Shown here one piece after another: positions 1-64,000 of a stretch of 64,000 bases of DNA; position 1 is the first letter of the stretch, and the number at the start of each line of letters is the position of its first letter. The DNA is from Candidatus Omnitrophota bacterium (GTDB taxonomy: Bacteria > Omnitrophota > Gorgyraeia > Gygaellales > Profunditerraquicolaceae). Made by a program: the position numbers and the translations under genes. The stretch spans positions 4,068 to 68,067 of the forward strand of contig JAZDMX010000017.1 of the NCBI GenBank assembly GCA_043800555.1, in the 5' to 3' direction. The notes under the pieces are model-generated. The model was not told where the DNA came from, did not search any database, and saw only the letters and a program-made list of their open reading frames with translations.

Positions 1-2739
1 CGTGCCGATGCCGACTTTGGCATTGGCGTAATCGTCGGGATAAAGGTAATAATTGGGGCTGCCGGAATATGTCCAGGGCCCGCCAGTGTAGGAAATATCG
101 GTCCAGGCGCCCACTCCGTTTGCGTCTGAAACCAAAGCATAGGTATTCTGCGCTCCGGTGGGCATCTTAAAACCGGTAGCCTGGATTGTTCCCGTAACAT
201 CCAATTTCTGCGCGGGGCTGGTCGTCCCAATCCCCACATTATAGCCGGTGGAAATCGGATACAATGTGCTTCCGGATAACTTCCAATACCCCTGGGTGCT
301 GCCTCCGGAAGGGGCATAGACGCTACCGGTTACGCGGATGTCTCCGGTAACGTCAAGATCGTAAGCAGGGCTAGTGGTGCCGATGCCGACGTTGCCGCTA
401 CCAGGCCCCACAATAAGCCCGTTATTCCAGGCCCCGGAAACCTCCAGGGCTGCCAGGCCCGTAGCTGCGCCGGCGGTATTTTCGATATATATGCCGTTTT
501 CGGTCACGCCGGAGCCGGAATTCTTTAACGCAAGCATCTTCTGCGTCCCTGTTGTCGTGGAATTGGCCAGGTCCCCGGAGAATAAGCTTATATCCGTCCC
601 GATAGAGGTATCGCTAACCGTATAAGTAGAGTTAAACGGGTAATTTACGGTAAGGTAACGCTGGTTGGCAGTGCCGCCGGAAACATTCCACTGCAAAGCG
701 GCGTTTCCGGAGCCGGAATTCCTCTGAAAGACAACGGCTTTGTAAGTATCCCCTGTTTCGGTAGAGCCGATGGTCCAGGTAGGAGAAGAAGTGGAACCGG
801 TAACGACCGTGCCGGAAATATTATTGGCGTCAACCGTATCGATATAGGCGCTCTTGAAACGATACAGCGCGGTGCCCAGCGAAGCGGTGTTGGTAGTGTA
901 GGAAGTGGTCGGCCGGAATGCGCCGGTTGAATCAAAGACCACTTCGTTATTAAGCCCGGGGTTAAGGCTTAAGAGGTATTTGTTGCCCGAGCCGGCGCTG
1001 GCAGAAGCAACAGATGAAACAGACAAAACAGTATAACCTCCGGTCCCGGAAGTATTATCGGTAAGCGACAGGCTTTCGCCGGTGGTGGACTGGCTATTTC
1101 CGGCGTTGGAAGCCAAAGATTTGGAAAAGAGCGTCCCGGAAGTAAGGGAGTTGTTGGAAAGAGTCAGAGAGTTGCCCGTAGTATTAGAGGCGCTGATATT
1201 GGCTGTGCCGGTAACATCTAATTTTGCCGCAGGCCCGGTTGTTCCGATGCCGACGTTGCCCTGGATAATCGCCCCGTTTTCCGGCGCAGGCGTAGCCCCG
1301 GAATAGCTTGCGCCTACCGCTAGATTGCCCTCGACATCCAGTTTATTGGCCGGGGTAGTGGTGCCGATACCCACATTATAGCTGGTAGAAGTAGGATAAA
1401 GCGAGCTGCCGGTAAGCTTCCAGTAGCCCTGGGTGCTGCCTCCGGAAGGGGCATAGACGTTTCCGGTAGTGCGGATATCTCCGGTAACATCCAGCTCATA
1501 AGCGGGGCTAGTGGTGCCGATGCCGACGTTGCCGGCAAAATACGCCGTGCTGCCGATTCCCAAGGTCCCGGTAACTTGCAAATTATAATCCGGCGCCGTT
1601 GTCCCGATACCGACACGGGAATGCGCGGTATCTAAATCCAGCAAACCCGATTCGATATTCAAGCCGGTAACAGAGGAATCAGCCAGATTTAAGGTAGAGG
1701 CGTTAACCAGGCTTAAAACGGAGGCGTTAACCGTAACCGAGTCGGTTGAGGCATCGCCTAAAGTAGTATTGCCGTCAAGGTAAGCTGCCCCGCCGGATTC
1801 CAATACCCCGGAAACAAATAAATCGCCGTTGGCTAAGGCGTGCGCGGCGCTTGAGGAATCGCCGATTATGGTATATCCGGAAGTAGGCAGAATAGTCAGG
1901 TTTGTCCCGGATACTGTCCGGACAGTATCGGTGTAGAGGTTGCGCCAGGCGGCTGAAGCAGAGCCCAGGCTATAGGTTGAATCCTGGGAAGGAACGATAT
2001 TCCCGCCGACTATCAGGGTGCCGGAATAAGTAATCGTCCCGTCATACGACACGCTGCACCTGCTTGCTCCGCCGACTTGCAAATCCATGAGGTTGCCGGA
2101 AAAAGTGTCCGGGGCATTGAGGGCAAGGAGCGTCCCCAGGGGAGAGCCGTTAAAATGCCCTGAAGTTGAGCCGTCCCAAGCGCCGGAGCCTAAAGAAAGC
2201 AGGCCGTAATTCGCGGAGGCGTCTCCGTTATAAACCTGGAGGCGGCTTGCTCCGCCGACTTGCAAATCCAGAAGCTTATCCGCCAGGCCCGGGGCTGAAG
2301 TTTCGGTAACATCCAGCTTTAATCCAGTGTAATTGCCGGAAACGGCTTTATTGATAGTTGCCCCGAAGTTATAGGCAACTTCGTCTCCGGTAGAAGCGTT
2401 TTTGGTAACCGAGAATACTCCATTGGTAGTTATCGTATCGGAAGCGCTGTCGCCCAAAGTAACATTGCCGTTAGCGGTCAAGGCGCCGGCTACGGTGAGC
2501 AAAGAATCAAGGTAGGTAGCTCCGCTTGACTCTAAAATACCGGTGATAAATAAATCGTTCTGGGTCCTGGCATGATGGTCGGTCCCTGCGCCTACGCCTA
2601 TCTGGGTCTTTCCTCCGGAGCCGGGGGCAATGACCAGGTCTTCGTTATCGGTGGTAGTAATATCCACGGGCACGCCGTCGAATTTCAACTGGCCCGCATA
2701 AGTGAGCCCGCACAGCGCACAGTTCAATATTACCAACAT
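1..2739 (-). CDS. Giant secreted repeat protein, partial (3' end beyond the left edge). It has an N-terminal signal peptide MLVILNCALCGLTYAG and repeated GNVGIGTTSPxxxLDVTG tail-fibre-like motifs.
   Basis: Manual minus-strand translation from the ATG at 2739 stays open all the way to position 1, about 913 codons. The ORF track omits it because there is no stop in the window. Internal ~175-nt DNA repeats occur at about 225-425 and 1355-1550. Confidence 0.6.
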   Translation of the reverse strand, partial: MLVILNCALCGLTYAGQLKFDGVPVDITTTDNEDLVIAPGSGGKTQIGVGAGTDHHARTQNDLFITGILESSGATYLDSLLTVAGALTANGNVTLGDSASDTITTNGVFSVTKNASTGDEVAYNFGATINKAVSGNYTGLKLDVTETSAPGLADKLLDLQVGGASRLQVYNGDASANYGLLSLGSGAWDGSTSGHFNGSPLGTLLALNAPDTFSGNLMDLQVGGASRCSVSYDGTITYSGTLIVGGNIVPSQDSTYSLGSASAAWRNLYTDTVRTVSGTNLTILPTSGYTIIGDSSSAAHALANGDLFVSGVLESGGAAYLDGNTTLGDASTDSVTVNASVLSLVNASTLNLADSSVTGLNIESGLLDLDTAHSRVGIGTTAPDYNLQVTGTLGIGSTAYFAGNVGIGTTSPAYELDVTGDIRTTGNVYAPSGGSTQGYWKLTGSSLYPTSTSYNVGIGTTTPANKLDVEGNLAVGASYSGATPAPENGAIIQGNVGIGTTGPAAKLDVTGTANISASNTTGNSLTLSNNSLTSGTLFSKSLASNAGNSQSTTGESLSLTDNTSGTGGYTVLSVSSVASASAGSGNKYLLSLNPGLNNEVVFDSTGAFRPTTSYTTNTASLGTALYRFKSAYIDTVDANNISGTVVTGSTSSPTWTIGSTETGDTYKAVVFQRNSGSGNAALQWNVSGGTANQRYLTVNYPFNSTYTVSDTSIGTDISLFSGDLANSTTTGTQKMLALKNSGSGVTENGIYIENTAGAATGLAALEVSGAWNNGLIVGPGSGNVGIGTTSPAYDLDVTGDIRVTGSVYAPSGGSTQGYWKLSGSTLYPISTGYNVGIGTTSPAQKLDVTGTIQATGFKMPTGAQNTYALVSDANGVGAWTDISYTGGPWTYSGSPNYYLYPDDYANAKVGIGT

Positions 2740-2754
2740 CAGGAAAAGGGGGAT

Positions 2755-2900
2755 GTTTCTAAAAAAAGGGGACGCGGGAATTGGGGACGTTTCTACTTTT
2801 CCAGAGTTTAAAGCCGGAAAAGTAGAAACGTCCCCAATTCCCGTAGAAACGTCCCCCTTTTCGCAATTTCTAGAAAAGCGGAAACGTCCCTTTTTTTTCG
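2755..2900. repeat. Composite, nested copy of the palindromic REP-like element. It carries extra GGGGACG-cgggaatt units.
   Basis: Contains GGGGACGTTTCTACTTTTC ... GAAAAGTAGAAACGTCCCC plus mirrored flanks. Lies immediately upstream of the start of the giant repeat protein. Confidence 0.85.
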
Positions 2901-2940
2901 TATAATCCGTTATGTTTCCCATATTCTGCTATCGGCTAAA

Positions 2941-3522
2941 TCATTCCGCCCCAAACATAAACGCGGGTTCGTCGGGGATGGCTTCTTCGGAATTCTTAAA
3001 CGCCCCCCTTAAGGTAATTATTCCTCCGCCTCCTCCTAAAACTACTTCTCCGCCTTTCCTTATGTAAAGCGCCTTATCCGTAACATTATCCGGAGCAATC
3101 AATCCGTAAACGAAATTCTCGGCGGTAACCGTTGAATCCGTCCTCCCGCCGGCTGTAAGCGATTTCGCCTTAAAAACTTCAGACACTTTAGAGATAACTA
3201 CGCCGGCCCCCTGCTTGTCGACAACGGCATCATCCGATGAGCCGGGCACTCCTTTGGGGAACCAATTGCCGGCTTTATCCCAGCTTGCCGCGTCGGCCTT
3301 CCCCGACCACTGCTTCGTATCAGCCCGCGCGCCGCTACAAGAAAAAAATAGCACAAAAATGAATAAACTCAAGGAAAATATGAGAGAAAAGGGGGACGAA
3401 AAAAAGGGGGACGTTTCTACTTTTCTGGCGCTAGATTCGGGAAAAGTAGAAACGTCCCCTTTTTTCCCGTTCTCCTTTTCTCCGCTTCTCTTTTCTCTTG
3501 AGACATCCGCATTTTTCTTCAT
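2941..3522 (-). CDS. Secreted hypothetical protein. Its N-terminal region includes a translated REP-like element, followed by a hydrophobic signal-like segment.
   Basis: The 193-aa ORF has its ATG at 3522, overlapping the stop of the upstream gene in an ATGA arrangement. Hydrophobic stretch SLIFSLSLFIFVLFFSCSGARA. Confidence 0.5.
   Translation of the reverse strand: MKKNADVSREKRSGEKENGKKGDVSTFPESSARKVETSPFFSSPFSLIFSLSLFIFVLFFSCSGARADTKQWSGKADAASWDKAGNWFPKGVPGSSDDAVVDKQGAGVVISKVSEVFKAKSLTAGGRTDSTVTAENFVYGLIAPDNVTDKALYIRKGGEVVLGGGGGIITLRGAFKNSEEAIPDEPAFMFGAE
3387..3467. repeat. REP-like palindromic element, copy 2.
   Basis: GGGGGACG aaaaaaa GGGGGACGTTTCTACTTTTC tggcgctagattcgg GAAAAGTAGAAACGTCCCC with a T-run. 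Confidence 0.9.
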
Positions 3523-4832
3523 GGCCTGACAAATAGCGAAGCTCCGCCAATATCCATTTTCTTTACTTCCAAATAAACCTTGCCATCCAGAATTATTTCA
3601 CCCGAGACGTCATTAAAGCCATAATCATACAGGCCATTATACCCCAAACTCAAAAGGTTAAGGCCTAAATCAGCCGCCAGGCGCGGCCGGGCGGAAAAAA
3701 CTTTATTGCCCTCCGGGTATTCTATGGTATAAGTTTCAATAAGCGGCTGGGCCAAACCGGAAATCTTGGAAAATTGGACCTTAAGCACCCAGGAAGAGCC
3801 CCCGCTTTCGGGCTTTGCCTCCAGGATTAAAGAATCTTTATTATCAATACCGCTTAAATTGTCCAGATAGAGCGCCTTGACCTCCCTGGAATCCGGTATA
3901 GGGAACCTCGCCCCTTCCTTCAGCATAAGATTGCCCGAGCGCATCGGCGCGTTACGCAAAGCGACAAAAGTAATGCTTTGGCGCGTACTGCCGTTTTTGC
4001 TTTGCGCGGTAAAAGCGATTTCTATCGCCGTGATTACGGGTATATCGGAAGTTGCTATGGAGCCTTCCGAACCCAATTCGCTATTTGTATTGTCAAAATA
4101 ACGAAATTTAAAATCCGTGATTTTCACCCCGAAAGGATTTTTATAAACCTCTTTCGAACCGTCTTTATCGTCAATAAATACTGCTTGGGCAAGCGGGTCA
4201 TAGCGAAAAGTTACCAGGCAATCGGCGTCTTTTCCATAATCCGGATAAAAAGTAAAACGCAGGTGGCTGCCGGCAGGCACAGCCATATCCAGCTTGAATT
4301 GAGGGTAGTCTTCGGATTTTCCTTTATCGATGAAGGTGACCGGAACAACCTTGTATTCATTGGATTCGGGCAAAAGCGCCTCGGCAATCGGCAGGCTTGC
4401 GCCGGGTTTAATATGTTTATTTAAGGTATAGGTGTTGACCCCGGTATAGACGTCGTGAGTGTCGTCGGTCCAAGGCATAACCGTAACAACTTTTTCAGAA
4501 GTGCCGTCTACCACTTCCAGCGCGTCGCGAAGCCCGTAAGCGCCGGGAAGCCCTTCCACGAGTTCCTCCATAATCCGCGAAGAAGCCTGCTGCAAAAGAA
4601 GCTGATCCTGGGAAATGTCCCAACTTTCCAAGGCAGTCTTCAGGCTGAAATATAACGCGGCTGTGATTAAAGTGGAAATCGCTACGGCGATAACGAGTTC
4701 AATAAGAGTAAACCCCCTGGAAAAGGGGGACGTTCCCGCGGAAAAGGGGGACGTTTCTACTTTTCTGGCGCTAGATTCGGGAAAAGTAGAAACGTCCCCC
4801 TTTTTCAGCTCGCCTTTTCTTCTCATATCCAT
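3519..4832 (-). CDS. Large prepilin-type N-terminal cleavage/methylation domain protein. Possibly a minor pilin or tip-adhesin-like subunit.
   Basis: The motif SRG|FTLIELVIAVAISTLITAALYF is a class III signal with Glu+5. Total length 437 aa. A 40-aa leader includes the translated REP element. Confidence 0.6.
   Translation of the reverse strand: MDMRRKGELKKGDVSTFPESSARKVETSPFSAGTSPFSRGFTLIELVIAVAISTLITAALYFSLKTALESWDISQDQLLLQQASSRIMEELVEGLPGAYGLRDALEVVDGTSEKVVTVMPWTDDTHDVYTGVNTYTLNKHIKPGASLPIAEALLPESNEYKVVPVTFIDKGKSEDYPQFKLDMAVPAGSHLRFTFYPDYGKDADCLVTFRYDPLAQAVFIDDKDGSKEVYKNPFGVKITDFKFRYFDNTNSELGSEGSIATSDIPVITAIEIAFTAQSKNGSTRQSITFVALRNAPMRSGNLMLKEGARFPIPDSREVKALYLDNLSGIDNKDSLILEAKPESGGSSWVLKVQFSKISGLAQPLIETYTIEYPEGNKVFSARPRLAADLGLNLLSLGYNGLYDYGFNDVSGEIILDGKVYLEVKKMDIGGASLFVRP
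4712..4806. repeat. REP-like palindromic element, copy 3, with an extra partial left arm.
   Basis: GGGGGACGttcccgcggaaaaGGGGGACGTTTCTACTTTTC tggcgctagattcgg GAAAAGTAGAAACGTCCCCC. Confidence 0.9.
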
Positions 4833-5326
4833 ATACTGTCCTCGAACAAAGTAGCCACGGAAGCAACCGGCTTCTTAAGGTTATCGCTGCGGTAAACCTC
4901 CACCCTGACCTCCAAAGGGTCCGTATCGGCAAGAACGCGCCGCAAAACCCTCCACTTGGCCTGGTTCATTTCCAAAGGAGGCTCATCCAGTTTTGGCGTC
5001 CAGAGGTCGCCTATTTTTTTAAGGCCGGGCTTGGTAACATTCAAATTCTGGGTCCTTTCCATTTCCCAGCGCGCCAGGTTTACAGCGGTAATCTCTTCTC
5101 CTGAAACCGTAACGGAATAAAGAGCGCTTGAAAAAAGCTGTATCATCGGTATAAAGAGCACGGCGATAACGACAAGCGCGATGAGGATCTCGATAAAAGT
5201 AAATCCCCGGAAAAAAGGGGACGTTTCTACTTTTCCCGGATCTGGCGCCAGAAAAGTAGAAACGTCCCCTTTTTTCCGGGAAAAGTAGAAACGTCCCCCT
5301 TTTTCTTTTTCGATATCAAAACGCAT
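4823..5326 (-). CDS. Minor pseudopilin, GspI/J- or PilV-like, with a prepilin N-terminus.
   Basis: FRG|FTFIEILIALVVIAVLF. The leader contains a translated REP element. Confidence 0.6.
   Translation of the reverse strand: MRFDIEKEKGGRFYFSRKKGDVSTFLAPDPGKVETSPFFRGFTFIEILIALVVIAVLFIPMIQLFSSALYSVTVSGEEITAVNLARWEMERTQNLNVTKPGLKKIGDLWTPKLDEPPLEMNQAKWRVLRRVLADTDPLEVRVEVYRSDNLKKPVASVATLFEDSIWI
5211..5306. repeat. REP-like palindromic element, copy 4 (1.5 copies: one hairpin plus an extra right arm).
   Basis: GGGGACGTTTCTACTTTTC ccggatctggcgccag AAAAGTAGAAACGTCCCC ttttttccggg AAAAGTAGAAACGTCCCCC. Confidence 0.9.
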
Positions 5327-5720
5327 TATACCTCACTTGAACAGCGCGCTTGACGCCGTTACTGTTACCTATAGAAACTATTGTTGATTGCGAATAATCG
5401 TTATACACTTCAAAAACGCCTCCGTTTAATTTCGTGGGAGGGACTATCATATCAAGTTGTTCTTGTTCATCTACAGGCGCTTCCCCTGCCTGGTTCTTAA
5501 GAGCGCTGACTGCCTTGGCGATCCCGGCTTCGGCTAAATATAACGCTCTTGCCCTATCCAGCTCAATCTGGCTTAAGCTCAACACGTTAAAGAACAAAGC
5601 CATAAGGGTCGCCCCTAAAAGAGAAATCGTAAGGATCACAATCAGGACAATCAATAAAATTGCCCCTTTTTCGGCTTGCGGCTTGCGGCGTATGGTTAGC
5701 GCTAAGCGCTCCATTACCAT
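5316..5720 (-). CDS. GspK/PilX-like minor pseudopilin N-terminal domain protein.
   Basis: EKGAILLIVLIVILTISLLGATLMALF followed by ELDRARALYLAEAGI, resembling the GspK/PilX N-terminal helix. It has no Glu+5. Confidence 0.5.
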   Translation of the reverse strand: MVMERLALTIRRKPQAEKGAILLIVLIVILTISLLGATLMALFFNVLSLSQIELDRARALYLAEAGIAKAVSALKNQAGEAPVDEQEQLDMIVPPTKLNGGVFEVYNDYSQSTIVSIGNSNGVKRAVQVRYNAF

Positions 5721-6259
5721 TCAGAAGGCACCTCGCCTTTGTTTTTTCCCCACTTATCGCTCAAAGGCTCGGTTACATTCACTACCACCTTGGCTTTATC
5801 CGTATAATACGCCCAGCCTCCTGCGCCGGACAGATCCTCGTCGCTCTTAAGGTCTACAAAAGAATTGCTGCCTGCTTTGGAAGAAACCATCTCCAGGGGA
5901 AGTTTGGCTAAGTATGGCTGCTTAACGCCCATATCATCGTAGCTCCTGGTCAAGAGATCAGAAAGCGCCACGGGATATTCCCCTTCTTTGGCGCGGAACA
6001 TCGCGATGCGCGTGCGCAGCGTATTTAAATTGGTGAGTGTGGCCGAAACCTTTGCTTCCGTATCAAAACCAATGAAATTAGGAATAATAGTCGCTGCCAA
6101 TATCGCGATGATAGAAATAACAATTAGAAGCTCAAGCAAAGTGAAGCCCTTAGAAAAGGGGGACGTTTCTACTTTTCTGGCACGAGGCTTGCGAAAAGTA
6201 GAAACGTCCCCCTTTTCCGCGCCCCCTTTTTCCTTCCGGAAAGATAATGCTAACCTCAT
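5714..6259 (-). CDS. gspG: GspG/PulG-like major pseudopilin (type II secretion / type IV pilin-like).
   Basis: SKG|FTLLELLIVISIIAILAATIIPNF is a textbook GspG N-terminus. The 38-aa leader includes a translated REP element. Confidence 0.75.
   Translation of the reverse strand: MRLALSFRKEKGGAEKGDVSTFRKPRARKVETSPFSKGFTLLELLIVISIIAILAATIIPNFIGFDTEAKVSATLTNLNTLRTRIAMFRAKEGEYPVALSDLLTRSYDDMGVKQPYLAKLPLEMVSSKAGSNSFVDLKSDEDLSGAGGWAYYTDKAKVVVNVTEPLSDKWGKNKGEVPSEW
6153..6233. repeat. REP-like palindromic element, copy 5.
   Basis: GGGGGACGTTTCTACTTTTC tggcacgaggcttgc GAAAAGTAGAAACGTCCCCC. Confidence 0.9.
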
Positions 6260-6263
6260 TTTC

Positions 6264-7508
6264 CTACCTCCTGATAACGCTGATTAGATTAAAAATAGGC
6301 AATAAAACAGATAGGGCGATAAAAGCCACAATCGAACCCATTACCAAAAGCATTGCCGGCTCAAGCAGGCTGGTAAGGTTACGCACCGTAAATTCGATTT
6401 CCGGCTCATAAAAAGAGGCTATCTGGTCGAACATCTGGTCAAGCCTCCCTGTGCGCTCTCCCGTGTTAATCAACTGTATAACCATAGGCGGGAATAAACC
6501 CGACGCCTGGAAAGGCTCGGTTAAGCTTTGCCCTTGCGAAATAGCTAACCGGGTGTCTTTAATCATCTTTTGCAGGACAACATTAGGAATAGTATTCTCT
6601 ACCACCGAAAGCGCTTCTAACACCGGGACTCCGGATTTGGTAAGGGCGGCTATAGAACGCGATAAGCGGCTGGTTATGACCTTAAGGGTCAGCGGCCCAA
6701 ACAACGGAAGCCGCAGAAGCAAGAAATCAATGCGGTAGCGGCCCGCCGAAGTCCGGTAATAATTCCTTAAAGCGTTTAGGCCAATGATAGCTGCCAGGCC
6801 GATTAACCACCAGAAATTCCTTACGATATAGCTTAAAGAAAGCAGGGTTTTTGTAGGTAAGGGCAACTTGGCCGAAGAGGCTTCAAATATGGCAACGAAT
6901 TTAGGGAGGACCGCGACCAAAACAAAATTCACGATAACAAAAGCTACCAAGCCCAGCACTATAGGATAAACCAATGCCGAACGGATCCGGCTGCGCAGGT
7001 CAATCTCCTGCGTGCTTAATTCCGCCAGCCTGCTCAAGACCTTATCCAGCATGCCTCCGGCTTCCCCCACTTTGATTAAGCTTACATATAAATTCTCGAA
7101 GATACCGGGGTAGCGGGCAAGCGATTCCGAAAAACTCAATCCCTCCTCTAAAGAAGAAATAATATCTTTTATGACCGACTTAAACCTCGAATTTTGCGTC
7201 TGGCCTAAAACATTTTCCAGGCTTGTAATTAACGGGGCGCCGGTAGAAATAAGGGTGCTTAACTGTCGAGTAAATACAAGCAACTCCTGGCGCGAAACTC
7301 TTCTCACCCAGAAAGGGGAGGGCGTTTCCACTTTTCCCGAGCTTGGCGCCGAAAAAGTGGAAACGCCCTCCCCTTTTTCCGCTATGTCAACCGGGCTAAG
7401 GCCGAGTTTCTCTATTGACAAGGCTGCTTTTGTTTCGTCTTCGGCATCAATGACCCCTTGAGCCAAAGCGCCTTGGGCATCTCTTGCTTTATAGCTAAAG
7501 GTTGTCAT
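6264..7508 (-). CDS. pilC: Type II secretion system protein F / type IV pilus platform protein PilC. A 23-codon REP-like element is inserted in-frame.
   Basis: The N-terminus reads MTTFSYKARDAQGALAQGVIDAEDETKAALSIEKLGLSPV, then the insertion GEGVSTFSAPSSGKVETPSPF, then SRQELLVFTRQLSTLISTGAPL and three TM segments. Confidence 0.85.
   Translation of the reverse strand: MTTFSYKARDAQGALAQGVIDAEDETKAALSIEKLGLSPVDIAEKGEGVSTFSAPSSGKVETPSPFWVRRVSRQELLVFTRQLSTLISTGAPLITSLENVLGQTQNSRFKSVIKDIISSLEEGLSFSESLARYPGIFENLYVSLIKVGEAGGMLDKVLSRLAELSTQEIDLRSRIRSALVYPIVLGLVAFVIVNFVLVAVLPKFVAIFEASSAKLPLPTKTLLSLSYIVRNFWWLIGLAAIIGLNALRNYYRTSAGRYRIDFLLLRLPLFGPLTLKVITSRLSRSIAALTKSGVPVLEALSVVENTIPNVVLQKMIKDTRLAISQGQSLTEPFQASGLFPPMVIQLINTGERTGRLDQMFDQIASFYEPEIEFTVRNLTSLLEPAMLLVMGSIVAFIALSVLLPIFNLISVIRR
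7310..7380. repeat. Variant REP-like palindrome (subfamily) lying in-frame inside pilC.
   Basis: GGGGAGGGCGTTTCCACTTTT cccgagcttggcgccg AAAAAGTGGAAACGCCCTCCCC. The arms differ from the main family but remain perfectly complementary to each other. Confidence 0.8.
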
Positions 7509-9027
7509 AGCCCCAATACTCCTTCAACTTCTTTACCTTATCGTCATATATTTCCGTTTCTATGGATTTTTTTTGCGCTGCCTCTTTGGCCAGGCGTGAT
7601 TCTGCCCGGGCCTGCGCGCGGGCTTGTTCCTGGGCTTGCTGCGCCTTTTCTGCCCTATAAGCCTTAATCATTTCTCTCTCTAACTTAGCCCTTCGACGCG
7701 CTTCTTCCAGCAACGCCTGGTTGACAAGGCTCTTCTTATCCTCTTCCAGCGCTCCCTGCAAACGCTCTTTAAGGTCCTCGTCTTCCTGCAGCCGAAGCGC
7801 CTGGGAACTCTCTTCTTTTGTCAAATTCCTGATTTTGGCAAGTTCGGCCTCGGCCTTGCCGCGCGCTACTTTCCTTATGCGCGCGTTAACAGAGTTCCTC
7901 AATTCCACGGCCTTATCCGCGAATTCCGAATCCGGGTACTTTAATAATATCTTCGCGCACATCTCTTTGGCTAAATTCTGTTCGCCTAAATCGCTATATA
8001 AGGCTGCCGCCTGATAAGCGGACTCCGGCGCCTTTGGGCCGTCGGGAAACTGGGTAACGATACACTCATATATGCTTAAAGCCTGGTTCTTGCGCTGCCA
8101 ATCGTCTTTGTAAAAAGATTCTACGCCGGTGTTTTCCTGGAGGTTTTTAGCTTTTTCAAACAGCTTCGCCTGCACATTGAGGTCCGCCGTGCTCATAATG
8201 TTCACATAGGCTTCCTCTTCATAACGCGTCTTGTTTTCAGCGAGCATCTCCGCGCGCGAAAGCAGGATTTTGGGGGTAATGAAAACCGCCAGCTCCGTCT
8301 GGCTCTTATCGCTGCTTCTGCTGCTAAACAAATATTCTATACCCGGGATATAACCTAATATGGGGATGCGCGACCGCGTGCTGCTATCTTCTTGTTTGAT
8401 AAGCCCGCAGATTACAATAGTCTCGCCCTCTTTGACCCTTACAGTTGTGTCTGCTTCGCGCGTAGTAATGCGCGGCCCGGCGTCCAAAAGAGCGCTTACC
8501 GAAGAAACCTCCGGATGTATCGCCAGGGTAATATAACCATCGGCGTTAATAGACGGAGTTACCCGCAAAGTCGTCCCTACATCAATATATTTGGTGGTTT
8601 CAGTTGTGCCGGTAGTAGTCTGGGTCTTCTCCTTATACGGGACCTTCTCTCCGATAATAATGCGGGCCTCCCGGTTATTTAAAACCGCAATGGACGGAGA
8701 CGCCAATAAATGCGCTTTCTGGTCCTGGATTAAGGCGTCTATGGTAGCGGTAGCGGTCAAGCCGTTTAATACCAGGCTATCCAGCTTAAACTGCCCGCCG
8801 GAAAGGCTTGAGGATGTCCCGGCGAGAGTTTGAGTCATCTTAACAACTTTAGAAGAAGCCGATGGGCTCCAATCCGCGGTCCAGGTAACTCCCAGGTTCT
8901 TTAAATCTTTGGAGGTCATATCCACAATCTTGGCTTCAATAAGCACCTGCCGCGGCGGCTGGTCAACATCCTTAAGCAGCGCTTTTAATTTCTCGATACT
9001 GGCAGGATAATCGGTTACCACAAGCAT
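7495..9027 (-). CDS. pilQ: Secretin (GspD/PilQ family) C-terminal part. It contains the secretin domain plus an unusual ~260-aa TPR (YbgF-like) and charged coiled-coil C-terminal extension.
   Basis: PRQVLIEAKIVDM, ASPSIAVLNNREARIIIGEKVPY, SRIPILGYIPGIEYLF and TELAVFITPKIL. The frame stays open 27 codons upstream of the ATG, to a stop at 9103-9105. Confidence 0.75.
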   Translation of the reverse strand: MLVVTDYPASIEKLKALLKDVDQPPRQVLIEAKIVDMTSKDLKNLGVTWTADWSPSASSKVVKMTQTLAGTSSSLSGGQFKLDSLVLNGLTATATIDALIQDQKAHLLASPSIAVLNNREARIIIGEKVPYKEKTQTTTGTTETTKYIDVGTTLRVTPSINADGYITLAIHPEVSSVSALLDAGPRITTREADTTVRVKEGETIVICGLIKQEDSSTRSRIPILGYIPGIEYLFSSRSSDKSQTELAVFITPKILLSRAEMLAENKTRYEEEAYVNIMSTADLNVQAKLFEKAKNLQENTGVESFYKDDWQRKNQALSIYECIVTQFPDGPKAPESAYQAAALYSDLGEQNLAKEMCAKILLKYPDSEFADKAVELRNSVNARIRKVARGKAEAELAKIRNLTKEESSQALRLQEDEDLKERLQGALEEDKKSLVNQALLEEARRRAKLEREMIKAYRAEKAQQAQEQARAQARAESRLAKEAAQKKSIETEIYDDKVKKLKEYWGYDNL

Positions 9028-9047
9028 ATTGGCTACTTCATCAACTT

Positions 9048-9521
9048 TTATATCTCCCTTATTCGAGAGGACTTGCGCACAAGGTTCTGGGCGTCGGCAG
9101 CCTTAATGTATTTCAAGATTATAGGAACGGTGATGACTTGCGCGCCGTCAACTGAACCGGGCGAAATATAAAGCATATTGCCTTTACGGGAATAATTATA
9201 ACCATTGCCGGACAATATCGCCTCCAACGCCTCGCCTATCGATACGTCTTTTAAGGAAACGGTGATTTTTCCTTTAACATCGGAGGAAGTAACTAAGTTT
9301 AATCCGTAGGTATAACTTAGAGAACGCAGGACATCGGCGATATCGACATCTTTGTAATCCACGGAAATCATTTCTTTAAGAGGGTCGGATAGCGCTGCCT
9401 CTTTAGTCCCGGCTTCCGGGCTTATGCCCGCACCGGCAGCAGGCAACGGCGATCCTTGCGCCAAAGGCGCAATAGCCATGAATAGAAAGGACGCGCAAAT
9501 AAACGCTATTTTGTTTTTCAT
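9048..9521 (-). CDS. pilQ: Secretin N-terminal fragment: signal peptide plus N0/N1 domains. It is separated from the secretin body by a frameshift.
   Basis: MKNKIAFICASFLFMAIAPLAQG signal peptide. ISVDYKDVDIADVLRSLSYTYGLNLV is a secretin/TonB-N-terminus short (STN) domain. The fragment ends AQNLVRKSSRIREI*. Confidence 0.65.
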   Translation of the reverse strand: MKNKIAFICASFLFMAIAPLAQGSPLPAAGAGISPEAGTKEAALSDPLKEMISVDYKDVDIADVLRSLSYTYGLNLVTSSDVKGKITVSLKDVSIGEALEAILSGNGYNYSRKGNMLYISPGSVDGAQVITVPIILKYIKAADAQNLVRKSSRIREI

Positions 9522-9559
9522 CTCTTTTTATGCCTAAGCTTCTTATATCGTAATGCCAT

Positions 9560-10456
9560 TTATCTTTCGAGTTTCAATACTTCCTTTTCTGCCCCGCTAT
9601 TAATAACTACGGAATTAGGCAAAATTCTTTCTATCTTTGCCCAGTCAACCTGATCGCCTGCCTTAACTATCAGCCCGTTAATTATCGCAGTTGAGCTAGC
9701 CCCGCTCTCCCGATAGGCTATACCGGTGACCTTTAGTTTCTTTCTTTTGGTTTTATCCACAACAAATTTAGGCGTAAAAGGGCTGCGCTTAAGGACTCCG
9801 TCATCTGCTCCGGGCTCTTTGGCAGACAAAGATAACTGGCCGCGGTTATTTGAAGCGTAACTTAAAAGAGCGCTTAATCTTAAAGAAACGTTAATCGTCG
9901 AAAGCAAATCATTCTTGGACTGGCCCAGCCTCATTTCATCCATCCTGACAAACGGCGAAATAGACTCTATCCTCTTTATATAGGTAACCGCTTTGCCATA
10001 ATCAGAAGAGAACTCCAAATCTATATAAAGCCTGCCAAACCCTTCTTTATCTTCTTTGACATCTTCTTTAACGGATTCCAGGTCCACGCCCAGGCTTTGA
10101 GCGTTCTTTATAACCTCGGCCAATAGATACTGTTCCTGGGAAGCGCCGATTAGCTTTGATTCAATATCGGAAATATGCAACTTTAACTCTTTAATCTCCC
10201 GCCTTATTGCTTCTATCTCCTGGCTGGCTGTAGCCGAAGAAGGAAGCTGGGAATCAAGAAGCCCAAGCTGATTTTGATTCTCCTGCAGTTTTTTTCTCAT
10301 CTTGCTGATATCGTTTAAGGCCGGCTTTAAAAACAAGGCGAAATAAAATGAAGCGGCCAGCACAAAAACAAAAATGAGGAAAAGCCGCTGTTCACCCTTC
10401 TTCAATTTGCCATACCAATTGTTATAGATCACCGCTAGCTGCTTGATAAGCATCAT
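9560..10456 (-). CDS. PilO-like coiled-coil protein fused to a C-terminal PilP-like domain.
   Basis: N-terminal TM segment, a coiled coil, and a C-terminal LKVTGIAYRESGASSTAIINGLIVKAGDQVDWAKIERILPNSVVIN that is PilP-like. Confidence 0.55.
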   Translation of the reverse strand: MMLIKQLAVIYNNWYGKLKKGEQRLFLIFVFVLAASFYFALFLKPALNDISKMRKKLQENQNQLGLLDSQLPSSATASQEIEAIRREIKELKLHISDIESKLIGASQEQYLLAEVIKNAQSLGVDLESVKEDVKEDKEGFGRLYIDLEFSSDYGKAVTYIKRIESISPFVRMDEMRLGQSKNDLLSTINVSLRLSALLSYASNNRGQLSLSAKEPGADDGVLKRSPFTPKFVVDKTKRKKLKVTGIAYRESGASSTAIINGLIVKAGDQVDWAKIERILPNSVVINSGAEKEVLKLER

Positions 10457-11097
10457 TCTTTGGCCTTTTTCGCTGCGCCCAAAGGCGACTTTTTTTGATT
10501 CCAGCCGGGTTCGGTAACAATCTGAAAATTATAAATAACGTGTGAATCTATAACCTGCTTTTCCGTAGAAACAAACCGGGTATTCCTAAAATCCTTGCAG
10601 CCGTCAAGCTTATTCATGAAATCGGCGATCAATTGGCTGTTAATCGTTGACCCGGATACCTGGATTTCATTATCATTCATTATAAGGCGGTTTATCCATA
10701 AATCCTGCGGCAGGAGCCCCGCGATAGAGGCAAGCAGCCCGCAATAGCCCCCGCTTCTTGCCACGGTAGAAGACAACAAGTCCAGGCGTTGTTTAAATAG
10801 CGCCTCTTCTTTGATTAAGCCGGATTTTAACTTCTCGGCTTGAAAATCCCGGGTTTGCAATTTCTTAAATTTAGTTTTTGTATCTTCTATCGCCTGTTTT
10901 GTTAAGCCGATGTTAAGCCTATAGCTATTTACCATAAACGCGGGGCCGGCAATTAATAAAAAAATTGGCAAAAACCCAAAAACGATAAGCCTGCTTAACC
11001 GCCTCTTTTTCCCGCCAAGGGCTTTAAACATTTTAGATAACGGCCTATTAAGGGCGTTTTTGGAAATAAGGTTAACCGGCTTTAATTTCAAAATCAA
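10453..11097 (-). CDS. pilN: PilN-like pilus assembly protein.
   Basis: Single TM segment RLIVFGFLPIFLLIAGPAF followed by a coiled coil. Positioned between pilM and the pilO-like gene. Confidence 0.6.
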   Translation of the reverse strand: MILKLKPVNLISKNALNRPLSKMFKALGGKKRRLSRLIVFGFLPIFLLIAGPAFMVNSYRLNIGLTKQAIEDTKTKFKKLQTRDFQAEKLKSGLIKEEALFKQRLDLLSSTVARSGGYCGLLASIAGLLPQDLWINRLIMNDNEIQVSGSTINSQLIADFMNKLDGCKDFRNTRFVSTEKQVIDSHVIYNFQIVTEPGWNQKKSPLGAAKKAKE

Positions 11098-12160
11098 TAC
11101 CTCCGTTTATAAATTTTGTTGCCAGCCCTAAAGCCCCGGTAAAGGCTATAGAATTCTGCTGGACAACCGGGTTCAACCCGTTCTCGGAGTGAGAAACAAA
11201 AAAAGCCAAAGGATCAAAGACATTAACCGGGATTTCCAATTTGTCAGCCAGGAATTTATCCAGGTTTTTCAATGCCGCCGCCCCGCCGCACAAAATAAGG
11301 CGCTCGATTTCCGGCGCTTTAGATTTTACAAATTTATGGGAGAAATCTTTAATCGCGTGCTCAATATCAATAAGCATATTTTCCATCTGGCTGGAAAGCG
11401 CCGGGCACTCACCCAGGCCTTCCTCTATCTTTAAGGCTTCTGCCTTTTCCCAATCAAACTGATAGTATCCGGCCAAGATTCCGGTAAAACCGTTACCCGA
11501 GGCACCTAACGGCGTTATAAGATAGGGATGGCCCCCGGATACAATAATTATCGAGGAATTGCTTGCTCCTATTCGCAGCACCAAAACAGTTTCCTTTTCT
11601 GATATATTTTTAGATAAAGACAGGGCTTCAATAACTGCGTAAGGCTGGGGCTCAATAGAAACTAAATCTAAGGATAAGCCCTTAAAGAACTTGGCCATAT
11701 CCAAAACTGTTTTCTTGCTAGTTACAAATACTAAAACATAAATATCCTTATTCCCGGCCTCCTGGGGGCTGGCGCAAACATAATCAAACGATATATCATC
11801 AAATTTTACTCCCGGAGGAAGGTTCTGTTTGATTTTCCAGGTAAGGGCGGGTTCAACTTCGCCTGCGGGCATATCCGGCAAGGTATAGCTATAGGTGTTA
11901 ATCCCGCTCAACGGGATCGAAACCGCTACTTCCCCTTTGACCCGATTCTCTTTTACAAGTTTCTCCAAAGAATCTTCCGGGATAATGGAGACAGGGACGC
12001 CTTTATCGCGCCCAAGGCTGGCATAGTCAGCTTTTAGGATTTTATAACTGGATTTGAATTTGGCTAATTGCAATAGCTTAAGCGAACTTGAACCTATTTC
12101 TATTGCAGTAGGGAAATACTCCGGCTTTAATCGCAACACTCTAACCTCCTTTACGGGCAA
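11072..12160 (-). CDS. pilM: Type IV pilus assembly ATPase-fold protein PilM (actin-like).
   Basis: VLRIGASNSSIIIVSGGHPYLITPLGASG and ERLILCGGAAALKNLDKFLADKLEIPVNVFDPLAFF. Confidence 0.8.
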   Translation of the reverse strand: MPVKEVRVLRLKPEYFPTAIEIGSSSLKLLQLAKFKSSYKILKADYASLGRDKGVPVSIIPEDSLEKLVKENRVKGEVAVSIPLSGINTYSYTLPDMPAGEVEPALTWKIKQNLPPGVKFDDISFDYVCASPQEAGNKDIYVLVFVTSKKTVLDMAKFFKGLSLDLVSIEPQPYAVIEALSLSKNISEKETVLVLRIGASNSSIIIVSGGHPYLITPLGASGNGFTGILAGYYQFDWEKAEALKIEEGLGECPALSSQMENMLIDIEHAIKDFSHKFVKSKAPEIERLILCGGAAALKNLDKFLADKLEIPVNVFDPLAFFVSHSENGLNPVVQQNSIAFTGALGLATKFINGGIDFEIKAG

Positions 12161-12187
12161 TTTTTCAATGGCCCTGTAAAATTCAAA

Positions 12188-12406
12188 TTATAAGTGCTGC
12201 GCAATAAGCTTGAGAGAATAACCCTCCTGGCGAAGTTTTCTTATCTTGGAAAAACTTTTGAGAATACCTGATCTGCTATACAACCTCATATTGCCTTTTC
12301 TTCCCTCGGCCCGGAACAGCCCTATGTTAGTGTAATAATTGACTGTGGCCATAGAGATCCCCAACAGGGAAGCGATCTCCTTTGGTGACAAATACTTTCC
12401 ACTCAT
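12188..12406 (-). CDS. Small MerR/excisionase-like helix-turn-helix DNA-binding protein.
   Basis: LSPKEIASLLGISMATVNYYTNIGLF is an HTH. A strong Shine-Dalgarno sequence AAGGAGG precedes the ATG. Confidence 0.5.
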   Translation of the reverse strand: MSGKYLSPKEIASLLGISMATVNYYTNIGLFRAEGRKGNMRLYSRSGILKSFSKIRKLRQEGYSLKLIAQHL

Positions 12407-12487
12407 AACAGCCTCCTTTTTTATGTTATCTTAATACCTGCTTTTCCTAGTATTTATATTGCTTTAACTAACATATATTAACTTTAA

Positions 12488-12522
12488 CTATATATAATAC
12501 AAATACAGGCATTTGTCAAGAG
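12488..12522 (-). promoter_or_regulatory. Sigma70-like promoter for the merR-like gene and the pilMNOPQ operon (minus strand).
   Basis: On the minus strand: TTGACA, 16-17 nt, then TATATA/TATTAT, about 90 nt upstream of the 12406 start. The region also carries direct repeats TTAACTA(A/T)ATATA. Confidence 0.35.
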
Positions 12523-12530
12523 AAATTGGG

Positions 12531-12620
12531 CCCGGAAAAAGGGGGACGTTTCTACTTTTCCGGCGCCAGATCCGGGAAAAGTAGAAACGTCCCCCTTTTT
12601 CCAGGCCCCTTTTTTAACCC
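12531..12620. repeat. REP-like palindromic element, copy 7, immediately 3' of the RAYT gene.
   Basis: GGGGGACGTTTCTACTTTTC cggcgccagatccgg GAAAAGTAGAAACGTCCCCC. Confidence 0.9.
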
Positions 12621-13282
12621 CTCGGCCTTCCTATTTTTTTGTTAAAGTTATTTATTTGATAGAACTCTGATAACCCGCGGACAAACGCCTCGCTGCCGAT
12701 GAAAAACTGTTTAGAAATAACCTCTGAATTCACTATGCTGCTATCTACTACAAATTCTATATATAGTTTCGCTCTAGCCTGGAGAGAGCCGGAAAGGCTG
12801 CAATACGCCGGGCTATCGGAAATTACGGCATTTGGCAAACCAAGCGCATAATAACAGTAGCTGCTGAAGCGATACCTTTCAGGCGCTTTAACCAGCCCGG
12901 ACCTTACCGGATTAAGCTCAATATACTTCCCGCATTGCAAAAGATACGAATCGGTATCAATAATATTGCTTTTATACCTGCCCTGCCAGATATGCCCGCT
13001 GTAACCATAAGTCCTTTTGTAATAATTAAAATATAAGAGATTGAGTTGTTTCATAAACTTGGGCAAGTTACTTGTAGCATCCAGCCAAACAATCAAATGG
13101 CTATGGTTACTCATGATACAATAGTGGAATATACTGATATTATTCTCTTTTCTAAGGTTTTTTAGCAGTTCCCAATAGGCATGCTTGTCTTCATCGCACC
13201 TAAAGATACACTGCTGGTTATTTCCTCTAGTCATAATATGCAAAGCCCCATTCCGGGGGATAAGCCTTCTTGTCCTGGGCAT
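12614..13282 (-). CDS. REP-associated tyrosine transposase (RAYT; IS200/IS605 TnpA-like Y1 HuH transposase).
   Basis: HuH motif CIMSNHSHLIV and catalytic-Tyr motif YIELNPVRSGLV, the RAYT signature Y..NPV.AGLV. AGGAGG Shine-Dalgarno sequence upstream. REP copies flank it on both sides. Confidence 0.8.
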   Translation of the reverse strand: MPRTRRLIPRNGALHIMTRGNNQQCIFRCDEDKHAYWELLKNLRKENNISIFHYCIMSNHSHLIVWLDATSNLPKFMKQLNLLYFNYYKRTYGYSGHIWQGRYKSNIIDTDSYLLQCGKYIELNPVRSGLVKAPERYRFSSYCYYALGLPNAVISDSPAYCSLSGSLQARAKLYIEFVVDSSIVNSEVISKQFFIGSEAFVRGLSEFYQINNFNKKIGRPRG

Positions 13283-13357
13283 AATAATACCTCCTTTCGC
13301 GCTCTTATACTAATTGACGCAAAAGAAGGCAGAATCTAACTAAAAAAGAGGAAAAAA

Positions 13358-13465
13358 TTGGGGACGCGAAATTGGGGACGCGAAATTGGGGACGTTTCTA
13401 CTTTTCTGGCTTTAGGTTCTAGAAAAGTAGAAACGTCCCCAATTTCGCCCAATTCCGCGTCCTAG
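13358..13465. repeat. REP-like element, copy 8. Extended form with two GGGGACG-cgaaatt units, 5' of the RAYT gene.
   Basis: GGGGACGcgaaattGGGGACGcgaaattGGGGACGTTTCTACTTTTC tggctttaggttctag AAAAGTAGAAACGTCCCC aatttcgcccaattccgCGTCC. Confidence 0.9.
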
Positions 13466-13653
13466 TGGGTAACAACGTGAAGATAGGCAGCCGGCTTATC
13501 ATCGGGCTTGGAAGTTATACAATCATCAAGCCTGAAAGTCTCGGCCTCAACCATCTTTGGCTGCAGGTTAATAAAGGTATTTATAACTAACATAATTGCG
13601 ATCAAAAATAATAGAATGTCCCTGATTTCTAATTCTCTCTTAATCATCATCAA
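13462..13653 (-). CDS. Hypothetical small membrane protein with one TM segment. Speculative.
   Basis: The 63-aa ORF contains ILLFLIAIMLVINTFINL and lies between two REP copies. There is no homology evidence. Confidence 0.2.
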   Translation of the reverse strand: MMMIKRELEIRDILLFLIAIMLVINTFINLQPKMVEAETFRLDDCITSKPDDKPAAYLHVVTH

Positions 13654-13682
13654 CCTCCTATTAAAAGAAAAGCGAAGGAGGC

Positions 13683-13752
13683 AAAAAAAGGGGACGTTTC
13701 TACTTCTCTAACAATCAAGCCCGGGAAAAGTAGGAACGTCCCCTTTTTTTGC
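13683..13752. repeat. REP-like palindromic element, copy 9 (slightly degenerate), 3' of pilB.
   Basis: GGGGACGTTTCTACTTcTC taacaatcaagcccgg GAAAAGTAGgAACGTCCCC. Confidence 0.85.
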
Positions 13753-13764
13753 CTCCCCCTTTGC

Positions 13765-15435
13765 TTATCCTTCATGGGTAACCCGCAGGACCTCGGAAAC
13801 ACTGGTAATCCCTTTAAGCAGCTTATCGATACCGTCTTCATACATTGTCTTCATTCCTTTGCGGATGGCAGCATCCCTAATTTCTCCGGCGGAAGACTTT
13901 TTCTCAATCAATCTCTTAATGTCGTCATCCGGCACGAGCATTTCAAAAATCCCTATCCTCCCCGAGTATCCGGAATTCCGGCACTCCTGGCAACCCTTTT
14001 CCCGGTAGAACCTGATAGGGCCGGGCCCTGCCTTGACACTCAACTCATCCAACAACTCCTTGGCGGGAGAATAGGCTTCTTTGCAGCGCGGGCATAATAC
14101 CCTCAACAGGCGCTGCGCGACCACGCAGATTAACGCCGAAGAAACCAAAAACGGCTCGGTCTCCATATCGATTAACCTGGTGGCTGCCGAAGGCGCATCA
14201 TTAGTATGAAGAGTGGAAAAAACCAAATGCCCGGTTAAAGCCGCATGGATGGCAATCTCGGCAGTTTCGTGGTCACGCACCTCGCCAATCATAATTACGT
14301 CGGGGTCCTGCCGGACAAGAGAACGCAGGCCCACGGCAAAAGTAAGGCCGGCCTTGACATTTACCTGCGACTGGCGCACCCGGTCGATCTCATATTCAAT
14401 CGGATCTTCCATGGTAACTATGTTTTGCTCGGTGCTATTAATATCAAGCATAACGGCATAAAGAGTGGTGCTTTTGCCGGAGCCGGTCGGCCCGGTAACC
14501 AAAATAATCCCGTGCGGCTTACGGATTATCTCCTTGAATGCCTCCAATGCCCCATCCGGCATCCCTAAATCTTTCAGCCGGATAAGCGAGCGAGTCTTAT
14601 CCAAAATCCTGATAACCAGGTTTTCGCCATACATCGTAGGAAAGGTTGAAACGCGCAAATCAACGCTCCTTCCCGCCGCAACTGTCTGAATGCGCCCATC
14701 CTGCGGAAGCCGTTTCTCTGAAATATCCATATTAGACATTATCTTGATCCGGGAAATTATTGCCGCTTCGTATCTTTTGGCAAGTTTTGGCATGTCATGA
14801 AGGACCCCGTCCATCCTGAAACGGCAATAAAAATCTTCTTTTTCGGGCTCAAGGTGTATGTCGCTTGCCCCCAATTCAACCGCCTTGGCGATTAAATTAT
14901 CCACAATGCTTACCACCGGAGCAAGGCTGGCAATCTGCACGGAATCCATACCCGTCAAATTGACAACTTCCGCCTCTTTATCCTGCCCCGCCTTAAGCGC
15001 GGAAAAACTTTCTTTACGGTATTCCCTGTTAATATTATCGAAAACTTGCGACGGCCGGGCAAAAACCAGGCGCACCGGCTCCTTAATCGCTTTGCGGATT
15101 TCATCTGTAGATTTTTCATCCAAAGGGCTGGCCAAAGCCACTGTAACAGCGGTAGCGCTCTTAAAAATCGGCAATGCCGAATATTTCCTGATTATCTCTT
15201 CGGGCAACAGCCTAATGACCGCCGGCTCTAACTTGTATCTTGACAGGTCCACGCAGGCAAAACCCAGCTGTTCGCTTAACGCCAGAGTTACCTGCTCCTC
15301 GTTAGCGTAGCCTTTTTTGATCAGGATCTCGCTTAAGCTCCTGCCGGAACTCTCTTGCTCTGCCAAAGCTTCATCAAGCTGGCTGCTTGTGGTGATATTT
15401 TTGGTAACTAATAATTCGCCCATCCTTTTCGTCAT
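13765..15435 (-). CDS. pilB: Type IV pilus / type II secretion assembly ATPase of the GspE/PilB family.
   Basis: N-terminal GspE_N-like domain. Walker A motif GPTGSGKSTT, and a C-terminal tetracysteine CPRC...CQEC. Confidence 0.9.
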   Translation of the reverse strand: MTKRMGELLVTKNITTSSQLDEALAEQESSGRSLSEILIKKGYANEEQVTLALSEQLGFACVDLSRYKLEPAVIRLLPEEIIRKYSALPIFKSATAVTVALASPLDEKSTDEIRKAIKEPVRLVFARPSQVFDNINREYRKESFSALKAGQDKEAEVVNLTGMDSVQIASLAPVVSIVDNLIAKAVELGASDIHLEPEKEDFYCRFRMDGVLHDMPKLAKRYEAAIISRIKIMSNMDISEKRLPQDGRIQTVAAGRSVDLRVSTFPTMYGENLVIRILDKTRSLIRLKDLGMPDGALEAFKEIIRKPHGIILVTGPTGSGKSTTLYAVMLDINSTEQNIVTMEDPIEYEIDRVRQSQVNVKAGLTFAVGLRSLVRQDPDVIMIGEVRDHETAEIAIHAALTGHLVFSTLHTNDAPSAATRLIDMETEPFLVSSALICVVAQRLLRVLCPRCKEAYSPAKELLDELSVKAGPGPIRFYREKGCQECRNSGYSGRIGIFEMLVPDDDIKRLIEKKSSAGEIRDAAIRKGMKTMYEDGIDKLLKGITSVSEVLRVTHEG

Positions 15436-15454
15436 TATATTTTTACCCCCCAGA

Positions 15455-15530
15455 AAAACGGGGAAATCGGGGACGTTTCTACTTTTCGGGGCCCGAAAGC
15501 CGGAAAAAGTAGAAACGTCCCCGATTTCTC
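15455..15530. repeat. REP-like palindromic element, copy 10.
   Basis: GGGGACGTTTCTACTTTT cggggcccgaaagccgg AAAAAGTAGAAACGTCCCC. Confidence 0.9.
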
Positions 15531-15533
15531 TCT

Positions 15534-17879
15534 CTATTTATTCTTCAATTCTCTCCACATAAGCTGATTAATGCCTGTCTTACCTGCCCTGCCAAAAGTG
15601 ATTGCCCCTTTTCTGGTTTTTATCTTATACGATGACGACACCAGGATAGTAACCGTTTCCGCCTCTGAATCGGTTACGGAAAGCGTGATCTTTCCATTGG
15701 TGAATCTGGCGGAAGTAGCTGCCAGCGAAGCGCTGCCGTTATCCGAATCCTCAACCGCCTCTACATTTACCGTCAGGCCGCTCTCCGAAGTAATGACGTT
15801 GCCTTCATCATCCACTATCTGGATAGTGACCTCGCCGGTCCCGACAGGCGAGGTAGTGTCAATTACTTCGATAGTGGCGTTTTTCACCGTAATTTTGGAC
15901 GACTCAACGCTCAAAGAGCCTTTTTGAGACTGGGCAACCACGGTATAACTGCCTGCCTGAGCTGGAACAGCTGAAAATGTATGCGCGCCCGCATCTGCGC
16001 CGGTAAAAGTGTACGGCCCCGGCAGGGCCAATCCAATACCCGAGGACAATTCAACAGCTCCGGGGTAATTCGGTATGGGTCCCCCCAGCGCGTCTAAAAC
16101 TTTCACCACCATCTCAATCGGCTCGCCGATATAGAAGAAATCTCGCTCACTGTTGGCGGGAATTACGCTGATTGACATACTCTTGGGTAAAAATACGATG
16201 TCGGGGCTAATCCCGGATTTTGCCGGATCAACCGAATCTTCGGCCTTAAGTTTTATCGTGCCGTAAAGATTATAAGATACATCTGCTTTGGCAATTCCGC
16301 TAAGGAAACTGCTTGCCGCTATCACGGAAGGAGAAAACGATGCCTTAGGAATACTAAGAGGCGTAACCGCTAACGGCAATAAATTAACAGCGCTATTATA
16401 ATTCGGGGTTATTAAGCCCGCGGCATTTAAAGCGGTAACGCTAACCTTAAATGGATTTGAAACAATTTGCGGGCTCTCGGCCGAAACAATAAAGCTTGCC
16501 GGCAGGAATAAAATCTGGCTGCTTGCGCCTGTTTGATCCGAATCTTCGCTATCGGTTGCCGTAATCGTAACCAGGCCGCAATCAGGATATTTCGCCGTGG
16601 TAACCTTAAGGACGCCCTTGACGAAACCCGACACGTTATCAGGCAATATGGGAAAACTACCCTTAGCCGGAGAAATATAATCTAGCGACAGGTTCACGGC
16701 GCCGCCGTAAGATTCATCGGTATTGGCCTTCTCATCCTTGGCGGTAATTATTATATCAAAACTTTGGCCGGCGACCTGCGGCGTAGCGGCTTCAACGGCA
16801 AAACGCGCAAACTTATTCACTATCTCAAATTCCTGCAGGGCGTCGAGATAACCCCGGTCCGGATACTCCCTTACGTTAATTACGGGCCTGCCGGAAGCGG
16901 TATCTTTATAATAAAAGGTTACCTGTTGGGCTGATTTCGGAATAATAATCTGCTCTTGGCTTACCCAGGGGTCCTTATTCAGAGAAAAACTTCCGCTAGT
17001 GGAAGTAGATTTTAGCTCTAAAGTTATATCTGTCGCCGCTGTCTGGGGCGCGGAATCGGAATCCTGCAGTTGAAGGACAATCGGCCCCGAAACCTGGCCC
17101 TGCATTAACTTCTGGGGCGCGCTAATTATCTGCAAACGGTAAATGTAGCTGACTTCTATATCGTCGACATAAGCATTACTCTGCCCGGAAGCCGAATAAG
17201 TGCCGTAAAACTTAAGGTCGCTTAAAGAATTTATGGTATTATCGATAAATCCCAGGTTGGTTTCCAGCGGGCTAAACCCTATATCCGAATTGGGATCGAC
17301 AAAATAAAGATCGTAGGTATGGTTAATGAAATCGAGTTTCATGGACACATCGTACCACTGCCCGGTTACATAGGTAGCTCCGGTATCCACCCAGGAGGAG
17401 CCGTCAGCAACCAGGACATTGCCGGTGAAATCAAAACAAACAGCCCCGACTCCGGATGAGGGCACGCTGGGGGTTTGATTGGAAATCGAAGGACGGATTT
17501 TAAAACGAATCCAGGTAGGCGTATGCCCGCCATATGCAAAAGGCCGGTCCACCACGGGAACGTTGAGCGCCCCAATGAGCTCCACTGAATTGCCTGTTCC
17601 GCCGGGAGTTACTTTAGACTGCGCGATCGCGTTATTTTCCGAACCGCTAAAAACATTCCAGTAATCTGTGCCGTCAATGGTTGCCCCGTCGATAAAATTG
17701 CTGAAATCCTGGAAATATGTGTCAAGGGTAGCTGACTGCGGCAAGCCGCAAAAAGCCTCCGGCGCCCCGCATATTAAGAAAAATATAATAAGTATTGCGC
17801 GGGATAAAAAAAAGGGGGACGTTTCTACTTTTCTGGAAGCTAAAGCCGGAAAAGTAGAAACGTCCCCCTTTTTTCTCAT
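15534..17879 (-). CDS. Large secreted surface protein with a lectin/LamG-like N-terminal region and Ig-like repeats. Its N-terminus is encoded by a REP element, followed by a signal peptide.
   Basis: The 781-aa protein starts MRKKGDVSTF...KVETSPFF, the REP translation, followed by LSRAILIIFFLICGAPEAFC. The sequence is rich in T/S/V/G beta-strand repeats. Confidence 0.55.
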   Translation of the reverse strand: MRKKGDVSTFPALASRKVETSPFFLSRAILIIFFLICGAPEAFCGLPQSATLDTYFQDFSNFIDGATIDGTDYWNVFSGSENNAIAQSKVTPGGTGNSVELIGALNVPVVDRPFAYGGHTPTWIRFKIRPSISNQTPSVPSSGVGAVCFDFTGNVLVADGSSWVDTGATYVTGQWYDVSMKLDFINHTYDLYFVDPNSDIGFSPLETNLGFIDNTINSLSDLKFYGTYSASGQSNAYVDDIEVSYIYRLQIISAPQKLMQGQVSGPIVLQLQDSDSAPQTAATDITLELKSTSTSGSFSLNKDPWVSQEQIIIPKSAQQVTFYYKDTASGRPVINVREYPDRGYLDALQEFEIVNKFARFAVEAATPQVAGQSFDIIITAKDEKANTDESYGGAVNLSLDYISPAKGSFPILPDNVSGFVKGVLKVTTAKYPDCGLVTITATDSEDSDQTGASSQILFLPASFIVSAESPQIVSNPFKVSVTALNAAGLITPNYNSAVNLLPLAVTPLSIPKASFSPSVIAASSFLSGIAKADVSYNLYGTIKLKAEDSVDPAKSGISPDIVFLPKSMSISVIPANSERDFFYIGEPIEMVVKVLDALGGPIPNYPGAVELSSGIGLALPGPYTFTGADAGAHTFSAVPAQAGSYTVVAQSQKGSLSVESSKITVKNATIEVIDTTSPVGTGEVTIQIVDDEGNVITSESGLTVNVEAVEDSDNGSASLAATSARFTNGKITLSVTDSEAETVTILVSSSYKIKTRKGAITFGRAGKTGINQLMWRELKNK
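17806..17876. repeat. REP-like palindromic element, copy 11. It overlaps the start of the 15534..17879 gene.
   Basis: GGGGGACGTTTCTACTTTTC tggaagctaaagccg GAAAAGTAGAAACGTCCCCC. Confidence 0.9.
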
Positions 17880-18247
17880 TTCTTTGCCGGCTTCGCCGGC
17901 TGTTCTACAATTTTCCCCAATTTATCATCGTAGCGGTAAAGCCCTTTGCGGAATTTCTCTACATCAAGCTTATACTGGTCGGCGAAAACCGCCTCCAAAT
18001 TACGCAGCTTCGCCACTTCTTCGTTAAGTATCTGTTGCAGGATAGCTACCCGTAAATCCTGATTACGCAGGCCATTAATATTAGCGATAAGGACATCTTT
18101 TTCCTGCTTGGCCTTATCTGCCGAAGGAAACTGGTTTCCTTCTTTTGCCGGCTGGTCTTTCGCTAGAAGCAGCGCCGGGCTAGCGCATACAGAAACCAAT
18201 ACCAACGCTACGAGCATCCACTTTTTCATCTCTCCTCCTCTGTGCAA
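17876..18247 (-). CDS. Hypothetical periplasmic protein with a signal peptide.
   Basis: MKKWMLVALVLVSVCASPALLLA signal peptide, then a charged helical protein. Confidence 0.4.
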   Translation of the reverse strand: MHRGGEMKKWMLVALVLVSVCASPALLLAKDQPAKEGNQFPSADKAKQEKDVLIANINGLRNQDLRVAILQQILNEEVAKLRNLEAVFADQYKLDVEKFRKGLYRYDDKLGKIVEQPAKPAKK

Positions 18248-18314
18248 ATTACGGGCATTGGGTTGCAGGGCCCTCCACCCGCAAACCGTATCCCTTAATT
18301 AGTTTTTCTAATGC

Positions 18315-18950
18315 CTATAGGCTTTTAATCCGCGAAGCTATATCTTCCCTGAAGGCGGCTTGGTCCGCGGGAATTAATCCAAGCAGCTCGGTATATTCTT
18401 TCCTGGCCTCTTTAACATCGCCCATCTGCGCGTATACCTGGGCCATCCTTTCCTTGAACAAAAGATTCCGCGGGTCCAGCTGAAACGCGATATTCCACTG
18501 CGCCAAAGATTCTTCAAGCAGGCCCAAATCCAATAACCCCTGGGCATACCTGCCCCTTAAACCCGGCGAGTTAGGCTTTTTCGCTATTTTCTGCTTATAC
18601 AGGGCCACAGCCTCATCCGGCTTATTCGCCCCCACATAAGCCTGCGCTAAAATGTCGGAACTGGCGATGTCATCCGGATTAGCGGCTACCTTCGCTTCTA
18701 ATACGCCGATTGCCGCGTCATAATTCTTAGCCATCATATAAGCGTCAACCAGGCGGGTGGCCAAAATAGAGTCGCCGGGATTTTCTTTTACCAAATCCTC
18801 GTAGATTTCGCTTACCTTGGCCCAATCCCCCAGGCGCACATACCCTTCGGCAATCCCTCTTTGCAAACTTACGCTTGGGGAGCTTTTCGCCGCTACCTCC
18901 AATTTTTCTATTGCCGGGTTGATCCCGTCATTTTTTTGGGGCCAAATCAT
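18315..18950 (-). CDS. TPR-repeat protein. It is probably the C-terminal part of a gene split at a homopolymer frameshift.
   Basis: Multiple TPR-like helices. It has no signal peptide of its own, and its ATG at 18950 sits just after a T7/A7 run. Confidence 0.55.
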   Translation of the reverse strand: MIWPQKNDGINPAIEKLEVAAKSSPSVSLQRGIAEGYVRLGDWAKVSEIYEDLVKENPGDSILATRLVDAYMMAKNYDAAIGVLEAKVAANPDDIASSDILAQAYVGANKPDEAVALYKQKIAKKPNSPGLRGRYAQGLLDLGLLEESLAQWNIAFQLDPRNLLFKERMAQVYAQMGDVKEARKEYTELLGLIPADQAAFREDIASRIKSL

Positions 18951-19182
18951 AGTATTGCCTCACCGCCCAGCCGCTCATATCTTTAAAACTGTCCGAACTG
19001 ATAATCTTAATAAGGAGGTTTACGGCTTCGGTATCGGAATTTGCGGATATGTATGTCTCGACTAATTTACGCGCAGTTGCAGAATCAGCGGGAAGGTCTT
19101 CGGCTGCCGGGCTCTCCCGAAAAAACAAGGGCATTACCGTTAAAATTAAAGTTAACAAAAACACGCGCCGGCTTATCCCCAT
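18928..19182 (-). CDS. Signal-peptide-bearing N-terminal fragment. It is probably the 5' part of the TPR gene that follows.
   Basis: MGISRRVFLLTLILTVMPLFF signal peptide. Shortening the A7 run at 18931-18937 by one base fuses it in-frame to the TPR ORF. Confidence 0.4.
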   Translation of the reverse strand: MGISRRVFLLTLILTVMPLFFRESPAAEDLPADSATARKLVETYISANSDTEAVNLLIKIISSDSFKDMSGWAVRQYYDLAPKK

Positions 19183-19260
19183 CTCCTGCCTCCTTATCTT
19201 CTAAAAAACGCTCCTATTTAAACGAGTTTATCATAGGGCTTTAGAACTTTCAATACATTT

Positions 19261-20838
19261 CTATTTGCCCGCCTGTTTCTTCAACGCCTTTAAGAATATA
19301 TCCGCGATCTCCGGATCAATTGCCTTGCCGGATTCATCCAGCAACTTTTTGGCAACCTCGCCGGGAGCAAGCGGTTTATCCGGGCCAAGCCGTCCGGAAC
19401 AGGCGTCATCATAAACATCCGCCACCTTGATTATCCTTGAGCCCAGGGGGATATGCTTGCCTTCTAAGCCCAACGGATAGCCCGTCCCGTCGTAGCGCTC
19501 ATGGTGGTAAAGGATAATCGGCAATTCCATCTTCATAAATTTGTTCTTAGAGAGCAAATTAACCGTAAGCGCAGGATGCCTCCTCATTATCTCCTGCTCC
19601 CCGGAAGTCAATCCGCCGTTTTTCAATAAAATGCTTTCGCCGATCAAAAGCTTGCCTAAATCATGCACGGCCGCGGCGTTTTCGATGATCTCAATTTCAT
19701 TCTTGGGCAGGTTCATCTCTCTTGTTATCAACCGGACATATTTTAAAACATTCGCGGAGTGCCCGCTAAGAAAAGAATTGTTTTCTTCCCAAGCGGAGAT
19801 TAAATCGCTAATCGCCTCTATATAGCTTCTTTTCGGGTATTCGACTATGCTATAAACCCTTTTTTCAACCGCTAACAAATTTTCCCTATCCGAGGGCTTG
19901 GCCTGCCCGGAAAGCTCTTTGCAGGTAACCGAATTGTTCCTGCCCCTGGCCTTTGCTTCATAGCAAGCCTTATCGGCAAAAGATAGAAAATCTTCCTTAG
20001 TGAAAACCCCGTCTTCCAGAAAAGAGGACAAGCCGATACTAACGGTTAATTTAACCGTTGTCCCTTTATCGCTAAAATCAATCCCCTCTACATATTTCCT
20101 GAACCTCTCGGCGATATTAAAAATAACCGAATAATCGGTATTTATCATCAAAACGATGAATTCGTCCCCTCCGTAGCGCGCCAAGACATCCGAACCCCGG
20201 AAATTCGCTTTTAGGCATTCGCCCAGCTTTTTCAGGACAAAATCCCCGAAGGCGTGGCCGTGACCGTCGTTTACTTGTTTGAAATAGTCAATATCAATCA
20301 TAACGCAGCAGATATTATACTCGCATCTTTTAACGCGGAAAACTTCCATGTTCAAGCATTCCAAAAAATACCTTTTGTTGTGTAACCCGGTTACGCTGTC
20401 TTCCATGGATAAACTTTGCAATACCGGGACCATTTTATTCAACCGGCTGACCTCGTCCCTTAAATGCTTCCTGCGCAAAACCATTTTTAACTTCATAAGC
20501 GCCATCTGCGCGCTGTTTGAGTCAATTATATAATCATCTGCTCCGGCTTCCAGGCAAAAGAGGGCATCGGACTCCTTGGGGCCGGCCAACATCACCACAG
20601 GCGTATATTTTAATGAAGCAACCGACTTTATCCTCTTCACTGCTTCGACGGCAGGCATCTGCGTAAGCCGGCTGCTAAGCAAAACGCAATCTATTTGTTC
20701 CCCGGAAAGGATGCTCAAGGCTTCCTGGCAACTGCTAACAGGCATCAGCAGGTAACCGGAGGCATCCAAACGGCGGATGGACGCTTCCAGGCTGCCGGGG
20801 TTATCGTCAATGACCAATATGGTTATCTTTTCTTTCAT
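19261..20838 (-). CDS. Response-regulator receiver fused to a GGDEF diguanylate cyclase and an HD-GYP phosphodiesterase.
   Basis: ILVIDDNPGSL receiver domain with a conserved Asp region. GGDEF motif RYGGDEFIVLM. HD-GYP motifs HDLGKL and HHERYDGTGYP. Confidence 0.85.
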   Translation of the reverse strand: MKEKITILVIDDNPGSLEASIRRLDASGYLLMPVSSCQEALSILSGEQIDCVLLSSRLTQMPAVEAVKRIKSVASLKYTPVVMLAGPKESDALFCLEAGADDYIIDSNSAQMALMKLKMVLRRKHLRDEVSRLNKMVPVLQSLSMEDSVTGLHNKRYFLECLNMEVFRVKRCEYNICCVMIDIDYFKQVNDGHGHAFGDFVLKKLGECLKANFRGSDVLARYGGDEFIVLMINTDYSVIFNIAERFRKYVEGIDFSDKGTTVKLTVSIGLSSFLEDGVFTKEDFLSFADKACYEAKARGRNNSVTCKELSGQAKPSDRENLLAVEKRVYSIVEYPKRSYIEAISDLISAWEENNSFLSGHSANVLKYVRLITREMNLPKNEIEIIENAAAVHDLGKLLIGESILLKNGGLTSGEQEIMRRHPALTVNLLSKNKFMKMELPIILYHHERYDGTGYPLGLEGKHIPLGSRIIKVADVYDDACSGRLGPDKPLAPGEVAKKLLDESGKAIDPEIADIFLKALKKQAGK

Positions 20839-20924
20839 TCTTCCCCCTGATAAAAAATCCTTAATTTATAAACTTACCGGTTCTGTTTCCGTTAGTATAA
20901 TAATATACCGCCGGTTTGTAAAGC

Positions 20925-22613
20925 CTATTGTTTTTTCTTGAATTCTCCTTCAAAATAATCGGCCTGCGCGAAATCCCCCTGGCTGTAATAAAAAGCAGCC
21001 AGGTTACGATAGGCGTCGGCATAATCCGGGTTTATTGCGATAGTCTCCTTCCACAGCTTTTCCGCTTCTTCCGGCTTGCCCTGGTTATAATATAGTATCC
21101 CCAGGTTAAAACGGACGTCATCGTAATCCGGATTAACCGCCAATTCCATCTTGTATTCTTCTTCCGCGGCTTCAAGCTCGCCCCGGGAGGCGTAAATCAA
21201 CCCTAAATTATTATGCGCCATCGGCTCAAGCGCGTTAAGCTCCAAGGCCTTTTTGTATTCCGGCTCCGCTTTATCCAGTGAGCCTTCAAGATAATACATC
21301 GCCCCCAAGTTACGGTGGGCAAGCGGCGAATGCGGAGAATTCTTTACGGCGTTTAGCCAGAAACTCAACTTGTCTCTGAAATTCCCGGTGTGAAAAAAGG
21401 TTATGGCCGCGAATAAAATTATAACCGCGGATGCAGCCGTAAAATTCCTCTTTAAGCCAAAATCAAGCTTCTTCATTATATCGGTTTCAAGGAGCAAAAT
21501 AAAAAACCCGGCCAGCGGCATATAAACCCTATGCTCTATGAAATCCGCCGCTATCTTCGGATTCGGCCGGATAAACGAGGGCAATAAGAAAAGCAAAAAC
21601 CAGGCTGCGCCGAAAATGACAAATCCGCGGCGGGCATGTTTTGAGAAAAACAAGGCCGGCGTAATTAACGCCAACGCCAAAATACCGTAAACAAATGTCG
21701 TATCTTGTATCAAGGGGAGCACGGACAGATTAAAAGGGAAAATGATCTTGCCGATAAACTGAATTAAAGCCGGCAGATTCAGCAGCATCGACTTAACCAT
21801 ATTCGCTACGGTCATCGGCATGGGATTATCGCTAAGCGCCACCGAACGCATAAAAAACCAAAGGCCGGATACAGCCAGCCATCCCGCCAGCACAAAAAAA
21901 GGGGACGTTTCTACTTTTCTGGCGCCAAGTTCGGGAAAAGTAGAAACGTCCCCTTTTTTCGAAACGCCCCGCTTTTTCCATATAAGCCAATAATATAGGA
22001 TACACACGGGCATAAGCATTAAAGCCGATTCTTTCGTAAAGAGGGCCAGGCAAAAAAAGAAGATATGCGCCAAACAATACCTGATCTTTTTTGTCTCCAG
22101 GAAATCCAAAAAGAAAATAAATGACGCTAAGCCAAAAAGGGCTAGCAGGGAATCGTTTCTTCCCGGTATCCAGCTTACCGCTTGCGCCAATACGGGATGG
22201 ACGCTAAAAAGCAGGGAGAAAAATAACGCCGGCCTAAAGGGATAGCCCAATTTGGAAAAAAACTTAAAGACCAGGCAGGAAGCCGCCAAATGTATGATGA
22301 TATTAGTCAGGTGGTATATGAACGGGTTTGTGCCGCCGAGCTGCGCGTCAAATAATAACGACACAGTCAGCAGCGGCCGATAATAAGCGGCCGAGCTATG
22401 CAGTATGTGAAAAACCTCGTGCCTGAATGCCTCAAGCACATTGGATAAACGGCTCAAGAAATTGTGGTTATTGATGACTAACGCATTATCGTCAAGGTAG
22501 GTAAACCCAAAAAATAGCGACTTAAAATATACCAGGAGCCCGGCGCCGGATATGAAAACGCAGGCCAACGCCCCCCTTAAAGAAACGGATCCGGGACCGC
22601 TTTTCTTCTTCAT
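20925..22613 (-). CDS. Polytopic membrane protein of the PMT/ArnT-like glycosyltransferase superfamily (GT-C fold) with C-terminal TPR repeats. A REP element is inserted in-frame in a loop.
   Basis: N-terminal GFTYLDDNAL (DD motif) followed by multiple TM segments. The C-terminus carries 4-5 TPRs (AEPEYKKALELNALEPMAHNNLGLIY...). The in-frame insertion reads SKKGDVSTFPELGARKVETSPFF. Confidence 0.55.
   Translation of the reverse strand: MKKKSGPGSVSLRGALACVFISGAGLLVYFKSLFFGFTYLDDNALVINNHNFLSRLSNVLEAFRHEVFHILHSSAAYYRPLLTVSLLFDAQLGGTNPFIYHLTNIIIHLAASCLVFKFFSKLGYPFRPALFFSLLFSVHPVLAQAVSWIPGRNDSLLALFGLASFIFFLDFLETKKIRYCLAHIFFFCLALFTKESALMLMPVCILYYWLIWKKRGVSKKGDVSTFPELGARKVETSPFFVLAGWLAVSGLWFFMRSVALSDNPMPMTVANMVKSMLLNLPALIQFIGKIIFPFNLSVLPLIQDTTFVYGILALALITPALFFSKHARRGFVIFGAAWFLLFLLPSFIRPNPKIAADFIEHRVYMPLAGFFILLLETDIMKKLDFGLKRNFTAASAVIILFAAITFFHTGNFRDKLSFWLNAVKNSPHSPLAHRNLGAMYYLEGSLDKAEPEYKKALELNALEPMAHNNLGLIYASRGELEAAEEEYKMELAVNPDYDDVRFNLGILYYNQGKPEEAEKLWKETIAINPDYADAYRNLAAFYYSQGDFAQADYFEGEFKKKQ
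21894..21959. repeat. REP-like palindromic element, copy 12, lying in-frame (66 nt) inside the 20925..22613 CDS.
   Basis: GGGGACGTTTCTACTTTTC tggcgccaagttcgg GAAAAGTAGAAACGTCCCC. Confidence 0.9.
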
Positions 22614-22662
22614 CTGCTTTTATTCCTTTTCGGGCTTGCCGGAAGCGCCCATATTTCCAAGG

Positions 22663-25362
22663 TTAACCTAAAATAACGCTTACGATATTGGAAGAAGCCC
22701 TTTGGAGAAGCCTACGGTTGATCAGAATACGTTTTGAGCCTTTTTCTAATGTCAACTGCTTGGAATTCAAAAAGGCCCTTAAAATCTTATACCTGCCATA
22801 ATCAAGCTTATCGGGGTTGGAAATATTAATTTGAAGCCGGGAGCCGGCAAATGGCCTGCTTAAGCTAACCGTAGATACGCTTGCGAATTGTCCGGCGGTT
22901 AATTTTGGCTCAATTACCAAATTCCCGTCTTCTCCGCGCGCTCCAAAGGCCTGCGTCAAAAGAGTCAAAATAAACCAACTGGCTGAACCGGTCAGGTAAG
23001 AATACATCCCCCTTCCTTCGGCATCAAAATATTCCGGGAGGCAAGGATATATCCTGCTGTTTTTTGAATCGCCGGCTAACATATATAATGAACGCAGCGC
23101 CTTCCATCCTTCTTTCGCAAAACCCCGGTTATATAAGCCATAAGCATACATTACAACCATATGGGCGAAAATCGCCCCGTTCTCTTTGTCGCCGTAAGAA
23201 AAAGAAAATGCCCGGCCAAGATACCGCTCTTCTTCTGCCGCCCCTTGCCTGATCCCCCCTGGCGCTTTAGACGATAAAGGAGAAAAATCAGTGTTCAAAT
23301 GATAACTTTTCAGCCGCCTGTCCCAAAGGTGCCTGTTTACGCTCTTGATTACCTGATTAACCTGCTTTTGGCCGGGGATCCCGGACATAACCGGAAATAC
23401 TTGGGAAGCTAAACACATCCTTATCCGGCCGTTTACCCTTCCTTCAACCCGCCTCTTTTTATTATCATAATAGCCGTTAAAAAATCCCTCCTTAAGCCAT
23501 TCCTTTTCTCTTATGTGCCGGGCCATCCATAAAGATTTTATTTTTAAGCTCCGCGCAAGCGCCTCCGTACCCACCGGCTTCTTCTTTCCCGAAATAGCGC
23601 CCTGGACCTTGGCAAAATAGCTCTCCAGGATTTTGCGTTTTCGGGCCTTATCTTTATAATCAAAGGATTTAAGCAAAATCAGTATTTCTTCGGCAAGCTC
23701 GACTTTCTTCTTACCCGTTTTTAACAATACCTCCGCCAGTAAATTCAGGTTCCGGGCGTACACCGCGCTAAAAGTTACGCTCTCGCCATATTCGCCGGCC
23801 ATGTCCAGGCCATCGTTCCAATCCGCTCCTTCCAGGCGGATATGGTTATGCGGGCCGACATTAAAAAACTGGGCCAGGTTTTGAATAAGCAGGTGCTCGA
23901 ATATAGAGCCGGTATAAATTTTACCCGTAACAGACCTTAATTTATTGCCGCCTTTATCATCCGGGGACCCGGAGAACTTCGATGAACGCCAGCTATGCCG
24001 GTCGCAAAAGTAAGGCGCCTCTGCGAATAAAATATCCAAATCCCCTGTCTCGTTAATGTAAAGGTCCGTGGTAATAAGCGGCCAAACGCCGTGGTCCATC
24101 CAGACGCGGGCGATATTGTTACGGTCGGCTATAAATTCACCCGGCTTCTTCCCGACGATAGTAGCGTTAGAGCCGTCTATCCTTACTCCGGAGAGATTAT
24201 TCAACAAAAGCCGGCGCGCTTGCCCGGGGTCATTCAAGACCAATCCCAGGCAATCCTGCCAAAGGTCGCGCCAACCGCGGCCGCCTTTACCGTAATCAAA
24301 ATCCGGCAGGAAGGAACAACCAAAGGTTCTGCGCAGAAACGGCTGGATGTTCACCCAATTAAGCCAATTGTCAAAAGCGGGTTCGGCGCTGGAAATATTA
24401 ATCGCGCGCGCCTTTTGAATCCAGAAGGCTTTTGTCTGCCGGAACGCTTTCTCGACTTTCGGCGCGGTATTAAATTTGTTCAAAAGCCGGGTTATTTCAT
24501 TAAGGCTTTGGGCAATCCCCATAACAATAATATATACCCGGCTCTGGCCTGGTTTAAGCGCGATATTCCCAAAACGCAAAGCCCCCATCGGCTCTTTGCC
24601 CTGGACCGGCCTTTTATCGGGAAGCAGATTGTTCAGGATCGCCGCCGGCGCCTCTAAATCCCCCGCCTCCCCGCAGAACATTTCCTGCGTCGGATAAATA
24701 TGCCGCGGCGGCCTTGCTTCGGCGTCAACTCCCAAAACGAAATAATAATCCTTATTCGGTTTATGCCCGGTTTCATCGAATAAAAGCGTGGGCTTGGAAA
24801 TAACTCCGTATTTATTTAAAATTACGCGCTGGAGGAGGCTGGTAACATGGCGGTGGTCGCGGATATTATCGGCGCTTCTTGCATACAGGGGAATTGCCGC
24901 GGTAGGGACAAATGCTATTTTCCTGCGGCTAGTATTTGTCAACTTTACCCGCATGATCTCAACGGGTTCTCCGGAAGCGGGGACAAAAGAAGTTGCCTCG
25001 GATTTTAAGCCGATTGATTTATTCTCCCGGCTTACGCGCTGCCAAAGCAAACCGGCTTCAAAATCGAAATGATCGTTTTTAACCTGCCGGAAGTTTTTCG
25101 ATACGCCGCAAGCCGACCAAATTTTATCCTGGTTGATATAAACCCAGAAATTCCTTGAGGAGCGGGAGTTGACCAGGCTGGCCCTTGAGGCGGGCTCAAG
25201 CAGGAATGAGTTTTGGCTGCCTTTAATGTCTCCCCGGAGCTCGGGAGTCAAAGAAGACATTAAGGATTCGTTACAGAGCGGAAAATAAAGGCTTTTAATT
25301 TTATCCGCCGCGGGAGCCGTAAAGCTGCCCAGGCCATCGGTAAACTCCCAGAGCTTTTCCAT
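22663..25362 (-). CDS. Large (alpha/alpha)6-barrel glycoside hydrolase/phosphorylase. Likely a GH94 cellobiose/chitobiose phosphorylase-like enzyme.
   Basis: The 899-aa protein carries an EGADWNDGLDMAG motif resembling the GH94 catalytic DWND region. The family assignment was not verified. Confidence 0.5.
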   Translation of the reverse strand: MEKLWEFTDGLGSFTAPAADKIKSLYFPLCNESLMSSLTPELRGDIKGSQNSFLLEPASRASLVNSRSSRNFWVYINQDKIWSACGVSKNFRQVKNDHFDFEAGLLWQRVSRENKSIGLKSEATSFVPASGEPVEIMRVKLTNTSRRKIAFVPTAAIPLYARSADNIRDHRHVTSLLQRVILNKYGVISKPTLLFDETGHKPNKDYYFVLGVDAEARPPRHIYPTQEMFCGEAGDLEAPAAILNNLLPDKRPVQGKEPMGALRFGNIALKPGQSRVYIIVMGIAQSLNEITRLLNKFNTAPKVEKAFRQTKAFWIQKARAINISSAEPAFDNWLNWVNIQPFLRRTFGCSFLPDFDYGKGGRGWRDLWQDCLGLVLNDPGQARRLLLNNLSGVRIDGSNATIVGKKPGEFIADRNNIARVWMDHGVWPLITTDLYINETGDLDILFAEAPYFCDRHSWRSSKFSGSPDDKGGNKLRSVTGKIYTGSIFEHLLIQNLAQFFNVGPHNHIRLEGADWNDGLDMAGEYGESVTFSAVYARNLNLLAEVLLKTGKKKVELAEEILILLKSFDYKDKARKRKILESYFAKVQGAISGKKKPVGTEALARSLKIKSLWMARHIREKEWLKEGFFNGYYDNKKRRVEGRVNGRIRMCLASQVFPVMSGIPGQKQVNQVIKSVNRHLWDRRLKSYHLNTDFSPLSSKAPGGIRQGAAEEERYLGRAFSFSYGDKENGAIFAHMVVMYAYGLYNRGFAKEGWKALRSLYMLAGDSKNSRIYPCLPEYFDAEGRGMYSYLTGSASWFILTLLTQAFGARGEDGNLVIEPKLTAGQFASVSTVSLSRPFAGSRLQINISNPDKLDYGRYKILRAFLNSKQLTLEKGSKRILINRRLLQRASSNIVSVILG

Positions 25363-25369
25363 AAATCCG

Positions 25370-25786
25370 TCACTCGCCTATTATCTTTATCAAAACCCGC
25401 TTCTTGCGCCGGCCGTCGAATTCTCCGTAAAATACCTGCTCCCACGGCCCAAAGTCGAGCTTGCCGCAGGTAATGGCCGCGACAACCTCCCTGCCCATAA
25501 CAGTCCTTTTAAGATGGGCGTCCCCGTTATCCTCGCCGGAGAGGTTATGTTTATACTTTTCTTTCCCGTAAGGAGCGAGCTTTTCCAGCCAGCCGCTGAA
25601 ATCATCATGCAGCCCCGGCTCATCATCGTTAACAAAAACCGAGCTGGTTATATGCATCGCGTTAACCAGGCAAAGCCCTTCCTTGACTTTGCTTTTCTCA
25701 ACGGCTTCCCGGATCTGGGAAGTTATATTTATAAACTCCTGGCGTTTTTTTGTGTTAAACCATAAATATTGAGTGGAGGTTTTCAT
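25370..25786 (-). CDS. yjbQ: YjbQ/UPF0047 family protein.
   Basis: Full-length similarity to YjbQ, for example [18 protein letters not shown]. Confidence 0.7.
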
Positions 25787-25862
25787 TTATTTTATTATAC
25801 CTTAAATAAAACCCCAAAACAATAAAAAAACCCGCCGGGTTCCTCAAGCGGGCTTTATATAG

Positions 25863-25936
25863 TTGCGGGGGCCCGATTTGAACGGACGACCTCAAGGTTA
25901 TGAGCCTTGCGAGCTACCAGGCTGCTCCACCCCGCG
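25863..25936 (-). tRNA. Initiator tRNA-fMet (anticodon CAT).
   Basis: The reverse complement reads CGCGGGGTGGAGCAGCCTGGTAGCTCGCAAGGCTCATAACCTTGAGGTCGTCCGTTCAAATCGGGCCCCCGCAA. It has a C1:A72 mismatch and three G-C pairs in the anticodon stem. The CCA end is not encoded. Confidence 0.8.
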
Positions 25937-26036
25937 ATCTATTGCTTGACGAGGGCCCCGGGCTTACCGCCGGGCCCTGCCAAACGGAACTTTTTAAGGG
26001 ACAAAATATTATAACACCAAACCACTCTGTCAAAAG

Positions 26037-26321
26037 CTATTTCTTTTGCTTCTGCGGGATAATCTTAATGGGGATCTCTCCCTTCCTAACCACCCCCATC
26101 TTCTCCCGCGCCATCCTCTCCTGGTAAACAGGGTCATTGGCTATTTTCTTTATCTCCTGTTCCAGGAGCGCGTTTTCCATGCTTAGGCGCTTGATCTTAT
26201 CTTCTAAATCCTGGTTTTTCCCCCGCAGGTTTTGCAGCTTGTTGAATCCCGGGAGAAACAAAACCAGGAAAATAACCGCAAATACAAAATACCAGCATGC
26301 CTTCTTTAACGTAGCTAACAT
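26037..26321 (-). CDS. ftsB: Septum formation initiator of the FtsB/DivIC family.
   Basis: N-terminal TM segment, then a leucine-zipper coiled coil LQNLRGKNQDLEDKIKRLSMENALLEQEIKK. Confidence 0.6.
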   Translation of the reverse strand: MLATLKKACWYFVFAVIFLVLFLPGFNKLQNLRGKNQDLEDKIKRLSMENALLEQEIKKIANDPVYQERMAREKMGVVRKGEIPIKIIPQKQKK

Positions 26322-27614
26322 TTATTTGTTCCAAAGAGTCCCCGCGTAAACTGCTTTAGAGCCCAGCTCTTCTTCAATCCTTAAGAGCTCGTTGTATTTA
26401 CAAACCCTGTCGGTGCGGGAAAGCGAACCGGTTTTAATCTGGCCGCAAGAGCAGGCTACGGCTAAATGCGCGATTGTAGTGTCTTCGGTCTCGCCGCTTC
26501 GATGCGATATGATCGCTTTGTATTTATTGCGCCTGGCGATATTTACCGCCTCAATTGTCTCAGAGAGCGAACCAATCTGGTTTACTTTAATCAGTATAGC
26601 ATTGCCTATCTTTTCCGCAATACCTTTCTTGAATATCTTGGGGTTAGTAACGAATATATCGTCTCCCACCAACTGCAGCTTGGGCCCTAACTGCCTGGTC
26701 ATCTCCTGCCACCCGCTCCAATCGTGCTCGCTTAAGCCGTCCTCAATGGAAAGAATGGGATATTTATTTAGCCACGATTCGTAAATCCGGATTAAATCCC
26801 CGGAGGTTTTCTGGGAATTCTCAAAAGTATACCTGCCTTCCGGGCAGCCTTGCCCGCCTTTCCAGAATGAACTGGAAGCGCAATCCAGGGCCAAGCTGAT
26901 ATCTTTTCCGGGCTTATACCCTGATTTTTCGATCGCCTGAATAATTAAATCAAGGGCCTCCTGGTTACTGGTTAAATTCGGGGCAAACCCTCCTTCGTCC
27001 CCAACCGAAGTAGAAAGTTTCTTTGACTTAAGCAGCGCTTTTAAATTATGGAAAACTTCGCTTGCCATACGCAAGGCTTCGCTAAAACGCAACGCGCCTA
27101 TCGGCATAATCATAAACTCCTGTATATCCAGGTTATTATCCGCGTGTAACCCGCCGTTTAGGATATTCATCAAGGGGACCGGCAAAACTTTTGCTTTTTC
27201 TCCGCCCAAGAACCTGTATAAAGGCTCTTTTTTGCTTAGAGCCGCCGCCTTAGCTACCGCCATAGAAACGCCAAGGATGGCGTTAGCGCCAAGATTGGCC
27301 TTATTTTCAGTGCCATCTAATTTAATCAGCAGGGCGTCGGTTTTCTTAAAATCAGGCGCTAAACCCTTTATCTTCGAAGCAATTATGGTATTTACGTTAT
27401 TAACGGCCTTAAGCACTCCTTTGCCCATATACCTGTTTTTGTCGCCATCCCTTAATTCCAAGGCCTCTTTTTCTCCCGTGGAAGCTCCGGAAGGGACTGC
27501 AGCCCTGCCTAAAATACCGTTATCCAGGATTACGTCGACTTCGACTGTAGGGTTCCCGCGGGAATCCAGGATTTCGCGGGCCAAAACTTTCTTGATCTTT
27601 GCCATTTCGGTCAC
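26322..27614 (-). CDS. eno: Enolase (phosphopyruvate hydratase).
   Basis: [25 protein letters not shown] plus full-length enolase features. Confidence 0.95.
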
Positions 27615-27736
27615 CTCTTATTATTTATCGCAACGGGGTTTTGCCCTCCGCTACGCTTGCTTGATCAGCCTTAACGCTAGAGTTTTTATTATACACAGCA
27701 AACTAATCCCGTCAAGTGGAAAAAAGGGCAAAGAGG

Positions 27737-27802
27737 AAAAGGGGGACGTTTCTACTTTTCTGGCAATCCGGCTCAAGAAAAGTAGAAACGTCCCCCTTTT
27801 CC
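27737..27802. repeat. REP-like palindromic element, copy 13, in the divergent eno/ftsH intergenic region.
   Basis: GGGGGACGTTTCTACTTTTC tggcaatccggctcaa GAAAAGTAGAAACGTCCCCC. Confidence 0.9.
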
Positions 27803-27878
27803 TCCTATTTTCCCTTTGACAGACAGGGAAAGTTGTGATACCTTATTGAAGCAATCTTTAAGAAAGGGACGGTAAAAA

Positions 27879-29576
27879 ATGAACAAACGCAAGATAAAGT
27901 TATTCTTCCGGATGCATTGGATCGCCATAAGCGTAAGCGTGCTATGCGCTATAATCGCCATATCCTTTGTCTTCTTCCTGCGCAGCGCTATCGAAGCCTG
28001 GGTCACCTCCGAATCCTATTTCAAAAAAACAGCCCTTGCGCAATACGGGTTATTCTTCTATATATTCCTTGTCTTAAACCTTATAAGCTTGCCATTAAGC
28101 GGGGCGCTCTGGCTCTGGTTAATGCAAGGCGGCCATATGAAATTCAGCCAAATCGGCAAGAAAGCAGTCGAAGGCAAGGATATCCGTATCCGCTGGAATG
28201 ACGTTATCGGGATGGATGAGGCTAAGGAAGAGGCTATGGAGGTTGTCCGGCTAATGACTGACCGCGCGCAATTGCAGCGTATCGGCGGGAAAATCTTAAA
28301 AGGCATCCTGATGATGGGGCCTCCCGGATGCGGAAAAACTTACCTTGCCAAAGCTATTGCTACCGAAGCGAATATGCCTTTCATCGCCATGTCCGGCTCG
28401 GAATTTATCGAGATGTTTGTCGGCGTGGGCGCCAGCCGGATACGCAAGCTTTTTAAACAAGCCCAACAACTGGCCTATGTCGAAGGCGGATGCATAATTT
28501 TTATCGATGAACTTGACGCGGTCGGGGCGCAGCGCGCGGTTGACCGCGGGTTTGGAGGGCAAACCGAATCTAACACCACCTTAAACCAGCTTCTTATCGA
28601 GATGGACGGCCTGAAAGATAAGGAGCATAACGTCGTGATTATCGGGGCGACTAACGCCCCGGAAACTTTTCTCGATCAGGCCCTGCTTAGGCCCGGGAGA
28701 TTCGACCGTAAGATTTATGTCGAGTTGCCCAACCTGGAAGAACGCCAGAAGCTATTTGAATACTATTTGAAAAGCGTCAAATACGATTCGTCGCTGGATA
28801 CAATACGGCTTGCCAGATTAACCGTCTCCAACAGCCCGGCGGATATTTCAAACCTGGTCAGGGAAGCGGCCCTTATCGCGGTGCGCAACCGGAAAGAACT
28901 GATTTCGATGAAAGAAATTTCCGAAGCCTATGACCGGGTGGAAATGGGCGTAAAGCATAAAGTTGTTTCTACCCCGGAAGAAAGAAAGAAAATTGCTTAT
29001 CATGAAGCCGGCCATGCCATCGCAATGTATTTCCTGGCCCCGCATTCCGACGTTTTTAAAGCCACGATACTGGCCCGCGGAGGCGCTTTAGGCTTTGTGA
29101 TGCCTCAACCGCGCGAAGAGATACACGTGCGCACAAAAGAACAATACCTGGGAGACATAAAAGTAAACCTCGGTTCCTATGCTGCCGAGAAACTAAAGCT
29201 CCGCACCACTACTTCCGGAGTAAGCCAGGACTTTAACAACGCGACCTGGTATGCGCATAATATGGTCTGGAAATGGGGCATGGGCTCTTCCGGATTAATC
29301 GGCAATTACAGCCTGATCGAAAACATGCGTGAAGACTATGGCTCCTTTAGGGGAGAAAAATCCTCGCTTCTCTCGGAAAAGATTAAAGAACAATTGAATA
29401 ACGATGTGCAAAACATCCTGAATGAATGCTTAAGAGAGGTTGAAGGCCTGCTTAAACGCGAAGAAGGGCTTTTGGACCGTTTTGCGCAAGAACTCCTCAA
29501 TAAAGACGAGCTTAATTATGACGAAATCGAAACCATCTTTAAAGATTTTGGTAAAGAGCGCCCTTTTATTGGTTAG
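27879..29576 (+). CDS. ftsH: FtsH-family ATP-dependent zinc metalloprotease (AAA+ domain plus M41 peptidase domain).
   Basis: Two N-terminal TM segments. Walker A GPPGCGKT, a second region of homology, and the zinc site HEAGHAI. Confidence 0.8.
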
Positions 29577-30384
29577 CGCAATACCCATTCTTTTATCCGG
29601 ATGTTCAAGCCGCATAGAGCCAACCTATAAAGAAAAAGACATTCCACGCCTGATCAGAAAAATATGCAAAGAGGAATATAAATTGGATGTTAGCGCCCAG
29701 CGCGCCGGTAACACCATCTGGATTTACACGCCGTTAGACAAAATATTAAGCAAAGACTACGGGATAAAAGAAGACAAGGTTTTTGACGAAGAGATACTGG
29801 ATAAGCTAAGGAACATTATTTCCACTATCGGCAGGGTATTGATAAGCTCGGATAACACCCCGGAATTCTTCGTATTCACCGCTTCGGATATAAAGCTCGG
29901 TATCGACTACACCATGATCGGAAGCGTGCTGGATATAAAGAAATCCTACGCGGATTTTATCCCCTGGACAGAAGCTAACCGCAGGTATGTAAACAGGTTC
30001 CGGGTATCTCCCGAAGCTATCGGGGATATTCCCGGGCTTCACTTGACTCCCCACGATATTTCTATGGGCGATTTCCTGGCCGAACAGATTGCCCAAAGGA
30101 TCGGCGGAAGGTTTCAAGACGATGAATTAAAGAAATACTTTAAGGTTGAGAAGTCTGAAGGCAACTTAAACGACGGGGTATTCTCTTTTGAGTATTCAAT
30201 AACCCAGACTGCCAAGCCCAAAAGAAAGATTGACATAAATAATGAAACGCTTAAGATTATTGCCTATTGCCTGAAGACTTACGATTTTAACGATTTTATA
30301 GGAATTTCCCTTACGGATTTAAACACGCAGAATAAAACTATTTTCAACAAAACGGCGATTCTTTCCCGCTCTAACAGCCTGTAA
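29518..30384 (+). CDS. Lipoprotein of unknown function.
   Basis: [29 protein letters not shown] carries a lipobox (LSGC). Its start overlaps the 3' end of ftsH by about 59 nt in another frame. Confidence 0.45.
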   Translation: MTKSKPSLKILVKSALLLVSAIPILLSGCSSRIEPTYKEKDIPRLIRKICKEEYKLDVSAQRAGNTIWIYTPLDKILSKDYGIKEDKVFDEEILDKLRNIISTIGRVLISSDNTPEFFVFTASDIKLGIDYTMIGSVLDIKKSYADFIPWTEANRRYVNRFRVSPEAIGDIPGLHLTPHDISMGDFLAEQIAQRIGGRFQDDELKKYFKVEKSEGNLNDGVFSFEYSITQTAKPKRKIDINNETLKIIAYCLKTYDFNDFIGISLTDLNTQNKTIFNKTAILSRSNSL

Positions 30385-30979
30385 TTATTGCCTTTCTCCC
30401 CCTTAGCTTGACCTTGCCCAACGCAATCAGTTTAATCGCCGCAGGATACAGCAAATGCTCTATTTTGTGGATTTTTGCTTCAAGGGAACTTAATGTGTCG
30501 GCCTCCCTGACCTCAATTCCTTTCTGTAAGATGATCGCCCCGTGGTCCATCTTTTCATCCACAAAATGCACGGTGACTCCGGTCACCTTAACCCCGTAAT
30601 CAAAAACATCCTTTATCGCCTGTGCCCCTTTAAAAGAAGGCAATAGCGACGGGTGAATGTTGATAATACGGTTTTTATAAACCCTCACAAAATAAGGGCT
30701 AAGCATGCGCATAAATCCCGCCATTACGATCAGATCTATACTGTCCTCCTTTAAAAAACGGATTATCTCTTTTTCGAAATCCCCCCTGCGGGCAAAATCC
30801 TCTCTTTGTACCAAAGCTATCTTTATTTTGTATTTCTTTGCCTTTCTTAAAACAGGGGCTTGCGGGTTATCGCAGACAAGCAGCGCCAGCTTAACTTTAA
30901 GCCTCCGGCTTTTTACCGCTTGCGCAATGGCGCTAAAATTCGAACCTCTCCCCGAAGCAAAAACAGCAATGTTTATCAT
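30371..30979 (-). CDS. purN: Phosphoribosylglycinamide formyltransferase PurN.
   Basis: MINIAVFASGRGSNF and HPSLLPSFKG. Start placed at the second in-frame Met. Confidence 0.85.
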   Translation of the reverse strand: MINIAVFASGRGSNFSAIAQAVKSRRLKVKLALLVCDNPQAPVLRKAKKYKIKIALVQREDFARRGDFEKEIIRFLKEDSIDLIVMAGFMRMLSPYFVRVYKNRIINIHPSLLPSFKGAQAIKDVFDYGVKVTGVTVHFVDEKMDHGAIILQKGIEVREADTLSSLEAKIHKIEHLLYPAAIKLIALGKVKLRGRKAIITGC

Positions 30980-31092
30980 CTTTCTCTTTCTTGGGCGCAA
31001 TTTTCAAGCCAGCCCCAAAGCGCCCTGCATAGGGAAGCTTTTGCCTGCCTAGCGGCAATCAGGAAAGAGCCGGCCTTAAGAAGAAACCGCCC

Positions 31093-31545
31093 CTATTCTT
31101 TAAGCAGGGCCTTGATTTCTTCGGCCTTCTTCTTGACCGCATCTATAACTGCCTGCGAAGAAACACTGGCTCCGGTAATTGCCTGCACCGTAGACACGTC
31201 TTTAATATTCCTGAACCGATCGGTGAATTCCGGGGCGGTTACGCGGGAACCAATCCCGGGAGTTTCGTTTTGAGATAAAACTTTAATCGCAGAAATAGCC
31301 CCGTCATTCGACATTCCTACAAGCGTATTAATATCGGAGTAGCTTTTTCCGGTAGCCAGGAAACAGGCTCCTATCAATTTGCCCTCTTTATCTTTAGCCT
31401 TGTAATAAACAACCTCTCCCCCTTTTTCTACCGGGATAAAACTGGCTGCGCCAGGCAAAACTTCTTTTAGGGGAAGATCTTCTGCTTGCGCTCCGGTAGA
31501 AAATAACCCTATCGCTAAAATAAAAACCAACGCTAATCTAACCAT
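31093..31545 (-). CDS. Secreted FMN-binding domain protein (NqrC/RnfG-like FMN_bind).
   Basis: Signal peptide, and an FMN-attachment-like motif GIGSRVTAPEF...TGASVSSQAV. Confidence 0.55.
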   Translation of the reverse strand: MVRLALVFILAIGLFSTGAQAEDLPLKEVLPGAASFIPVEKGGEVVYYKAKDKEGKLIGACFLATGKSYSDINTLVGMSNDGAISAIKVLSQNETPGIGSRVTAPEFTDRFRNIKDVSTVQAITGASVSSQAVIDAVKKKAEEIKALLKE

Positions 31546-31588
31546 GCAATCCGCCGGTTAGTTACAAGGTTAACCGCTCCCAATAAGC

Positions 31589-32800
31589 TTACGATACAGC
31601 CGACAGTGACCAGAATCGACAAATGCGAAATACGCTCGGCCAGAAAACTACTGATAAACATGAACAAGAGAAACCCAGATGCATAACTATTTCCAGCGAG
31701 CTAAAAACCTTCCCCATCATAGCGTTATCGCTTACCTTATGTATTATAGTGTTTGAAGCGATCATAACCGGAGAAATAACCATACCCAGGACAAACGCCA
31801 AAGCCTCGGCAACGATCAAAAACGGATAGTAATGTATGGTAACAGCAAAGATAATAAGCATCGCGCCGCTCAAGACAAGAGCACTAAAAATCATTTTGTA
31901 GTGCGAAATTCTATGCCCGAAACGGCCATAGAAAAGAGAGCCGGCGAATAAACCCAGTCCTAAGAACATAATCAATAAACCTAAATCCTTGGTAGCTGAA
32001 TGCAGGGTGTTCTGCACAAATACGATTACGACAACGTAAACCGAGCCTAAAGCCGCCCACAAGATAAACATTATCCAGGCGGCAAACCGGATATCTTTTT
32101 TCCGGAAAAAATATAATACCCCCTCTTTAATCTCCTGAAAAACGCTTTTTCTGATTAATTCGACTATCCCCTGCCTTGCTTCTTTAAGGCGAAAAGAGGC
32201 GGACTTAAATTTATTCGCAATCAAAAATATCAGCGTCCCGGAAACAAAAAAACTAAAGGCATCCAGATAAAAACCGCTTTTTGCGCCCAGCCACTCTACC
32301 ACGATTCCGCTTACGCCAAAACCGGCTATGGCCGCGATCATCCCGGTGGTATTCACAAGTGAATTTGCCAATAACAGGTCTTTCTTCTCAACCAAATCCG
32401 GGACCAGGGAGAGTTTTGCCGGAACGAAAAACCTTCCCACGGAAAAAGCCAAAAATATAATTACGTATATCAACGCCAGGCTCTTTGCGTAAAACAAGAA
32501 GAAAGGTATGGTAAAAACCAGCGCCGCCCTAAAAAAATCGCAAGCGTACATAGTCCTGCGCCTATCCCACCTATCCACGTATACGCCGGCTATGGGGCCG
32601 ATCAAGAAAACCGGGATAATGGTAAAAGAGAGGATTTTTGCTATCCCCATTGTTGAGCCCTGGGCCCTTTGATACACAAAGTAGATTAAGGCCATCTGAT
32701 TAAGCCTGTCGCCAAGTTGGGAAATGATCTGCCCGAGCCAAAGCAGGAAAAAATTACGGTTTTCTAATACCTCGCGGAAATGGGACATATTATTTAACAA
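31589..32800 (-). CDS. MFS transporter.
   Basis: Twelve predicted TM segments and an MFS-like motif pattern. Confidence 0.75.
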   Translation of the reverse strand: MLNNMSHFREVLENRNFFLLWLGQIISQLGDRLNQMALIYFVYQRAQGSTMGIAKILSFTIIPVFLIGPIAGVYVDRWDRRRTMYACDFFRAALVFTIPFFLFYAKSLALIYVIIFLAFSVGRFFVPAKLSLVPDLVEKKDLLLANSLVNTTGMIAAIAGFGVSGIVVEWLGAKSGFYLDAFSFFVSGTLIFLIANKFKSASFRLKEARQGIVELIRKSVFQEIKEGVLYFFRKKDIRFAAWIMFILWAALGSVYVVVIVFVQNTLHSATKDLGLLIMFLGLGLFAGSLFYGRFGHRISHYKMIFSALVLSGAMLIIFAVTIHYYPFLIVAEALAFVLGMVISPVMIASNTIIHKVSDNAMMGKVFSSLEIVMHLGFSCSCLSVVFWPSVFRICRFWSLSAVS

Positions 32801-32803
32801 TAA

Positions 32804-32876
32804 AGCTGGCGAGAGGAATTGAACCTCCGGCCCGCGCTTTACGAAAGCGCTGCTCTGCCAACTGAGCTACGCCAGC
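32804..32876 (-). tRNA. tRNA-Thr (anticodon CGT).
   Basis: The reverse complement reads GCTGGCGTAGCTCAGTTGGCAGAGCAGCGCTTTCGTAAAGCGCGGGCCGGAGGTTCAATTCCTCTCGCCAGCT. Confidence 0.8.
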
Positions 32877-33010
32877 AAAAATTTACCTTATATTTATGGT
32901 CTTGCTCCCTGCCTGACGCCCGCCAGGAAAACCCGGCGCCAACCGGCTGCATCGACATATCGGGCATACCAAGTTCAGTAATTATACCAGCAATTTAGAT
33001 ATTAGTCCAA

Positions 33011-33083
33011 GAAAAAAAGGGGGACGTTTCTACTTTTCTCGGCTTTAGGCTCAAGAAAAGTAGAAACGTCCCCCTTTTTTTTG
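33011..33083. repeat. REP-like palindromic element, copy 14.
   Basis: GGGGGACGTTTCTACTTTTC tcggctttaggctcaa GAAAAGTAGAAACGTCCCCC. Confidence 0.9.
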
Positions 33084-33333
33084 CTCCAAGCGATGAAAAA
33101 ACATTTGACAAAACTAAGAAAAATGCTAAATTATTAGTATCATTAACGTTGCAAGGAGAAGTTAACATCTTTCAAGAAATAGGCAAAACCGTAAAGCAGG
33201 AATAAACAAAAATATGCTTTGCGGTTTTTTTATACACAAGGCCCCTGGCAGCAAACCGCTAAACGACAAACTGCCCGGGACCAATTTCCCGGTCGGATAA
33301 AATCGGGAAATTTGAGGAGGTGAAAAGAAACAG

Positions 33334-33534
33334 ATGGCAAAAGGCAAAGTGAAATGGTTCTCAAACCAAAAGGGATACGGGTTTATCACCACTGAAGACG
33401 GTAAAGACGTGTTCGTCCATTACAGCGCCCTTAAAAGCGACGGCTACAAGAGCCTCGAAGAAGGCCAAGAGGTAGATTTCGAAGTTACTCAAGGGCCAAA
33501 AGGCGATCAAGCAATTAACGTTACAAAGTTATAA
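33334..33534 (+). CDS. cspA: Cold-shock protein (CspA family).
   Basis: [40 protein letters not shown] Shine-Dalgarno sequence and a long 5' UTR. Confidence 0.9.
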
Positions 33535-33640
33535 AGGTTTGGAGGGATTAATACTAAAGCGGGCAGATTGGCCATTTGCATCTTGCAAGAATGGCTTTCT
33601 GGCTGCGGACGTATAAATAGAATAACACTGAAGTTTTTGC

Positions 33641-33685
33641 TCAAAACAAAAACCCCCGGGGCCTATCGGGGGTTTTTGTTTTGAG
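33641..33685. terminator. Bidirectional intrinsic terminator between cspA (+) and lipA (-).
   Basis: aaaacaaaaa CCCCCGGG gcctatc GGGGG tttttgtttt. Confidence 0.5.
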
Positions 33686-33705
33686 GGCGGATCTACCGCA
33701 CGCCG

Positions 33706-34548
33706 CTAGGCCATCGATAAATACCTCCCGGCTGAATATGAACTGCGCACATATGGAGCGCTTTCAATATGCAAAAATCCTAATTTTTCGCCTTTTTCTT
33801 TATAAAAACTAAATTTCTCCGGGGCAATATATTCTTTCACCGGATAATGGCGCTGGCCGGGAGAAAGATACTGCCCGATACTTAGGAAATCGCATTCTAC
33901 CAAACGTAAATCTTTCATTACCGAGAAAACCTCTTCTTCGCTCTCTCCCAGGCCCAACATAATGCCTGATTTCGTCTTAACCAGCGGAGATATTTTTTTA
34001 ATTATCCGCAGCACCTCCAGCGAACGTAAATAACTCGATCCTTGACGCACTTCTTTATAGAGTGACGGGACAGTTTCCACATTATGCGCGATAATATCCG
34101 GAAATACCCCTGCCACAATAGCCAGCGCCCCTAAAGAGAGCCTGAAATCCGGAATCAAAACCTCAATTGCCGCCTTAGGCGACTTTTGACGGATGCTTAG
34201 GACCGTATCGGCAAAAACTCCTGCTCCTCCATCGGGAAGATCATCCCGGGTAACGCTGGTTATGACCACATGCTTTAAAGAAAGCATCTCTACCGCCTCC
34301 GCGACCCGCCCGGGTTCATCCAGGTCCGGAGCAAGAGGGCTGCCTTTTTCAATATTGCAAAAAGCGCACATACGCGTGCAATACCGGCCGAGTATCAAAA
34401 AAGTAGCTTCATTGCGGGAAAAACACTCTCCCATGTTCGGGCACATCGCTTGTTCGCAAACCGTATTAACCCGCAAGCCTTTCAATAGCTGCTTCACTTT
34501 TAAACAATCCTTGAGGTTTATTTTCTTATCCAGCCAGGGCGGCCTCAT
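33706..34548 (-). CDS. lipA: Lipoyl synthase LipA.
   Basis: CPNMGEC and CTRMCAFCNI radical-SAM / auxiliary cluster motifs. Start placed at MRPPWLDKK. Confidence 0.9.
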   Translation of the reverse strand: MRPPWLDKKINLKDCLKVKQLLKGLRVNTVCEQAMCPNMGECFSRNEATFLILGRYCTRMCAFCNIEKGSPLAPDLDEPGRVAEAVEMLSLKHVVITSVTRDDLPDGGAGVFADTVLSIRQKSPKAAIEVLIPDFRLSLGALAIVAGVFPDIIAHNVETVPSLYKEVRQGSSYLRSLEVLRIIKKISPLVKTKSGIMLGLGESEEEVFSVMKDLRLVECDFLSIGQYLSPGQRHYPVKEYIAPEKFSFYKEKGEKLGFLHIESAPYVRSSYSAGRYLSMA

Positions 34549-35272
34549 ATAAAGACTCTTTCTCTTGCATAAAACAGGCCCCAAAAGAGCAGGCAAAGGC
34601 ATCAATAAGTTTTTCTTCCAGTTTAACTTTATCCGGAACCGCTGCCAGCTCTTCGCCAAGAGCGGTTACGCTTAAAGATATATCTTCGGGCAATGACTTT
34701 AGGTAGCGGCGCGCATAGCCCCAATCGATGCTACAGGGGATAGAACCATGCTGGAATATAACCCTCCTTCTACGCTTCTGCGCGTTCCCTCCGATTTTCC
34801 TGCCATTAATGACAATATCGTATTTTTCGTAAGACGCGCTGCAAAGCTCGTGCGGGACGCACCTATCCTGGAAACCTGCCGACTCAAGCGCAAAATTTGC
34901 CTGAAGGCCCAAAGATTCATAAAACCGGATAAGAAACGCGCATATCCGCTTATAAGAAACGAGCACTTCCTGCGGTTCTCCCACATCCCGCTTATCGCAA
35001 ACAAAACTATAGGTTATTTCATCATGATGAAAGAGTATCCCTCCGCCGGTAATCCTCTTAACTACCTCAACCCCGTCAGATATACAGCGCTTGGAATCAA
35101 TCTCCCGCCCGGGCTGCTGCGAAACCCCGTAAGTAAAAGAAGGCGCTTTCCAACGGTACAGGCGAAATACCGGTATGCCATCTTCGAGATAACGGTTGAA
35201 TATTTTCTCATCCAGGGCCATATTATAAACGCCGGTTTCCGGATGCGTTCGGATAAGCCTGAATTTTCTCAT
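34526..35272 (-). CDS. Octanoyl/lipoyl transferase of the LplA/LipM family.
   Basis: KRITGGGILFHHDEITYSF and GRKIGGNAQKRRR, a BPL_LplA_LipB catalytic domain. Confidence 0.65.
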   Translation of the reverse strand: MRKFRLIRTHPETGVYNMALDEKIFNRYLEDGIPVFRLYRWKAPSFTYGVSQQPGREIDSKRCISDGVEVVKRITGGGILFHHDEITYSFVCDKRDVGEPQEVLVSYKRICAFLIRFYESLGLQANFALESAGFQDRCVPHELCSASYEKYDIVINGRKIGGNAQKRRRRVIFQHGSIPCSIDWGYARRYLKSLPEDISLSVTALGEELAAVPDKVKLEEKLIDAFACSFGACFMQEKESLYEAALAG

Positions 35273-35286
35273 ATTTTTATTAGCTC

Positions 35287-36735
35287 TTAGGGTTGCCAGC
35301 GCAGGCGCGGTTCGCGCGCGGCTTTTGTCTCATCCAGGCGTTTAACCGGCGTATGAACCGGGGCCCGCGTAACACAGGAGGGGTCTTCTTCGGCGAGGCG
35401 GGCAATTTCAATCATAACTTCAATAAACTCATCCAGCGTTTCTTTTGATTCGGTTTCCGTCGGCTCAATCATAAGCGCTTCTTTGACTATCAAAGGAAAG
35501 TATATTGTCGGAGGATGATACCCTTTATCGATAAGGAATTTGGCAATATCCAACGCGTGGACTCCGTTTTTCGCCTGGCGGGAAGCCGAGAAAACACACT
35601 CATGCATGCAGGCCTTATCAAAAGCGGGCTCGTAATATCCTTTTAGCCTTACCCGGCAATAGTTAGCGTTTAGCACCGCTATTTCGGCTGCCCTAATTAA
35701 TCCGGCTTTGCCTAAACATAACATATAAGCGTAAGCTTTGAGGATTACGCCAAAATTCCCATAAAAAGGCGCTACATAGCCAATCGACTTATGCCGATTA
35801 TAATCCAGGGCCAAGGTCCCGTCTGACCTGCGGATAACCCGCGAAATAGGGAGGAAATCAACTAACTTTTCGCTTACGCCAACTGGCCCTGCGCCCGGCC
35901 CGCCGCCGCCGTGCGGAGTGGCAAATGTTTTATGCAGATTTATATGCACAACGTCAAAACCAAGGTCCCCGGGGCGGGCTTTGCCCAGAAGCGCGTTAAG
36001 ATTAGCGCCATCATAATACATTAAAGCCCCTGCCGCATGCGCCATGTCGGCGATTTTCTTGATATCCGGATTAAAAATACCCAGGGTATCCGGGCAAGTG
36101 AGCATAACTGCCGCGACTTCATCATTTAACTTCTTTTTATACTCTCCTAAATCCATATATCCTTCTTTATCCGTAGGAATCACAATTACCTGATACCCGG
36201 CAATGGCCGCGCTCGCAGGATTTGTCCCATGAGATGAATCCGGGACAATAACATATTTCCTGCGCGAGCCCTTATCTTTATGATAAGCGGCAATAAGCAT
36301 TATACCAGTCAGCTCGCCATGGGCGCCGGCCAAAGGCTGCATGGTAAAAGCGCTCATACCGCTAATCTCGGCAAGAAGTTTTTCCGTTTCATATAATACT
36401 TCCAGCGAGCCCTGGGCAAGCATCCCTCCCCCGGAAAGCTGCGGGAGCAAAGGATGCACTTGCTGAAAGCCCTCGAAAGACGCAACGCGCTCGGTAAATT
36501 TCGGGTTATACTTCATCGTGCATGAACCAAGCGGGTAGAAATTTGTATCCACGGAATAATTAAGCCGGGAAAGATTAGTATAATGCCGCACCACGTCTAA
36601 TTCGCTCAAGGAAGGTAAAAGCGCGCCGCTTAAGCGGCAGTATTTCTTTGCCAAAGGTTTTATTCCGTCAACATCCGCTTTAGCGTATGAAAAACCGCTC
36701 CTGCCTTCTTTGTGTTTTTCGAAAATAAGTCTCAT
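35287..36735 (-). CDS. gcvPB: Glycine dehydrogenase (decarboxylating) subunit 2, GcvPB.
   Basis: MRLIFEKHKEGRSGFS N-terminus and the NLHKTF PLP lysine. The ATG overlaps the gcvPA stop in an ATGA arrangement. Confidence 0.9.
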   Translation of the reverse strand: MRLIFEKHKEGRSGFSYAKADVDGIKPLAKKYCRLSGALLPSLSELDVVRHYTNLSRLNYSVDTNFYPLGSCTMKYNPKFTERVASFEGFQQVHPLLPQLSGGGMLAQGSLEVLYETEKLLAEISGMSAFTMQPLAGAHGELTGIMLIAAYHKDKGSRRKYVIVPDSSHGTNPASAAIAGYQVIVIPTDKEGYMDLGEYKKKLNDEVAAVMLTCPDTLGIFNPDIKKIADMAHAAGALMYYDGANLNALLGKARPGDLGFDVVHINLHKTFATPHGGGGPGAGPVGVSEKLVDFLPISRVIRRSDGTLALDYNRHKSIGYVAPFYGNFGVILKAYAYMLCLGKAGLIRAAEIAVLNANYCRVRLKGYYEPAFDKACMHECVFSASRQAKNGVHALDIAKFLIDKGYHPPTIYFPLIVKEALMIEPTETESKETLDEFIEVMIEIARLAEEDPSCVTRAPVHTPVKRLDETKAAREPRLRWQP

Positions 36736-38066
36736 TGTAAAACCGCCTCCAGGCTGTCGGCGAACAGGCAAATCTCCTCTTTTGTCCTTTTTTCGGTAAC
36801 GGCGACCAAGAGGTAATTGTCCATACCTTTATAAAACCTTCCCAAAGGGAAACCGCAGGCAAAACCCTTATCGATCATGCGGTAGACAACCTCATCCGCA
36901 TGCCGTTTAAGGCAAATCGTGAATTCATTGAATGTGGGAGAGCTGGACTTCACCTCCACATCGGGAATACGCGATAAAACTTTCTTGGCAAATTCTGCTT
37001 TCTGATAGTTATGCTCGGCCAATTCTTTTAGCCCATCCCTGCCCAAAAGCGCGGCAAATACCACCGCGCGCAGGGCGCAGAGCGCCTCATTGGAACATAT
37101 ATTGGAGGTGGCTTTTTCGCGGCGGATATGCTGCTCGCGCGTCTGGAGCGTTAAGACAAAACCGCGCTTGCCGTCGCTATCAACCGTCTCCCCGACAATC
37201 CTGCCGGGCATCGAACGCACTATTTCTTTTTTCACGGACATAAAGCCCAGGTATGGCCCGCCAAAAGAAAGAGGGATACCTAAGCTTTGGCCTTCTCCGG
37301 TAGCGATATCAAAACCCATTTCTCCCGGCGGCTTTAACATGCCGAGAGAAACCGGATACACCGAGGCAATTGCCAGGGCCCCGGACTTACGCACGCGCTC
37401 GACAACATCGCTATAGTCGTCAATAGCTCCAAAAAAATTAGGGTTTTGCAGGATCACCGCCGCAGTCTTATCGTCAAGATGTTTAAAAAGCTCCTCCCGC
37501 GAACTCTGGCCGTGCACAACCGGGATCTCTACGAATTCAACGGAAAGATTGGAAGTATAAGTATAAAGCATGGTGCGATAAATCAGGTTCACTCCGCTAT
37601 CCACAATGATTTTATTGCGGCGGGTAAGCCTTACCGCCATCATCGCCGCTTCATAAAGGGCCGTACCGCCGTCATATAATGAAGCGTTGGCAACGTCAAG
37701 GCCCGTAAGCTCGCAAATAACCGTCTGGTATTCGTAGATCGCCTGCAGCCACCCCTGGGAGCATTCCGGTTGATACGGCGTGTAAGCGGTGTAAAATTCC
37801 GGGCGGCCGGCGATCGCCTCCACTGCCGCGGGAATAAAATGGTCATAGAATCCGGCGCCGACAAAATTAGTCAGGTGCGTGGCGTTCTTCGCGGAGAGCT
37901 TGCGTAAATGCTGGGTTACCTCAAACTCCGATTTTGCCGCCGGGATATTGAATGATTTCGGTTTGAGCTCAATAGGGATATCTTTAAAAAGGTCATCGAT
38001 GCTAGCGGCACCAATTACCTTAAGCATTTGCCGGATATCATCCTGCGTATGCGGAATATAACTCAT
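36732..38066 (-). CDS. gcvPA: Glycine dehydrogenase subunit 1, GcvPA.
   Basis: Full-length GcvPA-like sequence. Confidence 0.9.
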   Translation of the reverse strand: MSYIPHTQDDIRQMLKVIGAASIDDLFKDIPIELKPKSFNIPAAKSEFEVTQHLRKLSAKNATHLTNFVGAGFYDHFIPAAVEAIAGRPEFYTAYTPYQPECSQGWLQAIYEYQTVICELTGLDVANASLYDGGTALYEAAMMAVRLTRRNKIIVDSGVNLIYRTMLYTYTSNLSVEFVEIPVVHGQSSREELFKHLDDKTAAVILQNPNFFGAIDDYSDVVERVRKSGALAIASVYPVSLGMLKPPGEMGFDIATGEGQSLGIPLSFGGPYLGFMSVKKEIVRSMPGRIVGETVDSDGKRGFVLTLQTREQHIRREKATSNICSNEALCALRAVVFAALLGRDGLKELAEHNYQKAEFAKKVLSRIPDVEVKSSSPTFNEFTICLKRHADEVVYRMIDKGFACGFPLGRFYKGMDNYLLVAVTEKRTKEEICLFADSLEAVLQ

Positions 38067-38455
38067 TTAGAAAGGCCCTCGACATAATTACGATACTTTA
38101 CCGCATCCATAAGGCTTGACTTCTCCGCTTCATCGGTAATTTCCATTACTAAAAAATAACCCTCTTTATACGCGGATTGGTTAACCAACTCCGGGTGGTT
38201 GGCCAACTCCGGGTTAATCGAAATGACCTTTCCTGAAAAAGGCGAATATACATCCGAAGCAGCTTTAACCGATTCAACCGTAGCGCAAAATTCCGCCTGT
38301 TTCAGGGAATCTCCGATTTTAGGCAAATCAACAAAGGTTATATCGCCTAACAAAGACTGGGCGTAATCGGTAATGCCAATGTAAGCGGCCTTTCCTTCGA
38401 CGCGCGCCCATTCATGCTCCTTAGTGTAAAAAAGACCCTCTGGTATGTTCATCAA
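38063..38455 (-). CDS. gcvH: Glycine cleavage system H protein.
   Basis: MMNIPEGLFYTKEHEWARVEG. Lipoyl-lysine motif ESVKAASD. Confidence 0.9.
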   Translation of the reverse strand: MMNIPEGLFYTKEHEWARVEGKAAYIGITDYAQSLLGDITFVDLPKIGDSLKQAEFCATVESVKAASDVYSPFSGKVISINPELANHPELVNQSAYKEGYFLVMEITDEAEKSSLMDAVKYRNYVEGLSK

Positions 38456-38467
38456 AGCTCCTCTCCT

Positions 38468-39559
38468 TTAAGATTGCGCTTTATTATAAAAAGGCTTCTT
38501 AACAATAGTTACCGGGATTTCTGCTCCCAAAGGCCCAACCATAAGCTGTGCGCCAACCCCGTAATTACCGCAAATATAGCCCATGCCTATACCGGCCAAA
38601 AGGCTGGGAGAAAAAGAACCGCTGGTTACTTCACCTATACGCTTGCCTTCACTAGATATGGCAAAGCCATGGCGCGGGGCACGCCGGGAATCTGCTTTAA
38701 AACAAACCAGGCGTTCTTTCGGCCCGCCTGCCTTCTCCTTCAGCAAAGCGCCTTTTCCGATAAAATCCTTGGAGAAATCAACAAATCTCTCTAGGCTAGC
38801 GGCTAGCGGAGTATGATTGGCATCAATATCCTGGCCGTAAAGCGGATATGCCATTTCCAGGCGTAAGGTATCGCGGCAGCCTAAACCCGCGGGCTTGACC
38901 CGTTTATCTTTAAGCAAGGTTTCCCATAAATCTTTTAGCCGGCCGGTAGAGATATATATTTCGTATCCGAGCTCTCCGGTATAACCGGTGCGGCTGATTA
39001 TACAACTTTCTTGGCCAAAAGAAAACTCGGCAAAAGTATAATAATTAAGCCTGCCTACAGCCTCCCCGAAAATAATTTTAAGCGCTTCCTTTGATTGCGG
39101 GCCCTGCACATCAAGTTTCCCCAGGGAGCTGGAAACATTTTGCAGGTTATCGCATTTTAAAAGATTCTTCCTTAAATGCCCCAGGTCGCTAGCAATAGTT
39201 GCGGCGTTAACCACCAGCATCCAGGAGCTTTTATTAAGACGATACACTATAAGATCATCAAGTATGCCTCCGGATTCATTGAGCATAAAACCGTAACGGC
39301 AGGAACCTGTTGGCGTAGAAATTATATTCTGGGTAACAATACGGTCAAGCCCGCTTGAAACAGCATCATCCTCCAGCCTGAACTCGCCCATATGGCAAAT
39401 ATCGAATACGGAAACCGAATTACGCGTATGCGCATGTTCAGCCAGAATCCCCTCATATTGAATAGGCATCAGCCATCCGCCAAAAGGAGCCATCTTGGCG
39501 CCAAGAGAAAGATGTGATGCGTAAAGCGGAGTTTTGAGCAAAGTATCGGAGGTATCCAT
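38468..39559 (-). CDS. gcvT: Aminomethyltransferase GcvT.
   Basis: Full-length GcvT-like sequence. Confidence 0.9.
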   Translation of the reverse strand: MDTSDTLLKTPLYASHLSLGAKMAPFGGWLMPIQYEGILAEHAHTRNSVSVFDICHMGEFRLEDDAVSSGLDRIVTQNIISTPTGSCRYGFMLNESGGILDDLIVYRLNKSSWMLVVNAATIASDLGHLRKNLLKCDNLQNVSSSLGKLDVQGPQSKEALKIIFGEAVGRLNYYTFAEFSFGQESCIISRTGYTGELGYEIYISTGRLKDLWETLLKDKRVKPAGLGCRDTLRLEMAYPLYGQDIDANHTPLAASLERFVDFSKDFIGKGALLKEKAGGPKERLVCFKADSRRAPRHGFAISSEGKRIGEVTSGSFSPSLLAGIGMGYICGNYGVGAQLMVGPLGAEIPVTIVKKPFYNKAQS

Positions 39560-39565
39560 AAAACC

Positions 39566-39916
39566 TTAGGCTTGTTCTATCTCGATTGATTCAATAATAA
39601 ACTCTTCGTTATTCAGAAGTTCAAAATCGCTAGCCCCGCAGGCCGGGCAGCTGGCGACAGGAGCGGCAATCTCCGCGGCTTTATGGCATTTATTGCATTT
39701 TATCCCGGGCTTGTTCTTGCGGATATCCAAAAGCACGTTCTTAAAGCCTTCATTTTCATTTAACAGTGTAAACGCCGAACGCAGGCTCTCCGGGGTTACG
39801 TGGGTAAAAGGCCCCAGAATAATATTAACCTTAACGCCTTTGCAATCTTGTTTATTTCCGATTTTTTCTTTTAATAAAACGGCTATCCTGCTGGCAAAAT
39901 GCATATCGTGCATCAA
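39566..39916 (-). CDS. hypA: HypA-like [NiFe]-hydrogenase nickel-insertion zinc-finger protein.
   Basis: MHDMH N-terminus, CNKCHK ... CPACG zinc finger, and a C-terminal IESIEIE resembling HypA. Confidence 0.6.
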   Translation of the reverse strand: MMHDMHFASRIAVLLKEKIGNKQDCKGVKVNIILGPFTHVTPESLRSAFTLLNENEGFKNVLLDIRKNKPGIKCNKCHKAAEIAAPVASCPACGASDFELLNNEEFIIESIEIEQA

Positions 39917-39930
39917 CCCACCTCATCAGA

Positions 39931-40893
39931 CTATAAATACGCCTTATCCTTTAAATACAGGCTATACTCCTTAATAGCTTCCCTTAAGGGCATAAACTCA
40001 TGCCGACAGCCTGCCGCCCTTACCTTCTCCATTTTGGCTTGAGTAAAATATTGGTATTTCGGTTTTATCTCTTGCGGCATTTCGATGTATTCAATTTTTG
40101 GCTCCCGGCCTAAAGCGGAAAAACAAGCCTGGGCCAGCTCATTCCATGTCTGGGGCTTTCCTGCCCCTAAATTAAAGATACCTCTTTTATCGGGTTTAGT
40201 AAAGAAAAAATACATTATTTCGACCGCGTCCTTAACGTAAATAAAATCCCTTTTTTGGGCTCCGTCTTTATAGCCAGGATGGCCTGACTTAAAAAGGCGC
40301 ATTGGCTTGCCGGATCTAACTTCATCAAAACGCTTGCAGATAACGCTCATCATTTCAGCCTTATGGTATTCATTGGGGCCGAAAACATTGAAAAATTTGA
40401 AGCCAACTGATTTCTTTAGAAGCCCGCTTTTTAGCATCCACAGGTCAAACAGATGCTTTGTATACCCGTAGATATTAAGCGGCTTGAGGCTATTAAGCTT
40501 GCTTTCGGCGTCGTCATAGCCATTACTGCCGTCGCCATACGTAGCCGCTGAAGAAGCGTAAATAAACCTTACGCTATGGGCGTTAGCCCACTGCGCAAGG
40601 CGTTTGGAGTATTCGTAATTATTTTTTAGAAGATAAGCGGCGTCGTTTAGAAGGGTTGAACTGCAGGCGCCTAAATGAACGATTGCCTTAATGCGGGGAA
40701 ACTTCCCGGATTCCAGGATATCCAAAAAATCATCTTTTTGAATATAATCACGGAATTTCTTGCCGACGAGGTTTCTCCACTTGCAGCTGTCAGTAAGGTT
40801 ATCGACAACAATTACATCATCTATGCCTTCTTGATTAAGCCTCCATAAGAAGCAGCTACCGATAAAACCGGCGCCGCCGGTCAGAATAATCAC
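39931..40893 (-). CDS. hldD: ADP-L-glycero-D-manno-heptose 6-epimerase.
   Basis: MIILTGGAGFIGS, IVHLGACSST, NNYEYSK and YASSAATYGDG, matching HldD/RfaD along its full length. Confidence 0.8.
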   Translation of the reverse strand: MIILTGGAGFIGSCFLWRLNQEGIDDVIVVDNLTDSCKWRNLVGKKFRDYIQKDDFLDILESGKFPRIKAIVHLGACSSTLLNDAAYLLKNNYEYSKRLAQWANAHSVRFIYASSAATYGDGSNGYDDAESKLNSLKPLNIYGYTKHLFDLWMLKSGLLKKSVGFKFFNVFGPNEYHKAEMMSVICKRFDEVRSGKPMRLFKSGHPGYKDGAQKRDFIYVKDAVEIMYFFFTKPDKRGIFNLGAGKPQTWNELAQACFSALGREPKIEYIEMPQEIKPKYQYFTQAKMEKVRAAGCRHEFMPLREAIKEYSLYLKDKAYL

Positions 40894-40900
40894 CGTAAAA

Positions 40901-41233
40901 TCATTCTTTCTTGCTTAAGAGCTTACCGATTAACAAAACCACGCCAACAGTAACCAAAACACCGATTACAGCTGAAACTATATACGCAACACTTAAGCCG
41001 CCCAACCCTTTTTCCTCCCACCCTTTAAAAGCATAATCCGGAATAGGCGCGCTCCAGAGCCCAGAGAGTTTCTCAAGCCCTTGCGGGATATACCCGACCA
41101 GTTCTTTAATTCCGTCGGTTCCCCACTCTCCCCAGGCATCCCCGGCTTTAAAACGCTCAGGGAGCAATAAACCTAAAGGAGAGAGAATTATTAAAATTCC
41201 CATACCGATCCATAACTTAGTAATGAGTTTCAT
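40901..41233 (-). CDS. PDGLE-domain small membrane protein, a CbiN/NikN-like component of a Ni/Co ECF-type uptake system.
   Basis: Two TM segments flank a periplasmic loop. It sits immediately downstream of the CbiM/NikM gene and overlaps it by 4 nt. Confidence 0.5.
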   Translation of the reverse strand: MKLITKLWIGMGILIILSPLGLLLPERFKAGDAWGEWGTDGIKELVGYIPQGLEKLSGLWSAPIPDYAFKGWEEKGLGGLSVAYIVSAVIGVLVTVGVVLLIGKLLSKKE

Positions 41234-41916
41234 CCGGACACCCCCCCTTCTTCTATAAGCTCAGGAGATTGTTTTTGTAAATATTTAACTACCAATGCGG
41301 TAACAACAGCCTCTACCCAGCCAAATATCAACAAATGTTCACCTGCCATAGCAGGCACGGCGATATTAAACCCATAAGGGCAGTATAAAGCTTGCCCGGC
41401 GGCAGTATGATACAATAAAGGCTGTAAACCGAATTCTGCGCCGGCTAAAAGGGCGGCTGCATTAATACCTATATACCCGGCTATCCCGGCTGCTATTACT
41501 CTTCTGTTTGAGCCTATTGGCGCATTATAGCTAATTGCCCTATAGACATAATACCCTACAAACGGCAATACAAAAGCCATATTAAAGCAATTTGCGCCGA
41601 GAGCGGTGATGCCGCCGTCGCCAAATAACAACGCCTGGACAACCAAAGCGACTGTTATGGCAATACAGGCGGCCCAAGGCCCTAAAAGTATTGCCACCAA
41701 AACTCCTCCTACGGCGTGGCCGGTTGAACCTCCGGGAATAGGCACGTTGAACATCATAATCACAAAACTAAAAGCTGCTCCTATCGCCAAAACCGGCGCT
41801 TGCCTTGCTTTTAAAGTCTTCTTGACGATCTTTGAAGCAATTGCCCATATCGGCAGAATAACCGCGTAAGAAATCCCGCAGGTTGCCGGCCCTAAATAAC
41901 CATCCGGTATATGCAT
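41230..41916 (-). CDS. nikM: CbiM/NikM family cobalt/nickel transporter substrate-capture subunit.
   Basis: MHIPDGYL hallmark N-terminus, with multiple TM segments. Confidence 0.8.
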   Translation of the reverse strand: MHIPDGYLGPATCGISYAVILPIWAIASKIVKKTLKARQAPVLAIGAAFSFVIMMFNVPIPGGSTGHAVGGVLVAILLGPWAACIAITVALVVQALLFGDGGITALGANCFNMAFVLPFVGYYVYRAISYNAPIGSNRRVIAAGIAGYIGINAAALLAGAEFGLQPLLYHTAAGQALYCPYGFNIAVPAMAGEHLLIFGWVEAVVTALVVKYLQKQSPELIEEGGVSG

Positions 41917-41942
41917 GGTTCCTCCCTCCTTTTTATTATAAA

Positions 41943-43310
41943 TTAGAAATCCACCTGCGCCCTCATCCCGCCGACAAATATAGGAGCGGTATCCCCGGCA
42001 ACATCCTTGCCAAATGGATTCCAGATATACTGGAAGTCGGGGCTGATGGACAAGTGATCATTCACCTGTATTCTGTAATACGCCTCAAGGTGCCCTTCGG
42101 TTTTGGCCAAATAGCTGCTATTGGATTTCCTGTAATCATCCGAAGGGATTACTTGGCCAGCTGCAAAAGCAAACACATCTTTCTGCCTTCCCCAGGGCTT
42201 TCCTTCCACCTGAAAACCAGCGCTCCAGGATTGTTCAAGCGAATAGCTTGAGCCATCCGTCGCCGTTAATTCAGGATTATACACCTTCGGGTTTTGCCAG
42301 CCATAACGGAAAAACAGGGTCACAATATCATTGGCTTTCTGGTCAAAGCTCAAACCAAATCCATAAGCTGTTTCTTTGGCCTTTTCCGCATCAAGCCATT
42401 TAGTATGATTAGCGTTATTAGCCCAGCCATAGAAGCGGTAATTACCGGGAAGGTCCAGAAAATTAGTCTTAAGGCTGACCTGTCCGATATTAAAGAGGTT
42501 ATCTCCTATCTTCTCCCAGCTGCCTTTAGCGTTGAATAATCCATAGCCTAATTCCAGCCACTCTGCCGGAAGATAAGCAACCCGGATACCGGCGTTATTG
42601 TCGGGAAATTCGACCGTGGGCGCGTTACGAAAAATCCTCCCCAAAAACTGGGTAGTTTCGTCATTGGCAACTTCATTCTGGTCAAAATAAGCAGTAGGGT
42701 CAAGCTTACCGAAAGTCAAAGCTACCTTATTTTTGAATAAGTTCTGTTCATACCAAAGTTCAGTTACCTCAACTTTGGCCTCGCTCTCACCGGCGTCGCG
42801 GTTAACATTACTATATAAGGTAAGGTTGTCCTCTAAGCCTGCGCCCTGGCCGGCTTCTAAGTGCAGGAACGCCCTGCTGTTTACTGCCTTGAATTCCTTC
42901 GCTAGAATGATATCCGCCGAATATGAGCCATCGGTACGGTTCTGCTTCAGCGTTGAGCCGTCGCCATTATAATTAACATTGTTGGCCCCCTGGAGAATAA
43001 AAGTTGCTCCTGCGCCAAGCTCAAGCCCTTCCATAAGCTGCATAGGTTCAGACGGAACGCGCTTAAGCTTTTCTTCAAATTGGGACAGCCTGGATTCATA
43101 GCCGGTAATCGCTTGCTGTTGCGCCTGGGCCTTTGAATCCTGCGCGGCTATATACCTTTCCTGGTCCGAAACTTTCTTCTCTAAGATAGCGACGCGCTCC
43201 TTAAGCTGGTTGATCTCATCTCTTACGAATCCTGCATCGGCAAATACCGGCGCAAAGCAAAGAAAAGAGAAGACTGCCGAACACAATGCTGCTTTCTTAA
43301 AAACTGCCAT
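41943..43310 (-). CDS. Outer-membrane beta-barrel porin (OprB-like) with an N-terminal coiled coil.
   Basis: Signal peptide MAVFKKAALCSAVFSFLCFAPVFA, a coiled coil, an aromatic/Gly-rich barrel, and a C-terminal F. Start chosen at the internal Met. Confidence 0.5.
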   Translation of the reverse strand: MAVFKKAALCSAVFSFLCFAPVFADAGFVRDEINQLKERVAILEKKVSDQERYIAAQDSKAQAQQQAITGYESRLSQFEEKLKRVPSEPMQLMEGLELGAGATFILQGANNVNYNGDGSTLKQNRTDGSYSADIILAKEFKAVNSRAFLHLEAGQGAGLEDNLTLYSNVNRDAGESEAKVEVTELWYEQNLFKNKVALTFGKLDPTAYFDQNEVANDETTQFLGRIFRNAPTVEFPDNNAGIRVAYLPAEWLELGYGLFNAKGSWEKIGDNLFNIGQVSLKTNFLDLPGNYRFYGWANNANHTKWLDAEKAKETAYGFGLSFDQKANDIVTLFFRYGWQNPKVYNPELTATDGSSYSLEQSWSAGFQVEGKPWGRQKDVFAFAAGQVIPSDDYRKSNSSYLAKTEGHLEAYYRIQVNDHLSISPDFQYIWNPFGKDVAGDTAPIFVGGMRAQVDF

Positions 43311-43504
43311 AAATATACCCCCTTTTTTTATCTGTTGTTTGCTCCAGCTCAAAGCTGTGGTATACTTATGGCTGGGCTTGGTTGTTTAATGTTCTTCGCC
43401 AGGTACCGCGCCCCGCCGGAATCTTTTGCGAGAGGATGGCGGGGTGTTATTTCATGATACTTTTATATATTTCGTGCTACTATGAACCAAAAAAATAATA
43501 CCCT

Positions 43505-43918
43505 TTAAATATCGCTCCCTGTGCTTGACATACTTAGAGTAGCGTTTTTTACCCATTTTACCGCCTTAAGCGTATCGGCAAGCTCCTGCGCCTGGCCGGG
43601 CTTTCCTTTAACCGCAATTATTTCCAGGCAGTTGTGATGGTCTAAATGAATATGCTGGGTAGAAATAATAACTTTGCTAAAGTTATGCTGTATATCCATT
43701 AATTTGTTGACAAGCTCGCGCTTATGATGGCCGTAAACCATCGTGATAGTCCCGACTATCTGCCGATCTCCCTGCCATTGCTTCTTTATCAGGTCTTCCC
43801 GGATAAGGTCGCGTATGGCTTCAGAACGGTTGGTATATTTTTTCTCTTGAAGGTGAGAATCAAAACTAGCAAGCAAATCTCTCTCTAAAGACACCCCGAA
43901 CCTGACTAAGCGAGTCAT
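43505..43918 (-). CDS. nikR: Nickel-responsive transcriptional regulator NikR.
   Basis: Ribbon-helix-helix N-terminus (NRSEAIRDLIRE) and a C-terminal metal-binding domain HIHLDHHNCLE. Confidence 0.8.
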   Translation of the reverse strand: MTRLVRFGVSLERDLLASFDSHLQEKKYTNRSEAIRDLIREDLIKKQWQGDRQIVGTITMVYGHHKRELVNKLMDIQHNFSKVIISTQHIHLDHHNCLEIIAVKGKPGQAQELADTLKAVKWVKNATLSMSSTGSDI

Positions 43919-43996
43919 TTATGGCTCCCGGTAAATTGTATTACGATTTTTATAATGATAACACATAGCCCAATCTTGTCAAGGAAATAATTATCC

Positions 43997-44068
43997 AAAA
44001 AAAGGGGGACGTTTCTACTTTTCTAGAACTAAACCCGGAAAAGTAGAAACGTCCCCCTTTTTTTTTAC
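43997..44068. repeat. REP-like palindromic element, copy 15, overlapping the stop of the bla-like gene.
   Basis: GGGGGACGTTTCTACTTTTC tagaactaaacccg GAAAAGTAGAAACGTCCCCC. Confidence 0.9.
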
Positions 44069-44979
44069 TGGAAATAACTATATACGGCCAGCGCTACGCC
44101 TGATATAAATTTCTTGGCCCTGGCGGCAGTCTTGTCTTGGTGTTTAACCAATACGCAAATCAGGAAATTCCCGTTATCGGTATAGACGATTCCGACATCG
44201 TGGCAGACATATTTCTCCAGGCCCGTCTTATGCATCACAAACGTCCCGGAGGGAAGCTTCCTGGGGATCCGGTCGTTTATTTTCTGCTCCCCCAATAAAC
44301 GCAGGCATTTCAAAGAAATATCCGTATTCAGAAAATTACCATAATAGAGCTTCTCCAGCATAAACGCCATATCGCCGGCCGTTGTGTAATTCTCTTTCCC
44401 TTCTCTTCGCTCGGAAAAATCCATCATCTTGCGGACGATGTTAGTGTCCTTTAGCCCTATCCTCTTAAAATAGGAATTTAATGCGTCGAATCCTAAATAA
44501 TCTATAAGCACGTTGGCCGCGGCATTATCGCTTTGCGTAATCATAGGTTCGAATAACTCTTCTACCGTAAAGGCCGCGCCAACCGGTTCTGCCCCTAAAA
44601 CCCTTGACCCGGAGACTATGTCGGAAGGCTTGATACGGATGGTATCTTGTAAACTGATTTTCTTGTCCTGATCGGCATAAAAACATGCAAGCATAATAGG
44701 GAGCTTAACCAGGCTTGCGGAAGGAACCGGCGCATCCTTGTTAAAAGCGATTTCCCAGCCTTTATCCAGGTCCTTAACCACTAACCCGACTCTCCCCTTA
44801 AAGCCATTCACCTTATTTGCCAGGGCCTCCTTTAAACGCAGCCAATCCTCTCTCCTCTTCTCCAGGATGGCCTGCTGCTTTCTATAATCCTTATATTTTA
44901 TTATTATTTTGGGGGAAAGGAATACGGTTAGCGCAAAGGCTACAAATAAAATTATAGAGTAAATGGTTTTTTTATTCAT
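44065..44979 (-). CDS. Class A beta-lactamase-like / penicillin-binding serine hydrolase.
   Basis: SxxK motif (SASLVK), SDN motif (QSDNAAAN) and KTG motif (HKTG). N-terminal signal/TM segment. Start chosen at MNKKTIYSIILF. Confidence 0.6.
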   Translation of the reverse strand: MNKKTIYSIILFVAFALTVFLSPKIIIKYKDYRKQQAILEKRREDWLRLKEALANKVNGFKGRVGLVVKDLDKGWEIAFNKDAPVPSASLVKLPIMLACFYADQDKKISLQDTIRIKPSDIVSGSRVLGAEPVGAAFTVEELFEPMITQSDNAAANVLIDYLGFDALNSYFKRIGLKDTNIVRKMMDFSERREGKENYTTAGDMAFMLEKLYYGNFLNTDISLKCLRLLGEQKINDRIPRKLPSGTFVMHKTGLEKYVCHDVGIVYTDNGNFLICVLVKHQDKTAARAKKFISGVALAVYSYFQ

Positions 44980-45223
44980 TTTGGCGGTTAAACGCTTCGA
45001 GGTTAAATACAGCAGAAAAGCGGAGTTGTTAAAAACTCCGCTTTTATATGGCGCCCTTAGCCTAAAAAACGCCAAACTTATACCTGCCAACAATTCGGCT
45101 CAGTTTACCGCCTAGGATTAACGCCCAGGCGTAGCCGGAGCATAAAACATTTTCCATTTAGATTACTACAACCATAACCATAAGTCAACGAAATCTTAAG
45201 GCGGATAGCGCCTTAAGGCTCCT

Positions 45224-45676
45224 TTACCAGCTTAATATTTTAAGCTTCAGCCCGTTCTGATCCGGATTGTTTACCTTATATTCGGGGGCCATCAAAGGCT
45301 TATCATAAGGGGGAAACCCGCAGGTAGCAACATCCACTATTCCCGCGGCCTCCCGCTTAACCCCCGTAACCAACCCTTTGCCTAAGCCGATGGTCAAGCC
45401 GAGAAAAAGATTGCTATCCTGAGTTTCCTCGCTAATGCCCCTTGGGATATCTACCCAGGCTGATACCGCGTTAAGGGTGCCGTCTCCGGCCTTACTAACC
45501 GGAGAATTGGCGTAAGCATCCTGATCGTTATTAAGCGAATCTAAGAATGTGGAGGTTCCGGCGTTTATGTTAATCGGCGGCGCGGTATAAACAATCGGCA
45601 CCTCTAGGGCTTGCGCCCAGGCGCAGAAAACCAAACTTAAGAAAATTAACATGGCTATCAAGGCTGTATTTTTCAT
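45224..45676 (-). CDS. Hypothetical secreted protein.
   Basis: MKNTALIAMLIFLSLVFCAWAQA signal peptide. No recognisable family. Confidence 0.4.
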   Translation of the reverse strand: MKNTALIAMLIFLSLVFCAWAQALEVPIVYTAPPININAGTSTFLDSLNNDQDAYANSPVSKAGDGTLNAVSAWVDIPRGISEETQDSNLFLGLTIGLGKGLVTGVKREAAGIVDVATCGFPPYDKPLMAPEYKVNNPDQNGLKLKILSW

Positions 45677-45715
45677 CTCGTCCTCCTTTTTCCGCCAATT
45701 TGACGATATGCCCCC

Positions 45716-45754
45716 ATAAAACAAAAAAGCCCTTAAAAAGGCTTAAGGGCTTAT
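45716..45754 (-). terminator. Intrinsic terminator hairpin on the minus strand, about 40 nt upstream of the 45676 gene start.
   Basis: AAGCCCTTAAgcctttTTAAGGGCTTTTTTGTTTT when read on the minus strand. Confidence 0.5.
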
Positions 45755-45982
45755 AGAATTCTTCCCTCTTTGGTAACGCAGCCTCTCCGTTATTAAACGG
45801 AGACTGTCGCTTTGCGTCCCAAGGTTACCCTTGGTTTGCCTTTATCAGTAGGTGCTCAAAATGTCAAACGCCCGGCTTAAACCGCAATAGGCATTAAAAC
45901 CAAGCCGGTACATCAAACTCCTTGCTTCATAATGAAGTATAACATATTTCTTGCTAATTTGCCAAGACCAAACGGAATAAAA

Positions 45983-46003
45983 AGGAACGGTTCTACTTTC
46001 CTG
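45983..46003. repeat. Degenerate single-arm remnant of a REP-like element.
   Basis: GGAACGGTTCTACTTTCC compared with GGGGACGTTTCTACTTTTC. No matching right arm is present. Confidence 0.3.
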
Positions 46004-46237
46004 CCTTGGGGGGCTTCCCCTATTTGCTTACCTGTTCTTTATCGCATAATACCCTTGCAGCTTGTTGGCAAAACCTTGACTGCCCGTGCATAAAAAATAT
46101 AAGCGTTCTCTTTATTGATAACTCCGGTAATTACGCCTAAATACAGCAAGAAAGAGAGGTTGCGAAAACCTCTCTTTCTTAGATGGTGCCGATGGTTCGG
46201 CTGCGCTCACCATTCGGGAAAACCACTTAAAATTAAA

Positions 46238-46309
46238 TGCCGAGAGAGAGAATCGGACTCCCCACGCCGGCCTTTTCAGGGCCGCGCTCTACCACTGAGC
46301 TATCTCGGC
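46238..46309 (-). tRNA. tRNA-Phe (anticodon GAA).
   Basis: The reverse complement reads GCCGAGATAGCTCAGTGGTAGAGCGCGGCCCTGAAAAGGCCGGCGTGGGGAGTCCGATTCTCTCTCTCGGCA. The T-loop is slightly atypical. Confidence 0.7.
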
Positions 46310-46498
46310 GGAAATTAAGCTATTTAACCTTTTTACCATAAATAGCGGAAAAATCAAGCAGATTAAGCAAAAGGCCGCCCCGAAAACAAGGCTTGCCTCA
46401 ATTAACCTTTTTCTTGGAAAGAATCCGGATAAAGCAAAATATAAGAATGCCGATAATCAAACCCCAGGAAGTAGCCAAAAATAACCATCCGGTTACGC

Positions 46499-48064
46499 TC
46501 ATATTATCCTTTGCGCCTTTTTGCCCTTGTTTCTCCAGGCGATCTTGACCAGCGCCGCTAAAATCAGGAATAACGCGAACAGCCCGATCCGGGTTGCCAG
46601 TATAAACGGCTGATTTATCGCGGGGACATTCTTCATAAAGATAACCGGCAGCCACTCCTGCGCAAACCACATCCCGAAGATAATAAAGAGAAAGGCCGGA
46701 GTAATATATTTAATTATAAACTTGTAGGCTTTAGGCACCCGCATATCCGCGCCTTTGTGTATCTGGCTCCAAGCTTCATCCATGCCGAAAACCCAGGCAA
46801 ATAATATTACCTCTATCGTGGCAAAGAGAACCAAAAAGAATGTCCCGCCCCAGAAATCCAGCTCATCCACGACCCCCCGGCCAAGGAAAAATATCACCGG
46901 CTGGCAAAGCAAGAATGAAACCGCCCCCAATATGGACACCGCCTTCTTGCGGTTGATGCCAAACTCGTCTTCCAGAAAAGCCACAGCCGGCTGAGCCAGG
47001 GAAATTGACGATGTAATTCCCGCTAAAAACAAAAGGAAAAACCATAAGAAACCCAATATATTTGAAAACGGCATCTTGTTAAGTATCAGCGGCATCGTCA
47101 CGAAACCAAGATTAAAAACTCCGGAGCGGGCAATATCGCCTATTTGCGTTGGCCCGAAGAATACAAATGCCGCGGTAATTACAATGCTTCCGCCGATAAT
47201 CACTTCTGCGAATTCATTCATCATAGAAGCAGTCAGCCCGGAAAGGACCACGTCATCCCCCTTCTTCAAATAACTGGCGTAGGTAAGGATTACGCCGATA
47301 CCGACGCTAAGGGTAAAGAAAATCTGGCCGGCTGCATCCAGCCAGATTTTAGCGGATTTTAAGGCGCTAAAATCGGGGTTCCAGAGAAACCCCATTCCAT
47401 TAGTTACGCTCCAGGCCGGATGAAGAGAGCTGGGGGCCCCCAGCGTCAATACGCGCGCCATCAGCACAAAACCGAAAATAAGAAGCGTGCCCAGGGCCCA
47501 TTTGCATATCTTCTCAATTCCACCGCGGATGCCAAAATAAATTACCCAGATATTAACCGTAAAAGCAATTAAGAAGAATACGTACGCCGGGGCCAGGCCC
47601 TGAAAATAGGAATTGTGTTCCAGGCCCTGGAAACCCCTCAAGAAAGACTGCATATCTGCTTGAGTGGCAACAGCGCTATATTTGCCCAAGAGCGCGAAAA
47701 AACTGTAAGCCAACGCCCAGCATTCGATGTAGCTGTAATATATAAAAATAACCAGCGGCCCAAAAATCCCGATTACCCCAAAGTATTTAATAAACTTGTT
47801 CTTCCTCCATAGGCTATGGAATATACCCGGGGCTGTCCCGTGCTCAAAGCCGCCGCCGTAACGGCCAAGCGTCCACTCAACCCACATCAAAGGTATGCCT
47901 AATAAGAAAAGGGAGACAAAATAAGGGATCATAAAGGCCCCGCCGCCATTGGAAGCCGCCTTAGCCGGGAACCTTAAGAAATTCCCCAGGCCTACGGCTG
48001 AACCGGCGACTGCCATGATGATGCCTAAACGCGACCCCCAACTCTCTCTAGCCTTAGCCATCAA
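46499..48064 (-). CDS. Neurotransmitter:sodium symporter (NSS/SNF) family transporter.
   Basis: GSAVGLGNFLRFP N-terminal NSS motif and about 12 TM segments. Confidence 0.85.
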   Translation of the reverse strand: MMAKARESWGSRLGIIMAVAGSAVGLGNFLRFPAKAASNGGGAFMIPYFVSLFLLGIPLMWVEWTLGRYGGGFEHGTAPGIFHSLWRKNKFIKYFGVIGIFGPLVIFIYYSYIECWALAYSFFALLGKYSAVATQADMQSFLRGFQGLEHNSYFQGLAPAYVFFLIAFTVNIWVIYFGIRGGIEKICKWALGTLLIFGFVLMARVLTLGAPSSLHPAWSVTNGMGFLWNPDFSALKSAKIWLDAAGQIFFTLSVGIGVILTYASYLKKGDDVVLSGLTASMMNEFAEVIIGGSIVITAAFVFFGPTQIGDIARSGVFNLGFVTMPLILNKMPFSNILGFLWFFLLFLAGITSSISLAQPAVAFLEDEFGINRKKAVSILGAVSFLLCQPVIFFLGRGVVDELDFWGGTFFLVLFATIEVILFAWVFGMDEAWSQIHKGADMRVPKAYKFIIKYITPAFLFIIFGMWFAQEWLPVIFMKNVPAINQPFILATRIGLFALFLILAALVKIAWRNKGKKAQRII

Positions 48065-48536
48065 GGAACCATCTTTCTAGTTTTCTCAGGGTTTTAGAAA
48101 CCTGCGGGCTCAATTTGTCCCCAAACACCAATACTTCGGGCTGGATAGCCAGAATGATTATATCCGTATTTTTCAAACTGTTTTTCAAATAATTAATCGA
48201 TAAATTTATCGAAGCATCGTGGGTTGAGAAAAAATTGACCGTCTGGAGATCTTGCGCTTCTAAAACCCGGAATTCACCGGACTCCCCCCCAAAATCAACG
48301 GCATCGATAAGTAAAATAGTATCGGGGTTATCTCCGATAACCTTACCTAAGAAGTTTTCGGGGGCTAAGCCCGTGTCGTAGACTATGCCAGCGACTTTAT
48401 CCTGAATACGGCTGGCTAGTATTGAACCTACGCCGTCGTCACTACGCAAAGTATTGCCGATGCCTAAGATTACGGATTTACCGGATAAGCGCAACTTAAG
48501 ATTGCCAAGGATATCGAGGCTAAAATTTTTTTCCAT
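48054..48536 (-). CDS. [NiFe]-hydrogenase maturation endopeptidase (HycI/HybD family).
   Basis: LGIGNTLRSDDGVG signature motif. Start chosen at MEKNFSL. Confidence 0.7.
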   Translation of the reverse strand: MEKNFSLDILGNLKLRLSGKSVILGIGNTLRSDDGVGSILASRIQDKVAGIVYDTGLAPENFLGKVIGDNPDTILLIDAVDFGGESGEFRVLEAQDLQTVNFFSTHDASINLSINYLKNSLKNTDIIILAIQPEVLVFGDKLSPQVSKTLRKLERWFLDG

Positions 48537-48834
48537 GCCTGTAAGGACGGCCTTTATTATATTCCATTTTCTTAGACAAGGCTTTCTCCAAATCAATTTT
48601 CCTTGCCCCGCAATAGTCAAAGATGCGAATGCAGCAATCCGCCAGTTCCTCGGCCAGTTCTTCTTTCCTGCCGTGGTTACGCATCGCCTCAAGCGCCTCG
48701 GATAATTCGGAATGCATCAGGGCGATGAGCTCTCCGTCATTACGCTCATCCTCCCACCATCCCTTGGATTTAGCTATACGGTTACATTCCTTTATGAGAT
48801 CACTTATGCTTTGTTTTGATTTTAACCGCATCAA
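48520..48834 (-). CDS. MazG-like all-alpha nucleotide pyrophosphohydrolase domain protein.
   Basis: ELIALMHSELSEALEAMR and EELADCCIRIFDYC, EExxE-type metal-binding helices. Confidence 0.4.
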   Translation of the reverse strand: MMRLKSKQSISDLIKECNRIAKSKGWWEDERNDGELIALMHSELSEALEAMRNHGRKEELAEELADCCIRIFDYCGARKIDLEKALSKKMEYNKGRPYRHGKKF

Positions 48835-49291
48835 GCTGTCCTTTCTCTGCCGGTTTTATTACGCCCGTAATTAAAGCGTCAAAAACGGTACCGGATATTT
48901 TCTCTTTCCCGTAAGTGCTGGGGCTGGAAACCTCTATAAGCGTCTCCCTTTTATTCAGCTGCGTAAAGAATAGCCCCACCGGAGTAGTATCTTCTTCGGA
49001 GACATATACCGCGATCATATCTTTACGCAAATCATCGGCGTAAATATAAGAACCGGTATCTTTTAATATTGACCTGACTTTATTATGGCAGGTAATCAAA
49101 TCAAGGTTAAATTCTTTCTTTATGGCATCTTTCCTGCCATCCTCCAGGACTTTTGTCGAAACTCCCAGAAAACCCCGGTAAGCTTCTTTGGGGCTTACGC
49201 AACCGGAAAGCAAGACCGCTAGAGGCAAAAAAACATATAATAGTATGCAATATTTAGCATACCGGAAACGCTGTTTATCAAATTTTATCAT
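48800..49291 (-). CDS. Lipoprotein of unknown function.
   Basis: LAVLLSGC lipobox. Confidence 0.4.
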   Translation of the reverse strand: MIKFDKQRFRYAKYCILLYVFLPLAVLLSGCVSPKEAYRGFLGVSTKVLEDGRKDAIKKEFNLDLITCHNKVRSILKDTGSYIYADDLRKDMIAVYVSEEDTTPVGLFFTQLNKRETLIEVSSPSTYGKEKISGTVFDALITGVIKPAEKGQLDAVKIKTKHK

Positions 49292-49300
49292 AATCCCTCC

Positions 49301-51316
49301 TCATTCATTTACCAGTTGCTTTATTTTATCCAGATTCTTGCGCGCTTCTATCTCTCCCCTTTCGGCGAATTCAGATGCCCTGTGCAATTCAAGCCAGTAC
49401 ATTCCGGAGGTATCCGGATGCAAAACTATATCCGCCAATAAACCTTCCCTTTGGGCCACTTCAGATTGCAATATTTCAACACTACTGAAAATAATGTCAA
49501 GTATATTTGTCTTGCAAATATCCCGGAAGTACCTCCCCAAATCAAACCATGACTTTTTTTTGATAACCTCTGATATGTCGGTCTTTAAATTTGCCTTGAT
49601 TTTCTCATACTGGTTTAACACATCCTGCCGCGAAGGCGTAACATTAACCGCGATAATTTTCTTTACCCCCATCTTAAAAAGCGGTTCAGTCGGCAAAGGG
49701 TTGATTATCCCGCCGTCGAAAAGCAGCTCTTCTTTGAACTTAAAAGGGGCGAAGACCCCCGGCATAGCGCAGCTGGCCATAATCGCATCCTTTAATAAGC
49801 CTTTATCCAAAACGCGCGGCTCCTTTCTTTTTACGTCGCTGGCCATAATCTTCAAAGGAAGGCGGGTATCGTAAAATGTTTTATCTCCCAGGCATTTATC
49901 CAGGAATTTATACAATTTGTTCCCTTTGATAAAACCTAAGTGCGGGATAGTCAGGTCAATCAGGCCCCAGATGTGTTTCGGCTCCTTAAAATCCCTGGTA
50001 ATCTCTAAAATCTCGGAGCTTGACTTTCCTATCGCCCAAAGGCTGGCAATGAGGGCGCCCATACTGGAGCCGACAATGATATCTACCGGGATATTTTCTC
50101 TTTCGATTACCCTCAATACTCCCACATGGCAAAATCCGTAGGCTACGCCAACCCCCAAAACCAGCCCTACCATGCTTTCGCTGACATAACGCGAGATGCG
50201 CCTGACTGCTTTGGCATATTCGCTCTCCGGCTTATTCAAAACCAGCATATCGGTTATGCCGGGTTCAATTTTAGGCAAGGTGGCAAATATTTTTCCCCCC
50301 AGGATCTGCTCCTGTCCGGCAGGCATAATCTCGGTCAGCTTATAGCCGTTAATGATGATTTTTATCTTCTCTTGCTGGAAATTAAATTCACTTTTAAGCT
50401 CCTGCGTAAGCGCGCGAGTCTTCTTCAGCTCATTTTCTTCCGGGCCGGTTAGAAGATGGATAAAATCAGATTGATTAAGAATGCTAAAAATATTTTTATC
50501 CAATAAGGAGGGCAAATCGAGGATTATAAAATGATAGCTGTTCACCAGTTCGCTCAAAAAACCCAACAGGCGCCTCACGCAAAGATCATCCTGCGGGCTG
50601 TAATAGAAACAAATAAGGTCTACGCCAAACCCGCTCTTTAAAATGTAGTCTTTGGCCAAAGATGGGTTTTCCGGCGCGCTTTGGCAAAGATCAAAAACCT
50701 TTTCTTTTTCCAGACCAAGCCTGCGGGGAAGGCTGTGCTTTTCATCGGTTGAAAGGATATCCAGGATAATCACGGATTTAGGCGTTTCCTTCTTCAGGCT
50801 CAGGCTTAAGTTTAAGGCATAAATTGTCTTTCCGGCCTTGGAATACGAACTAAAAACCGAAATAACCGTGCTTTCGAATATTGACTTCTGGGCAATGTCT
50901 TTACGCCTTAACCTCCTTGAAAGCATCCGGCTTAAATCGATCGCAAGGCGCGGAATCTTATTAATCACCAAATCAAAATCTTCTTTATTCACCACCAAAA
51001 TCACGCAGTCATTAGTCGCCTGGGCGGTTACCGAATGAGGCTCGCCTGTTAATAAAGAGATAACGCCAAAATATTTTCCCCGGTGCAAATACTCAAGCAC
51101 TTTCCGGTTCCCCTGGATATCCCGGCTATAAACTACGGCCCTGCCCAGGGCAAGGCAGTAAAAACCGCTCTTATCCGAGCCTTCCTTATAGATAATATCC
51201 CCCTTCTTAAAAGAAAGAAGGGACGAATGCTTCTTGATTATATTGCGCTCTCTCGAGGAGAGATCAGAAAATAGAGGGAACTCCCGGATTATTAAATCTT
51301 TTTCGATAGTGTCCAT
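49301..51316 (-). CDS. NTE-like protein with an N-terminal cyclic-nucleotide-binding domain, a central P-loop-like region, and a C-terminal patatin-like phospholipase.
   Basis: cNMP-binding fold (FKKGDIIYKEGS...YFGVISLL). KAGKT P-loop-like motif. Patatin motifs GVGVAYGF, GSSMGA (GxSxG) and DGG. Confidence 0.7.
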   Translation of the reverse strand: MDTIEKDLIIREFPLFSDLSSRERNIIKKHSSLLSFKKGDIIYKEGSDKSGFYCLALGRAVVYSRDIQGNRKVLEYLHRGKYFGVISLLTGEPHSVTAQATNDCVILVVNKEDFDLVINKIPRLAIDLSRMLSRRLRRKDIAQKSIFESTVISVFSSYSKAGKTIYALNLSLSLKKETPKSVIILDILSTDEKHSLPRRLGLEKEKVFDLCQSAPENPSLAKDYILKSGFGVDLICFYYSPQDDLCVRRLLGFLSELVNSYHFIILDLPSLLDKNIFSILNQSDFIHLLTGPEENELKKTRALTQELKSEFNFQQEKIKIIINGYKLTEIMPAGQEQILGGKIFATLPKIEPGITDMLVLNKPESEYAKAVRRISRYVSESMVGLVLGVGVAYGFCHVGVLRVIERENIPVDIIVGSSMGALIASLWAIGKSSSEILEITRDFKEPKHIWGLIDLTIPHLGFIKGNKLYKFLDKCLGDKTFYDTRLPLKIMASDVKRKEPRVLDKGLLKDAIMASCAMPGVFAPFKFKEELLFDGGIINPLPTEPLFKMGVKKIIAVNVTPSRQDVLNQYEKIKANLKTDISEVIKKKSWFDLGRYFRDICKTNILDIIFSSVEILQSEVAQREGLLADIVLHPDTSGMYWLELHRASEFAERGEIEARKNLDKIKQLVNE

Positions 51317-51319
51317 AGC

Positions 51320-52069
51320 TTACAATTTGCCGTATTTACAGACTTCGGAGAATTTACGCGCGCTTTCCCTGACCGTGCGCTTATAATTATCATAATCAAC
51401 CTCGATAAGCCCGAAACGCGGGCCAAATCCTTTATCCCACTCGTAATTATCGAGCAAAGACCAATACAGGTAACCCATAACCTCAACGCCGCTATCAATC
51501 GCCTTTTTTACGCTCTTAAGGTGCTCGGATATATAATCCCACCTCAAGGCGTCATTATCGGTGCAAATACCGTTCTCCAAAATGAAAACCGGCAGGCCAT
51601 ATTTTTTCAAACCTACCAACAGATCGTAGAGCCCCTGCGGATAGATATCCCAACCCATTGAATTCTTCCTTAAACGCCGGTGGTTCTTTTTACAGACATC
51701 CGAGGCAAAATTGTTTATTCCCCAGCCTTCCAGCTCTACCCAGCTTGGGCTATAATAATTCATCCCGATAAAATCAAGCGCGCGCTCCGCAGCCAGCCTT
51801 TCGATGAACCCAATATTGTAATGTTTATGCCTTAGGTAGGCGGCAAATTTATTCCTTAAAGTAGCTACGCAAGGGACAAATGCCTGCATATTCTGGGCAA
51901 TGCTTATTTTAGGGTATTCCAAGCCATTGTCCTTATAGATACTCCGGATTAAATGATAAGCCCTGATGTGGGCGTCAAGTAAGTTACCGGTCACCTGCCT
52001 TGCGTGCAACAAAGACTTGTCTTGAGGAGGCCAAGTGCCCAAAAGATAAGAAAAATAAGCATAAACCAT
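51320..52069 (-). CDS. GH1 beta-glucosidase C-terminal fragment (frameshifted gene).
   Basis: FILENG (nucleophile Glu) and NYEW motifs. Confidence 0.7.
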   Translation of the reverse strand: MVYAYFSYLLGTWPPQDKSLLHARQVTGNLLDAHIRAYHLIRSIYKDNGLEYPKISIAQNMQAFVPCVATLRNKFAAYLRHKHYNIGFIERLAAERALDFIGMNYYSPSWVELEGWGINNFASDVCKKNHRRLRKNSMGWDIYPQGLYDLLVGLKKYGLPVFILENGICTDNDALRWDYISEHLKSVKKAIDSGVEVMGYLYWSLLDNYEWDKGFGPRFGLIEVDYDNYKRTVRESARKFSEVCKYGKL

Positions 52070-52083
52070 CGGTTCGTTTATGG

Positions 52084-52611
52084 TTACCCAAAAGGAACAT
52101 CCGGGGCAAGCAGAGTGACGATTTGCTCGACATAACGCAGGAAGAGCTTAACCGCGCCTTTATTGCGCCAAGCGCCTATCTTGGCAAACCAGATGGGGTT
52201 GGTAAAATGGTGCAGAGTGACTACCGGCACAAGCGAGCGCTCTTTTAAGGCCGCGATCACCTGCTTGTAATGTTCTAACTCTTTTGGGGAGAATTTGCCT
52301 TCTTCAGGCTCAATGCGCGCCCATTCGATTGATAAGCGGTGGCAATTATGGTTTAATTCTTTGGCAAGGCTAAAATCTTGGGCAAAAAACTCGTAGTGGC
52401 GGGCCGCTCTTCCGGAAACGTGCCTGGTGTTCAGGCGCTTCTCCCAATCCCACCAGTCGCTAAACGAATTGTCCCCCTCGACTTGATAAGCGGAAGTAGC
52501 CGCGCCCCAAAAAAAATCCTTAGGGAATTCTATCATTAAATGAACGCATAACTTACGGTTTGCCGAAGGCAAAAAGTAAGTTACTGCGCGAATTAACCCC
52601 GCAGCCGGCAA
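52084..52611 (-). CDS. GH1 beta-glucosidase N-terminal fragment (frameshifted gene).
   Basis: FFWGAATSAYQVEG and LHHFTNPIW. The fragment ends DVPFG* at an A4 run, and the TINEP motif continues in the -1 frame. Confidence 0.7.
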   Translation of the reverse strand: MPAAGLIRAVTYFLPSANRKLCVHLMIEFPKDFFWGAATSAYQVEGDNSFSDWWDWEKRLNTRHVSGRAARHYEFFAQDFSLAKELNHNCHRLSIEWARIEPEEGKFSPKELEHYKQVIAALKERSLVPVVTLHHFTNPIWFAKIGAWRNKGAVKLFLRYVEQIVTLLAPDVPFG

Positions 52612-52747
52612 TAACAGTTTGCTTAACTTTTTCTGAATGCGGGGTAAGCCCGGGCATATAAGTTGTACGCCTTATCTAAAACAATAACGCCAGGACTAGT
52701 TTATTTGCTTATTATAACATTAAAAACCAGAAAAAAAGAGCGGTTTC

Positions 52748-52835
52748 CTGAAAAAGGGGGACGTTTCTACTTTTCCTGAACTTGATGCTAGAAAAGCAGA
52801 AACGCCCCCTTTTTTTCAGGAACGTCCTTCTTTTT
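52748..52835. repeat. REP-like palindromic element, copy 16 (slightly divergent, with extended TCCTGAAAAA / TTTTTCAGGA flanks).
   Basis: GGGGGACGTTTCTACTTTTC ctgaacttgatgcta GAAAAGcAGAAACGcCCCC. Confidence 0.85.
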
Positions 52836-52865
52836 CACCTTTTTCAATAACCAAACCTCTTAAAT

Positions 52866-53336
52866 TTATCTTGCGCTGGAAGCTTGCGGCTGTGTAAGAT
52901 ATTTACTTAACGCGTTCCAAGTCTTAGGGCCCACCTTTCCATCGGCCGTCAAAGAATTGGCTTTCTGGAATTCCGTTATCGCCTTTTTTGTTTTTGCCCC
53001 GATTTTTCCGTCAACTACTCCGGTATAAAAACCCGCGCTCTTAAGCGCTGCCTGGATCTCTGCGGCTGCCGGCTTATATGGCCCGGACGGAGGAAGCGGC
53101 TCTAGTTTTACCGCTTTGCTGACAACAGGAATACCCACATCCACCTTAGCCTCGGGGGCTTTAGTTTCTGCTTTAGCTTCCGGAGAGAGCGGAGCCGGGG
53201 CAGCCATAGACATGGTGCTTAAGGTCTCCATAGACATCGGCTGCTGCATCTCTTCCAATGTTTGCTGTTTTTTCCCGCACCCAACAAGATATGCCCCAAC
53301 CGCAAATACTAAAACAATAAATACATATTTCTTCAT
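52866..53336 (-). CDS. Lipoprotein with a C-terminal peptidoglycan-binding domain (PG_binding_1).
   Basis: LVGCGKK lipobox. IQAALKSAGFYTGVVDGKIGAKTKKAITEFQKANSLTADGKVGPKTW. Confidence 0.6.
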   Translation of the reverse strand: MKKYVFIVLVFAVGAYLVGCGKKQQTLEEMQQPMSMETLSTMSMAAPAPLSPEAKAETKAPEAKVDVGIPVVSKAVKLEPLPPSGPYKPAAAEIQAALKSAGFYTGVVDGKIGAKTKKAITEFQKANSLTADGKVGPKTWNALSKYLTQPQASSAR

Positions 53337-53405
53337 TTGTTCACCTCCTTCATGGTTTGTCTAATTTTATCAAATTATCCCAAAAATGCAAATGAAATAC
53401 GTTTA

Positions 53406-54650
53406 CTAGATTTCCCTTATCCCGGGGTATAGAATATTAACCGTAACGAAGAAAGCAGCGCAGATTACTCCGCCGCAGGTAACCGCAAAAGACACACCCA
53501 ATCCCTGCGCAAGGCTTCCGGCAATCAAGTTGCCGAAAGGCATAAAACCCGCGAAAGTAACCATAAATACGCTCATTACCCTGCCCCTGAATTTATCTTC
53601 TACTTTTATCTGTAAAAGCGTATTCACTAAAGCGATGGAAGTTACGCTCGCGCCTCCCACGAAAAATATGGCCGCAAGCGACAACCAATAGGTTTTAGAT
53701 AAACCAAAAATAATCAGGGAAATAGAAAATAACAGGGTTGAAAAAGATAAAAACCTTCCCTTTTTCCTGAAATCTCCGAGCCGCGCCAGAATTAAGGCCC
53801 CGAGTAAAGCCCCTAGGCCCGAAACAGACATTAAAACCCCTAACCCCTTGACTCCTACCTTTAAAATATCATTAGCGAGTATAGGCATCAGTATAATGTG
53901 GGCGACGCCAAAAAGGCTGACTACCGCCACAAAAGACATTAAAGCCAGTATCAGGCGGTGGCTCTTAATAAAGATAAGGCCTTCTTTTAAATCTTCTAAA
54001 GCGCCTTTGGGCCTAGCGTAGTTCTCTCCCCGGTTGACCTTGATAGCCAGGAGCGCGACAATTACCGCCAAAAAACTTACGGCGTTGATATAGAAACAAC
54101 CGCTCATCCCTATTGTCGCAACCAAAATAGCGGCAAACGCAGGCCCGATTATACGCGAAGAATTAAAAGCCACGGAATTTAAGGCGATGGCGTTAAATAA
54201 ATGGGTTTTGCCGACTAACTCCACTATTACCGACTGGCGGGCAGGCGCGTCAAATGCCATAACTACGCCGTTAAGCAAGGCAATAAACATGACCTGGGCA
54301 GGAGTAATGAGTTTTATCTGGGTAAGAAAGCCCAACGCAAACGCCAATAACATAAAAATACTTTGCGTCAGGATAAGGATATTCCTTTTATTCAAACGGT
54401 CGGCTAAAACCCCTCCGAACAACGAAAGTAAGAATATGGGTATGGAACTCAAAAACCCGACCACGCCTAGAAGGAAGGCCGAATTAGTAAGCTGAAAGAC
54501 CAGCCAACTCTGGGCTACCTGTTGAATCCAGGTGCCGATAAGCGAGACAAACGCGCCAAACCAATAAATACGGAAGTTTCTGACTTTTAACGATGAGAAC
54601 ATTTTAACAAAGGGGCGGTCCTGCCCGTATAAGCGTAAGCATAAAACCAT
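53406..54650 (-). CDS. MFS transporter.
   Basis: Twelve TM segments with an MFS pattern. Confidence 0.75.
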   Translation of the reverse strand: MVLCLRLYGQDRPFVKMFSSLKVRNFRIYWFGAFVSLIGTWIQQVAQSWLVFQLTNSAFLLGVVGFLSSIPIFLLSLFGGVLADRLNKRNILILTQSIFMLLAFALGFLTQIKLITPAQVMFIALLNGVVMAFDAPARQSVIVELVGKTHLFNAIALNSVAFNSSRIIGPAFAAILVATIGMSGCFYINAVSFLAVIVALLAIKVNRGENYARPKGALEDLKEGLIFIKSHRLILALMSFVAVVSLFGVAHIILMPILANDILKVGVKGLGVLMSVSGLGALLGALILARLGDFRKKGRFLSFSTLLFSISLIIFGLSKTYWLSLAAIFFVGGASVTSIALVNTLLQIKVEDKFRGRVMSVFMVTFAGFMPFGNLIAGSLAQGLGVSFAVTCGGVICAAFFVTVNILYPGIREI

Positions 54651-54660
54651 CCCTGTTATA

Positions 54661-55275
54661 TTATGATCTTAAAACTGCCTCGCGCCGGCAACTCGGGCAA
54701 AGGACCTTTAAGCGCGTAGAACGATTAATTTCCGCAGGCTTATTACCGGGATTAACTTTCTCCTTCAAGGCGAGGCCAACGTTCCTTAAATAAAATAATA
54801 ATAACGACGCGTTGGTAAAGGAGAGCAGCCCTAATCTTTTAGCTACCCACGCATACTGGTCCCGGGGCACAATCGGATCGCCGCAACACTCGCAGATAAC
54901 GAATTCTTTTTCTATCGCCTGTTTTAAGTCCTCTCTTCTTCCCGTAGTGGCAAAATCAAACTCCTGCGAAAGCATAATACCCTTAGAGGTCAGGCAATTC
55001 GCCTGGCACTGCCCGCAAAATATGCAAATGTCCCAATGCACGGTTAATTTCCTTTTAGCAATGCCCCCCTTTATTTCATCCACCACTTCTATTGCTTTAG
55101 CCGGGCATACCTGAGCGCAAGCACCGCAACCCGTGCAATCCTCTTCATGAAAATAAGGCCTCCCGCGAAACCGCTCAAAAGGCTTATGCGGCTTACGCGG
55201 AAAATCGTTTGTATAAGCGGGGCTAAACAATGACCTGAACGCTTCTTTTAATTCTCTTAGCTTTGGCCTGCGCAT
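54661..55275 (-). CDS. Ech hydrogenase subunit F / NuoI-like 2x[4Fe-4S] ferredoxin subunit.
   Basis: CTGCGACAQVCP and CIFCGQCQANC. Confidence 0.7.
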   Translation of the reverse strand: MRRPKLRELKEAFRSLFSPAYTNDFPRKPHKPFERFRGRPYFHEEDCTGCGACAQVCPAKAIEVVDEIKGGIAKRKLTVHWDICIFCGQCQANCLTSKGIMLSQEFDFATTGRREDLKQAIEKEFVICECCGDPIVPRDQYAWVAKRLGLLSFTNASLLLFYLRNVGLALKEKVNPGNKPAEINRSTRLKVLCPSCRREAVLRS

Positions 55276-55277
55276 TT

Positions 55278-57041
55278 TTATTTATTTCTCCCAAAAATCC
55301 ATCTTAAACTAAAAATAAAAATTAATCCTTCCGGTATTTTATTCAATATATTATAAATATCAAACTTTTCGTTCTTTAAAAACCGGTAAAAAATAGCCAA
55401 TAAGGGAAGATTTTCTATTGTTTTATAAAACTCTGTAGCCGGAAAATCAGGCGCGTCATAACCCAGCTCTCCGCCGGAGAAATAGGTGTCTTTCCTTACC
55501 TTTCTTTTCAAGCCTGTCGCCATCCACAGAACAAAACCCAAGGACAGGGCAATACCCAAAAACAGTAAAACAGATATACTGTTCCATGTGCCGGCGTAAT
55601 TTAAAACAAAGGAAAAATCCGGAGCCAGAAAGCCTTTAATAAAGGAATCGGAAAATACCCCAAGCAAAACGCAGAGCCCGGACAAAACCAGTAAAGGCGT
55701 AAGCATCTTCCAAGAAACCCCGGCAGGTTCTTTCTTGCGAGCATTATTCTCCTGCCCTAAAAAGATGGCGTGAATAAACTTAATAAAACTTGCTAAGGTA
55801 AGAGCGCTGCCAAACATTGCTGAAATCAAAGCAAAGGCGTAAATAAAACGCAAAAGAGCCCCGGAAGACGCGGTCAACCCTAAAAACGCGCCCTGATAAA
55901 TCATCCATTTAGAACTAAAACCGTTAAAAGGAGGGACTCCGGAAATAGACAAGCTCAAAATCAAAGCGCTGATAAAGGTAAGCGGCATATAGCGGGCCAA
56001 ACCTCCTAATTTATCAAGATCAAATGTCCCCTTTTTCTTTTCTACCACGCCGCCCACAAGAAATAATCCGTTTTTATATATCGCGTTATTGAACATGTGG
56101 AATATTGCTCCGATTATCCCTATAGGATTTCCGGTGCCTAATCCTAACACCATATATCCTGCCTGGCTTACGGCATGATAAGAAAGAAGCTTTCTCAAGT
56201 CATGCTGGATAAGCGCCATTAAAACCGCAAAAATTATTGTAAGGCTGCCGATAATCAATAAAATACCGATCACAAAATCATTCAAAACAAAAAAATCAAG
56301 GCAAAGGCGCGATAATATATACACGCCGAGTAATTTATCAAAAGACGCCGGCAATATCGCCATAACCGGGATAGGGGCGCTCTCTGCGGCAGTCGGTATC
56401 CAGGTATGAAAAGGGCCCGAACCTACTTTTGCCAAAGCCCCGATGAGCATAAGGCAAAAGGCAAGCCAGGAAACCGGCCGGGCTAAAACCATGCTCCCGG
56501 AGCCAAACATAGCCATTGAACCGCTAACCTTAAAATAGATAACGGATCCGGCGATAAAACAAACCCACGAAAAACCCAGTATGGTCGCGGCTTTTTTCGC
56601 GCTAAGCTTAGAACCCAAATTAAGCAAGGCATAAAGGGTAAGGATCGAACCGGCCCAGGCTGTTGAGAATACAAGAAAATCCGCCGCTAAGATTTCCAGA
56701 TTGGTAAAAGCCATCAATAACAAAAGCCAGGAAAAATACCCGCGCTTATCCTGCATATAATCCTTGGAATAAAGGCAGATTAAAACGCCGAAAAGATTGG
56801 CGAAAATAAGAATAAGCCGGCTAAGCTTATCCAACCCAAGGGTTAAGGTATAGCTGTTAAACAAATAACTATGCCAGGAAGCTTGCGGCTTCAGAAAAAG
56901 GAATACGGAAAACGCGAAAATCAAGAAAAACACGCCTAAGCTTAAGTTTTTCCTTAAATTACCGTAATTCCCCGGTAAAAATAAGATTAGCCCGGCGGCA
57001 AAAGGAAGGGCAAATATGAAAAACAGGCTTACATCCATCAT
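55278..57041 (-). CDS. Ech hydrogenase subunit A / NuoL-like antiporter-type membrane subunit.
   Basis: A 587-aa polytopic protein with the NuoL/HyfB/EchA pattern. Confidence 0.7.
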   Translation of the reverse strand: MMDVSLFFIFALPFAAGLILFLPGNYGNLRKNLSLGVFFLIFAFSVFLFLKPQASWHSYLFNSYTLTLGLDKLSRLILIFANLFGVLICLYSKDYMQDKRGYFSWLLLLMAFTNLEILAADFLVFSTAWAGSILTLYALLNLGSKLSAKKAATILGFSWVCFIAGSVIYFKVSGSMAMFGSGSMVLARPVSWLAFCLMLIGALAKVGSGPFHTWIPTAAESAPIPVMAILPASFDKLLGVYILSRLCLDFFVLNDFVIGILLIIGSLTIIFAVLMALIQHDLRKLLSYHAVSQAGYMVLGLGTGNPIGIIGAIFHMFNNAIYKNGLFLVGGVVEKKKGTFDLDKLGGLARYMPLTFISALILSLSISGVPPFNGFSSKWMIYQGAFLGLTASSGALLRFIYAFALISAMFGSALTLASFIKFIHAIFLGQENNARKKEPAGVSWKMLTPLLVLSGLCVLLGVFSDSFIKGFLAPDFSFVLNYAGTWNSISVLLFLGIALSLGFVLWMATGLKRKVRKDTYFSGGELGYDAPDFPATEFYKTIENLPLLAIFYRFLKNEKFDIYNILNKIPEGLIFIFSLRWIFGRNK

Positions 57042-57655
57042 TTTATCTGAAGAAGGCTCTTAGCAATTTTCTTAATATGGTAATAGACCGCGGCCGTAAA
57101 ATCCAGCATATTCAAAAACATGTTGCATCCCAAAGGGGTGCATTCGCCGGCAAACATCCTTTGATTGTGATTATGGCGGTACTGATCAACGAGGCTATCG
57201 ATATGTTCTTCTTTCCTTAATACTTCTTTAATCAAAGACGGATTATCTTTCTCCAGAACAAAAACCACCTCTTCCAGCGCCCCTTTTGTTTTATTATAAA
57301 GGTCCTTATATTCCTCCACCGCCTCTTCGCTAAAAAGGAGCTTCTCTTCTATTTTTATCTGGATCCTTTCTAAGATATCCTTGCAGTAGTCCCCGATTAG
57401 TTCGAAATCCCCGGCGATATTGGCATAAACCATAACCTCGGATTTCTCCTTAGGAGTAAAATCAACGCCCGCCTTGCCGATGATTTCCTTATTAATCTCC
57501 TCCTCCAGGGCATTTAATTTGTTCTCCTCTTCAAGCGCCTTGGTGATCAGGTTCACGTCGTGCTCGATAAAAGCGCTGTAAGTAAGCTGCCACATAGTTG
57601 AAGCGCATATACTCATACGGTTGATTTTTTCCTTAATGCTATCCAGCTCTACCAT
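57038..57655 (-). CDS. PhoU-domain-like helical protein embedded in the hydrogenase operon.
   Basis: Two helical repeats with acidic E/D pattern positions. Weak assignment. Confidence 0.3.
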   Translation of the reverse strand: MVELDSIKEKINRMSICASTMWQLTYSAFIEHDVNLITKALEEENKLNALEEEINKEIIGKAGVDFTPKEKSEVMVYANIAGDFELIGDYCKDILERIQIKIEEKLLFSEEAVEEYKDLYNKTKGALEEVVFVLEKDNPSLIKEVLRKEEHIDSLVDQYRHNHNQRMFAGECTPLGCNMFLNMLDFTAAVYYHIKKIAKSLLQIK

Positions 57656-57750
57656 AAGGGCCCTCCTATCAGATTAGACAAAGGCACAAATTAAAGAAAC
57701 GCTACCGGCTTTTCTTACTGCGCCTTTTGCTCCTGTCATCTAGCGGATAA

Positions 57751-58950
57751 TCAACCTCGCTTCTCTTGCCTTAACTTAAGGGTTTTTTCTTGTGAAAGCT
57801 TGATCAGGTCCCAGCCATTCATCACCTTACGGTTATCAATTTTATTGATGACTGCCACCCTCTCTGTGCAACAATAACAGGGGTCAACCGCCGCAAGCGT
57901 CAGCGTGGCGTCGGAAATCGTCCCTCCCACGGCAGAAACCTTATCAGAAGCAACATTCATAAAGCTAGGCGAGCGGATCTTATGCCTTAGGGGGCGGTTT
58001 GTCCCGTCGCTCTTTATATAGTGGAAACATTCCCCCCGGGGGGCTTCAACCCTGCCGATACCTTCTCCGGAAGGGATGTCCTTGACTTCGGCGTCAATGA
58101 ATGCGCTCTTGGGTATTTTGTTCAAAGACTGCCTGATAATACTGATGCTTTCATATAACTCCAGGATCCTAACCACTGTTTTACAAAAGATATCGCCGTC
58201 TTTCTCCAGGATAACGTTCCAATCCAGCCGGTCAATAGCCCCGTAAGGCTCATCCCTGCGGATATCAATGTTTACCCCTGAAGCGCGGGCAGTCGGGCCG
58301 ATGACACACCAGTCGATCACCTGTTGACGGCTTAATAGCCCAACGTCCTTTAGCCTTGATTTTATTACCGGGTCATCCATGATCGCGCCACGGAATAAAT
58401 CCACAGCCGGAATTAATTCATCCAGCATCTTTTTTAAAACGGGGATATCCTCATCTTTTATGTCCCGCCTTAGCCCGCCGATCTTAAACATAGCGTAGTT
58501 GTTACGGTTACCGGTAACCATTTCAAAACAATCCAAAACCGGCTCGCGGTATTTCCAAGCCCACATCCAAATAGTATTGTAACCGATAAAATGCCCAACC
58601 AGGCCCAGCCACAAAAGATGGCTATGGATCCTCTGTAGCTCATCAATTATCGTGCGGATATAAAGCGCCCTCTCCGGGACAACCGTTGCTTCTCCGCCTA
58701 AGATATTCTCCACCGCCAAGCAATAAGCGTAGGGATGGCTCGATGAACAGATCCCGCAAATACGCTCAACCAAATAAGGGATCTGGTCAAAATGCTTGGA
58801 TTCGGAAAGTTTTTCTATGCCGCGGTGGTTATAGCCGATAATAATATCTATATCCACCACTCGCTCGCCATCGACATAAAGCTGGAAATATTCCGGCTCT
58901 TCCTGTAACGGATGGTATGGCCCTATCGGGACGATGATTTTATGGCTCAT
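57751..58950 (-). CDS. Group 4 [NiFe]-hydrogenase large subunit (EchE/HycE/NuoD-like).
   Basis: GPYHPLQEEPEYFQLYVDGERVVD...IGYNHRGIEK, RICGICSSSHP (L1 motif) and a C-terminal DPCYCCTER motif followed by a ~35-aa tail. Confidence 0.85.
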   Translation of the reverse strand: MSHKIIVPIGPYHPLQEEPEYFQLYVDGERVVDIDIIIGYNHRGIEKLSESKHFDQIPYLVERICGICSSSHPYAYCLAVENILGGEATVVPERALYIRTIIDELQRIHSHLLWLGLVGHFIGYNTIWMWAWKYREPVLDCFEMVTGNRNNYAMFKIGGLRRDIKDEDIPVLKKMLDELIPAVDLFRGAIMDDPVIKSRLKDVGLLSRQQVIDWCVIGPTARASGVNIDIRRDEPYGAIDRLDWNVILEKDGDIFCKTVVRILELYESISIIRQSLNKIPKSAFIDAEVKDIPSGEGIGRVEAPRGECFHYIKSDGTNRPLRHKIRSPSFMNVASDKVSAVGGTISDATLTLAAVDPCYCCTERVAVINKIDNRKVMNGWDLIKLSQEKTLKLRQEKRG

Positions 58951-59375
58951 TTATTGTTCCTCAATGGGAATTCATTTTCCGGCCAGTCTTCGCTAAGCAA
59001 GAGCCTCTTCAAATTCGGATGCCCTTTAAAATTAATCCCCAGCATCTCCCAGATTTCCCGCTCCATCCACCCGGCCCCGGCAAACAACGGAGTTATCGAC
59101 TGGACTTCCGGATTAAGTTTATCTTCCAATAAAACGCGGACAGAAAATATTGTGCCTGCGGGATCATTGCTGAAATGATAAAGGACCTCAAAACAATCCG
59201 GCAAATCCGTGCCTGTTGCGGCAATAAACCTCAACTCCAGCTCTTTAAAACAAACCTGTGCCGCTTTGAAGATATCATCTTTATCTACCCTGAAATATAC
59301 CCTCTTGACGGACTTCTCCTGCCAATCCTTTATCTTATCCCGGAGCCTTTCTTTTATCCTATCGCGCATATCCAT
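58947..59375 (-). CDS. NuoC/EchD-like hydrogenase subunit (complex I 30-kDa family).
   Basis: Family-level similarity and its position in the operon. Confidence 0.7.
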   Translation of the reverse strand: MDMRDRIKERLRDKIKDWQEKSVKRVYFRVDKDDIFKAAQVCFKELELRFIAATGTDLPDCFEVLYHFSNDPAGTIFSVRVLLEDKLNPEVQSITPLFAGAGWMEREIWEMLGINFKGHPNLKRLLLSEDWPENEFPLRNNK

Positions 59376-59378
59376 GGC

Positions 59379-59804
59379 TTATTTACCCTTCTTTACTTTA
59401 TTCACCAATTTCACGATGCCATCAATGATTGCCTCGGGTTTTGGCGGGCATCCCGGAATGTATAAATCCACCGGTAATATCTTATCCAAAGGCCCAACGA
59501 CATTATAGCTATCCCTGAACATATGCTGCGAAAGCGCGCAAGTCCCGCAGGCAATCACCACGCAAGGCTTAGGCGCCTGCTCGTAGACCTTTTTCATCCT
59601 CACAACTGCCTTTCTATTCATCGCTCCGGTGATTAAAAACGCGTCGGCATGCCGGGCTGAACCGATAAGCTGTATGCCAAAACGCTCAAGGTCATGGCGG
59701 GGAGTAAAACAATCCAAGATTTCGATATCACAGTTATTGCAGGAGCCTACGCTCATATGGAATACCCAGATTGATTTAGTAAAAGCTCTCTTGATTATGT
59801 TCAT
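59379..59804 (-). CDS. NuoB/EchC-like [NiFe]-hydrogenase small subunit.
   Basis: CGTCALSQHMF ... YIPGCPPKPEAIIDGI. Confidence 0.85.
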   Translation of the reverse strand: MNIIKRAFTKSIWVFHMSVGSCNNCDIEILDCFTPRHDLERFGIQLIGSARHADAFLITGAMNRKAVVRMKKVYEQAPKPCVVIACGTCALSQHMFRDSYNVVGPLDKILPVDLYIPGCPPKPEAIIDGIVKLVNKVKKGK

Positions 59805-59903
59805 ATTTAGAATTTATGAATTAATTTGGCCGCAAATTACCAGATAGAACCGCTATCCGGGAGCCTCTAAATTTACAGTTCTCTTTGATCCTGCTGTTTC
59901 TCC

Positions 59904-60815
59904 TTATTTCCCCAATAATGCTAATATAAGCGCTATTACCCCTATTATCGTCGGCACTCTCCAGAAAAACCTCAAAACCTGGTCGATGCGTAAACGCGGG
60001 TTGGTGTTCTTGATTAATATGATTATAATTAACAGCATTAAATATTTGGCAACCAAGAATACCGGGCTTAGGTCTTTGCCCAAAAACAAAATTATGACAA
60101 AAAGCAAAACAGCATAAAGCATCACCGCTTTAGTCAGCTTAAATACCGCTAGCGGCAGCCCGGAGTATTCGATTAAAGTCCCGCCCATAATCTCCTGATC
60201 GGCTTCGGCGACATCAAAAAGGCCCATTCCTAATTTAGCCTGCGCGCAGAAGACGGCAACGAGAAAAGCCAAAGCGCCTGAAAATGAAAATACATTTGAA
60301 CCGGAGATCGCTTGCTGTTGAATGATTTGGCCAATTTGCAACGCGCCCTTGCTTTTAATCACCACAGTAATTATGGATAAAATTAAAGGCAACTCATAGG
60401 CTAAAAGCAATTTAATCTCTCTGGATACTCCCACGGAAGCAAGGGGGTTTCTCGAAGAAGAACCGCCGATCATCAAAGCTATTGCCGGTATTGCTAAAAG
60501 GTAGAAGATCACGATTAAATCCCCGCAAAAGCTTTCTAATGGCAGGATTATATTCCTGCCTAAATTTGCGCTTACCAATACGGCGCTGATTAACCCCAGA
60601 TACGGAGAAAATAAAAACGTGAACCTGGCTCCTTCGGGGACAATTACCTCTTTGCCTAATAATTTTATGATATCGGTAAAATTCTGGTGCCAGGGAGGCC
60701 CGTGCCTCCATTGCAAGCGCGCAGTAAGCTTTCTTTCCACCCAACCGGATAAAAGACCGATTGAGGCGCTAAATAAAAAACCCGGGAATATTAAATAGTT
60801 AAATAGTACGCTCAT
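59904..60815 (-). CDS. NuoH/EchB-like membrane subunit.
   Basis: Eight TM segments with the NuoH/HycD pattern. Confidence 0.75.
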   Translation of the reverse strand: MSVLFNYLIFPGFLFSASIGLLSGWVERKLTARLQWRHGPPWHQNFTDIIKLLGKEVIVPEGARFTFLFSPYLGLISAVLVSANLGRNIILPLESFCGDLIVIFYLLAIPAIALMIGGSSSRNPLASVGVSREIKLLLAYELPLILSIITVVIKSKGALQIGQIIQQQAISGSNVFSFSGALAFLVAVFCAQAKLGMGLFDVAEADQEIMGGTLIEYSGLPLAVFKLTKAVMLYAVLLFVIILFLGKDLSPVFLVAKYLMLLIIIILIKNTNPRLRIDQVLRFFWRVPTIIGVIALILALLGK

Positions 60816-60938
60816 TTAATTAAATTTTATCGGGTTCCGGACTCCAGATAAATCCCGCCATCCAATGTTTGAATAACCCGACGCCTTGTGGCCGGTAAAT
60901 TGATCGCCGGTTATGGAATTTGGTGCTTGGCTGTTCAT

Positions 60939-61433
60939 TTATTTCTTCCTTGGAGGCTGCACGTCTTCTCTGGACCATTTGCGCGAATGCACCGCCAAAT
61001 GCTCTCCTACAAAATAGATATCCTGTTCAAGGCTCTCTTGCGCATCCCTGATTTCTATGGCTTTCTCCGGGCAGCTAGATACGCATTTAGGGGGCCTTGC
61101 GCTTTTACCTACGCAATAATCGCACTTGGAATCCAGGTATGGTATAAAATCCTGGAAAATAATCCCGAAGGGGCAGGCCACAGAACAAGACTTACAACTT
61201 GTGCAACGCATCTTATAACGCTTGATATGCCCGTCGCTGGCCCGCTCCAGCGCATTATGGTAACAAGAATTTACGCAAGGCGCTTCTTCGCAATGCCGGC
61301 AGATAGTGGCAAAGGTGGCATATTCGCGCAAAGAGACAATCCCGTTATTCTGCGGGTGATAGAAATAACCGCAGGCGACCTTGCATTCTTTGCACTTATC
61401 GCAAATATCCAAATCTATAAATAATCTTTTCAT
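60939..61433 (-). CDS. HycB/HydN-like poly-[4Fe-4S] ferredoxin electron-transfer subunit.
   Basis: Four Cys-cluster motifs: CDKCKECKVAC, CRHCEEAPCVNSC, CTSCKSCSVACP and CDYC...CVSSCP. Confidence 0.7.
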   Translation of the reverse strand: MKRLFIDLDICDKCKECKVACGYFYHPQNNGIVSLREYATFATICRHCEEAPCVNSCYHNALERASDGHIKRYKMRCTSCKSCSVACPFGIIFQDFIPYLDSKCDYCVGKSARPPKCVSSCPEKAIEIRDAQESLEQDIYFVGEHLAVHSRKWSREDVQPPRKK

Positions 61434-61482
61434 CTACGCCTTTGCCCGCAGGCCATAACAATAGAGCCCGGGGTGGGCTCTC

Positions 61483-62301
61483 TTAGTCCCATATATCGTG
61501 TATATCCTTTAACTGTCCGTAGGCAAAAACCGGGCCGTCTTTACAAGCGTAGTATTTGCCGATACGGCAATGCCCGCATTTACCCAAACCGCAGGACATG
61601 CTTTTCTCCATAGATAAATATATATCCTCCGGCTTAATCCCTAAATCCAGCAACTTTAATGTAACGAATTTCATCATAATCGGAGGGCCGCACACTATTC
61701 CCAAAGTATTCGCAAAATCTACGGGGGCGTTACCTAATATCGTAGTGACTAACCCCACGTTTCCCTGCCATTGAGGGTCTCCTACATCAACGCTGGCCAG
61801 AACATCCACTTTATCTTTTTTAGACCATTCGGGTATAAGGCTCTTATAAACAATGTCTTTTGACGAACGAGAACCGTAACGCAAAACTACTTTATTGTAT
61901 TTGTCGATTGTGGCAAAAAGGCTAAATAGGAGCGAACGTAAAGGCGCCAGCCCTACTCCTCCGCCTACAATTAGAATATCTTTTCCTTTAAATTTGTCCA
62001 AAGGGTAGCCCTTGCCGTAGGGGCCGCGGATACCCACCACATCTCCCTGGCGCATAGAATGTAATTTCGAGGTAACCTCGCCGGCATTCATAATAGTAAG
62101 CTCCAGTTCCCCGTTAATTCCGGGATCCGAGGAAGGGGTAAAAGGCGCTTCTCCTGCCCCGGGAACAGTTAATTCGATGAATTGGCCGGTTGAAAATGTA
62201 AAAACTCCTTCGGGCTTAAGCCTGAAGGTTTTTATCGTAGGCGTTTCCTCGATGACCTCTTCGATAACGGCCTTAAGCGGCTGGTATATGTTTTTCTTCA
62301 T
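61483..62301 (-). CDS. AsrB/HydG/PyrK-like FAD/NAD(P)-binding oxidoreductase subunit with a C-terminal [2Fe-2S] cluster.
   Basis: FAD-binding region, ILIVGGGVGLAPL NAD(P)-binding region, and CGLGKCGHCRIGKYYAC. Confidence 0.75.
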   Translation of the reverse strand: MKKNIYQPLKAVIEEVIEETPTIKTFRLKPEGVFTFSTGQFIELTVPGAGEAPFTPSSDPGINGELELTIMNAGEVTSKLHSMRQGDVVGIRGPYGKGYPLDKFKGKDILIVGGGVGLAPLRSLLFSLFATIDKYNKVVLRYGSRSSKDIVYKSLIPEWSKKDKVDVLASVDVGDPQWQGNVGLVTTILGNAPVDFANTLGIVCGPPIMMKFVTLKLLDLGIKPEDIYLSMEKSMSCGLGKCGHCRIGKYYACKDGPVFAYGQLKDIHDIWD

Positions 62302-63373
62302 ATAATTTCCTTAGTATCCGGCGGATATCAATCTTGCCGGGGCAGACTTCAATGCATCTGCCGCATCCGCAACAAGCCTGATACCCCAGGTTAGAAACAA
62401 AAAAATCGAATTTCTTTAAATAACGGTTGCGCAGCCTCATATAGCGCATCTTTAACGCGTTGCCCCCTCCGGCGACCTTGGTGAAATTCTTCAAAAGGCA
62501 ACCGTCCCAAAGCCGAAGGCGCTTGGCTAGGCCCGAAGAAGGAGTATCCGAGAGCAAGAAACAATGGCAGGTATCGCACATAAATACGCAAGCGTTGCAT
62601 TCAACGCAAGTGCGCATTTCTTCCTGCCAGATCCCGGAATTATAACCCGATAAGACTATATCCTGCAAAGTTTCCTTCTTGGGGATCTTGTAGCGGGCAA
62701 GATGCTCATCCATCCGTATATTTACCGACTCTCTTTTTGCCCCCCTGCCTGAAAGCTGGCCCAAAGTAGCCGGAACCAATAGATTCTTGACGGAAACAGC
62801 TATTATTTTAGCTTTCTGCGTTGCAATATCAAGAAGATAGCCGTTATTAAGCGGAGAAAGATTAAAATCGAAGGCTTCTGTGGGGTAAGGATTGATGCCA
62901 AATGCCCGGCAGAAACAAGCTTCCTTGAAATGCGGGCAGTCGCTAGCGACGATCAAGGCGCTCTCTCTCCTTGATTTATAAAGAGGGTCGGCTTCATCGC
63001 CTCCTAAAAACACAAAATCCTGCACCTTTAATGAAAATAAATCGCAATTCTTTATCCCGCAAAGAGCAACCGGCCTCTCCCTTCTTTCTTTTGCCTTTGG
63101 TTCCTCAAAATATCCGCATGCCTCTTCTTTGTAATGGGTGAAAAATGCGCGGACAGGCTCAACTGCCCGGTAATCGCTGAAAACTATATCTTCTTTTTTA
63201 AGTTGAGAGAATTTTTTTAAGGAATAATCATCGGTAGGCAAGCCCTCCCGGCAGCTACACTCGTCTCTCTTGAGAGGAGACCTTTCAACCGTAGGGACAT
63301 ATAGCTCATACTCTTGAGCTAAACGCTCGTAGAATTTCAGCAAATCGTCGTTTTTTATAAAATACGTTTCCAT
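62273..63373 (-). CDS. AsrA/HydB-like iron-sulfur subunit (anaerobic sulfite reductase A / sulfhydrogenase beta family).
   Basis: Several Cys clusters: CGIKNCDLF, CVECNACVFMCDTCHC and CCGCGRCIEVCP. Confidence 0.65.
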   Translation of the reverse strand: METYFIKNDDLLKFYERLAQEYELYVPTVERSPLKRDECSCREGLPTDDYSLKKFSQLKKEDIVFSDYRAVEPVRAFFTHYKEEACGYFEEPKAKERRERPVALCGIKNCDLFSLKVQDFVFLGGDEADPLYKSRRESALIVASDCPHFKEACFCRAFGINPYPTEAFDFNLSPLNNGYLLDIATQKAKIIAVSVKNLLVPATLGQLSGRGAKRESVNIRMDEHLARYKIPKKETLQDIVLSGYNSGIWQEEMRTCVECNACVFMCDTCHCFLLSDTPSSGLAKRLRLWDGCLLKNFTKVAGGGNALKMRYMRLRNRYLKKFDFFVSNLGYQACCGCGRCIEVCPGKIDIRRILRKLYEEKHIPAA

Positions 63374-63380
63374 AGATTGG

Positions 63381-63830
63381 TTACCCGGACGAAAGCCTTG
63401 CCCTTACCAAATCGCTGACTAATTTACCGTCTGCCTGGCCAGCGATCCTGGCGTTTACCTCTTTCATAACCCTACCCATATCTTTCATGCCACAAGCTCC
63501 CAGGGCCCGGGCTACCTCTTCGACTATCTTCTCAATATCCTCAGCGGGAAGCTCGACAGGAAGATATGTTCTTAAGATTTCCAGCTCCTTCTTCTCCTTA
63601 TCGGCCATTTCCAGCCGCTCTCCCCTGGTAAACTGCTCGATAGAATCCTGATGCTGTTTTATCTGTTTCTTGATAACGGCAATTGCCTCAGCGTCATCAA
63701 GGCCGGTTTTCTTTTTGGCAACCGCAACATTCATCATATCAGCCCGTAAAAAACTTAAAACCGAACTCTTTAATTTATCCCCGGACTTCATTGCTTCTTT
63801 ATAATCATTAAGAATCTTCTCTTCCAGCAT
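63381..63830 (-). CDS. GatB/YqeY domain protein.
   Basis: Full-length YqeY-like sequence. Confidence 0.8.
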   Translation of the reverse strand: MLEEKILNDYKEAMKSGDKLKSSVLSFLRADMMNVAVAKKKTGLDDAEAIAVIKKQIKQHQDSIEQFTRGERLEMADKEKKELEILRTYLPVELPAEDIEKIVEEVARALGACGMKDMGRVMKEVNARIAGQADGKLVSDLVRARLSSG

Positions 63831-63842
63831 AAACCCTCCTTT

Positions 63843-64000
63843 AAAACAACACGCATCTCTTGAATCCGGCTAGCCTTCTATTCAAATCTCCCATAGTAAG
63901 CTTAGAGGTCCTTTCCAAGCCAAAATCTTCGATATTAAATGACGCGGCTATAGTGCCAAACGCAAGCGCGTTTCTGATATTCCGCATATTTAACGCTTGG
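63843..64000 (-). CDS. C-terminal fragment of an unidentified protein, possibly a PfkB-type sugar kinase. Its 5' end lies beyond the right edge.
   Basis: The minus-strand frame is open from the window edge and ends GFKRCVLF*. Confidence 0.25.

What the first reader, a model, noticed from the sequence alone, without database searches (positions are those of the whole stretch)
2739..17879. Hybrid T2SS/T4aP-like operon interrupted by a RAYT and a MerR-like gene
On the minus strand the gene order is: an Ig-like surface protein, gspE/pilB, a small ORF, the RAYT, a merR-like HTH gene, pilM, pilN, pilO-pilP, a frameshifted secretin, gspF/pilC, gspG, a gspK-like gene, a gspI/J-like gene, a large prepilin-like protein, a secreted protein and the giant repeat protein. 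The locus combines T4aP-type alignment genes (PilMNOP) with T2SS-type pseudopilins (GspG, GspK). No PilT retraction ATPase is present in the window. The mobile RAYT sits between the ATPase and the alignment genes.
Basis: inference. Interest (0 to 1): 0.5.

Follow-up and report, generated by a model that had tools for sequence, protein, structure and literature searches.

The report
Omnitrophota secretion/pilus operon colonised by palindromic repeats
This is the type II secretion-like pilus operon that Omnitrophota bacteria keep next to their giant surface-protein genes; it is already described, but this copy is unusual because a small mobile hairpin repeat and its transposase have spread through it and are read in frame inside several genes.

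Summary
On the minus strand it runs: Ig-like protein, GspE/PilB ATPase, small ORF, RAYT, MerR-like HTH, PilM, PilN, PilO-like, split secretin, GspF, four pilin-like genes, a secreted protein, then a giant protein. The operon is not a one-off hybrid. The same order occurs in other Candidatus Omnitrophota genomes and has been published as a conserved T2SS-like locus upstream of giant genes. Curated models give mixed T2SS and T4aP signals, all below family cut-offs.

Only the RAYT is an insertion. The MerR-like gene has a 60% identical ortholog directly upstream of pilM in a relative, so it is native. The secretin split comes from one missing G.

A 53-nt hairpin repeat (REPIN; arm GGGGACGTTTCTACTTTTC) occurs 16 times in the window, 11 of them in this locus. 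Two copies flank the RAYT. Eight copies lie inside coding sequence, all in one reading frame: three prepilin leaders, three signal-peptide N-regions, the GspF linker and a membrane-protein loop. Other Omnitrophota lineages carry different repeats at some of the same gene junctions.

Verdict: a known kind of system with an interesting repeat overlay. Interest is moderate.

The parts
15534..17879 (-). 781-aa Ig-like surface protein (DUF6701/Big_1). Its ATG overlaps the upstream stop codon (ATGA). A REPIN at 17815-17867 lies in frame in the signal-peptide N-region.
   Evidence: Pfam; codon view; orthologs in L001-3 and L013.
15469..15522 (.). Intergenic REPIN hairpin between the Ig-like gene and the ATPase gene.
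13765..15435 (-). Assembly ATPase (GspE/PilB type) with an N-terminal MshEN c-di-GMP-binding motif.
   Evidence: Pfam T2SSE 444 bits and MshEN. NCBIfam GspE 588 (cut-off 630), PilB 561 (cut-off 676), c-di-GMP motif 54 (cut-off 38). Best PDB matches PilF/PilB.
13690..13743 (.). Intergenic REPIN hairpin. It creates the spurious ORF 13650-13841.
13462..13653 (-). Conserved small membrane-protein gene (63 aa).
   Evidence: 56% identical to the 60-aa gene after gspE in L001-3.
13388..13440 (.). REPIN flanking the RAYT on its upstream side.
   Evidence: -62 kcal/mol
12614..13282 (-). RAYT-like Y1 (HUH) transposase, 222 aa. It is a lineage-specific insertion.
   Evidence: Pfam Y1_Tnp 52 bits. NCBIfam REP_Tyr_transpos 66 bits, below the cut-off of 80. 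Absent from L001-3 at this site. 43 homologs, many flanked by related hairpins.
12542..12594 (.). REPIN flanking the RAYT on its downstream side.
   Evidence: -70 kcal/mol
12188..12406 (-). 72-aa MerR-type HTH protein. It is a native first gene or regulator of the pilM block.
   Evidence: Pfam MerR_1. 60% identical ortholog directly upstream of pilM in L015.
11072..12160 (-). PilM-like actin-fold protein.
   Evidence: Pfam PilM_2 81 bits; TIGR01175 95 bits, below the cut-off of 133.
10453..11097 (-). PilN-like protein.
   Evidence: Pfam PilN
9560..10456 (-). PilO/GspM-like protein with an extra C-terminal domain. PilP identity is not shown.
   Evidence: Pfam PilO 30 bits, with weak T2SSM, T2SSB and CdsD_C. 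PDB PilO E=0.036.
7495..9521 (-). Secretin (N0/STN, N1, secretin pore, TPR/coiled-coil tail). It is split by a 1-nt deletion at about 9072/9071.
   Evidence: Relatives have intact genes of 591-1132 aa.
6264..7508 (-). GspF/PilC platform protein. A variant REPIN at 7318-7370 lies in frame in the linker after the N-terminal domain.
   Evidence: Pfam T2SSF; GspF 393 bits, cut-off 424. The linker is 10 aa longer than in L001 (alignment), and the gspF orthologs called in the other relatives are 404-408 aa against 414 here. Arm sequences.
5714..6259 (-). Major pseudopilin (GspG-like). The REPIN at 6159-6211 is in frame and gives a 38-aa leader.
   Evidence: There is an AGGAGG SD, the ATG lies 4 nt after the gspF stop, and there is no start codon between the repeat and KG|FTLLE.
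5316..5720 (-). 134-aa pilin-like protein without a GFxxxE motif (GspK/PilX-like N-terminus). No repeat.
   Evidence: No Pfam or NCBIfam hit. Conserved in all relatives.
4823..5326 (-). Minor pseudopilin (167 aa). Its leader holds the REPIN 5217-5269 plus a solo arm at 5280-5298.
3519..4832 (-). Large minor pseudopilin (437 aa). Its leader holds the REPIN 4747-4799 plus a partial arm.
   Evidence: The L005 ortholog leader is MDMRRG|F.
2941..3522 (-). Conserved secreted 193-aa protein. The REPIN 3407-3459 lies before the hydrophobic core of its signal peptide.
1..2922 (-). N-terminal part (at least 974 aa) of a giant repeat protein that runs off the window. A compound REPIN at 2783-2835 lies before the signal-peptide core.
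   Evidence: The ortholog runs past the locus end at 4483 aa or more in L001.
21901..21953 (.). REPIN of the same family, outside the finding. It lies in frame in a cytoplasmic loop of a 562-aa PMT_2/TPR membrane protein.

Best explanation
The locus is the type IV filament operon that Omnitrophota keep next to their giant surface-protein genes.

Machine (inferred from the known roles of the families):
- A GspE/PilB-type ATPase, probably c-di-GMP responsive through its MshEN motif, drives a GspF platform held by PilM/PilN/PilO-like alignment proteins.
- This machine polymerises a highly conserved GspG-like major pseudopilin, primed by three or four minor pilins, under a secretin.
- The most likely function is to export or display the adjacent 193-aa protein and the giant protein, as in a T2SS-like mode. 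No retraction ATPase is encoded in the locus.

Repeat overlay in this genome (shown unless marked otherwise):
- A REPIN/RAYT system has colonised the operon. The single RAYT gene, flanked by two REPINs, sits in the spacer upstream of the native MerR-like gene.
- 53-nt hairpins of the same family occupy gene junctions.
- Inferred: copies survived only where they are harmless. These places are intergenic spacers and, always in one open reading frame, cytoplasmic Lys-rich segments.
- Inferred: several of those segments are cut off on maturation (prepilin leaders and signal-peptide N-regions). The others are loops (the GspF linker and a membrane-protein loop).
- So the repeats are translated as 'KKGDVSTF..KVETSPFF'.

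The secretin frameshift is a single-base loss. It is either a MAG consensus error or a very recent mutation.
For: Gene content.

Synteny: the same order, with 40-88% identical proteins, in L001-3, L004-5 and L013-15. It is published as a conserved T2SS-like locus upstream of giant genes.

Major pilin: the mature part is 53-86% identical across 28 aligned Omnitrophota orthologs.

MerR ortholog.

REPIN family:
- 16 hairpins, most with perfect 19-nt arms.
- Folding energy -45 to -70 kcal/mol, z-score -7 to -11.
- Two copies flank the RAYT.
- 11 of 16 lie in 24% of the window (P = 1.7e-4).

RAYT homologs: found in 43 genomes, mostly Omnitrophota. 12 of the 24 inspected are flanked by related GGGGACG[GT]TTCTAT hairpins.

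In-frame status:
- The prepilin ATGs sit at or beside the upstream stop codon, each with an SD. No ATG, GTG or TTG lies between the repeat and the G-1 cleavage site.
- Orthologs have short leaders without the repeat.
- The GspF and PMT_2 copies are internal to conserved coding sequence.
- All 8 coding copies use the same frame (P about 0.004-0.008 against the two open frames).

Remnants and parallels:
- Repeat-arm remnants 'ETSPFF' sit in the same leaders of the 86% relative L004.
- Unrelated repeats occupy the same pilin leader in L059, L060 and L061, and in L059 also the N-terminus of the secreted-protein ortholog and other gene junctions.
Against: - No expression data. Translation through hairpins of -45 to -70 kcal/mol that start 1-30 nt after the start codon is unproven.
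- For the three signal-peptide proteins, a downstream ATG or TTG start cannot be excluded.
- The secretin is frameshifted and a GH1 gene in the window is also split. Some decay, or poor consensus quality, is therefore possible.
- Neither the substrate nor the T2SS-like mode is shown. Closest solved ATPases are PilF/PilB, and Seymour et al. report type-4a pilus clusters in nearly all Omnitrophota.
- The RAYT scores below NCBIfam's RAYT cut-off.
- The genome-wide behaviour of the repeat could not be examined.
Confidence: 0.7

Rival explanations
1. The locus builds a true type IVa-like adhesive or retractile pilus used to attach to host or prey cells. PilT and PilD are encoded elsewhere, and the giant protein is merely a neighbour.
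For: PilM/N/O-type alignment proteins. The secretin N0 domain scores PilQ above GspD. The closest solved ATPases are PilF/PilB. Seymour et al. report type-4a pilus clusters in nearly all Omnitrophota, with T4aP expressed in V. archaeovorus. PilT-independent retraction is known.
Against: The ATPase, platform protein and secretin pore score higher with T2SS models. There is no PilT in the window. The locus is tightly and widely linked to a secreted protein and a giant gene. The major pilin is short and carries sources' T2SS/GspG annotations.
Confidence: 0.25
2. The operon is decaying in this genome. The secretin is truly broken, and the repeat invasion reflects relaxed selection, so the repeat-bearing ORFs are pseudogenes.
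For: The secretin is frameshifted at a non-homopolymer site. A second gene in the window (GH1) is split. Very stable hairpins sit just after the start codons.
Against: Every other gene is full length and 40-88% identical to relatives, with no internal stops. All eight intragenic repeats keep the frame, and none uses the frame that contains TAG. The GspF copy keeps a perfect stem through three compensatory changes. Near-identical contigs of a relative also differ by a secretin frameshift, which points to assembly noise.
Confidence: 0.12
3. The repeats are ordinary extragenic REPs. The N-terminal ORF extensions are gene-calling artefacts, and real starts lie downstream.
For: This is the usual explanation for REPs at ORF 5' ends (Di Nocera 2013). 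Downstream ATG or TTG codons exist for the giant and 193-aa proteins. In L060 a GTG after the hairpin could serve as the start.
Against: It is impossible for the three prepilins, which have no start codon before the G-1 cleavage site. It is also impossible for GspF and the PMT_2 protein, where the repeat lies between conserved domains.
Confidence: 0.05

Closest known systems
Conserved T2SS-like locus upstream of Omnitrophota giant genes (West-Roberts et al. 2023, bioRxiv 10.1101/2023.11.21.568195). Seymour et al. 2023 (PMC10066038) report 'type-4a pilus' clusters in nearly all Omnitrophota; that these are the same clusters is my inference.
   Same: More than 10 genes, including gspD/E/F homologs and several class III signal-peptide genes, lie directly before a giant ORF. 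Synteny with other Omnitrophota genomes was shown here.
   Different: This copy carries a RAYT, 11 REPINs and a frameshifted secretin. No rcpC or Rotamase_2 gene was seen in the part covered by the window.
Canonical proteobacterial T2SS (GspC-O)
   Same: It has a GspE/F/D/G-type core and minor pseudopilins, one of them without Glu5. There is no retraction ATPase in the locus, and a candidate substrate is encoded next door.
   Different: There is no GspC or GspL. Separate PilM and PilN are present instead. All equivalog scores are below cut-off. The secretin has a PilQ-like N0 domain and a long TPR/coiled-coil tail.
Type IVa pilus machinery (PilMNOPQ, PilBCD, PilT)
   Same: It has PilM, PilN, a PilO-like protein and a secretin in the same order. 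The ATPase is full length with an MshEN domain and is closest to solved PilF/PilB structures.
   Different: There is no PilP hit, and PilT, PilD and PilA-type pilins were not found in the window. PilB, PilC and PilQ models score lower than the Gsp models.
REPIN/RAYT systems (Nunvar 2010; Bertels & Rainey 2011; GTAG REPs of Di Nocera 2013, PMC3733652)
   Same: A single Y1/HUH transposase gene is flanked by the same hairpin repeat that is dispersed in the genome. The arms contain GTAG. Related RAYTs in other genomes have related repeats.
   Different: The host is Omnitrophota. Half of the copies in the window are intragenic and in frame. The RAYT scores below NCBIfam's RAYT cut-off.
Rickettsia palindromic elements (RPE) and other intragenic REP dimers (cited in PMC3733652)
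   Same: Palindromic repeats are inserted in frame into conserved protein-coding genes. They add 20-35 residues at permissive sites and are absent from orthologs.
   Different: Here they concentrate in cleavable prepilin leaders and signal-peptide N-regions of one secretion operon. An associated RAYT lies inside the same operon.

Membership tests
Canonical T2SS | GspE, GspF, GspD and GspG reach the equivalog score | tested here: not met
   GspE 588 bits (cut-off 630). GspF 393 (cut-off 424). GspD 207 (cut-off 351, tested on the C-terminal ORF only). GspG 46 (cut-off 89). All. These are the best-scoring families but all fall below the cut-off.
Canonical T2SS | GspC and GspL/GspM assembly proteins | tested here: not met
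   No GspC or GspL hit. PilM_2 and PilN are present instead. GspM scores only 32 bits (cut-off 60) and T2SSM is below the Pfam cut-off.
Canonical T2SS | Prepilin peptidase GspO/PilD | not testable with these tools
   None among the window ORFs of 150 aa or more. The gene is often a loner elsewhere in the genome, and the rest of the genome is not available.
Type IVa pilus | PilB, PilC and PilQ reach the family score | tested here: not met
   PilB 561 bits (cut-off 676). PilC 333 (cut-off 700). PilQ 169 for the C-terminal part and 57 for the N-terminal part (cut-off 284)..
Type IVa pilus | PilM-PilN-PilO-PilP alignment complex | tested here: inconclusive
   Pfam PilM_2, PilN and PilO pass their cut-offs. 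TIGR pilM scores 95, below the cut-off of 133. There is no PilP hit. The C-terminal domain of the 298-aa protein is unassigned.
Type IVa pilus | Retraction ATPase PilT | tested here: not met
   tblastn of the ATPase against the window finds only itself. The rest of the genome was not examined.
Omnitrophota T2SS-like locus next to giant genes | Conserved multi-gene secretion locus with gspD/E/F and class III signal-peptide genes directly upstream of a giant ORF | tested here: met
   The gene order pilM-pilN-pilO-secretin-gspF-pilins-secreted protein-large ORF is shared with L001-3 and L013-15.
RAYT/REPIN system | Y1 (HUH) transposase domain | tested here: met
   Pfam Y1_Tnp 52 bits (cut-off 23). 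An HSH motif and a KYIELNPV tyrosine motif are visible in the sequence.
RAYT/REPIN system | Reaches the NCBIfam REP_Tyr_transpos equivalog cut-off | tested here: not met
   66 bits, below the cut-off of 80.
RAYT/REPIN system | The gene is flanked by the same palindromic repeat that is dispersed in the genome, and the transposase is single copy | tested here: met
   REPINs at 12542-12594 and 13388-13440 flank the gene. 14 further copies lie in the window. There is only one RAYT in the window. Homologs elsewhere are flanked by related hairpins. Copy number in the whole genome was not tested.
RAYT/REPIN system | The RAYT cleaves or mobilises the REP (activity) | not testable with these tools
   This needs biochemistry or comparison of populations.
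In-frame intragenic palindromic elements (RPE-like) | The repeat lies inside a conserved ORF, keeps the frame and is absent from orthologs | tested here: met
   The GspF linker, three prepilin leaders and the PMT_2/TPR protein. For the PMT_2/TPR protein, absence from orthologs was not tested. Translation itself was not tested.
MerR-family regulator | N-terminal MerR HTH plus a C-terminal dimerisation/effector region | tested here: inconclusive
   MerR_1 HTH scores 38.6 bits (cut-off 21.6). The protein is only 72 aa and no effector domain was detected. HspR and SoxR models score far below their cut-offs.

The most novel reading that the evidence does not exclude
Short palindromic repeats embedded in frame in the cleavable leader-coding 5' ends of the pseudopilin and secreted-protein genes may not be passive passengers. 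They may be a recurrent, selected feature of Omnitrophota T2SS-like operons. Unrelated repeat families occupy the same pilin leader in at least four lineages (window, L059, L060, L061), and in L059 other gene junctions as well. On this reading the hairpins act as intercistronic RNA structures that enforce translational coupling, or set segment-specific mRNA stability and so subunit stoichiometry. The prepilin peptidase or signal peptidase then removes the encoded peptide.
Probability: 0.15. Interest if true: 0.6.

Novelty: new member of a known kind. Interest (0 to 1): 0.38.

Why it matters
The operon matters because it is the conserved secretion or pilus machine that sits next to the giant genes of Omnitrophota. 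It is the best candidate for exporting or presenting those proteins, and its nature (T2SS or T4P) is still undecided in the literature.

The repeat overlay gives a clear natural example of REPINs translated inside genes. It shows which positions of a type IV filament machine tolerate 20-35 extra residues: prepilin leaders, signal-peptide N-regions and the GspF linker.

It also extends RAYT/REPIN systems to an uncultivated phylum. If the hairpins turn out to be functional, this would be a new way of tuning expression within a secretion operon.

On the practical side, gene callers and annotators will mis-handle these 5' ends.

Tried and rejected
- Exact-sequence look-ups of the window's ATPase and pilin found no record, so the source contig could not be extended.
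- The full palindrome was absent from the GTDB species representatives and from viral contigs.
- The 19-nt arm gave only 7 loci in JGI metagenomes, two of them with variant hairpins. A genome-wide or population census of the repeat was therefore impossible.
- A protein search with the repeat-encoded peptide failed, first because the query was too short and then with no significant hit.
- The AlphaFold2 model of the major pilin had a mean pLDDT of 57.7. No fold search was run, and the GspG versus PilA fold question stays open.
- The RAYT has no detectable PDB relative by sequence.
- The consensus terminator scan does not flag the REPINs because their loops exceed its limit. Its count equals the shuffled expectation.
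- Rfam finds no known RNA in the locus.
- I considered that 'KKGDVSTF..KVETSPFF' is a genuine protein sorting motif. I rejected this because the DNA is a perfect palindrome, the same element occurs in non-coding spacers, and orthologs lack it.
- I considered that the MerR gene arrived together with the RAYT. I rejected this because of the L015 ortholog.
- I considered that the copy-specific outer stems are inverted target duplications. They look more like sub-families of the repeat.
Full report
**Observation**

Pfam assigns most of them:
- 15534-17879: 781-aa DUF6701/Big_1 protein.
- 13765-15435: T2SSE + MshEN ATPase.
- 12614-13282: Y1_Tnp transposase.
- 12188-12406: 72-aa MerR_1 HTH protein.
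- 11072-12160: PilM_2.
- 10453-11097: PilN.
- 9560-10456: PilO-like protein with an unassigned C-terminal domain.
- 9048-9521 plus 7495-9027: a secretin split into an STN/N0 ORF and a Secretin ORF.
- 6264-7508: T2SSF.
- 5714-6259, 4823-5326 and 3519-4832: N_methyl prepilins.
- 5316-5720 and 2941-3522: two ORFs without hits.

A large ORF starts at 2922 and runs off the window. No second GspE/PilT-type ATPase and no prepilin peptidase is present in the 64 kb.

**Organism and conservation**

The exact 181-aa pilin is on record from a Candidatus Omnitrophota MAG. It has hundreds of Omnitrophota homologs, which sources name 'type II secretion system protein' or 'general secretion pathway protein G'.

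Contigs of relatives show the same order:
- L001-L003 run Ig/DUF6701, ATPase, 60-aa gene, pilM, pilN, pilO, an intact secretin (L002 and L003), gspF, pilin, three further pilin-like genes, a secreted protein, then a giant ORF. The giant ORF runs past the locus end at 4483 aa or more in L001.
- L013, L014 and L015 keep the pilM-to-large-ORF block with different upstream genes.

West-Roberts et al. describe this as a conserved T2SS-like locus preceding Omnitrophota giant genes. A 2026 preprint finds secretion or pilus genes next to 13 of 14 giants. Seymour et al. report type-4a pilus clusters in nearly all Omnitrophota; that these include this locus is my inference. The operon is therefore a known, phylum-wide feature.

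**T2SS or T4P?**

Curated NCBIfam models give mixed signals, all below their cut-offs:

| Component | T2SS model (bits / cut-off) | T4aP model (bits / cut-off) |
|---|---|---|
| ATPase | GspE 588 / 630 | PilB 561 / 676 |
| Platform | GspF 393 / 424 | PilC 333 / 700 |
| Secretin pore | GspD 207 / 351 | PilQ 169 / 284 |
| Secretin N0 | GspD 27 / 351 | PilQ 57 / 284 |
| Major pilin | GspG 46 / 89 | (Myxococcus PilA model) 49 / 400 |

- Among solved structures the ATPase is closest to Thermus PilF and Geobacter/Myxococcus PilB, ahead of Vibrio GspE.
- GspC and GspL are absent, and separate PilM and PilN are present.
- Denise et al. already describe chimeric or 'generic' type IV filament systems of this sort, and frequent loss of PilT.

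'Hybrid' is therefore a fair label for the scores, but it does not single out this window. I favour a T2SS-like export or display role. The reasons are the lack of a retraction ATPase in the locus and the invariable linkage to a secreted protein plus a giant gene. This is inference, and an adhesive pilus remains a serious rival.

**RAYT and MerR**

- The relatives L001-L003 lack both genes between the small conserved gene (13462-13653, 56% identical) and pilM.
- L015 has a 77-aa MerR_1 gene, 60% identical to the window's, directly upstream of pilM. The HTH gene is therefore native to the pilM block in part of the phylum.
- Only the RAYT, with its two flanking hairpins, is an insertion.
- The RAYT has a Y1_Tnp domain with an HSH motif and a KYIELNPV motif. 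It scores 66 bits against NCBIfam's RAYT model (cut-off 80).
- It has 43 relatives of up to 61% identity, mostly in Omnitrophota MAGs.
- Of the 24 relatives inspected, 12 are flanked by hairpins whose arms are variants of the same sequence, GGGGACG[GT]TTCTAT.

**The repeat**

The window holds 16 hairpins:
- Each has two 19-nt arms (GGGGACGTTTCTACTTTTC and its complement, which contains GTAG) around a loop of 14-16 nt.
- Twelve of the 16 have two perfect consensus arms. A thirteenth, the gspF copy, has a perfect stem of variant sequence.
- 5-13 further copy-specific base pairs usually extend the stem.
- As RNA they fold at -45 to -70 kcal/mol, with z-scores of -7 to -11.
- Eleven lie in the finding's 15 kb (P = 1.7e-4).

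Eight copies are non-coding. Two of these flank the RAYT, one lies on each side of the ATPase gene, and four lie elsewhere. The other eight are inside ORFs.

**Are the intragenic copies really coding?**

The three prepilins:
- Each ATG is where operon architecture puts it. For the 181-aa pilin it lies 4 nt after the gspF stop, behind AGGAGG. For the other two it overlaps the upstream stop codon.
- No ATG, GTG or TTG lies between the repeat and the (K/R)G|F(T)xxE cleavage site.
- Orthologs have short leaders without the repeat: MKFSKG|F, MRSRG|F, MDMRRG|F in L005 and MKMKKG|F in L001.

The internal copies:
- In GspF the repeat lies between the conserved N-terminal domain and the first T2SSF domain. 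It makes the linker 10 aa longer than in L001. Its arms carry three compensatory double changes, so the 19-bp stem is still perfect.
- In a 562-aa PMT_2/TPR membrane protein outside the finding, the repeat sits in a Lys-rich loop between hydrophobic segments.

The signal-peptide proteins:
- In the 781-aa, 193-aa and giant proteins the repeat lies between a well-placed ATG and the hydrophobic core of the signal peptide.
- For the 193-aa and giant proteins a downstream start cannot be excluded.

The reading frame:
- All eight copies are read in the same frame (KKGDVSTF ... KVETSPFF).
- Of the three frames, one contains TAG and two are open.
- Eight of eight in one frame has P about 0.004-0.008.

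All eight sites are cytoplasmic, basic segments just before a hydrophobic helix. Six of them are removed by the prepilin peptidase or a signal peptidase. This explains why the insertions are tolerated (inference).

**History and recurrence**

- The 86% identical relative L004 has no full repeat. It does have arm remnants (AAACGTCCCCATTTTTC, read as ETSPFF) in the same two prepilin leaders, and arm fragments in the ortholog of the 193-aa gene. The 84% relative L005 has none.
- Of 114 orthologous pilins in which the cleavage motif was found, 37 have predicted leaders of 20 aa or more.
- At the DNA level, three further lineages carry unrelated repeats in the pilin leader. L059 has the families TTCAGCGT and CAATAACCAAAC. 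L060 has a CACAAAGTCAC hairpin. L061 has an ACGGGGTACGGG hairpin with no alternative start.
- In L059 the repeats also occupy the leader of the 193-aa ortholog and the other gene junctions of the operon.
- The 5' ends of these cistrons are thus a recurrent home for short repeats in Omnitrophota. I cannot tell whether this reflects a permissive site, a target preference for A-run/T-run junctions, or a function in translational coupling or mRNA stability.

**Secretin**

Alignment with four intact orthologs places the lesion exactly. Relatives read ...AQNL(V/L)RKV(L/I)S.KGDIKVDE. The window reads cgc aag tcc tct cga where cgc aag Gtc ctc tcg is expected, so one G is missing at 9072/9071. The rest of the protein is 65-69% identical without stops.

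A GH1 gene in the window is also split. Near-identical contigs of a relative differ by a secretin frameshift. A consensus error is therefore at least as likely as a real mutation.

**Comparison with known systems**

- As a machine, the locus works like a T2SS or T4aP, but it fails the curated membership tests of both.
- It is a member of the Omnitrophota T2SS-like locus class.
- The repeat system meets the structural definition of a REPIN/RAYT system.
- Its intragenic, in-frame copies resemble Rickettsia RPEs and the intragenic REP dimers catalogued by Di Nocera et al. Those authors also warn that many 5'-terminal REPs are not coding. That caveat was addressed above.

**Verdict**

The 'hybrid' reading is partly supported but describes a known, conserved system. 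The MerR gene is native and the RAYT is an insertion. The real peculiarity is the REPIN population translated inside leaders and loops.

- Novelty: a new member of known kinds.
- Interest: 0.38.
- Most novel open reading: the leader-embedded hairpins are functional intercistronic elements. Probability about 0.15, interest about 0.6 if true.

Noticed in passing
window 45768-45849 (-), upstream of ORF 45224-45724: A c-di-GMP-I-GGC riboswitch (62 bits, gathering score 59) precedes a 166-aa ORF that has an internal Met followed by a signal peptide and no Pfam hit. Together with the items below, this suggests c-di-GMP control of surface functions in this genome.
   Followed up: partly
window 19261-20838 (-) and 13765-15435 (-): A REC-GGDEF-HD(-GYP-type) protein is encoded about 1.4 kb upstream of the locus. 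The ATPase N-terminus passes NCBIfam's MshE-related c-di-GMP-binding motif (54 bits, cut-off 38).
   Followed up: partly
window 21901-21953, inside ORF 20925-22613 (-): The same REPIN lies in frame (VSKKGDVSTFPELGARKVETSPFFVL) in a loop of a 562-aa PMT_2 glycosyltransferase-like/TPR membrane protein. This is outside the secretion locus.
   Followed up: partly
window 52084-52611 and 51320-52069 (-): A glycosyl hydrolase family 1 gene is split into N- and C-terminal ORFs. This is a second broken gene in the window, so sequence quality or pseudogenisation is an issue beyond the secretin.
   Followed up: no
window 7318-7370: The REPIN inside gspF differs from the consensus at three positions in each arm, and the changes are exactly complementary. 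The stem stays perfect. This could be a diverged sub-family or arm-to-arm correction.
   Followed up: partly
L001 2499-2566 (spacer between the 60-aa gene and pilM): The relative without the RAYT carries a different perfect hairpin (26-nt arms, TAATTCCGGGGACACAATACTTAATT) in the spacer where the window has the RAYT insertion.
   Followed up: no
L001, L002 and L003 secretin genes: Three contigs that share the identical 163-aa pilin and the same gene order, from different samples, call the secretin as 865+220 aa (split), 1132 aa and 756 aa. The locus coordinates shift by about 1.1 kb, so part of this gene varies in length.
   Followed up: no
L059 989-1100, 1601-1650, 2121-2194, 2717-2750, 4103-4568, 5054-5087: In another Omnitrophota lineage, two unrelated short repeat families (TTCAGCGT and CAATAACCAAAC) fill almost every gene junction of the same pseudopilin operon. 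They are read in the predicted leaders of the pilin and of the 193-aa ortholog.
   Followed up: partly
window 13650-13841 (-): A 63-aa ORF that overlaps the ATPase 3' end is created by a REPIN read in another frame. It has no counterpart in relatives and is probably not a gene.
   Followed up: yes
window 17876-18950 (-): A TPR protein (211 aa) and a 123-aa secreted protein precede the Ig-like gene. In L013 the TPR protein/116-aa/Ig-like gene order recurs downstream of the large ORF (the 123-aa and Ig-like proteins matched by tblastn, the TPR gene by Pfam only). They may belong to the system.
   Followed up: partly
window 25863-25936, 32804-32876, 46238-46309 (-): Three tRNA genes found by Rfam. 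The REPIN at 33020-33073 lies about 150 nt from one of them.
   Followed up: no

What the first reader, a model, noticed from the sequence alone, without database searches (positions are those of the whole stretch)
1..2739. Giant GNVGIGTTSP-repeat protein missing from the ORF track, a possible secretion substrate
The minus strand is open from the ATG at 2739 to position 1, a run of at least 913 codons. It encodes a signal peptide followed by many [GNVGIGTTSPxxxLDVTG] units and Thr/Ser/Gly-rich beta-strand sequence, typical of tail-fibre-like or adhesin-like surface proteins. Near-identical ~175-nt DNA blocks recur within the gene. It is the last gene of the secretion/pilus operon, so it may be the dedicated cargo or a pilus-associated adhesin.
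Basis: seen in the sequence. Interest (0 to 1): 0.55.

Follow-up and report, generated by a model that had tools for sequence, protein, structure and literature searches.

The report
Pilus-operon-linked tail-fibre-like adhesin gene
The open frame is real and encodes the first 913+ residues of a phage-tail-fibre-like surface fibre that, in at least 28 other Omnitrophota species, always sits inside the same type IV pilus / type II secretion-like gene cluster, which suggests that this machine exports or carries the fibre for attaching to host or prey cells.

Summary
The minus-strand frame 2739→1 is open for 913 codons and runs off the window edge, so the gene is real but incomplete. It has six full VGIGTTxPxxxLDV motifs plus one cut by the edge. 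A profile of this motif hits only the Bdellovibrio MAT (mosaic adhesive trimer) fibre structures in the PDB (E down to 1.6e-14). Other segments are modules shared with phage tail fibres. The "near-identical 175-nt blocks" are one 201-nt duplication at 82% DNA identity. The leader from ATG 2739 is only 15 aa. An in-frame ATG at 2922 would restore a normal signal peptide but reads through a palindromic repeat element. The mature N-terminus (G[QT]LxFDGVPVDITT…) was found only in Omnitrophota and is the most conserved part of the protein. In all 28 related genomes with upstream flank, the gene lies directly downstream of, and co-oriented with, PilMNO–secretin–GspF–pilins(–GspE). Best reading: a trimeric adhesin fibre that is the dedicated cargo or tip appendage of this pilus/secretion machine. 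That is inferred from synteny, not shown. I rate it a new variant of a known kind. The C-terminal tip could not be recovered.

The parts
1..2739 (-). Visible part of the fibre gene (913 codons from ATG 2739). The C-terminus lies beyond the window edge.
   Evidence: Open frame; 517 homologues at E<=1e-5
2740..2922 (-). Possible 5' extension of the fibre ORF (61 codons from the in-frame ATG at 2922). It would supply a K/R-rich n-region and lengthen the h-region, and it contains the REP palindrome read in frame.
   Evidence: By analogy with the four upstream genes, whose only canonical start lies upstream of a REP copy.
2695..2739 (-). Short leader MLVILNCALCGLTYA, ending at the conserved AxA|GQL signal-peptidase-type site
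   Evidence: Alignment with homologues that have full Sec leaders
2440..2694 (-). Mature N-terminus, aa 16-100: the Omnitrophota-specific peptide GQLKFDGVPVD followed by a phage-type 'PGxGGxxQIG...NDDLxITGxLExxG' unit. This is the most conserved part of the protein.
   Evidence: 75-88% column conservation across 30 species; unit found in phage proteins
2035..2439 (-). aa 101-235: second conserved module ('WDGSTSGHF...NLxDLQVGGxS'), homologous to a unit repeated 9 times in a phage tail fibre
1615..2034 (-). aa 236-375: 'IVPSQDSTYSLGSASAAWRNLY' element plus a second copy of the PGxGG/NDDL-type unit
1195..1614 (-). aa 376-515: first block with four VGIGTTxPxxxLDV motifs (MAT 'capping-loop' motif)
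400..1194 (-). aa 516-780: motif-free Ser/Thr-rich central module. Relatives at 55-58% identity occur in 3700-4000-aa proteins of other organisms.
1..399 (-). aa 781-913: second motif block (three motifs, the last truncated). Its first 67 aa duplicate aa 402-468.
2775..2843 (.). REP-like perfect palindrome (28-nt arms, 13-nt spacer) immediately upstream of ATG 2739. Extra half-sites lie at 2743-2761, 2843-2862 and 2869-2890.
2941..3522 (-). Conserved Sec-type protein of unknown function (unk193). It lies directly upstream of the fibre gene in one operon variant.
3519..6259 (-). Four pilin or pseudopilin-like genes: a 437-aa large pilin, a 167-aa pilin, a 134-aa GspK-like(?) protein and a GspG-like major pilin
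   Evidence: N_methyl and T2SSG hits; weak GspK hit; orthologues
6264..7508 (-). GspF/PilC-type platform protein
   Evidence: PF00482, E=5e-57
7495..9521 (-). Secretin gene, split by a frameshift near 9073
   Evidence: PF00263, STN and N0 hits; frame break mapped with an intact orthologue
9560..12160 (-). PilO, PilN and PilM
13765..17879 (-). GspE/MshE-type ATPase (MshEN domain) and a DUF6701 protein. In orthologous loci these lie downstream of the fibre gene.

Best explanation
The ORF encodes the N-terminal 913 residues (974 if translation starts at 2922) of a mosaic fibre protein built from phage-tail-fibre modules. It is very probably a homotrimer and is the Omnitrophota counterpart of the Bdellovibrio MAT fibres. 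It is a conserved, single-copy component of the phylum's type IV pilus / T2SS-like gene cluster.

Proposed mechanism: (1) Sec export and cleavage at AxA|G[QT]L. (2) Trimerisation in the periplasm. (3) The invariant mature N-terminus (G[QT]LxFDGVPVDITT... plus the next ~50 residues) docks onto a conserved part of the machine, most plausibly the minor-pilin tip complex. (4) Pilus or pseudopilus extension pushes the fibre out through the secretin. (5) The variable distal part then binds host or prey surface structures.

Shown here: the gene is real; its stalk motif is the MAT capping-loop motif; its modules are shared with phage fibres; conservation falls from the N-terminus towards the C-terminus; the pilus-cluster linkage is conserved.

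Inferred: trimer state, export route, N-terminal docking and adhesive function.
For: Open frame with many homologues.

The motif-unit profile hits only MAT fibre chains in 177,635 PDB sequences: Bd2133 1.6e-14, Bd3182 3.6e-9, Bd1334 2.5e-6, Bd2439 1.5e-4. The matched Bd3182 segments are the 'capping loops' of its trimeric beta-helix.

Modules are shared with a T4-like phage tail fibre and with IMG/VR phage proteins. One syntenic orthologue ends in Peptidase_S74.

The N-terminal module retrieves only Omnitrophota-labelled proteins.

In 28 of 28 genomes with upstream flank, the fibre gene is co-oriented and directly downstream of PilMNO-secretin-GspF-pilins(-GspE). The gap is <=150 nt in 14 loci. 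In five loci, cluster genes also follow it. There is one hit per genome.

Conservation is 75-88% over the first ~50 mature residues, falling to 35-45% after residue ~165. C-termini are all different.

Precedent: the operon-encoded, Sec-exported proteins TcpF and CofJ dock by their mature N-termini on trimeric tip minor pilins (PMC9565799, PMC6048534). The MAT paper itself leaves the surface anchor unknown and flags possible interplay with type IV pili. T4aP clusters are near-universal in Omnitrophota and are proposed to mediate host attachment (PMC10066038).
Against: There is no functional or structural evidence for a fibre-pilus contact. Both AlphaFold monomer models are low confidence (pLDDT 60 and 63) and gave no significant fold match.

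In this window the secretin gene is frameshifted, an IS200 transposase sits inside the cluster, and REP elements have invaded the 5' ends of five genes. The system may therefore be impaired in this strain.

The leader from ATG 2739 is atypically short.

The C-terminal tip is missing and could not be recovered.

Synteny can reflect co-regulation rather than physical coupling.

The genome scan used two peptide patterns, so genomes with divergent or unlinked copies could have been missed.
Confidence: 0.6

Rival explanations
1. The fibre is a self-standing surface fibre, as the Bdellovibrio MATs are thought to be. It is Sec-exported and anchored to the outer membrane or another surface element through its conserved N-terminal module, independently of the pilus machine. 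Under this reading, the genes are neighbours only because attachment functions are co-regulated.
For: Bdellovibrio MATs have a conserved N-terminal domain presumed to bind an unidentified surface element, and they are not described as pilus-operon genes. Gaps of 0.5-1.4 kb separate the fibre gene from the last recognisable pilus gene in about a third of the loci. The fibre ORF is intact although the window's secretin is frameshifted.
Against: The linkage holds in 28 of 28 genomes across three different operon arrangements, and cluster genes flank the fibre on both sides in several loci. That is tighter than co-regulation usually requires. The gene is single-copy per genome. The peak of conservation sits in the first ~10-50 mature residues, as in the TcpF/CofJ docking signals.
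Confidence: 0.2
2. The fibre is a classical released T2SS exoprotein. The cluster would then be a secretion system with a short pseudopilus, and the fibre would be pushed out and released into the medium, for example as a soluble bridging or lytic factor, and would not stay on a pilus.
For: The major pilin is GspG-like (weak T2SSG hit). PilM-PilN are fused, GspL-like, in one orthologous cluster. No retraction ATPase was seen in the cluster. Others describe T2SS-like loci next to large surface proteins in Omnitrophota (bioRxiv 10.1101/2023.11.21.568195).
Against: Published analyses classify these Omnitrophota clusters as type 4a pili, and the pili are reported as expressed in V. archaeovorus. 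A long adhesive fibre with a strongly conserved proximal end and variable distal end fits an attached organelle better than a free protein.
Confidence: 0.12
3. The gene is a prophage or tailocin tail-fibre gene, or a remnant of one, that happens to abut the pilus operon at the window edge.
For: The best-scoring database hit, P0001, lies in a T4-like phage structural module. Modules are shared with IMG/VR phage proteins. PHROG tail-fibre family hit.
Against: None of the larger ORFs scanned across the 64-kb window matched a phage family. The Sec leader and the Omnitrophota-specific N-terminus are essentially absent from viral matches: eight of nine start at residue 13 or later, and the ninth starts at residue 2 but at only 34% identity. 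Synteny with the pilus cluster holds in 28 genomes, and pilus genes, not phage genes, lie downstream.
Confidence: 0.03
4. In this particular genome the locus is decaying, so the fibre gene is a non-functional relic or is on its way to becoming one.
For: Frameshifted secretin. IS200 insertion between GspE and PilM. REP insertions in the 5' ends of five genes, and a truncated-looking fibre leader.
Against: 913 codons (974 with the extension) carry no stop. The internal duplicate shows 22 synonymous versus 9 nonsynonymous codon differences, which indicates purifying selection. The REP insertions are all in frame within cleavable leaders, and the major pilin's upstream ATG has a good AGGAGG site. 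The frameshift could be a sequencing error.
Confidence: 0.08

Closest known systems
Bdellovibrio bacteriovorus MAT (mosaic adhesive trimer) fibres, e.g. Bd2133, Bd3182, Bd1334, Bd2439 (Caulton et al. 2024, PMC10769870)
   Same: About 1000-aa or longer Sec-exported fibre proteins. They share the VGxGTxxPxxxL 'capping-loop' stalk motif, and these are the only PDB hits of the motif profile. They have a conserved N-terminal part and variable mosaic distal parts. Both S74 and non-S74 versions exist among orthologues. Both groups occur in organisms with predatory or host-dependent lifestyles.
   Different: The N-terminal module retrieved only Omnitrophota proteins. The gene is single-copy and embedded in a pilus/secretion operon, whereas Bdellovibrio has 21 MAT genes with no pilus-operon linkage described. 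The window protein's tip is unknown.
Phage tail fibres and tailspikes with triple beta-helix stalks and a Peptidase_S74 intramolecular chaperone (K1F endosialidase, T5 pb1 type)
   Same: Shared repeat modules with phage fibre proteins. An S74 domain is present in one syntenic orthologue. PHROG tail-fibre hit.
   Different: The gene is chromosomal with no phage neighbours found. The protein has a Sec signal peptide. No S74 domain is present in the visible 913 aa.
Type IVb pilus-dependent secreted colonisation factors TcpF (V. cholerae) and CofJ (ETEC)
   Same: Encoded in the pilus operon and Sec-exported. The mature N-terminus is the element that docks on the trimeric tip minor pilin, and TcpF forms a homotrimer there. 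The fibre has its conservation maximum at the mature N-terminus.
   Different: There is no sequence similarity. The machine here is PilMNO/GspG-like (T4a/T2SS-like), not T4b. The cargo is a >900-aa fibre, not a small globular protein. Docking is untested.
PilY1/PilC-type pilus-tip adhesins of type IVa pili
   Same: Large Sec-exported non-pilin proteins encoded with the minor pilins and displayed at the pilus tip for adhesion.
   Different: No PilY1/PilC beta-propeller domain was detected. The architecture is an elongated fibre of phage-type repeats.
Omnitrophota giant proteins next to T2SS/Tad-like loci (West-Roberts et al. 2023 preprint; 2026 preprint 10.64898/2026.06.07.730766)
   Same: Large putative adhesion proteins of Omnitrophota encoded downstream of a type IV filament-family secretion or pilus locus.
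   Different: Those proteins exceed 20,000-30,000 aa, have many transmembrane helices and lie next to gspDEF/RcpC/Tad-type loci. This one is a 1-3 kaa soluble-type fibre next to a PilMNO-secretin-pilin cluster.

Membership tests
MAT fibre family (Caulton et al. 2024) | Stalk carrying the V-G-x-G-x-x-x-P-x-x-x-L capping-loop motif of the trimeric beta-helix | tested here: met
   There are seven motifs. A profile of 16 units hits only Bd2133, Bd3182, Bd1334 and Bd2439 chains in the PDB, E from 1.6e-14 to 1.7e-3. The Bd3182 matches coincide with its published capping loops.
MAT fibre family (Caulton et al. 2024) | N-terminal Sec signal peptide | tested here: inconclusive
   The conserved AxA|GQL site is present. 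The leader is only 15 aa from ATG 2739 and 76 aa (with a REP-encoded insert) from ATG 2922. All homologues have canonical leaders. No signal-peptide predictor was available.
MAT fibre family (Caulton et al. 2024) | The ~130-aa beta-rich N-terminal domain common to all 21 Bdellovibrio MATs | not testable with these tools
   No full-length Bdellovibrio MAT sequence was obtainable, because the PDB entries cover only C-terminal parts. Indirectly, the window's N-module retrieved only Omnitrophota-labelled proteins, so it is probably a different domain.
MAT fibre family (Caulton et al. 2024) | Homotrimeric fibre | not testable with these tools
   Only monomer prediction was possible. Both models are extended and low confidence, which is compatible with an obligate oligomer but does not demonstrate one.
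MAT fibre family (Caulton et al. 2024) | Variable C-terminal adhesive tip, with or without an S74 chaperone | not testable with these tools
   The window ends before the C-terminus, and extension failed. In syntenic orthologues the C-termini all differ, and one carries Peptidase_S74.
Phage tail fibre (virion component) | Encoded within a phage or tailocin structural gene module | tested here: not met
   None of the ORFs scanned across the window matched a phage family. Orthologues are flanked by pilus genes.
Phage tail fibre (virion component) | Peptidase_S74 (PF13884) C-terminal intramolecular chaperone | tested here: inconclusive
   Absent from the visible 913 aa, but the C-terminus is missing. 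It is present in 1 of the 5 complete syntenic orthologues scanned.
T4bP-secreted proteins (TcpF/CofJ type) | Encoded in the pilus operon and exported by Sec | tested here: met
   Synteny in 28 of 28 genomes. Sec-type leaders in all orthologues.
T4bP-secreted proteins (TcpF/CofJ type) | Mature N-terminal peptide binds the trimeric tip minor pilin | not testable with these tools
   Only indirect evidence: the first 10 mature residues are the most conserved block (0.88 majority fraction).
T4bP-secreted proteins (TcpF/CofJ type) | Type IVb pilus machinery | tested here: not met
   The cluster has PilM/PilN/PilO, a GspG-like major pilin and an MshE-type ATPase, so it is T4a/T2SS-like.
PilY1/PilC tip adhesins | C-terminal PilY1/PilC beta-propeller domain | tested here: not met
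   No Pfam or NCBIfam hit in the window fragment or in the five complete orthologues scanned. The window's C-terminus is unseen.
Trimeric autotransporter adhesins | C-terminal YadA-type membrane anchor | tested here: not met
   No YadA anchor in the five complete syntenic orthologues scanned. The window's C-terminus is unseen.

The most novel reading that the evidence does not exclude
Omnitrophota have recruited a phage tail fibre as the working tip of a type IV filament. The invariant mature N-terminal peptide (G[QT]LxFDGVPVD...) would act as a docking or secretion signal that hooks a trimeric, tail-fibre-like adhesin onto the minor-pilin tip complex. Pilus extension would then present an exchangeable, phage-style receptor-binding fibre to host or prey cells. 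This would also give the first export and anchoring route for MAT-type fibres, which is an open point for Bdellovibrio.
Probability: 0.3. Interest if true: 0.8.

Novelty: new variant of a known kind. Interest (0 to 1): 0.6.

Why it matters
MAT-type and tail-fibre-like adhesins are now recognised as prey-recognition devices in predatory bacteria, but how they are exported and anchored is unknown. The Bdellovibrio authors explicitly leave the anchor open and mention possible interplay with type IV pili. Omnitrophota are uncultured, ultra-small and probably predatory or parasitic, and nearly all of them carry type IV pilus clusters. A single-copy tail-fibre-like gene with a phylum-specific invariant N-terminus, locked into that cluster in every genome examined, gives a concrete and testable hypothesis for both questions. 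It proposes what the Omnitrophota pilus actually presents to the host and how such fibres leave the cell. It also illustrates module exchange between phage fibres and cellular adhesins.

Tried and rejected
Extending the gene leftward failed. Exact-product look-ups of three neighbouring genes were not on record. An exact 56-mer from the window's left end found nothing in the metagenome contigs. The genome scan did not contain the source genome; the best match was 58%. A scan with the unique central module found only module-sharing proteins of 3700-4000 aa with unrelated N-termini and no pilus genes, which are not orthologues.

Pfam and NCBIfam give nothing for the fragment. Direct phmmer against the PDB gave only a marginal hit, E=0.007, until the motif profile was built.

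Two AlphaFold monomer models, aa 16-375 and aa 365-525, were low confidence. Foldseek against the PDB gave no significant match. The first list was headed by chains of trimeric fibres (T4 gp34, Bd2133, HylP, VgrG) at E>=0.2, which I do not count as evidence. The second list was empty.

Tandem Repeats Finder finds no tandem array, so the motifs are interspersed. The terminator and promoter scans were uninformative. RBS inspection did not settle the fibre start codon.

Rejected readings:
- Lipoprotein: there is no lipobox in the leader (read directly from the sequence).
- Trimeric autotransporter or PilY1: no defining domains.
- Member of the Omnitrophota 'giant protein' class: wrong size, topology and locus type.
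Full report
**1. The observation**

The minus-strand frame from the ATG at 2739 to position 1 is open for 913 codons. It is absent from the mechanical ORF list only because that tool drops ORFs that run off the source. Across the gene body the plus strand has only 67-83-aa ORFs, whereas the minus-strand product has 517 database homologues at E<=1e-5, the best at 3e-113. The gene model is therefore sound.

Several details need correcting.
- The frame is open further upstream, to a TAG at 2931-2929, and contains a second in-frame ATG at 2922.
- The leader from ATG 2739 is only 15 residues and has no charged n-region. Every homologue has a canonical Sec leader ending AxA|G(Q/T)L.
- The motif occurs seven times, at aa 376, 405, 456, 496, 784, 835 and 909. 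The last copy is cut by the window edge. Spacing is irregular and there is no tandem array.
- The repeated DNA is one pair of 201-nt blocks at 82% identity. At protein level they are 58/67 identical, with 22 synonymous and 9 nonsynonymous codon differences. This is an old duplication under purifying selection, not near-identical copies.

**2. What the protein is**

Curated libraries give no hit for the fragment, and PHROGs give only weak hits, including a tail-fibre family. A direct search of the PDB sequences gave one marginal hit to 8OJN. 8OJN is Bd3182, one of the Bdellovibrio 'mosaic adhesive trimer' (MAT) fibres.

I then built a profile from 16 copies of the 30-residue motif unit, taken from the window protein and its relatives. 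In 177,635 distinct PDB sequences this profile hits only MAT fibre chains: Bd2133 at E=1.6e-14 with three stretches, Bd3182 at 3.6e-9, Bd1334 at 2.5e-6 and Bd2439 at 1.5e-4. The matched Bd3182 segments (RVGVGTTAPTSALH and FFGINTAAPAYNIH) are the two 'capping loops' the authors describe on the edges of the trimeric beta-helix. The repeat is therefore the MAT and tail-fibre stalk motif.

The protein is a mosaic.
- aa 16-375 match only an Omnitrophota group of proteins.
- The two motif blocks (aa 376-515 and 781-913) match more than 100 proteins from many phyla.
- aa 516-780 is a separate module. Its only relatives (55-58% identity) sit in 3700-4000-aa proteins with unrelated N-termini.

The 'Omnitrophota' part is itself built from phage-type units.
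- Window aa ~148-245 corresponds to a unit repeated nine times in P0001, which is encoded between a prohead protease/Gp23 capsid gene pair and other structural genes of a T4-like phage.
- The 'PGxGGxxQIG...NDDLxITGxLExxG' unit at aa ~28-80 (with a second copy at aa ~290-330) occurs inside 250-785-aa proteins of IMG/VR viral contigs.
- Eight of the nine viral matches begin at residue 13 or later. The ninth begins at residue 2 but is only 34% identical. The very first mature residues, G(Q/T)LxFDGVPVD, thus have essentially no viral counterpart.

**3. Context**

Upstream on the same strand, in order of transcription, lie:
- a DUF6701 protein
- a GspE/MshE-type ATPase
- an IS200-type transposase
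- PilM, PilN and PilO
- a secretin
- GspF
- four pilin-like genes
- a small Sec-type protein of unknown function
- the fibre gene

. The rest of the window is ordinary chromosomal housekeeping, and none of the ORFs scanned matched a phage family.

I scanned one genome per species with the N-terminal module. This returned 30 loci, nearly all labelled Omnitrophota; some third-party assemblies carry Planctomycetia labels. One locus is a 1.5-kb fragment and one is a weak partial hit. In all 28 others, the window's pilus/secretion proteins map directly upstream of the fibre gene on the same strand. The gap to the last recognisable gene is <=150 nt in 14 loci and at most 1.4 kb.

Three arrangements occur...large pilin-unk193-fibre...GspE-fibre, and ...GspE-major pilin-fibre. 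In five loci, cluster genes (DUF6701, GspE, the large pilin, unk193) also follow the fibre gene. Each hit came from a different assembly, which gives one such gene per genome.

Complete orthologues are 980-2889 aa, all with different C-termini. One ends in Peptidase_S74. Nineteen of the 29 fibre ORFs extracted run off a contig end, as the window's does.

Across 30 sequences the majority-residue fraction is 0.88 for the first ten mature residues and 0.75-0.82 for the next forty. It falls to 0.35-0.45 beyond residue ~165. All named proteins carrying the module are from Omnitrophota.

**4. How it most likely works**

The evidence fits a fibre with a conserved proximal end that contacts a conserved partner and a variable distal end that contacts variable targets. 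Because the gene is locked into the pilus/secretion cluster, the most economical partner is that machine. The proposed sequence is:
1. Sec export and cleavage at AxA|G(Q/T)L.
2. Trimerisation in the periplasm.
3. Docking of the mature N-terminus on the pilus or pseudopilus tip.
4. Extrusion through the secretin.
5. Adhesion to host or prey cells.

The closest mechanistic precedents are TcpF and CofJ. Both are operon-encoded and Sec-exported, and both bind through their mature N-termini to the trimeric tip minor pilin. TcpF forms a homotrimer there. These precedents are analogues, not homologues, and the machine here is T4a/T2SS-like, not T4b.

The steps from 'exported' onward are inference. 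Two monomer AlphaFold models were low confidence with no significant fold match. That is unsurprising for an intertwined trimer, but it provides no support.

Rivals are an independently anchored surface fibre that is merely co-regulated, a released T2SS exoprotein, a prophage remnant, and a decaying locus in this strain. They are weighed in the structured sections of this report.

**5. Complications in this window**

A 14-mer, GGGGACGTTTCTAC, occurs 33 times where 0.23 are expected. It forms the arms of about 16 palindromic copies of AAAAAGGGGGACGTTTCTACTTTTC-(13-15 nt)-GAAAAGTAGAAACGTCCCCCTTTTT. Ten of the copies lie in the pilus cluster.

In the major pilin, two other pilins and unk193, the element lies in frame between the only canonical start codon in the first 50 codons and the prepilin G|FTLIEL motif or the Sec h-region. 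Orthologues have normal short leaders, and the major pilin's upstream ATG has an AGGAGG site. The element has apparently inserted into cleavable leader peptides and is translated.

The same may hold for the fibre gene. Starting at 2922 would give a K/R-rich n-region and a 17-residue h-region like those of the homologues. Neither candidate start has a clear ribosome-binding site.

The secretin gene is also frameshifted near 9073. This is either a sequencing error or a sign that the system is impaired in this strain.

**6. Comparison and novelty**

The stalk places the protein with the MAT and tail-fibre-like fibres. It differs from the Bdellovibrio MATs in three ways: it has a phylum-specific N-terminus, it is single-copy, and it is embedded in a pilus operon.

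Published Omnitrophota work describes near-universal T4aP clusters and T2SS/Tad-like loci next to giant genes. No paper in the searchable library mentions both Omnitrophota and tail fibres. The MAT literature leaves export and anchoring open.

I therefore class this as a new variant of a known kind, of moderate-to-good interest. Most of that interest comes from the conserved fibre-pilus coupling and not from the window's truncated copy.

Noticed in passing
window 2743-2890, 3407-3459, 4747-4799, 5217-5298, 6159-6211, 12542-12594, 13388-13440, 13690-13743, 15469-15522, 17815-17867, 21901-21953, 27742-27795, 33020-33073, 44005-44056, 52757-52809: A dispersed REP/MITE-like perfect palindrome, AAAAAGGGGGACGTTTCTACTTTTC-(13-15 nt)-GAAAAGTAGAAACGTCCCCCTTTTT. 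There are 33 half-sites against 0.23 expected. The RNA fold of the copy upstream of the fibre gene is -97.7 kcal/mol (z = -10). Ten of the ~16 copies lie in the pilus cluster.
   Followed up: partly
window 6259-6140, 5326-5205, 4832-4715, 3522-3330 (minus strand, 5' ends of four genes): In three pilin genes and unk193 the palindrome lies in frame between the only canonical start codon and the prepilin G|FTLIEL motif or the Sec h-region, and is translated as '...KKGDVSTF...KVETSPF...'. Orthologues have short normal leaders, and the major pilin's upstream ATG has an AGGAGG site. The repeat elements therefore appear to have inserted into cleavable leader peptides.
   Followed up: partly
window 7495-9521 (minus strand), break near 9073: The secretin gene is split by a single frameshift. 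An intact 588-aa orthologue aligns residues 61-166 in one frame and residues 166-575 in another. Whether this is a sequencing error or a real pseudogene is undecided.
   Followed up: partly
window 12614-13282 (minus strand): An IS200/Y1-type transposase lies between the GspE/MshE ATPase and PilM, with a REP copy on each side. Relative to orthologous loci, the ATPase and DUF6701 genes sit upstream of the fibre instead of downstream, which suggests a rearrangement.
   Followed up: no
window 45768-45849 (minus strand), 19261-20838 and 13765-15435: Several c-di-GMP signalling features lie around the cluster. There is a c-di-GMP-I-GGC riboswitch upstream of a small ORF, a response regulator with GGDEF and HD-GYP-type domains next to the cluster, and an MshEN domain on the ATPase.
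   Followed up: no
window 400-1194 (minus strand); L034 8240-19426, L037 3359-15328, L038 7343-19213, L039 1880-9751: The motif-free central module (aa 516-780) has 55-58% identical relatives only in 3700-4000-aa proteins that begin with HTH/excisionase-like or integrase-SAM-like domains and have no pilus genes nearby. This points to module exchange between very different surface proteins.
   Followed up: partly
L002 10001-13282: The best-scoring homologue, P0001 (1093 aa), is a tail-fibre-position gene in a T4-like phage module (Gp23, prohead protease, tape measure). It is built from nine copies of the '...WDGSxxGxF...NLxDLQVxGxS...' unit and has no VGIGT motif.
   Followed up: partly
L008 9929-13435 (= P0002): This operon-linked orthologue contains a long internal segment of roughly 240 aa that appears twice almost verbatim. 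It could be a recent duplication or an assembly artefact.
   Followed up: no
window 15534-17879 (minus strand): A 781-aa DUF6701 protein is a conserved member of the cluster. From memory, DUF6701 is the Pfam family that includes MSHA biogenesis protein MshQ. In several orthologous loci this gene lies immediately downstream of the fibre gene.
   Followed up: partly

What the first reader, a model, noticed from the sequence alone, without database searches (positions are those of the whole stretch)
4712..6259. REP elements embedded in the cleaved leader peptides of three prepilin/pseudopilin genes
The GspG-like gene (5714..6259), a GspI/J-like gene (4823..5326) and a 437-aa prepilin-like gene (3519..4832) each carry a REP hairpin between the ATG and the G|FT(L/F)IE prepilin peptidase site. 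No alternative start codon exists downstream of the hairpin, so the leaders are 38-41 aa long instead of the usual 6-15. Each gene's ATG overlaps the stop codon of the preceding gene by 7-11 nt. Because the leader is removed by prepilin peptidase, a coding REP insertion is probably neutral at the protein level. It also places a stable stem-loop at the translation start of each pilin mRNA, which could act as a translational or mRNA-stability control.
Basis: partly seen in the sequence, partly recalled or inferred. Interest (0 to 1): 0.7.

Follow-up and report, generated by a model that had tools for sequence, protein, structure and literature searches.

The report
Mobile palindromes inside pilin leader peptides
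In an uncultured Omnitrophota bacterium, copies of a small mobile DNA hairpin have landed in frame inside the short, cleaved-off leader peptides of three pilin-like genes and made them about 40 residues long; this is a clear new example of the known tendency of selfish palindromes to survive in dispensable coding sequence, with no sign so far of a regulatory role.

Summary
A perfect hairpin (core GGGGACGTTTCTACTTTTC, 13-16 nt loop, reverse complement) occurs 16 times in the window. One copy lies in each of the three prepilin-type genes, between a conserved Shine-Dalgarno/ATG and the K/R-G|FT(L/F)IE site. No ATG, GTG or TTG follows the hairpin in frame, so the leaders are 38, 41 and 40 aa.

Syntenic relatives settle the interpretation. 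Loci L003 and L129 have leaders of 5-6 aa (MKFSKG|F, MRSRG|F, MDMRRG|F), apart from one L129 gene that carries a different small hairpin at that site. Locus L002 has the element in two of the three genes, and L001 keeps only right-arm remnants. The mature regions are under purifying selection (dN/dS 0.07-0.17).

The element is REPIN-like. A RAYT-type Y1 transposase gene at 12614-13282 is flanked by copies. Other copies sit in frame in signal-peptide N-regions, in a GspF linker and in a membrane-protein loop. Unrelated palindromes occupy the same leader in other Omnitrophota.

The best reading is selfish DNA retained in a disposable cytoplasmic leader, translated and then cleaved off. A regulatory role is untested and is not required by the data. 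In-frame REPs within genes are already known (Rickettsia RPEs, Opitutus). The new parts are the leader-peptide niche and its repeated use.

The parts
5714..6259 (-). Major pseudopilin/pilin-like gene (GspG-like), 181 aa. The 38-aa leader MRLALSFRKEKGGAEKGDVSTFRKPRARKVETSPFSKG|FTLLELL is encoded at 6146-6259.
   Evidence: Pfam N_methyl at aa 36-58 and a weak T2SSG match. TIGR02532 and a sub-threshold gspG match. SD caGGAGGtaggaaaATG and no later in-frame start. 100% identical to an NCBI Omnitrophota MAG protein.
6153..6217 (.). REPIN-like hairpin in the gspG-like leader: arms 6153-6177 and 6193-6217, 25 nt, 100% complementary, 15-nt loop.
   Evidence: Fold of the start region -63 kcal/mol, z -6.2. 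Absent from the orthologous site in L002 and L003; only a right-arm remnant in L001.
4823..5326 (-). Minor pseudopilin-like gene, 167 aa. The 41-aa leader is MRFDIEKEKGGRFYFSRKKGDVSTFLAPDPGKVETSPFFRG|FTFIEIL.
   Evidence: N_methyl at aa 40-59. Start context gtGAGGtataATGCGTT is conserved in L001, L002, L003 and L129. NCBI annotates the same 167-aa ORF.
5206..5305 (.). Full hairpin (arms 5206-5235 and 5251-5280, 30 nt, 100% complementary) plus one extra arm (core 5280-5298). On the mRNA the extra arm lies upstream of the hairpin and is read as GGRFYFS.
   Evidence: Fold -66.1 kcal/mol, z -8.3. Empty sites MRSRG|F in L003 and L129 and MPSKLEKAEKG|F in L001.
3519..4832 (-). 437-aa prepilin-type gene. 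The 40-aa leader is MDMRRKGELKKGDVSTFPESSARKVETSPFSAGTSPFSRG|FTLIELV.
   Evidence: N_methyl at aa 38-61. Alignment A2 shows the conserved GAGGAnnGTATATGGATATGAGA upstream and GGnTTnACnCTTATnGAACTC downstream of the insert.
4717..4804 (.). Full hairpin (arms 4742-4765 and 4781-4804, 24 nt, 100% complementary) plus a partial second right arm at 4717-4734.
   Evidence: Its 53-nt core, loop included, is identical to the copy at 3407-3459. L003 has the empty site MDMRRG|F.
12614..13282 (-). Y1 (IS200-like), RAYT-like transposase gene, 222 aa. This is the likely mobilising enzyme.
   Evidence: Pfam Y1_Tnp E=1e-13. NCBIfam NF047646 REP-associated tyrosine transposase E=2.6e-18, 66 bits, below the cut-off of 80. 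NCBI calls it 'transposase'.
12523..12613 (.). Hairpin copy directly downstream of the transposase gene.
13380..13448 (.). Hairpin copy about 100 nt upstream of the transposase gene. Together with 12523-12613 it gives a REPtron-like arrangement.
3384..3482 (.). Hairpin in frame in the N-region of the predicted signal peptide of the 193-aa protein (2941-3522, minus strand).
   Evidence: The L129 orthologue has a short N-region, MKMNIAISVMVFVLFSAFSVYA|DTKQWSG.
7312..7376 (.). Variant hairpin (GAGGGCGTTTCCAC / GTGGAAACGCCCTC, with changes on both arms) in frame inside gspF (6264-7508, minus strand), aa 43-66.
   Evidence: Alignment A1 places it in the variable linker, downstream of a conserved 42-aa N-terminus.
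17808..17874 (.). Hairpin in frame directly after the start of a 781-aa DUF6701 protein (MRKKGDVSTF...). The stem begins 5 nt after the ATG.
21895..21959 (.). Hairpin in frame in the middle of a 562-aa PMT_2/TPR membrane protein (20925-22613, minus strand).
   Evidence: Pfam domains lie on both sides of it within one ORF.

Best explanation
The palindromes are REPIN-like, non-autonomous mobile elements. Each is an inverted doublet of a ~25-nt unit that forms a 24-30-bp perfect hairpin. They are most likely mobilised by the RAYT-type Y1 transposase encoded in the same window.

In this pseudopilin operon the genes abut or overlap (+4, -7, -11, -10 and -4 nt), so there is almost no intergenic DNA. 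Copies have persisted only in the dispensable coding stretch just after each start codon. In the three prepilin-type genes, that stretch is the class III signal-peptide leader. The leader stays in the cytoplasm and is cut off after Gly-1 by prepilin peptidase.

The element has two stop-free frames on either strand. All copies inside ORFs in this window use the frame read as KGDVSTF...KVETSPF. They are therefore translated as part of a basic 38-41-aa leader, which still ends in K/R-G|F, and are discarded with it, leaving the mature pilin unchanged.

Shown here: the insertion lies between a conserved SD/ATG and the cleavage motif; related genomes have empty sites; the reading frame is preserved; and the host genes are under purifying selection.

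Inferred, not shown: translation of the element, cleavage of the long leader, mobilisation by the RAYT-like protein, and near-neutrality.
For: - Repeat family: there are 16 hairpins against 0.02 core matches expected by chance. Six of them lie in 2700-7400, where 1.2 are expected (P=0.0013).
- Filled and empty sites: L003 has MKFSKG|F, MRSRG|F and MDMRRG|F. L129 has MRSRG|F. L002 has the element in two of the three genes. L001 has only right-arm remnants (MKTSPFFKG|F, MDIETSPFFKG|F). The start context is the same in all of them.
- Start codons: no canonical in-frame start lies between the hairpin and G|F, and each upstream ATG has an SD.
- Frame preservation: the inserts add 96, 108 and 105 nt relative to L003. 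In L002 a copy with different loop spacing stays open in the other stop-free frame (KSRNVPIF).
- Proof that the family is translated: a copy lies at aa 43-66 of GspF, downstream of a conserved 42-aa N-terminus. Another lies between the PMT_2 and TPR domains of a single ORF.
- Selection: dN/dS is 0.07-0.17 at dS 0.7-1.1 for all five operon genes compared.
- Leader properties: the net charge is +7, +3 and +3, and K/R-G is retained at positions -2/-1. The leader is cytoplasmic and is cleaved after Gly-1 (PMC4471445).
- Transposase: a RAYT-like gene is flanked by copies.
- Recurrence: unrelated palindromes occupy the same gspG-like leader in L004-L007 and the p437 site in L129. As annotated, 41 of 118 gspG-type and 22 of 63 minor-pilin homologues have leaders longer than 15 aa, and 18 and 17 of these have no internal Met.
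Against: - There is no transcript or protein evidence, because the organism is an uncultured MAG.
- No prepilin peptidase gene was found in the window by motif search. Processing of 38-41-aa leaders is longer than the 6-26/30 aa documented and is assumed here.
- The secretin gene of the same cluster is split by a 1-nt frameshift near 9040-9050. This could be an assembly error, or a sign that the system is decaying in this lineage. The dN/dS values average over both lineages and would not detect recent decay.
- In L007, the 383-aa prepilin-type gene (the counterpart of the 437-aa gene) is out of frame with its conserved coupled ATG after about 300 nt of repeat insertions. Frame preservation is therefore not universal.
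- A 24-30-bp perfect RNA stem inside a coding region is unlikely to be strictly cost-free. It could slow ribosomes or attract RNase III; this is inference.
- The RAYT match is below NCBIfam's curated cut-off.
- Presence and absence of the element do not follow the gene tree simply, so the insertion history is unresolved.
Confidence: 0.78

Rival explanations
1. The hairpins are kept because they act in cis on the operon mRNA. Each sits 28-46 nt after a gene junction. There it could protect the upstream segment from 3'-5' decay, attenuate transcription (a G/C stem base followed by U4-U8), or make downstream translation depend on coupling to the upstream ribosome. This would tune the ratios of major and minor pilins.
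For: The stems are very stable (-45 to -66 kcal/mol, z -4.6 to -8.6). They lie just downstream of overlapping stop/start junctions. Palindromes of unrelated sequence recur at the same place in at least five other lineages. Arm changes are mirrored on the other arm, so complementarity is kept in variant copies (7312-7376; L002 2970-3037). In other bacteria REPs downstream of ORFs are thought to act as RNA elements (PMC3733652).
Against: Close relatives with equally conserved pilin genes have no hairpin (L003, and L129 at the p167 site) or only one arm (L001). No copy follows gspG, the gene where a stabiliser would matter most. The same element also sits inside GspF, inside a membrane-protein loop and in ordinary intergenic DNA. 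The hairpins do not cover the SD or the ATG, except in the 781-aa gene. The terminator scan does not flag them, and terminator-like sites are not enriched. Mirrored arm changes are also expected from the way such elements replicate or from subfamily turnover.
Confidence: 0.15
2. The clustering in leaders comes from target preference and not only from tolerance. The element ends in GAAAAAGGGG, which resembles the Lys-Lys-Gly or Arg-Gly codons (AAR/AGR GGN) that end every prepilin leader and the Lys-rich N-regions of signal peptides. Insertion or microhomology-guided copying may therefore be drawn to these sites.
For: In every filled site the right end of the element abuts the AAG/AGG/CGG-GGN codons of the cleavage motif. 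Empty sites carry AAAGGG (L003 gspG), GAAAAAGG (L001) or AGAGG. The density is six copies in 4.7 kb (P=0.0013), and all 7 copies inside ORFs use one of the two open frames (naive two-sided p of about 0.016). Presence and absence do not follow the gene tree, which suggests repeated insertion at the same sites.
Against: The A-run and T-run are part of the palindrome itself and flank the intergenic copies too, so no target motif can be separated from the element. One empty site (L003 p402, AGACGCGGC) has no such motif. Unrelated palindromes with other termini use the same sites, which fits a permissive-site filter better. The sample is small. This rival is compatible with the main explanation.
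Confidence: 0.25
3. The hairpins are not translated. Translation starts at a non-canonical codon after the hairpin, or the hairpin is removed from the RNA, so the real leaders are short and the long ORF extensions are accidental.
For: For REPs at ORF N-termini in Pseudomonas, Citrobacter and Stenotrophomonas this has been argued to be the usual situation (PMC3733652). In some Omnitrophota homologues a Met lies just before the cleavage site (for example MG|F and MTASRA|F).
Against: In the three window genes only 5-12 codons separate the hairpin from G|F. None is ATG, GTG, TTG, CTG or ATH, and no SD is present there. The conserved SD+ATG lies upstream of the insert in filled and empty sites alike. 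The frame is preserved in all window copies and in L002. The copies in GspF and in the PMT_2 protein cannot be avoided by any alternative start.
Confidence: 0.05
4. The pilus/secretion cluster is decaying in this lineage, and the insertions are tolerated because the genes no longer matter.
For: The secretin gene is split by a frameshift. The element density in this cluster is unusually high.
Against: All other cluster ORFs are intact, and every insertion keeps the frame. dN/dS is 0.07-0.17. L002 carries the element in two intact genes. Long palindrome-bearing leaders are common in intact homologues from many MAGs. A single frameshift in a MAG contig is a common assembly error.
Confidence: 0.07

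Closest known systems
Rickettsia palindromic elements (RPE-1 and related; Ogata et al. 2000, as summarised in PMC3733652)
   Same: Both are short palindromic repeats inserted in frame in protein-coding genes whose products stay functional. Some sit at N-termini and are expressed. The idea is the same: 'selfish DNA in protein-coding genes' that survives where the extra peptide does no harm.
   Different: The sequences are unrelated and the phylum is different. RPE peptides remain in the mature protein, on its surface. Here the extra peptide lies in a leader that is predicted to be cleaved off, so the mature protein would be unchanged. A RAYT-like gene flanked by copies is also present here.
Intragenic GTAG/CGTC REPs (Di Nocera, De Gregorio and Rocco 2013, PMC3733652), most numerous in Opitutus terrae and R. 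conorii
   Same: These are REP-type palindromes located entirely within ORFs. They encode 20-80 aa, often as dimers, and an excess lies at ORF N-termini. RAYT genes are flanked by copies.
   Different: That study judged many N-terminal cases to be extragenic, with translation starting downstream, and it highlighted DNA-repair genes. Here downstream initiation is excluded for canonical start codons, related genomes have empty sites, and the host segment is a class III signal-peptide leader.
REPIN/RAYT systems of Pseudomonas and E. coli (Bertels and Rainey; PMC5581495, PMC8049555)
   Same: An inverted doublet forms a long hairpin. There are many near-identical copies and a single Y1 transposase gene flanked by copies. 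A GTAG tetranucleotide is present.
   Different: Classical REPINs are extragenic and are built from units that are themselves imperfect palindromes. Here the unit is not clearly self-complementary, the GTAG lies near the loop side of the arm, and about half of the copies lie in coding sequence.
Long-leader (type IVb / Flp) prepilins
   Same: The leaders run to tens of residues, are hydrophilic and basic, end in Gly-1, and are cleaved by prepilin peptidase (PMC4471445).
   Different: Documented leaders are 6-26 aa (up to about 30 in type IVb) and are a lineage trait of the pilin. Here the close orthologues compared have 5-6 aa (L003; L129 at p167), and the extra ~32-36 aa is a recent mobile-element insertion.

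Membership tests
REP/REPIN-RAYT system | Short palindromic repeat present in many near-identical copies in one genome | tested here: met
   There are 16 hairpins in 64 kb. 13 of them have both 19-nt cores identical to the consensus, and 0.02 matches are expected by chance.
REP/REPIN-RAYT system | Inverted doublet (REPIN) able to fold as one long hairpin | tested here: met
   Arms are 24-42 nt and 88-100% complementary, with 9-18 nt between them as the tool extends the arms. The folds are far below those of shuffled sequence.
REP/REPIN-RAYT system | A RAYT (Y1, IS200-like) gene flanked by copies of the repeat | tested here: inconclusive
   The 12614-13282 ORF matches Pfam Y1_Tnp above its cut-off (51.9 against 23 bits). 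Its match to NCBIfam NF047646 scores 66.3 bits, below the cut-off of 80. Copies lie on both sides of it. The architecture is met; equivalog status is not reached.
REP/REPIN-RAYT system | Predominantly extragenic location | tested here: not met
   At least 7 of the 16 copies lie in frame inside ORFs, and an eighth case is ambiguous.
REP/REPIN-RAYT system | Each REP unit is itself an imperfect palindrome with a conserved terminal GTAG | tested here: inconclusive
   GTAG is present (GAAAAGTAGAAACG), but it lies on the loop-proximal side of the arm. Within the unit only the 6-nt ends GAAAAG/CTTTTC are self-complementary (read directly from the sequence).
Prepilin / class III signal peptide | Hydrophilic leader ending in Gly-1, then F+1, E+5 and about 20 hydrophobic residues | tested here: met
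   The sites are KG|FTLLELLIV, RG|FTFIEILIA and RG|FTLIELVIA. Pfam N_methyl and TIGR02532 score above their cut-offs in all three genes.
Prepilin / class III signal peptide | Leader length within the described range (6-26 aa, up to about 30 for type IVb) | tested here: not met
   The leaders are 38, 41 and 40 aa, compared with the range given in PMC4471445.
Prepilin / class III signal peptide | Cleavage and N-methylation by a dedicated prepilin peptidase | not testable with these tools
   No A24 peptidase motif was found in the window. The rest of the genome was not available.
T2SS major pseudopilin GspG (TIGR01710 / PF08334) | Score above the curated family threshold | tested here: not met
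   TIGR01710 scores 45.8 bits against 88.85, and PF08334 scores 17.9 against 21. The gene neighbourhood (GspE, GspF, secretin, PilM/N/O-like genes) fits a type IV filament system in general.
MITE (miniature inverted-repeat transposable element) | Terminal inverted repeats flanked by a target-site duplication | tested here: not met
   Comparison of filled and empty sites shows no duplication of flanking bases. The whole element is a single hairpin, not a pair of TIRs around a core.
Rickettsia palindromic elements | Sequence homology to an RPE family | not tested
   No RPE sequences were compared. The resemblance is in behaviour (in-frame insertion) only. Rfam has no family matching the element.

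The most novel reading that the evidence does not exclude
Palindromes of at least five or six unrelated families recur at exactly the same place, the first codons of the pseudopilin genes, across Omnitrophota. This recurrence may reflect selection for a strong stem-loop just after each overlapping stop/start junction. The hairpin would be a translated, self-removing cis-regulatory module that enforces translational coupling or sets mRNA segment stability in pilus operons. The cleaved leader would then be the device that lets a regulatory RNA structure sit inside a coding region at no cost to the protein.
Probability: 0.13. Interest if true: 0.72.

Novelty: new variant of a known kind. Interest (0 to 1): 0.45.

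Why it matters
The finding gives a clean natural experiment on two questions, with filled sites, empty sites and decayed sites in close relatives.

The first question is where selfish palindromes can survive in very compact genomes. The answer here is the cytoplasmic, discarded part of signal sequences.

The second question is how much length and sequence a prepilin leader can absorb. As annotated, leaders reach about 40 aa in this window, and 58 to 92 aa in some relatives. If these precursors are really processed, prepilin peptidases are almost indifferent to everything upstream of positions -2/-1.

There is also a practical consequence. Gene callers and signal-peptide or pilin predictors, which expect the motif within about 30 residues of the start, will truncate or miss such genes. 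L007 contains two examples.

Tried and rejected
- Two scans of genome contigs. The exact 19-mer found nothing. A 14-mer returned about 114 chance hits and only one Omnitrophota contig (L062), which holds two inverted 14-mer matches ~150 nt apart. This MAG is evidently not among the representative genomes, so no genome-wide census was possible.
- A scan of metagenome contigs with the 19-mer gave 7 loci, of which only L123 and L125 carry related hairpins. That is too few for statistics.
- A search for other proteins carrying the element-encoded peptide. The word-indexed search found no candidate, and full HMMER against 1.84 billion representatives gave 0 hits at E<=0.001. The 40-aa query is too short and too biased in composition.
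- Rfam: no family matches the element.
- The terminator scan does not flag the hairpins, because their loops exceed the scan's 8-nt limit, and terminator-like sites are not enriched.
- I suspected a palindrome in the L003 GspF linker (RLSGNGLRDTGIGS) and in the 11-aa N-terminal extension of the 134-aa gene. None was found.
- I considered MITE status and rejected it, because there is no target-site duplication.
- A regex search for a prepilin peptidase motif in the window found nothing.

Full report
**1. What is in the sequence**

The region lies in a cluster of minus-strand genes for a type IV filament or type II secretion-like machine. In order these are PilM/N/O-like ORFs, a secretin, GspF (6264-7508), a GspG-like pilin (5714-6259), a 134-aa membrane-anchored protein (5316-5720), a 167-aa pseudopilin (4823-5326), a 437-aa prepilin-type protein (3519-4832) and a 193-aa secreted protein (2941-3522). 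GspE lies further upstream at 13765-15435. The GspG-like protein is 100% identical to a protein of a Candidatus Omnitrophota MAG on a 115-kb contig. NCBI already annotates the long ORFs as they are read here.

The repeat has the core GGGGACGTTTCTACTTTTC, then 13-16 nt, then the reverse complement. With up to 3 mismatches the core matches 33 times against 0.02 expected, which makes 16 complete hairpins in 64 kb. With their A-run and T-run extensions the arms reach 24-42 nt. In the three pilin genes they are 100% complementary.

**2.

Each of the three genes carries the Pfam N_methyl and TIGR02532 motif at residues ~36-61, not at the N-terminus. They are the only three prepilin motifs in the window. 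The leaders are:
- MRLALSFRKEKGGAEKGDVSTFRKPRARKVETSPFSKG|FTLLELL (38 aa);
- MRFDIEKEKGGRFYFSRKKGDVSTFLAPDPGKVETSPFFRG|FTFIEIL (41 aa);
- MDMRRKGELKKGDVSTFPESSARKVETSPFSAGTSPFSRG|FTLIELV (40 aa).

Between the right arm and the cleavage site there are only 5-12 codons. None of them is ATG, GTG or TTG, or even CTG or ATH. Each upstream ATG has a Shine-Dalgarno sequence: caGGAGGtaggaaaATG, gtGAGGtataATG and tcGAGGAcagtatATG. The RNA folds of the start regions are -56 to -66 kcal/mol, with z-scores of -4.6 to -8.3 against shuffled sequence.

Three details need correcting:
- The gspG-like ATG is separated from the gspF stop by 4 nt and does not overlap it. The 10- and 11-nt overlaps hold for the other two genes.
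- The stems begin 28-46 nt after the A of the ATG, so they do not occlude the SD or the start codon.
- The GspG and GspI/J labels rest on scores below the curated cut-offs.

**3. Comparison with relatives**

Homologues of the GspG-like protein are almost all from Omnitrophota. Most have leaders of 4-10 aa, such as MKKG|F and MKFSKG|F. I fetched four syntenic loci with 80-92% identical proteins.
- **L003** has no palindrome in any of the three genes: MKFSKG|FTLLELL, MRSRG|FTFIEIL and MDMRRG|FTLIELI.
- **L129** carries the orthologue closest to the 167-aa protein (92% identity; its gspG copy is cut off at the contig end). It has MRSRG|F in that gene. At the p437 site it has a different small hairpin (13-nt arms).
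- **L002** has none in gspG (MNKKNG|F). It has the same element family in the other two genes. One of these copies has different loop spacing, and its right arm is read in the other open frame (KSRNVPIF).
- **L001** keeps only right-arm remnants directly after the start codons (ATGAAAACGTCCCCATTTTTCAAGGGC = MKTSPFFKG|F, and MDIETSPFFKG|F).

DNA alignments A2-A4 show conserved sequence on both sides of the insert. This includes the SD and ATG upstream of it (for example GAGGAnnGTATATGGATATGAGA).

The orthologous leaders are short when the palindrome is absent, so the element is an insertion between a conserved start codon and the cleavage motif.

**4. Are the host genes alive, and is the element translated?**

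dN/dS between the window and L001-L003 is 0.07-0.17 at dS 0.7-1.1 for gspF, gspG and the three downstream genes. Relative to L003 the inserts add 96, 108 and 105 nt, all multiples of three. The L002 copies also keep the frame.

By direct reading, the element has two stop-free frames on either strand and one closed frame (GAAAAG-TAG). All seven window copies that lie inside ORFs use the same open frame (naive two-sided p of about 0.016).

Two copies cannot be bypassed by any alternative start:
- A variant copy at 7312-7376 occupies residues 43-66 of GspF. It lies in a variable linker, downstream of a 42-aa N-terminus that is conserved in orthologues (alignment A1).
- A copy at 21895-21959 lies between the PMT_2 and TPR domains of a single 562-aa ORF.

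Translation of this repeat family is therefore the only reading consistent with intact proteins. It remains an inference, since no protein data exist.

**5. What the element is**

A 222-aa ORF at 12614-13282 matches Pfam Y1_Tnp (E=1e-13). It also matches NCBIfam 'REP-associated tyrosine transposase' (E=2.6e-18), but at 66 bits it is below the 80-bit cut-off. It is flanked by hairpin copies about 100 nt upstream and directly downstream, which is the REPtron arrangement.

The element behaves like a REPIN: an inverted doublet, near-identical copies and the presence of GTAG. It departs from the textbook definition in two ways. About half of the copies are not extragenic, and the single unit is not clearly a palindrome itself. 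No target-site duplication is visible at filled versus empty sites, so it is not a classical MITE. Rfam has no matching family.

The 19-nt cores are identical between copies, while synonymous sites of the host genes are close to saturation between lineages. The copies are therefore either young or homogenised. Variant copies carry mirrored changes on both arms.

**6. Why the leaders?**

The junctions between successive genes of this operon are +4, -7, -11, -10 and -4 nt, so there is no intergenic DNA to host a repeat. The other window copies sit in ordinary intergenic spacers, for example 13690, 15469, 27742, 33020, 44005 and 52757.

The copies inside ORFs all sit in segments where extra hydrophilic residues should be harmless:
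- the three prepilin leaders;
- the N-regions of the predicted signal peptides of the 193-aa and 781-aa proteins (the L129 orthologue of the former starts MKMNIAIS...);
- the GspF linker;
- a loop of the PMT_2 membrane protein.

According to Berry and Pelicic (PMC4471445), the prepilin leader stays in the cytoplasm, is cleaved after Gly-1, and is normally 6-26 aa (about 15-30 in type IVb). The element-extended leaders remain basic (net +7, +3, +3) and keep K/R-G at positions -2/-1.

The simplest model is a filter. Insertions occur at gene boundaries, as REPs usually do, and only in-frame copies in disposable coding sequence persist.

A contribution from target preference cannot be excluded. 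The element's GAAAAAGGGG end resembles the Lys/Arg-Gly codons that end every leader. Six copies are packed into 4.7 kb, where 1.2 are expected (P=0.0013). Presence and absence do not follow the gene tree, which is roughly (L003,(window,(L129,(L001,L002)))). This implies either repeated insertion at the same sites or precise loss. IS200/IS605-type Y1 transposases are known to excise precisely; that is established knowledge for that family and was not tested here.

**7. Generality**

In four more distant Omnitrophota loci the gspG-like leader-coding DNA holds palindromes of unrelated sequence: L004 ACGCTGAAA/TTTCAGCGT, L005 CACAAAGTCACA, L006 CAGCGGACAG and L007 GATACGGGGTA.

In L007 the minor pilin ORF runs from the conserved ATGCGTTTT start, in frame, through about 230 nt of repeats to A|FTYIEV. 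That gives a leader of roughly 80 aa, which the gene caller missed. The next gene in L007 is out of frame with its coupled ATG.

As annotated, 41 of 118 gspG-type and 22 of 63 minor-pilin homologues have leaders longer than 15 aa, and 18 and 17 of these have no internal Met. These counts are cluster representatives and are not phylogenetically independent. Some long leaders may be start-site over-extensions.

**8. The regulatory idea**

The hairpins are strong and lie just past each stop/start junction. Effects on mRNA stability, attenuation or translational coupling are therefore conceivable. In the 781-aa gene the stem starts 5 nt after the ATG.

Nothing in the data requires such a role:
- Relatives with equally conserved genes lack the hairpin or keep one arm only.
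- There is none after gspG.
- The same element sits in places where regulation of a start makes no sense.
- The terminator scan is uninformative.

I rate a primary regulatory role at about 0.15.

**9. Caveats**

- There is no expression or protein evidence.
- No prepilin peptidase gene was found in the window.
- The secretin gene is split by a 1-nt frameshift near 9040-9050. This may be an assembly error or a sign of decay.
- The RAYT assignment is below the curated threshold.
- The genome-wide distribution of the element could not be obtained.

**10. Relation to what is known**

In-frame palindromic insertions in genes are established for Rickettsia RPEs. Di Nocera et al. 2013 (PMC3733652) catalogued REPs within genes in several species, most numerous in Opitutus terrae. 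They noted an excess at ORF N-termini, and judged many of those cases to be extragenic, with translation starting downstream.

This case is the same kind of thing. Three features were not found in the papers read:
- The host segment is the cleaved leader of class III signal peptides, so the mature protein is predicted to be untouched.
- Downstream initiation is excluded for canonical codons, and related genomes have empty sites.
- The same site is colonised again and again by unrelated palindromes across a phylum.

Searches for Omnitrophota with pilin terms, and for palindromic elements in signal peptides, found no prior description. The library does not cover all journals.

**Verdict**

The regulatory interpretation is unsupported. 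This is a new variant of a known phenomenon and is of moderate interest.

Noticed in passing
window 12523-13448: A REPtron-like unit: a 222-aa Y1/RAYT-like transposase gene (12614-13282, minus strand) with a hairpin copy on each side. NCBI annotates the gene only as 'transposase'.
   Followed up: partly
window 7312-7376 (inside gspF, 6264-7508, minus strand): A variant hairpin (GAGGGCGTTTCCAC / GTGGAAACGCCCTC) carries matching changes on both arms and is translated as residues 43-66 of GspF, in a variable linker. L002 2970-3037 holds another variant (GTGGACCGTTTCTAC) with 100% complementary arms. Arm changes appear to be mirrored.
   Followed up: partly
window 21895-21959 (inside ORF 20925-22613, minus strand): A hairpin lies in frame in the middle of a PMT_2/TPR membrane glycosyltransferase-like protein (…WKKRGVSKKGDVSTFPELGARKVETSPFFVLAGW…), with Pfam domains on both sides. 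Orthologues were not compared.
   Followed up: no
window 17808-17874 (ORF 15534-17879, minus strand): A 781-aa DUF6701/Big_1 protein starts MRKKGDVSTF.... The -45 kcal/mol stem begins 5 nt after an ATG that overlaps the upstream gene's stop (ATGA). This is the one case where the hairpin could directly hinder independent initiation.
   Followed up: partly
window 2743-2922: A cluster of one full hairpin and three half-arms lies upstream of a very large gene that runs off the left end of the window (at least 970 aa; homologous to the protein of at least 1367 aa in L129). An ORF from ATG 2922 reads in frame through the whole cluster into the signal peptide. An ATG also exists just after the cluster, so coding versus 5'-UTR status is ambiguous.
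   Followed up: partly
window 3407-3459 and 4747-4799: These two copies, in adjacent genes 1.3 kb apart, are identical over the whole 53-nt core including the loop (TGGCGCTAGATTCGG). This suggests very recent local copying or gene conversion. The copy in the 167-aa gene has the loop in the opposite orientation, yet its arms encode the same peptides.
   Followed up: no
window ~9040-9050 (between ORFs 9048-9521 and 7495-9027, minus strand): The secretin gene is split into 157-aa and 510-aa ORFs by an apparent 1-nt frameshift (…LVRK / (I)LSNKGDIKVDEVANMLVVTDY…). Orthologues in L006 and L007 are single ORFs of 588-595 aa. This is either an assembly error or a pseudogene.
   Followed up: partly
L001 1266-1292 and 2501-2533: Two genes retain only the right arm of the element, directly after the start codon (ATGAAAACGTCCCCATTTTTC and ATGGATATAGAAACGTCCCCTTTTTTC). 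In both genes the deletion ends next to the GTAG of the arm. This could reflect site-specific excision or insertion of single units.
   Followed up: no
L007 5053-5290 and 5650-5990: In this locus one minor pilin gene has a leader of roughly 80 aa built from several repeat families, still in frame with the conserved ATG, and the gene caller truncated it. The 383-aa prepilin-type gene that follows has about 300 nt of repeats and is out of frame with its coupled ATG.
   Followed up: partly
window 45768-45849 (minus strand): There is a c-di-GMP-I-GGC riboswitch aptamer (Rfam RF03167, 62.3 bits against a gathering score of 59), upstream of ORF 45224-45724.
   Followed up: no
window 13470-13660 (minus strand): A small ORF with a good SD (aggaggttgATGATGATTAAGAGA…, about 60 aa, with a hydrophobic N-terminal segment) is bracketed by hairpin copies at 13690-13743 and 13380-13448, between gspE and the transposase gene.
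   Followed up: no
P0061, P0073, P0077, P0150, P0162 (homologues): Several long leaders contain an extra 'GFTPLE' motif upstream of the real G|FT(L/F)IE site. It looks like a degenerate duplicated cleavage motif or a repeat that mimics one.
   Followed up: no
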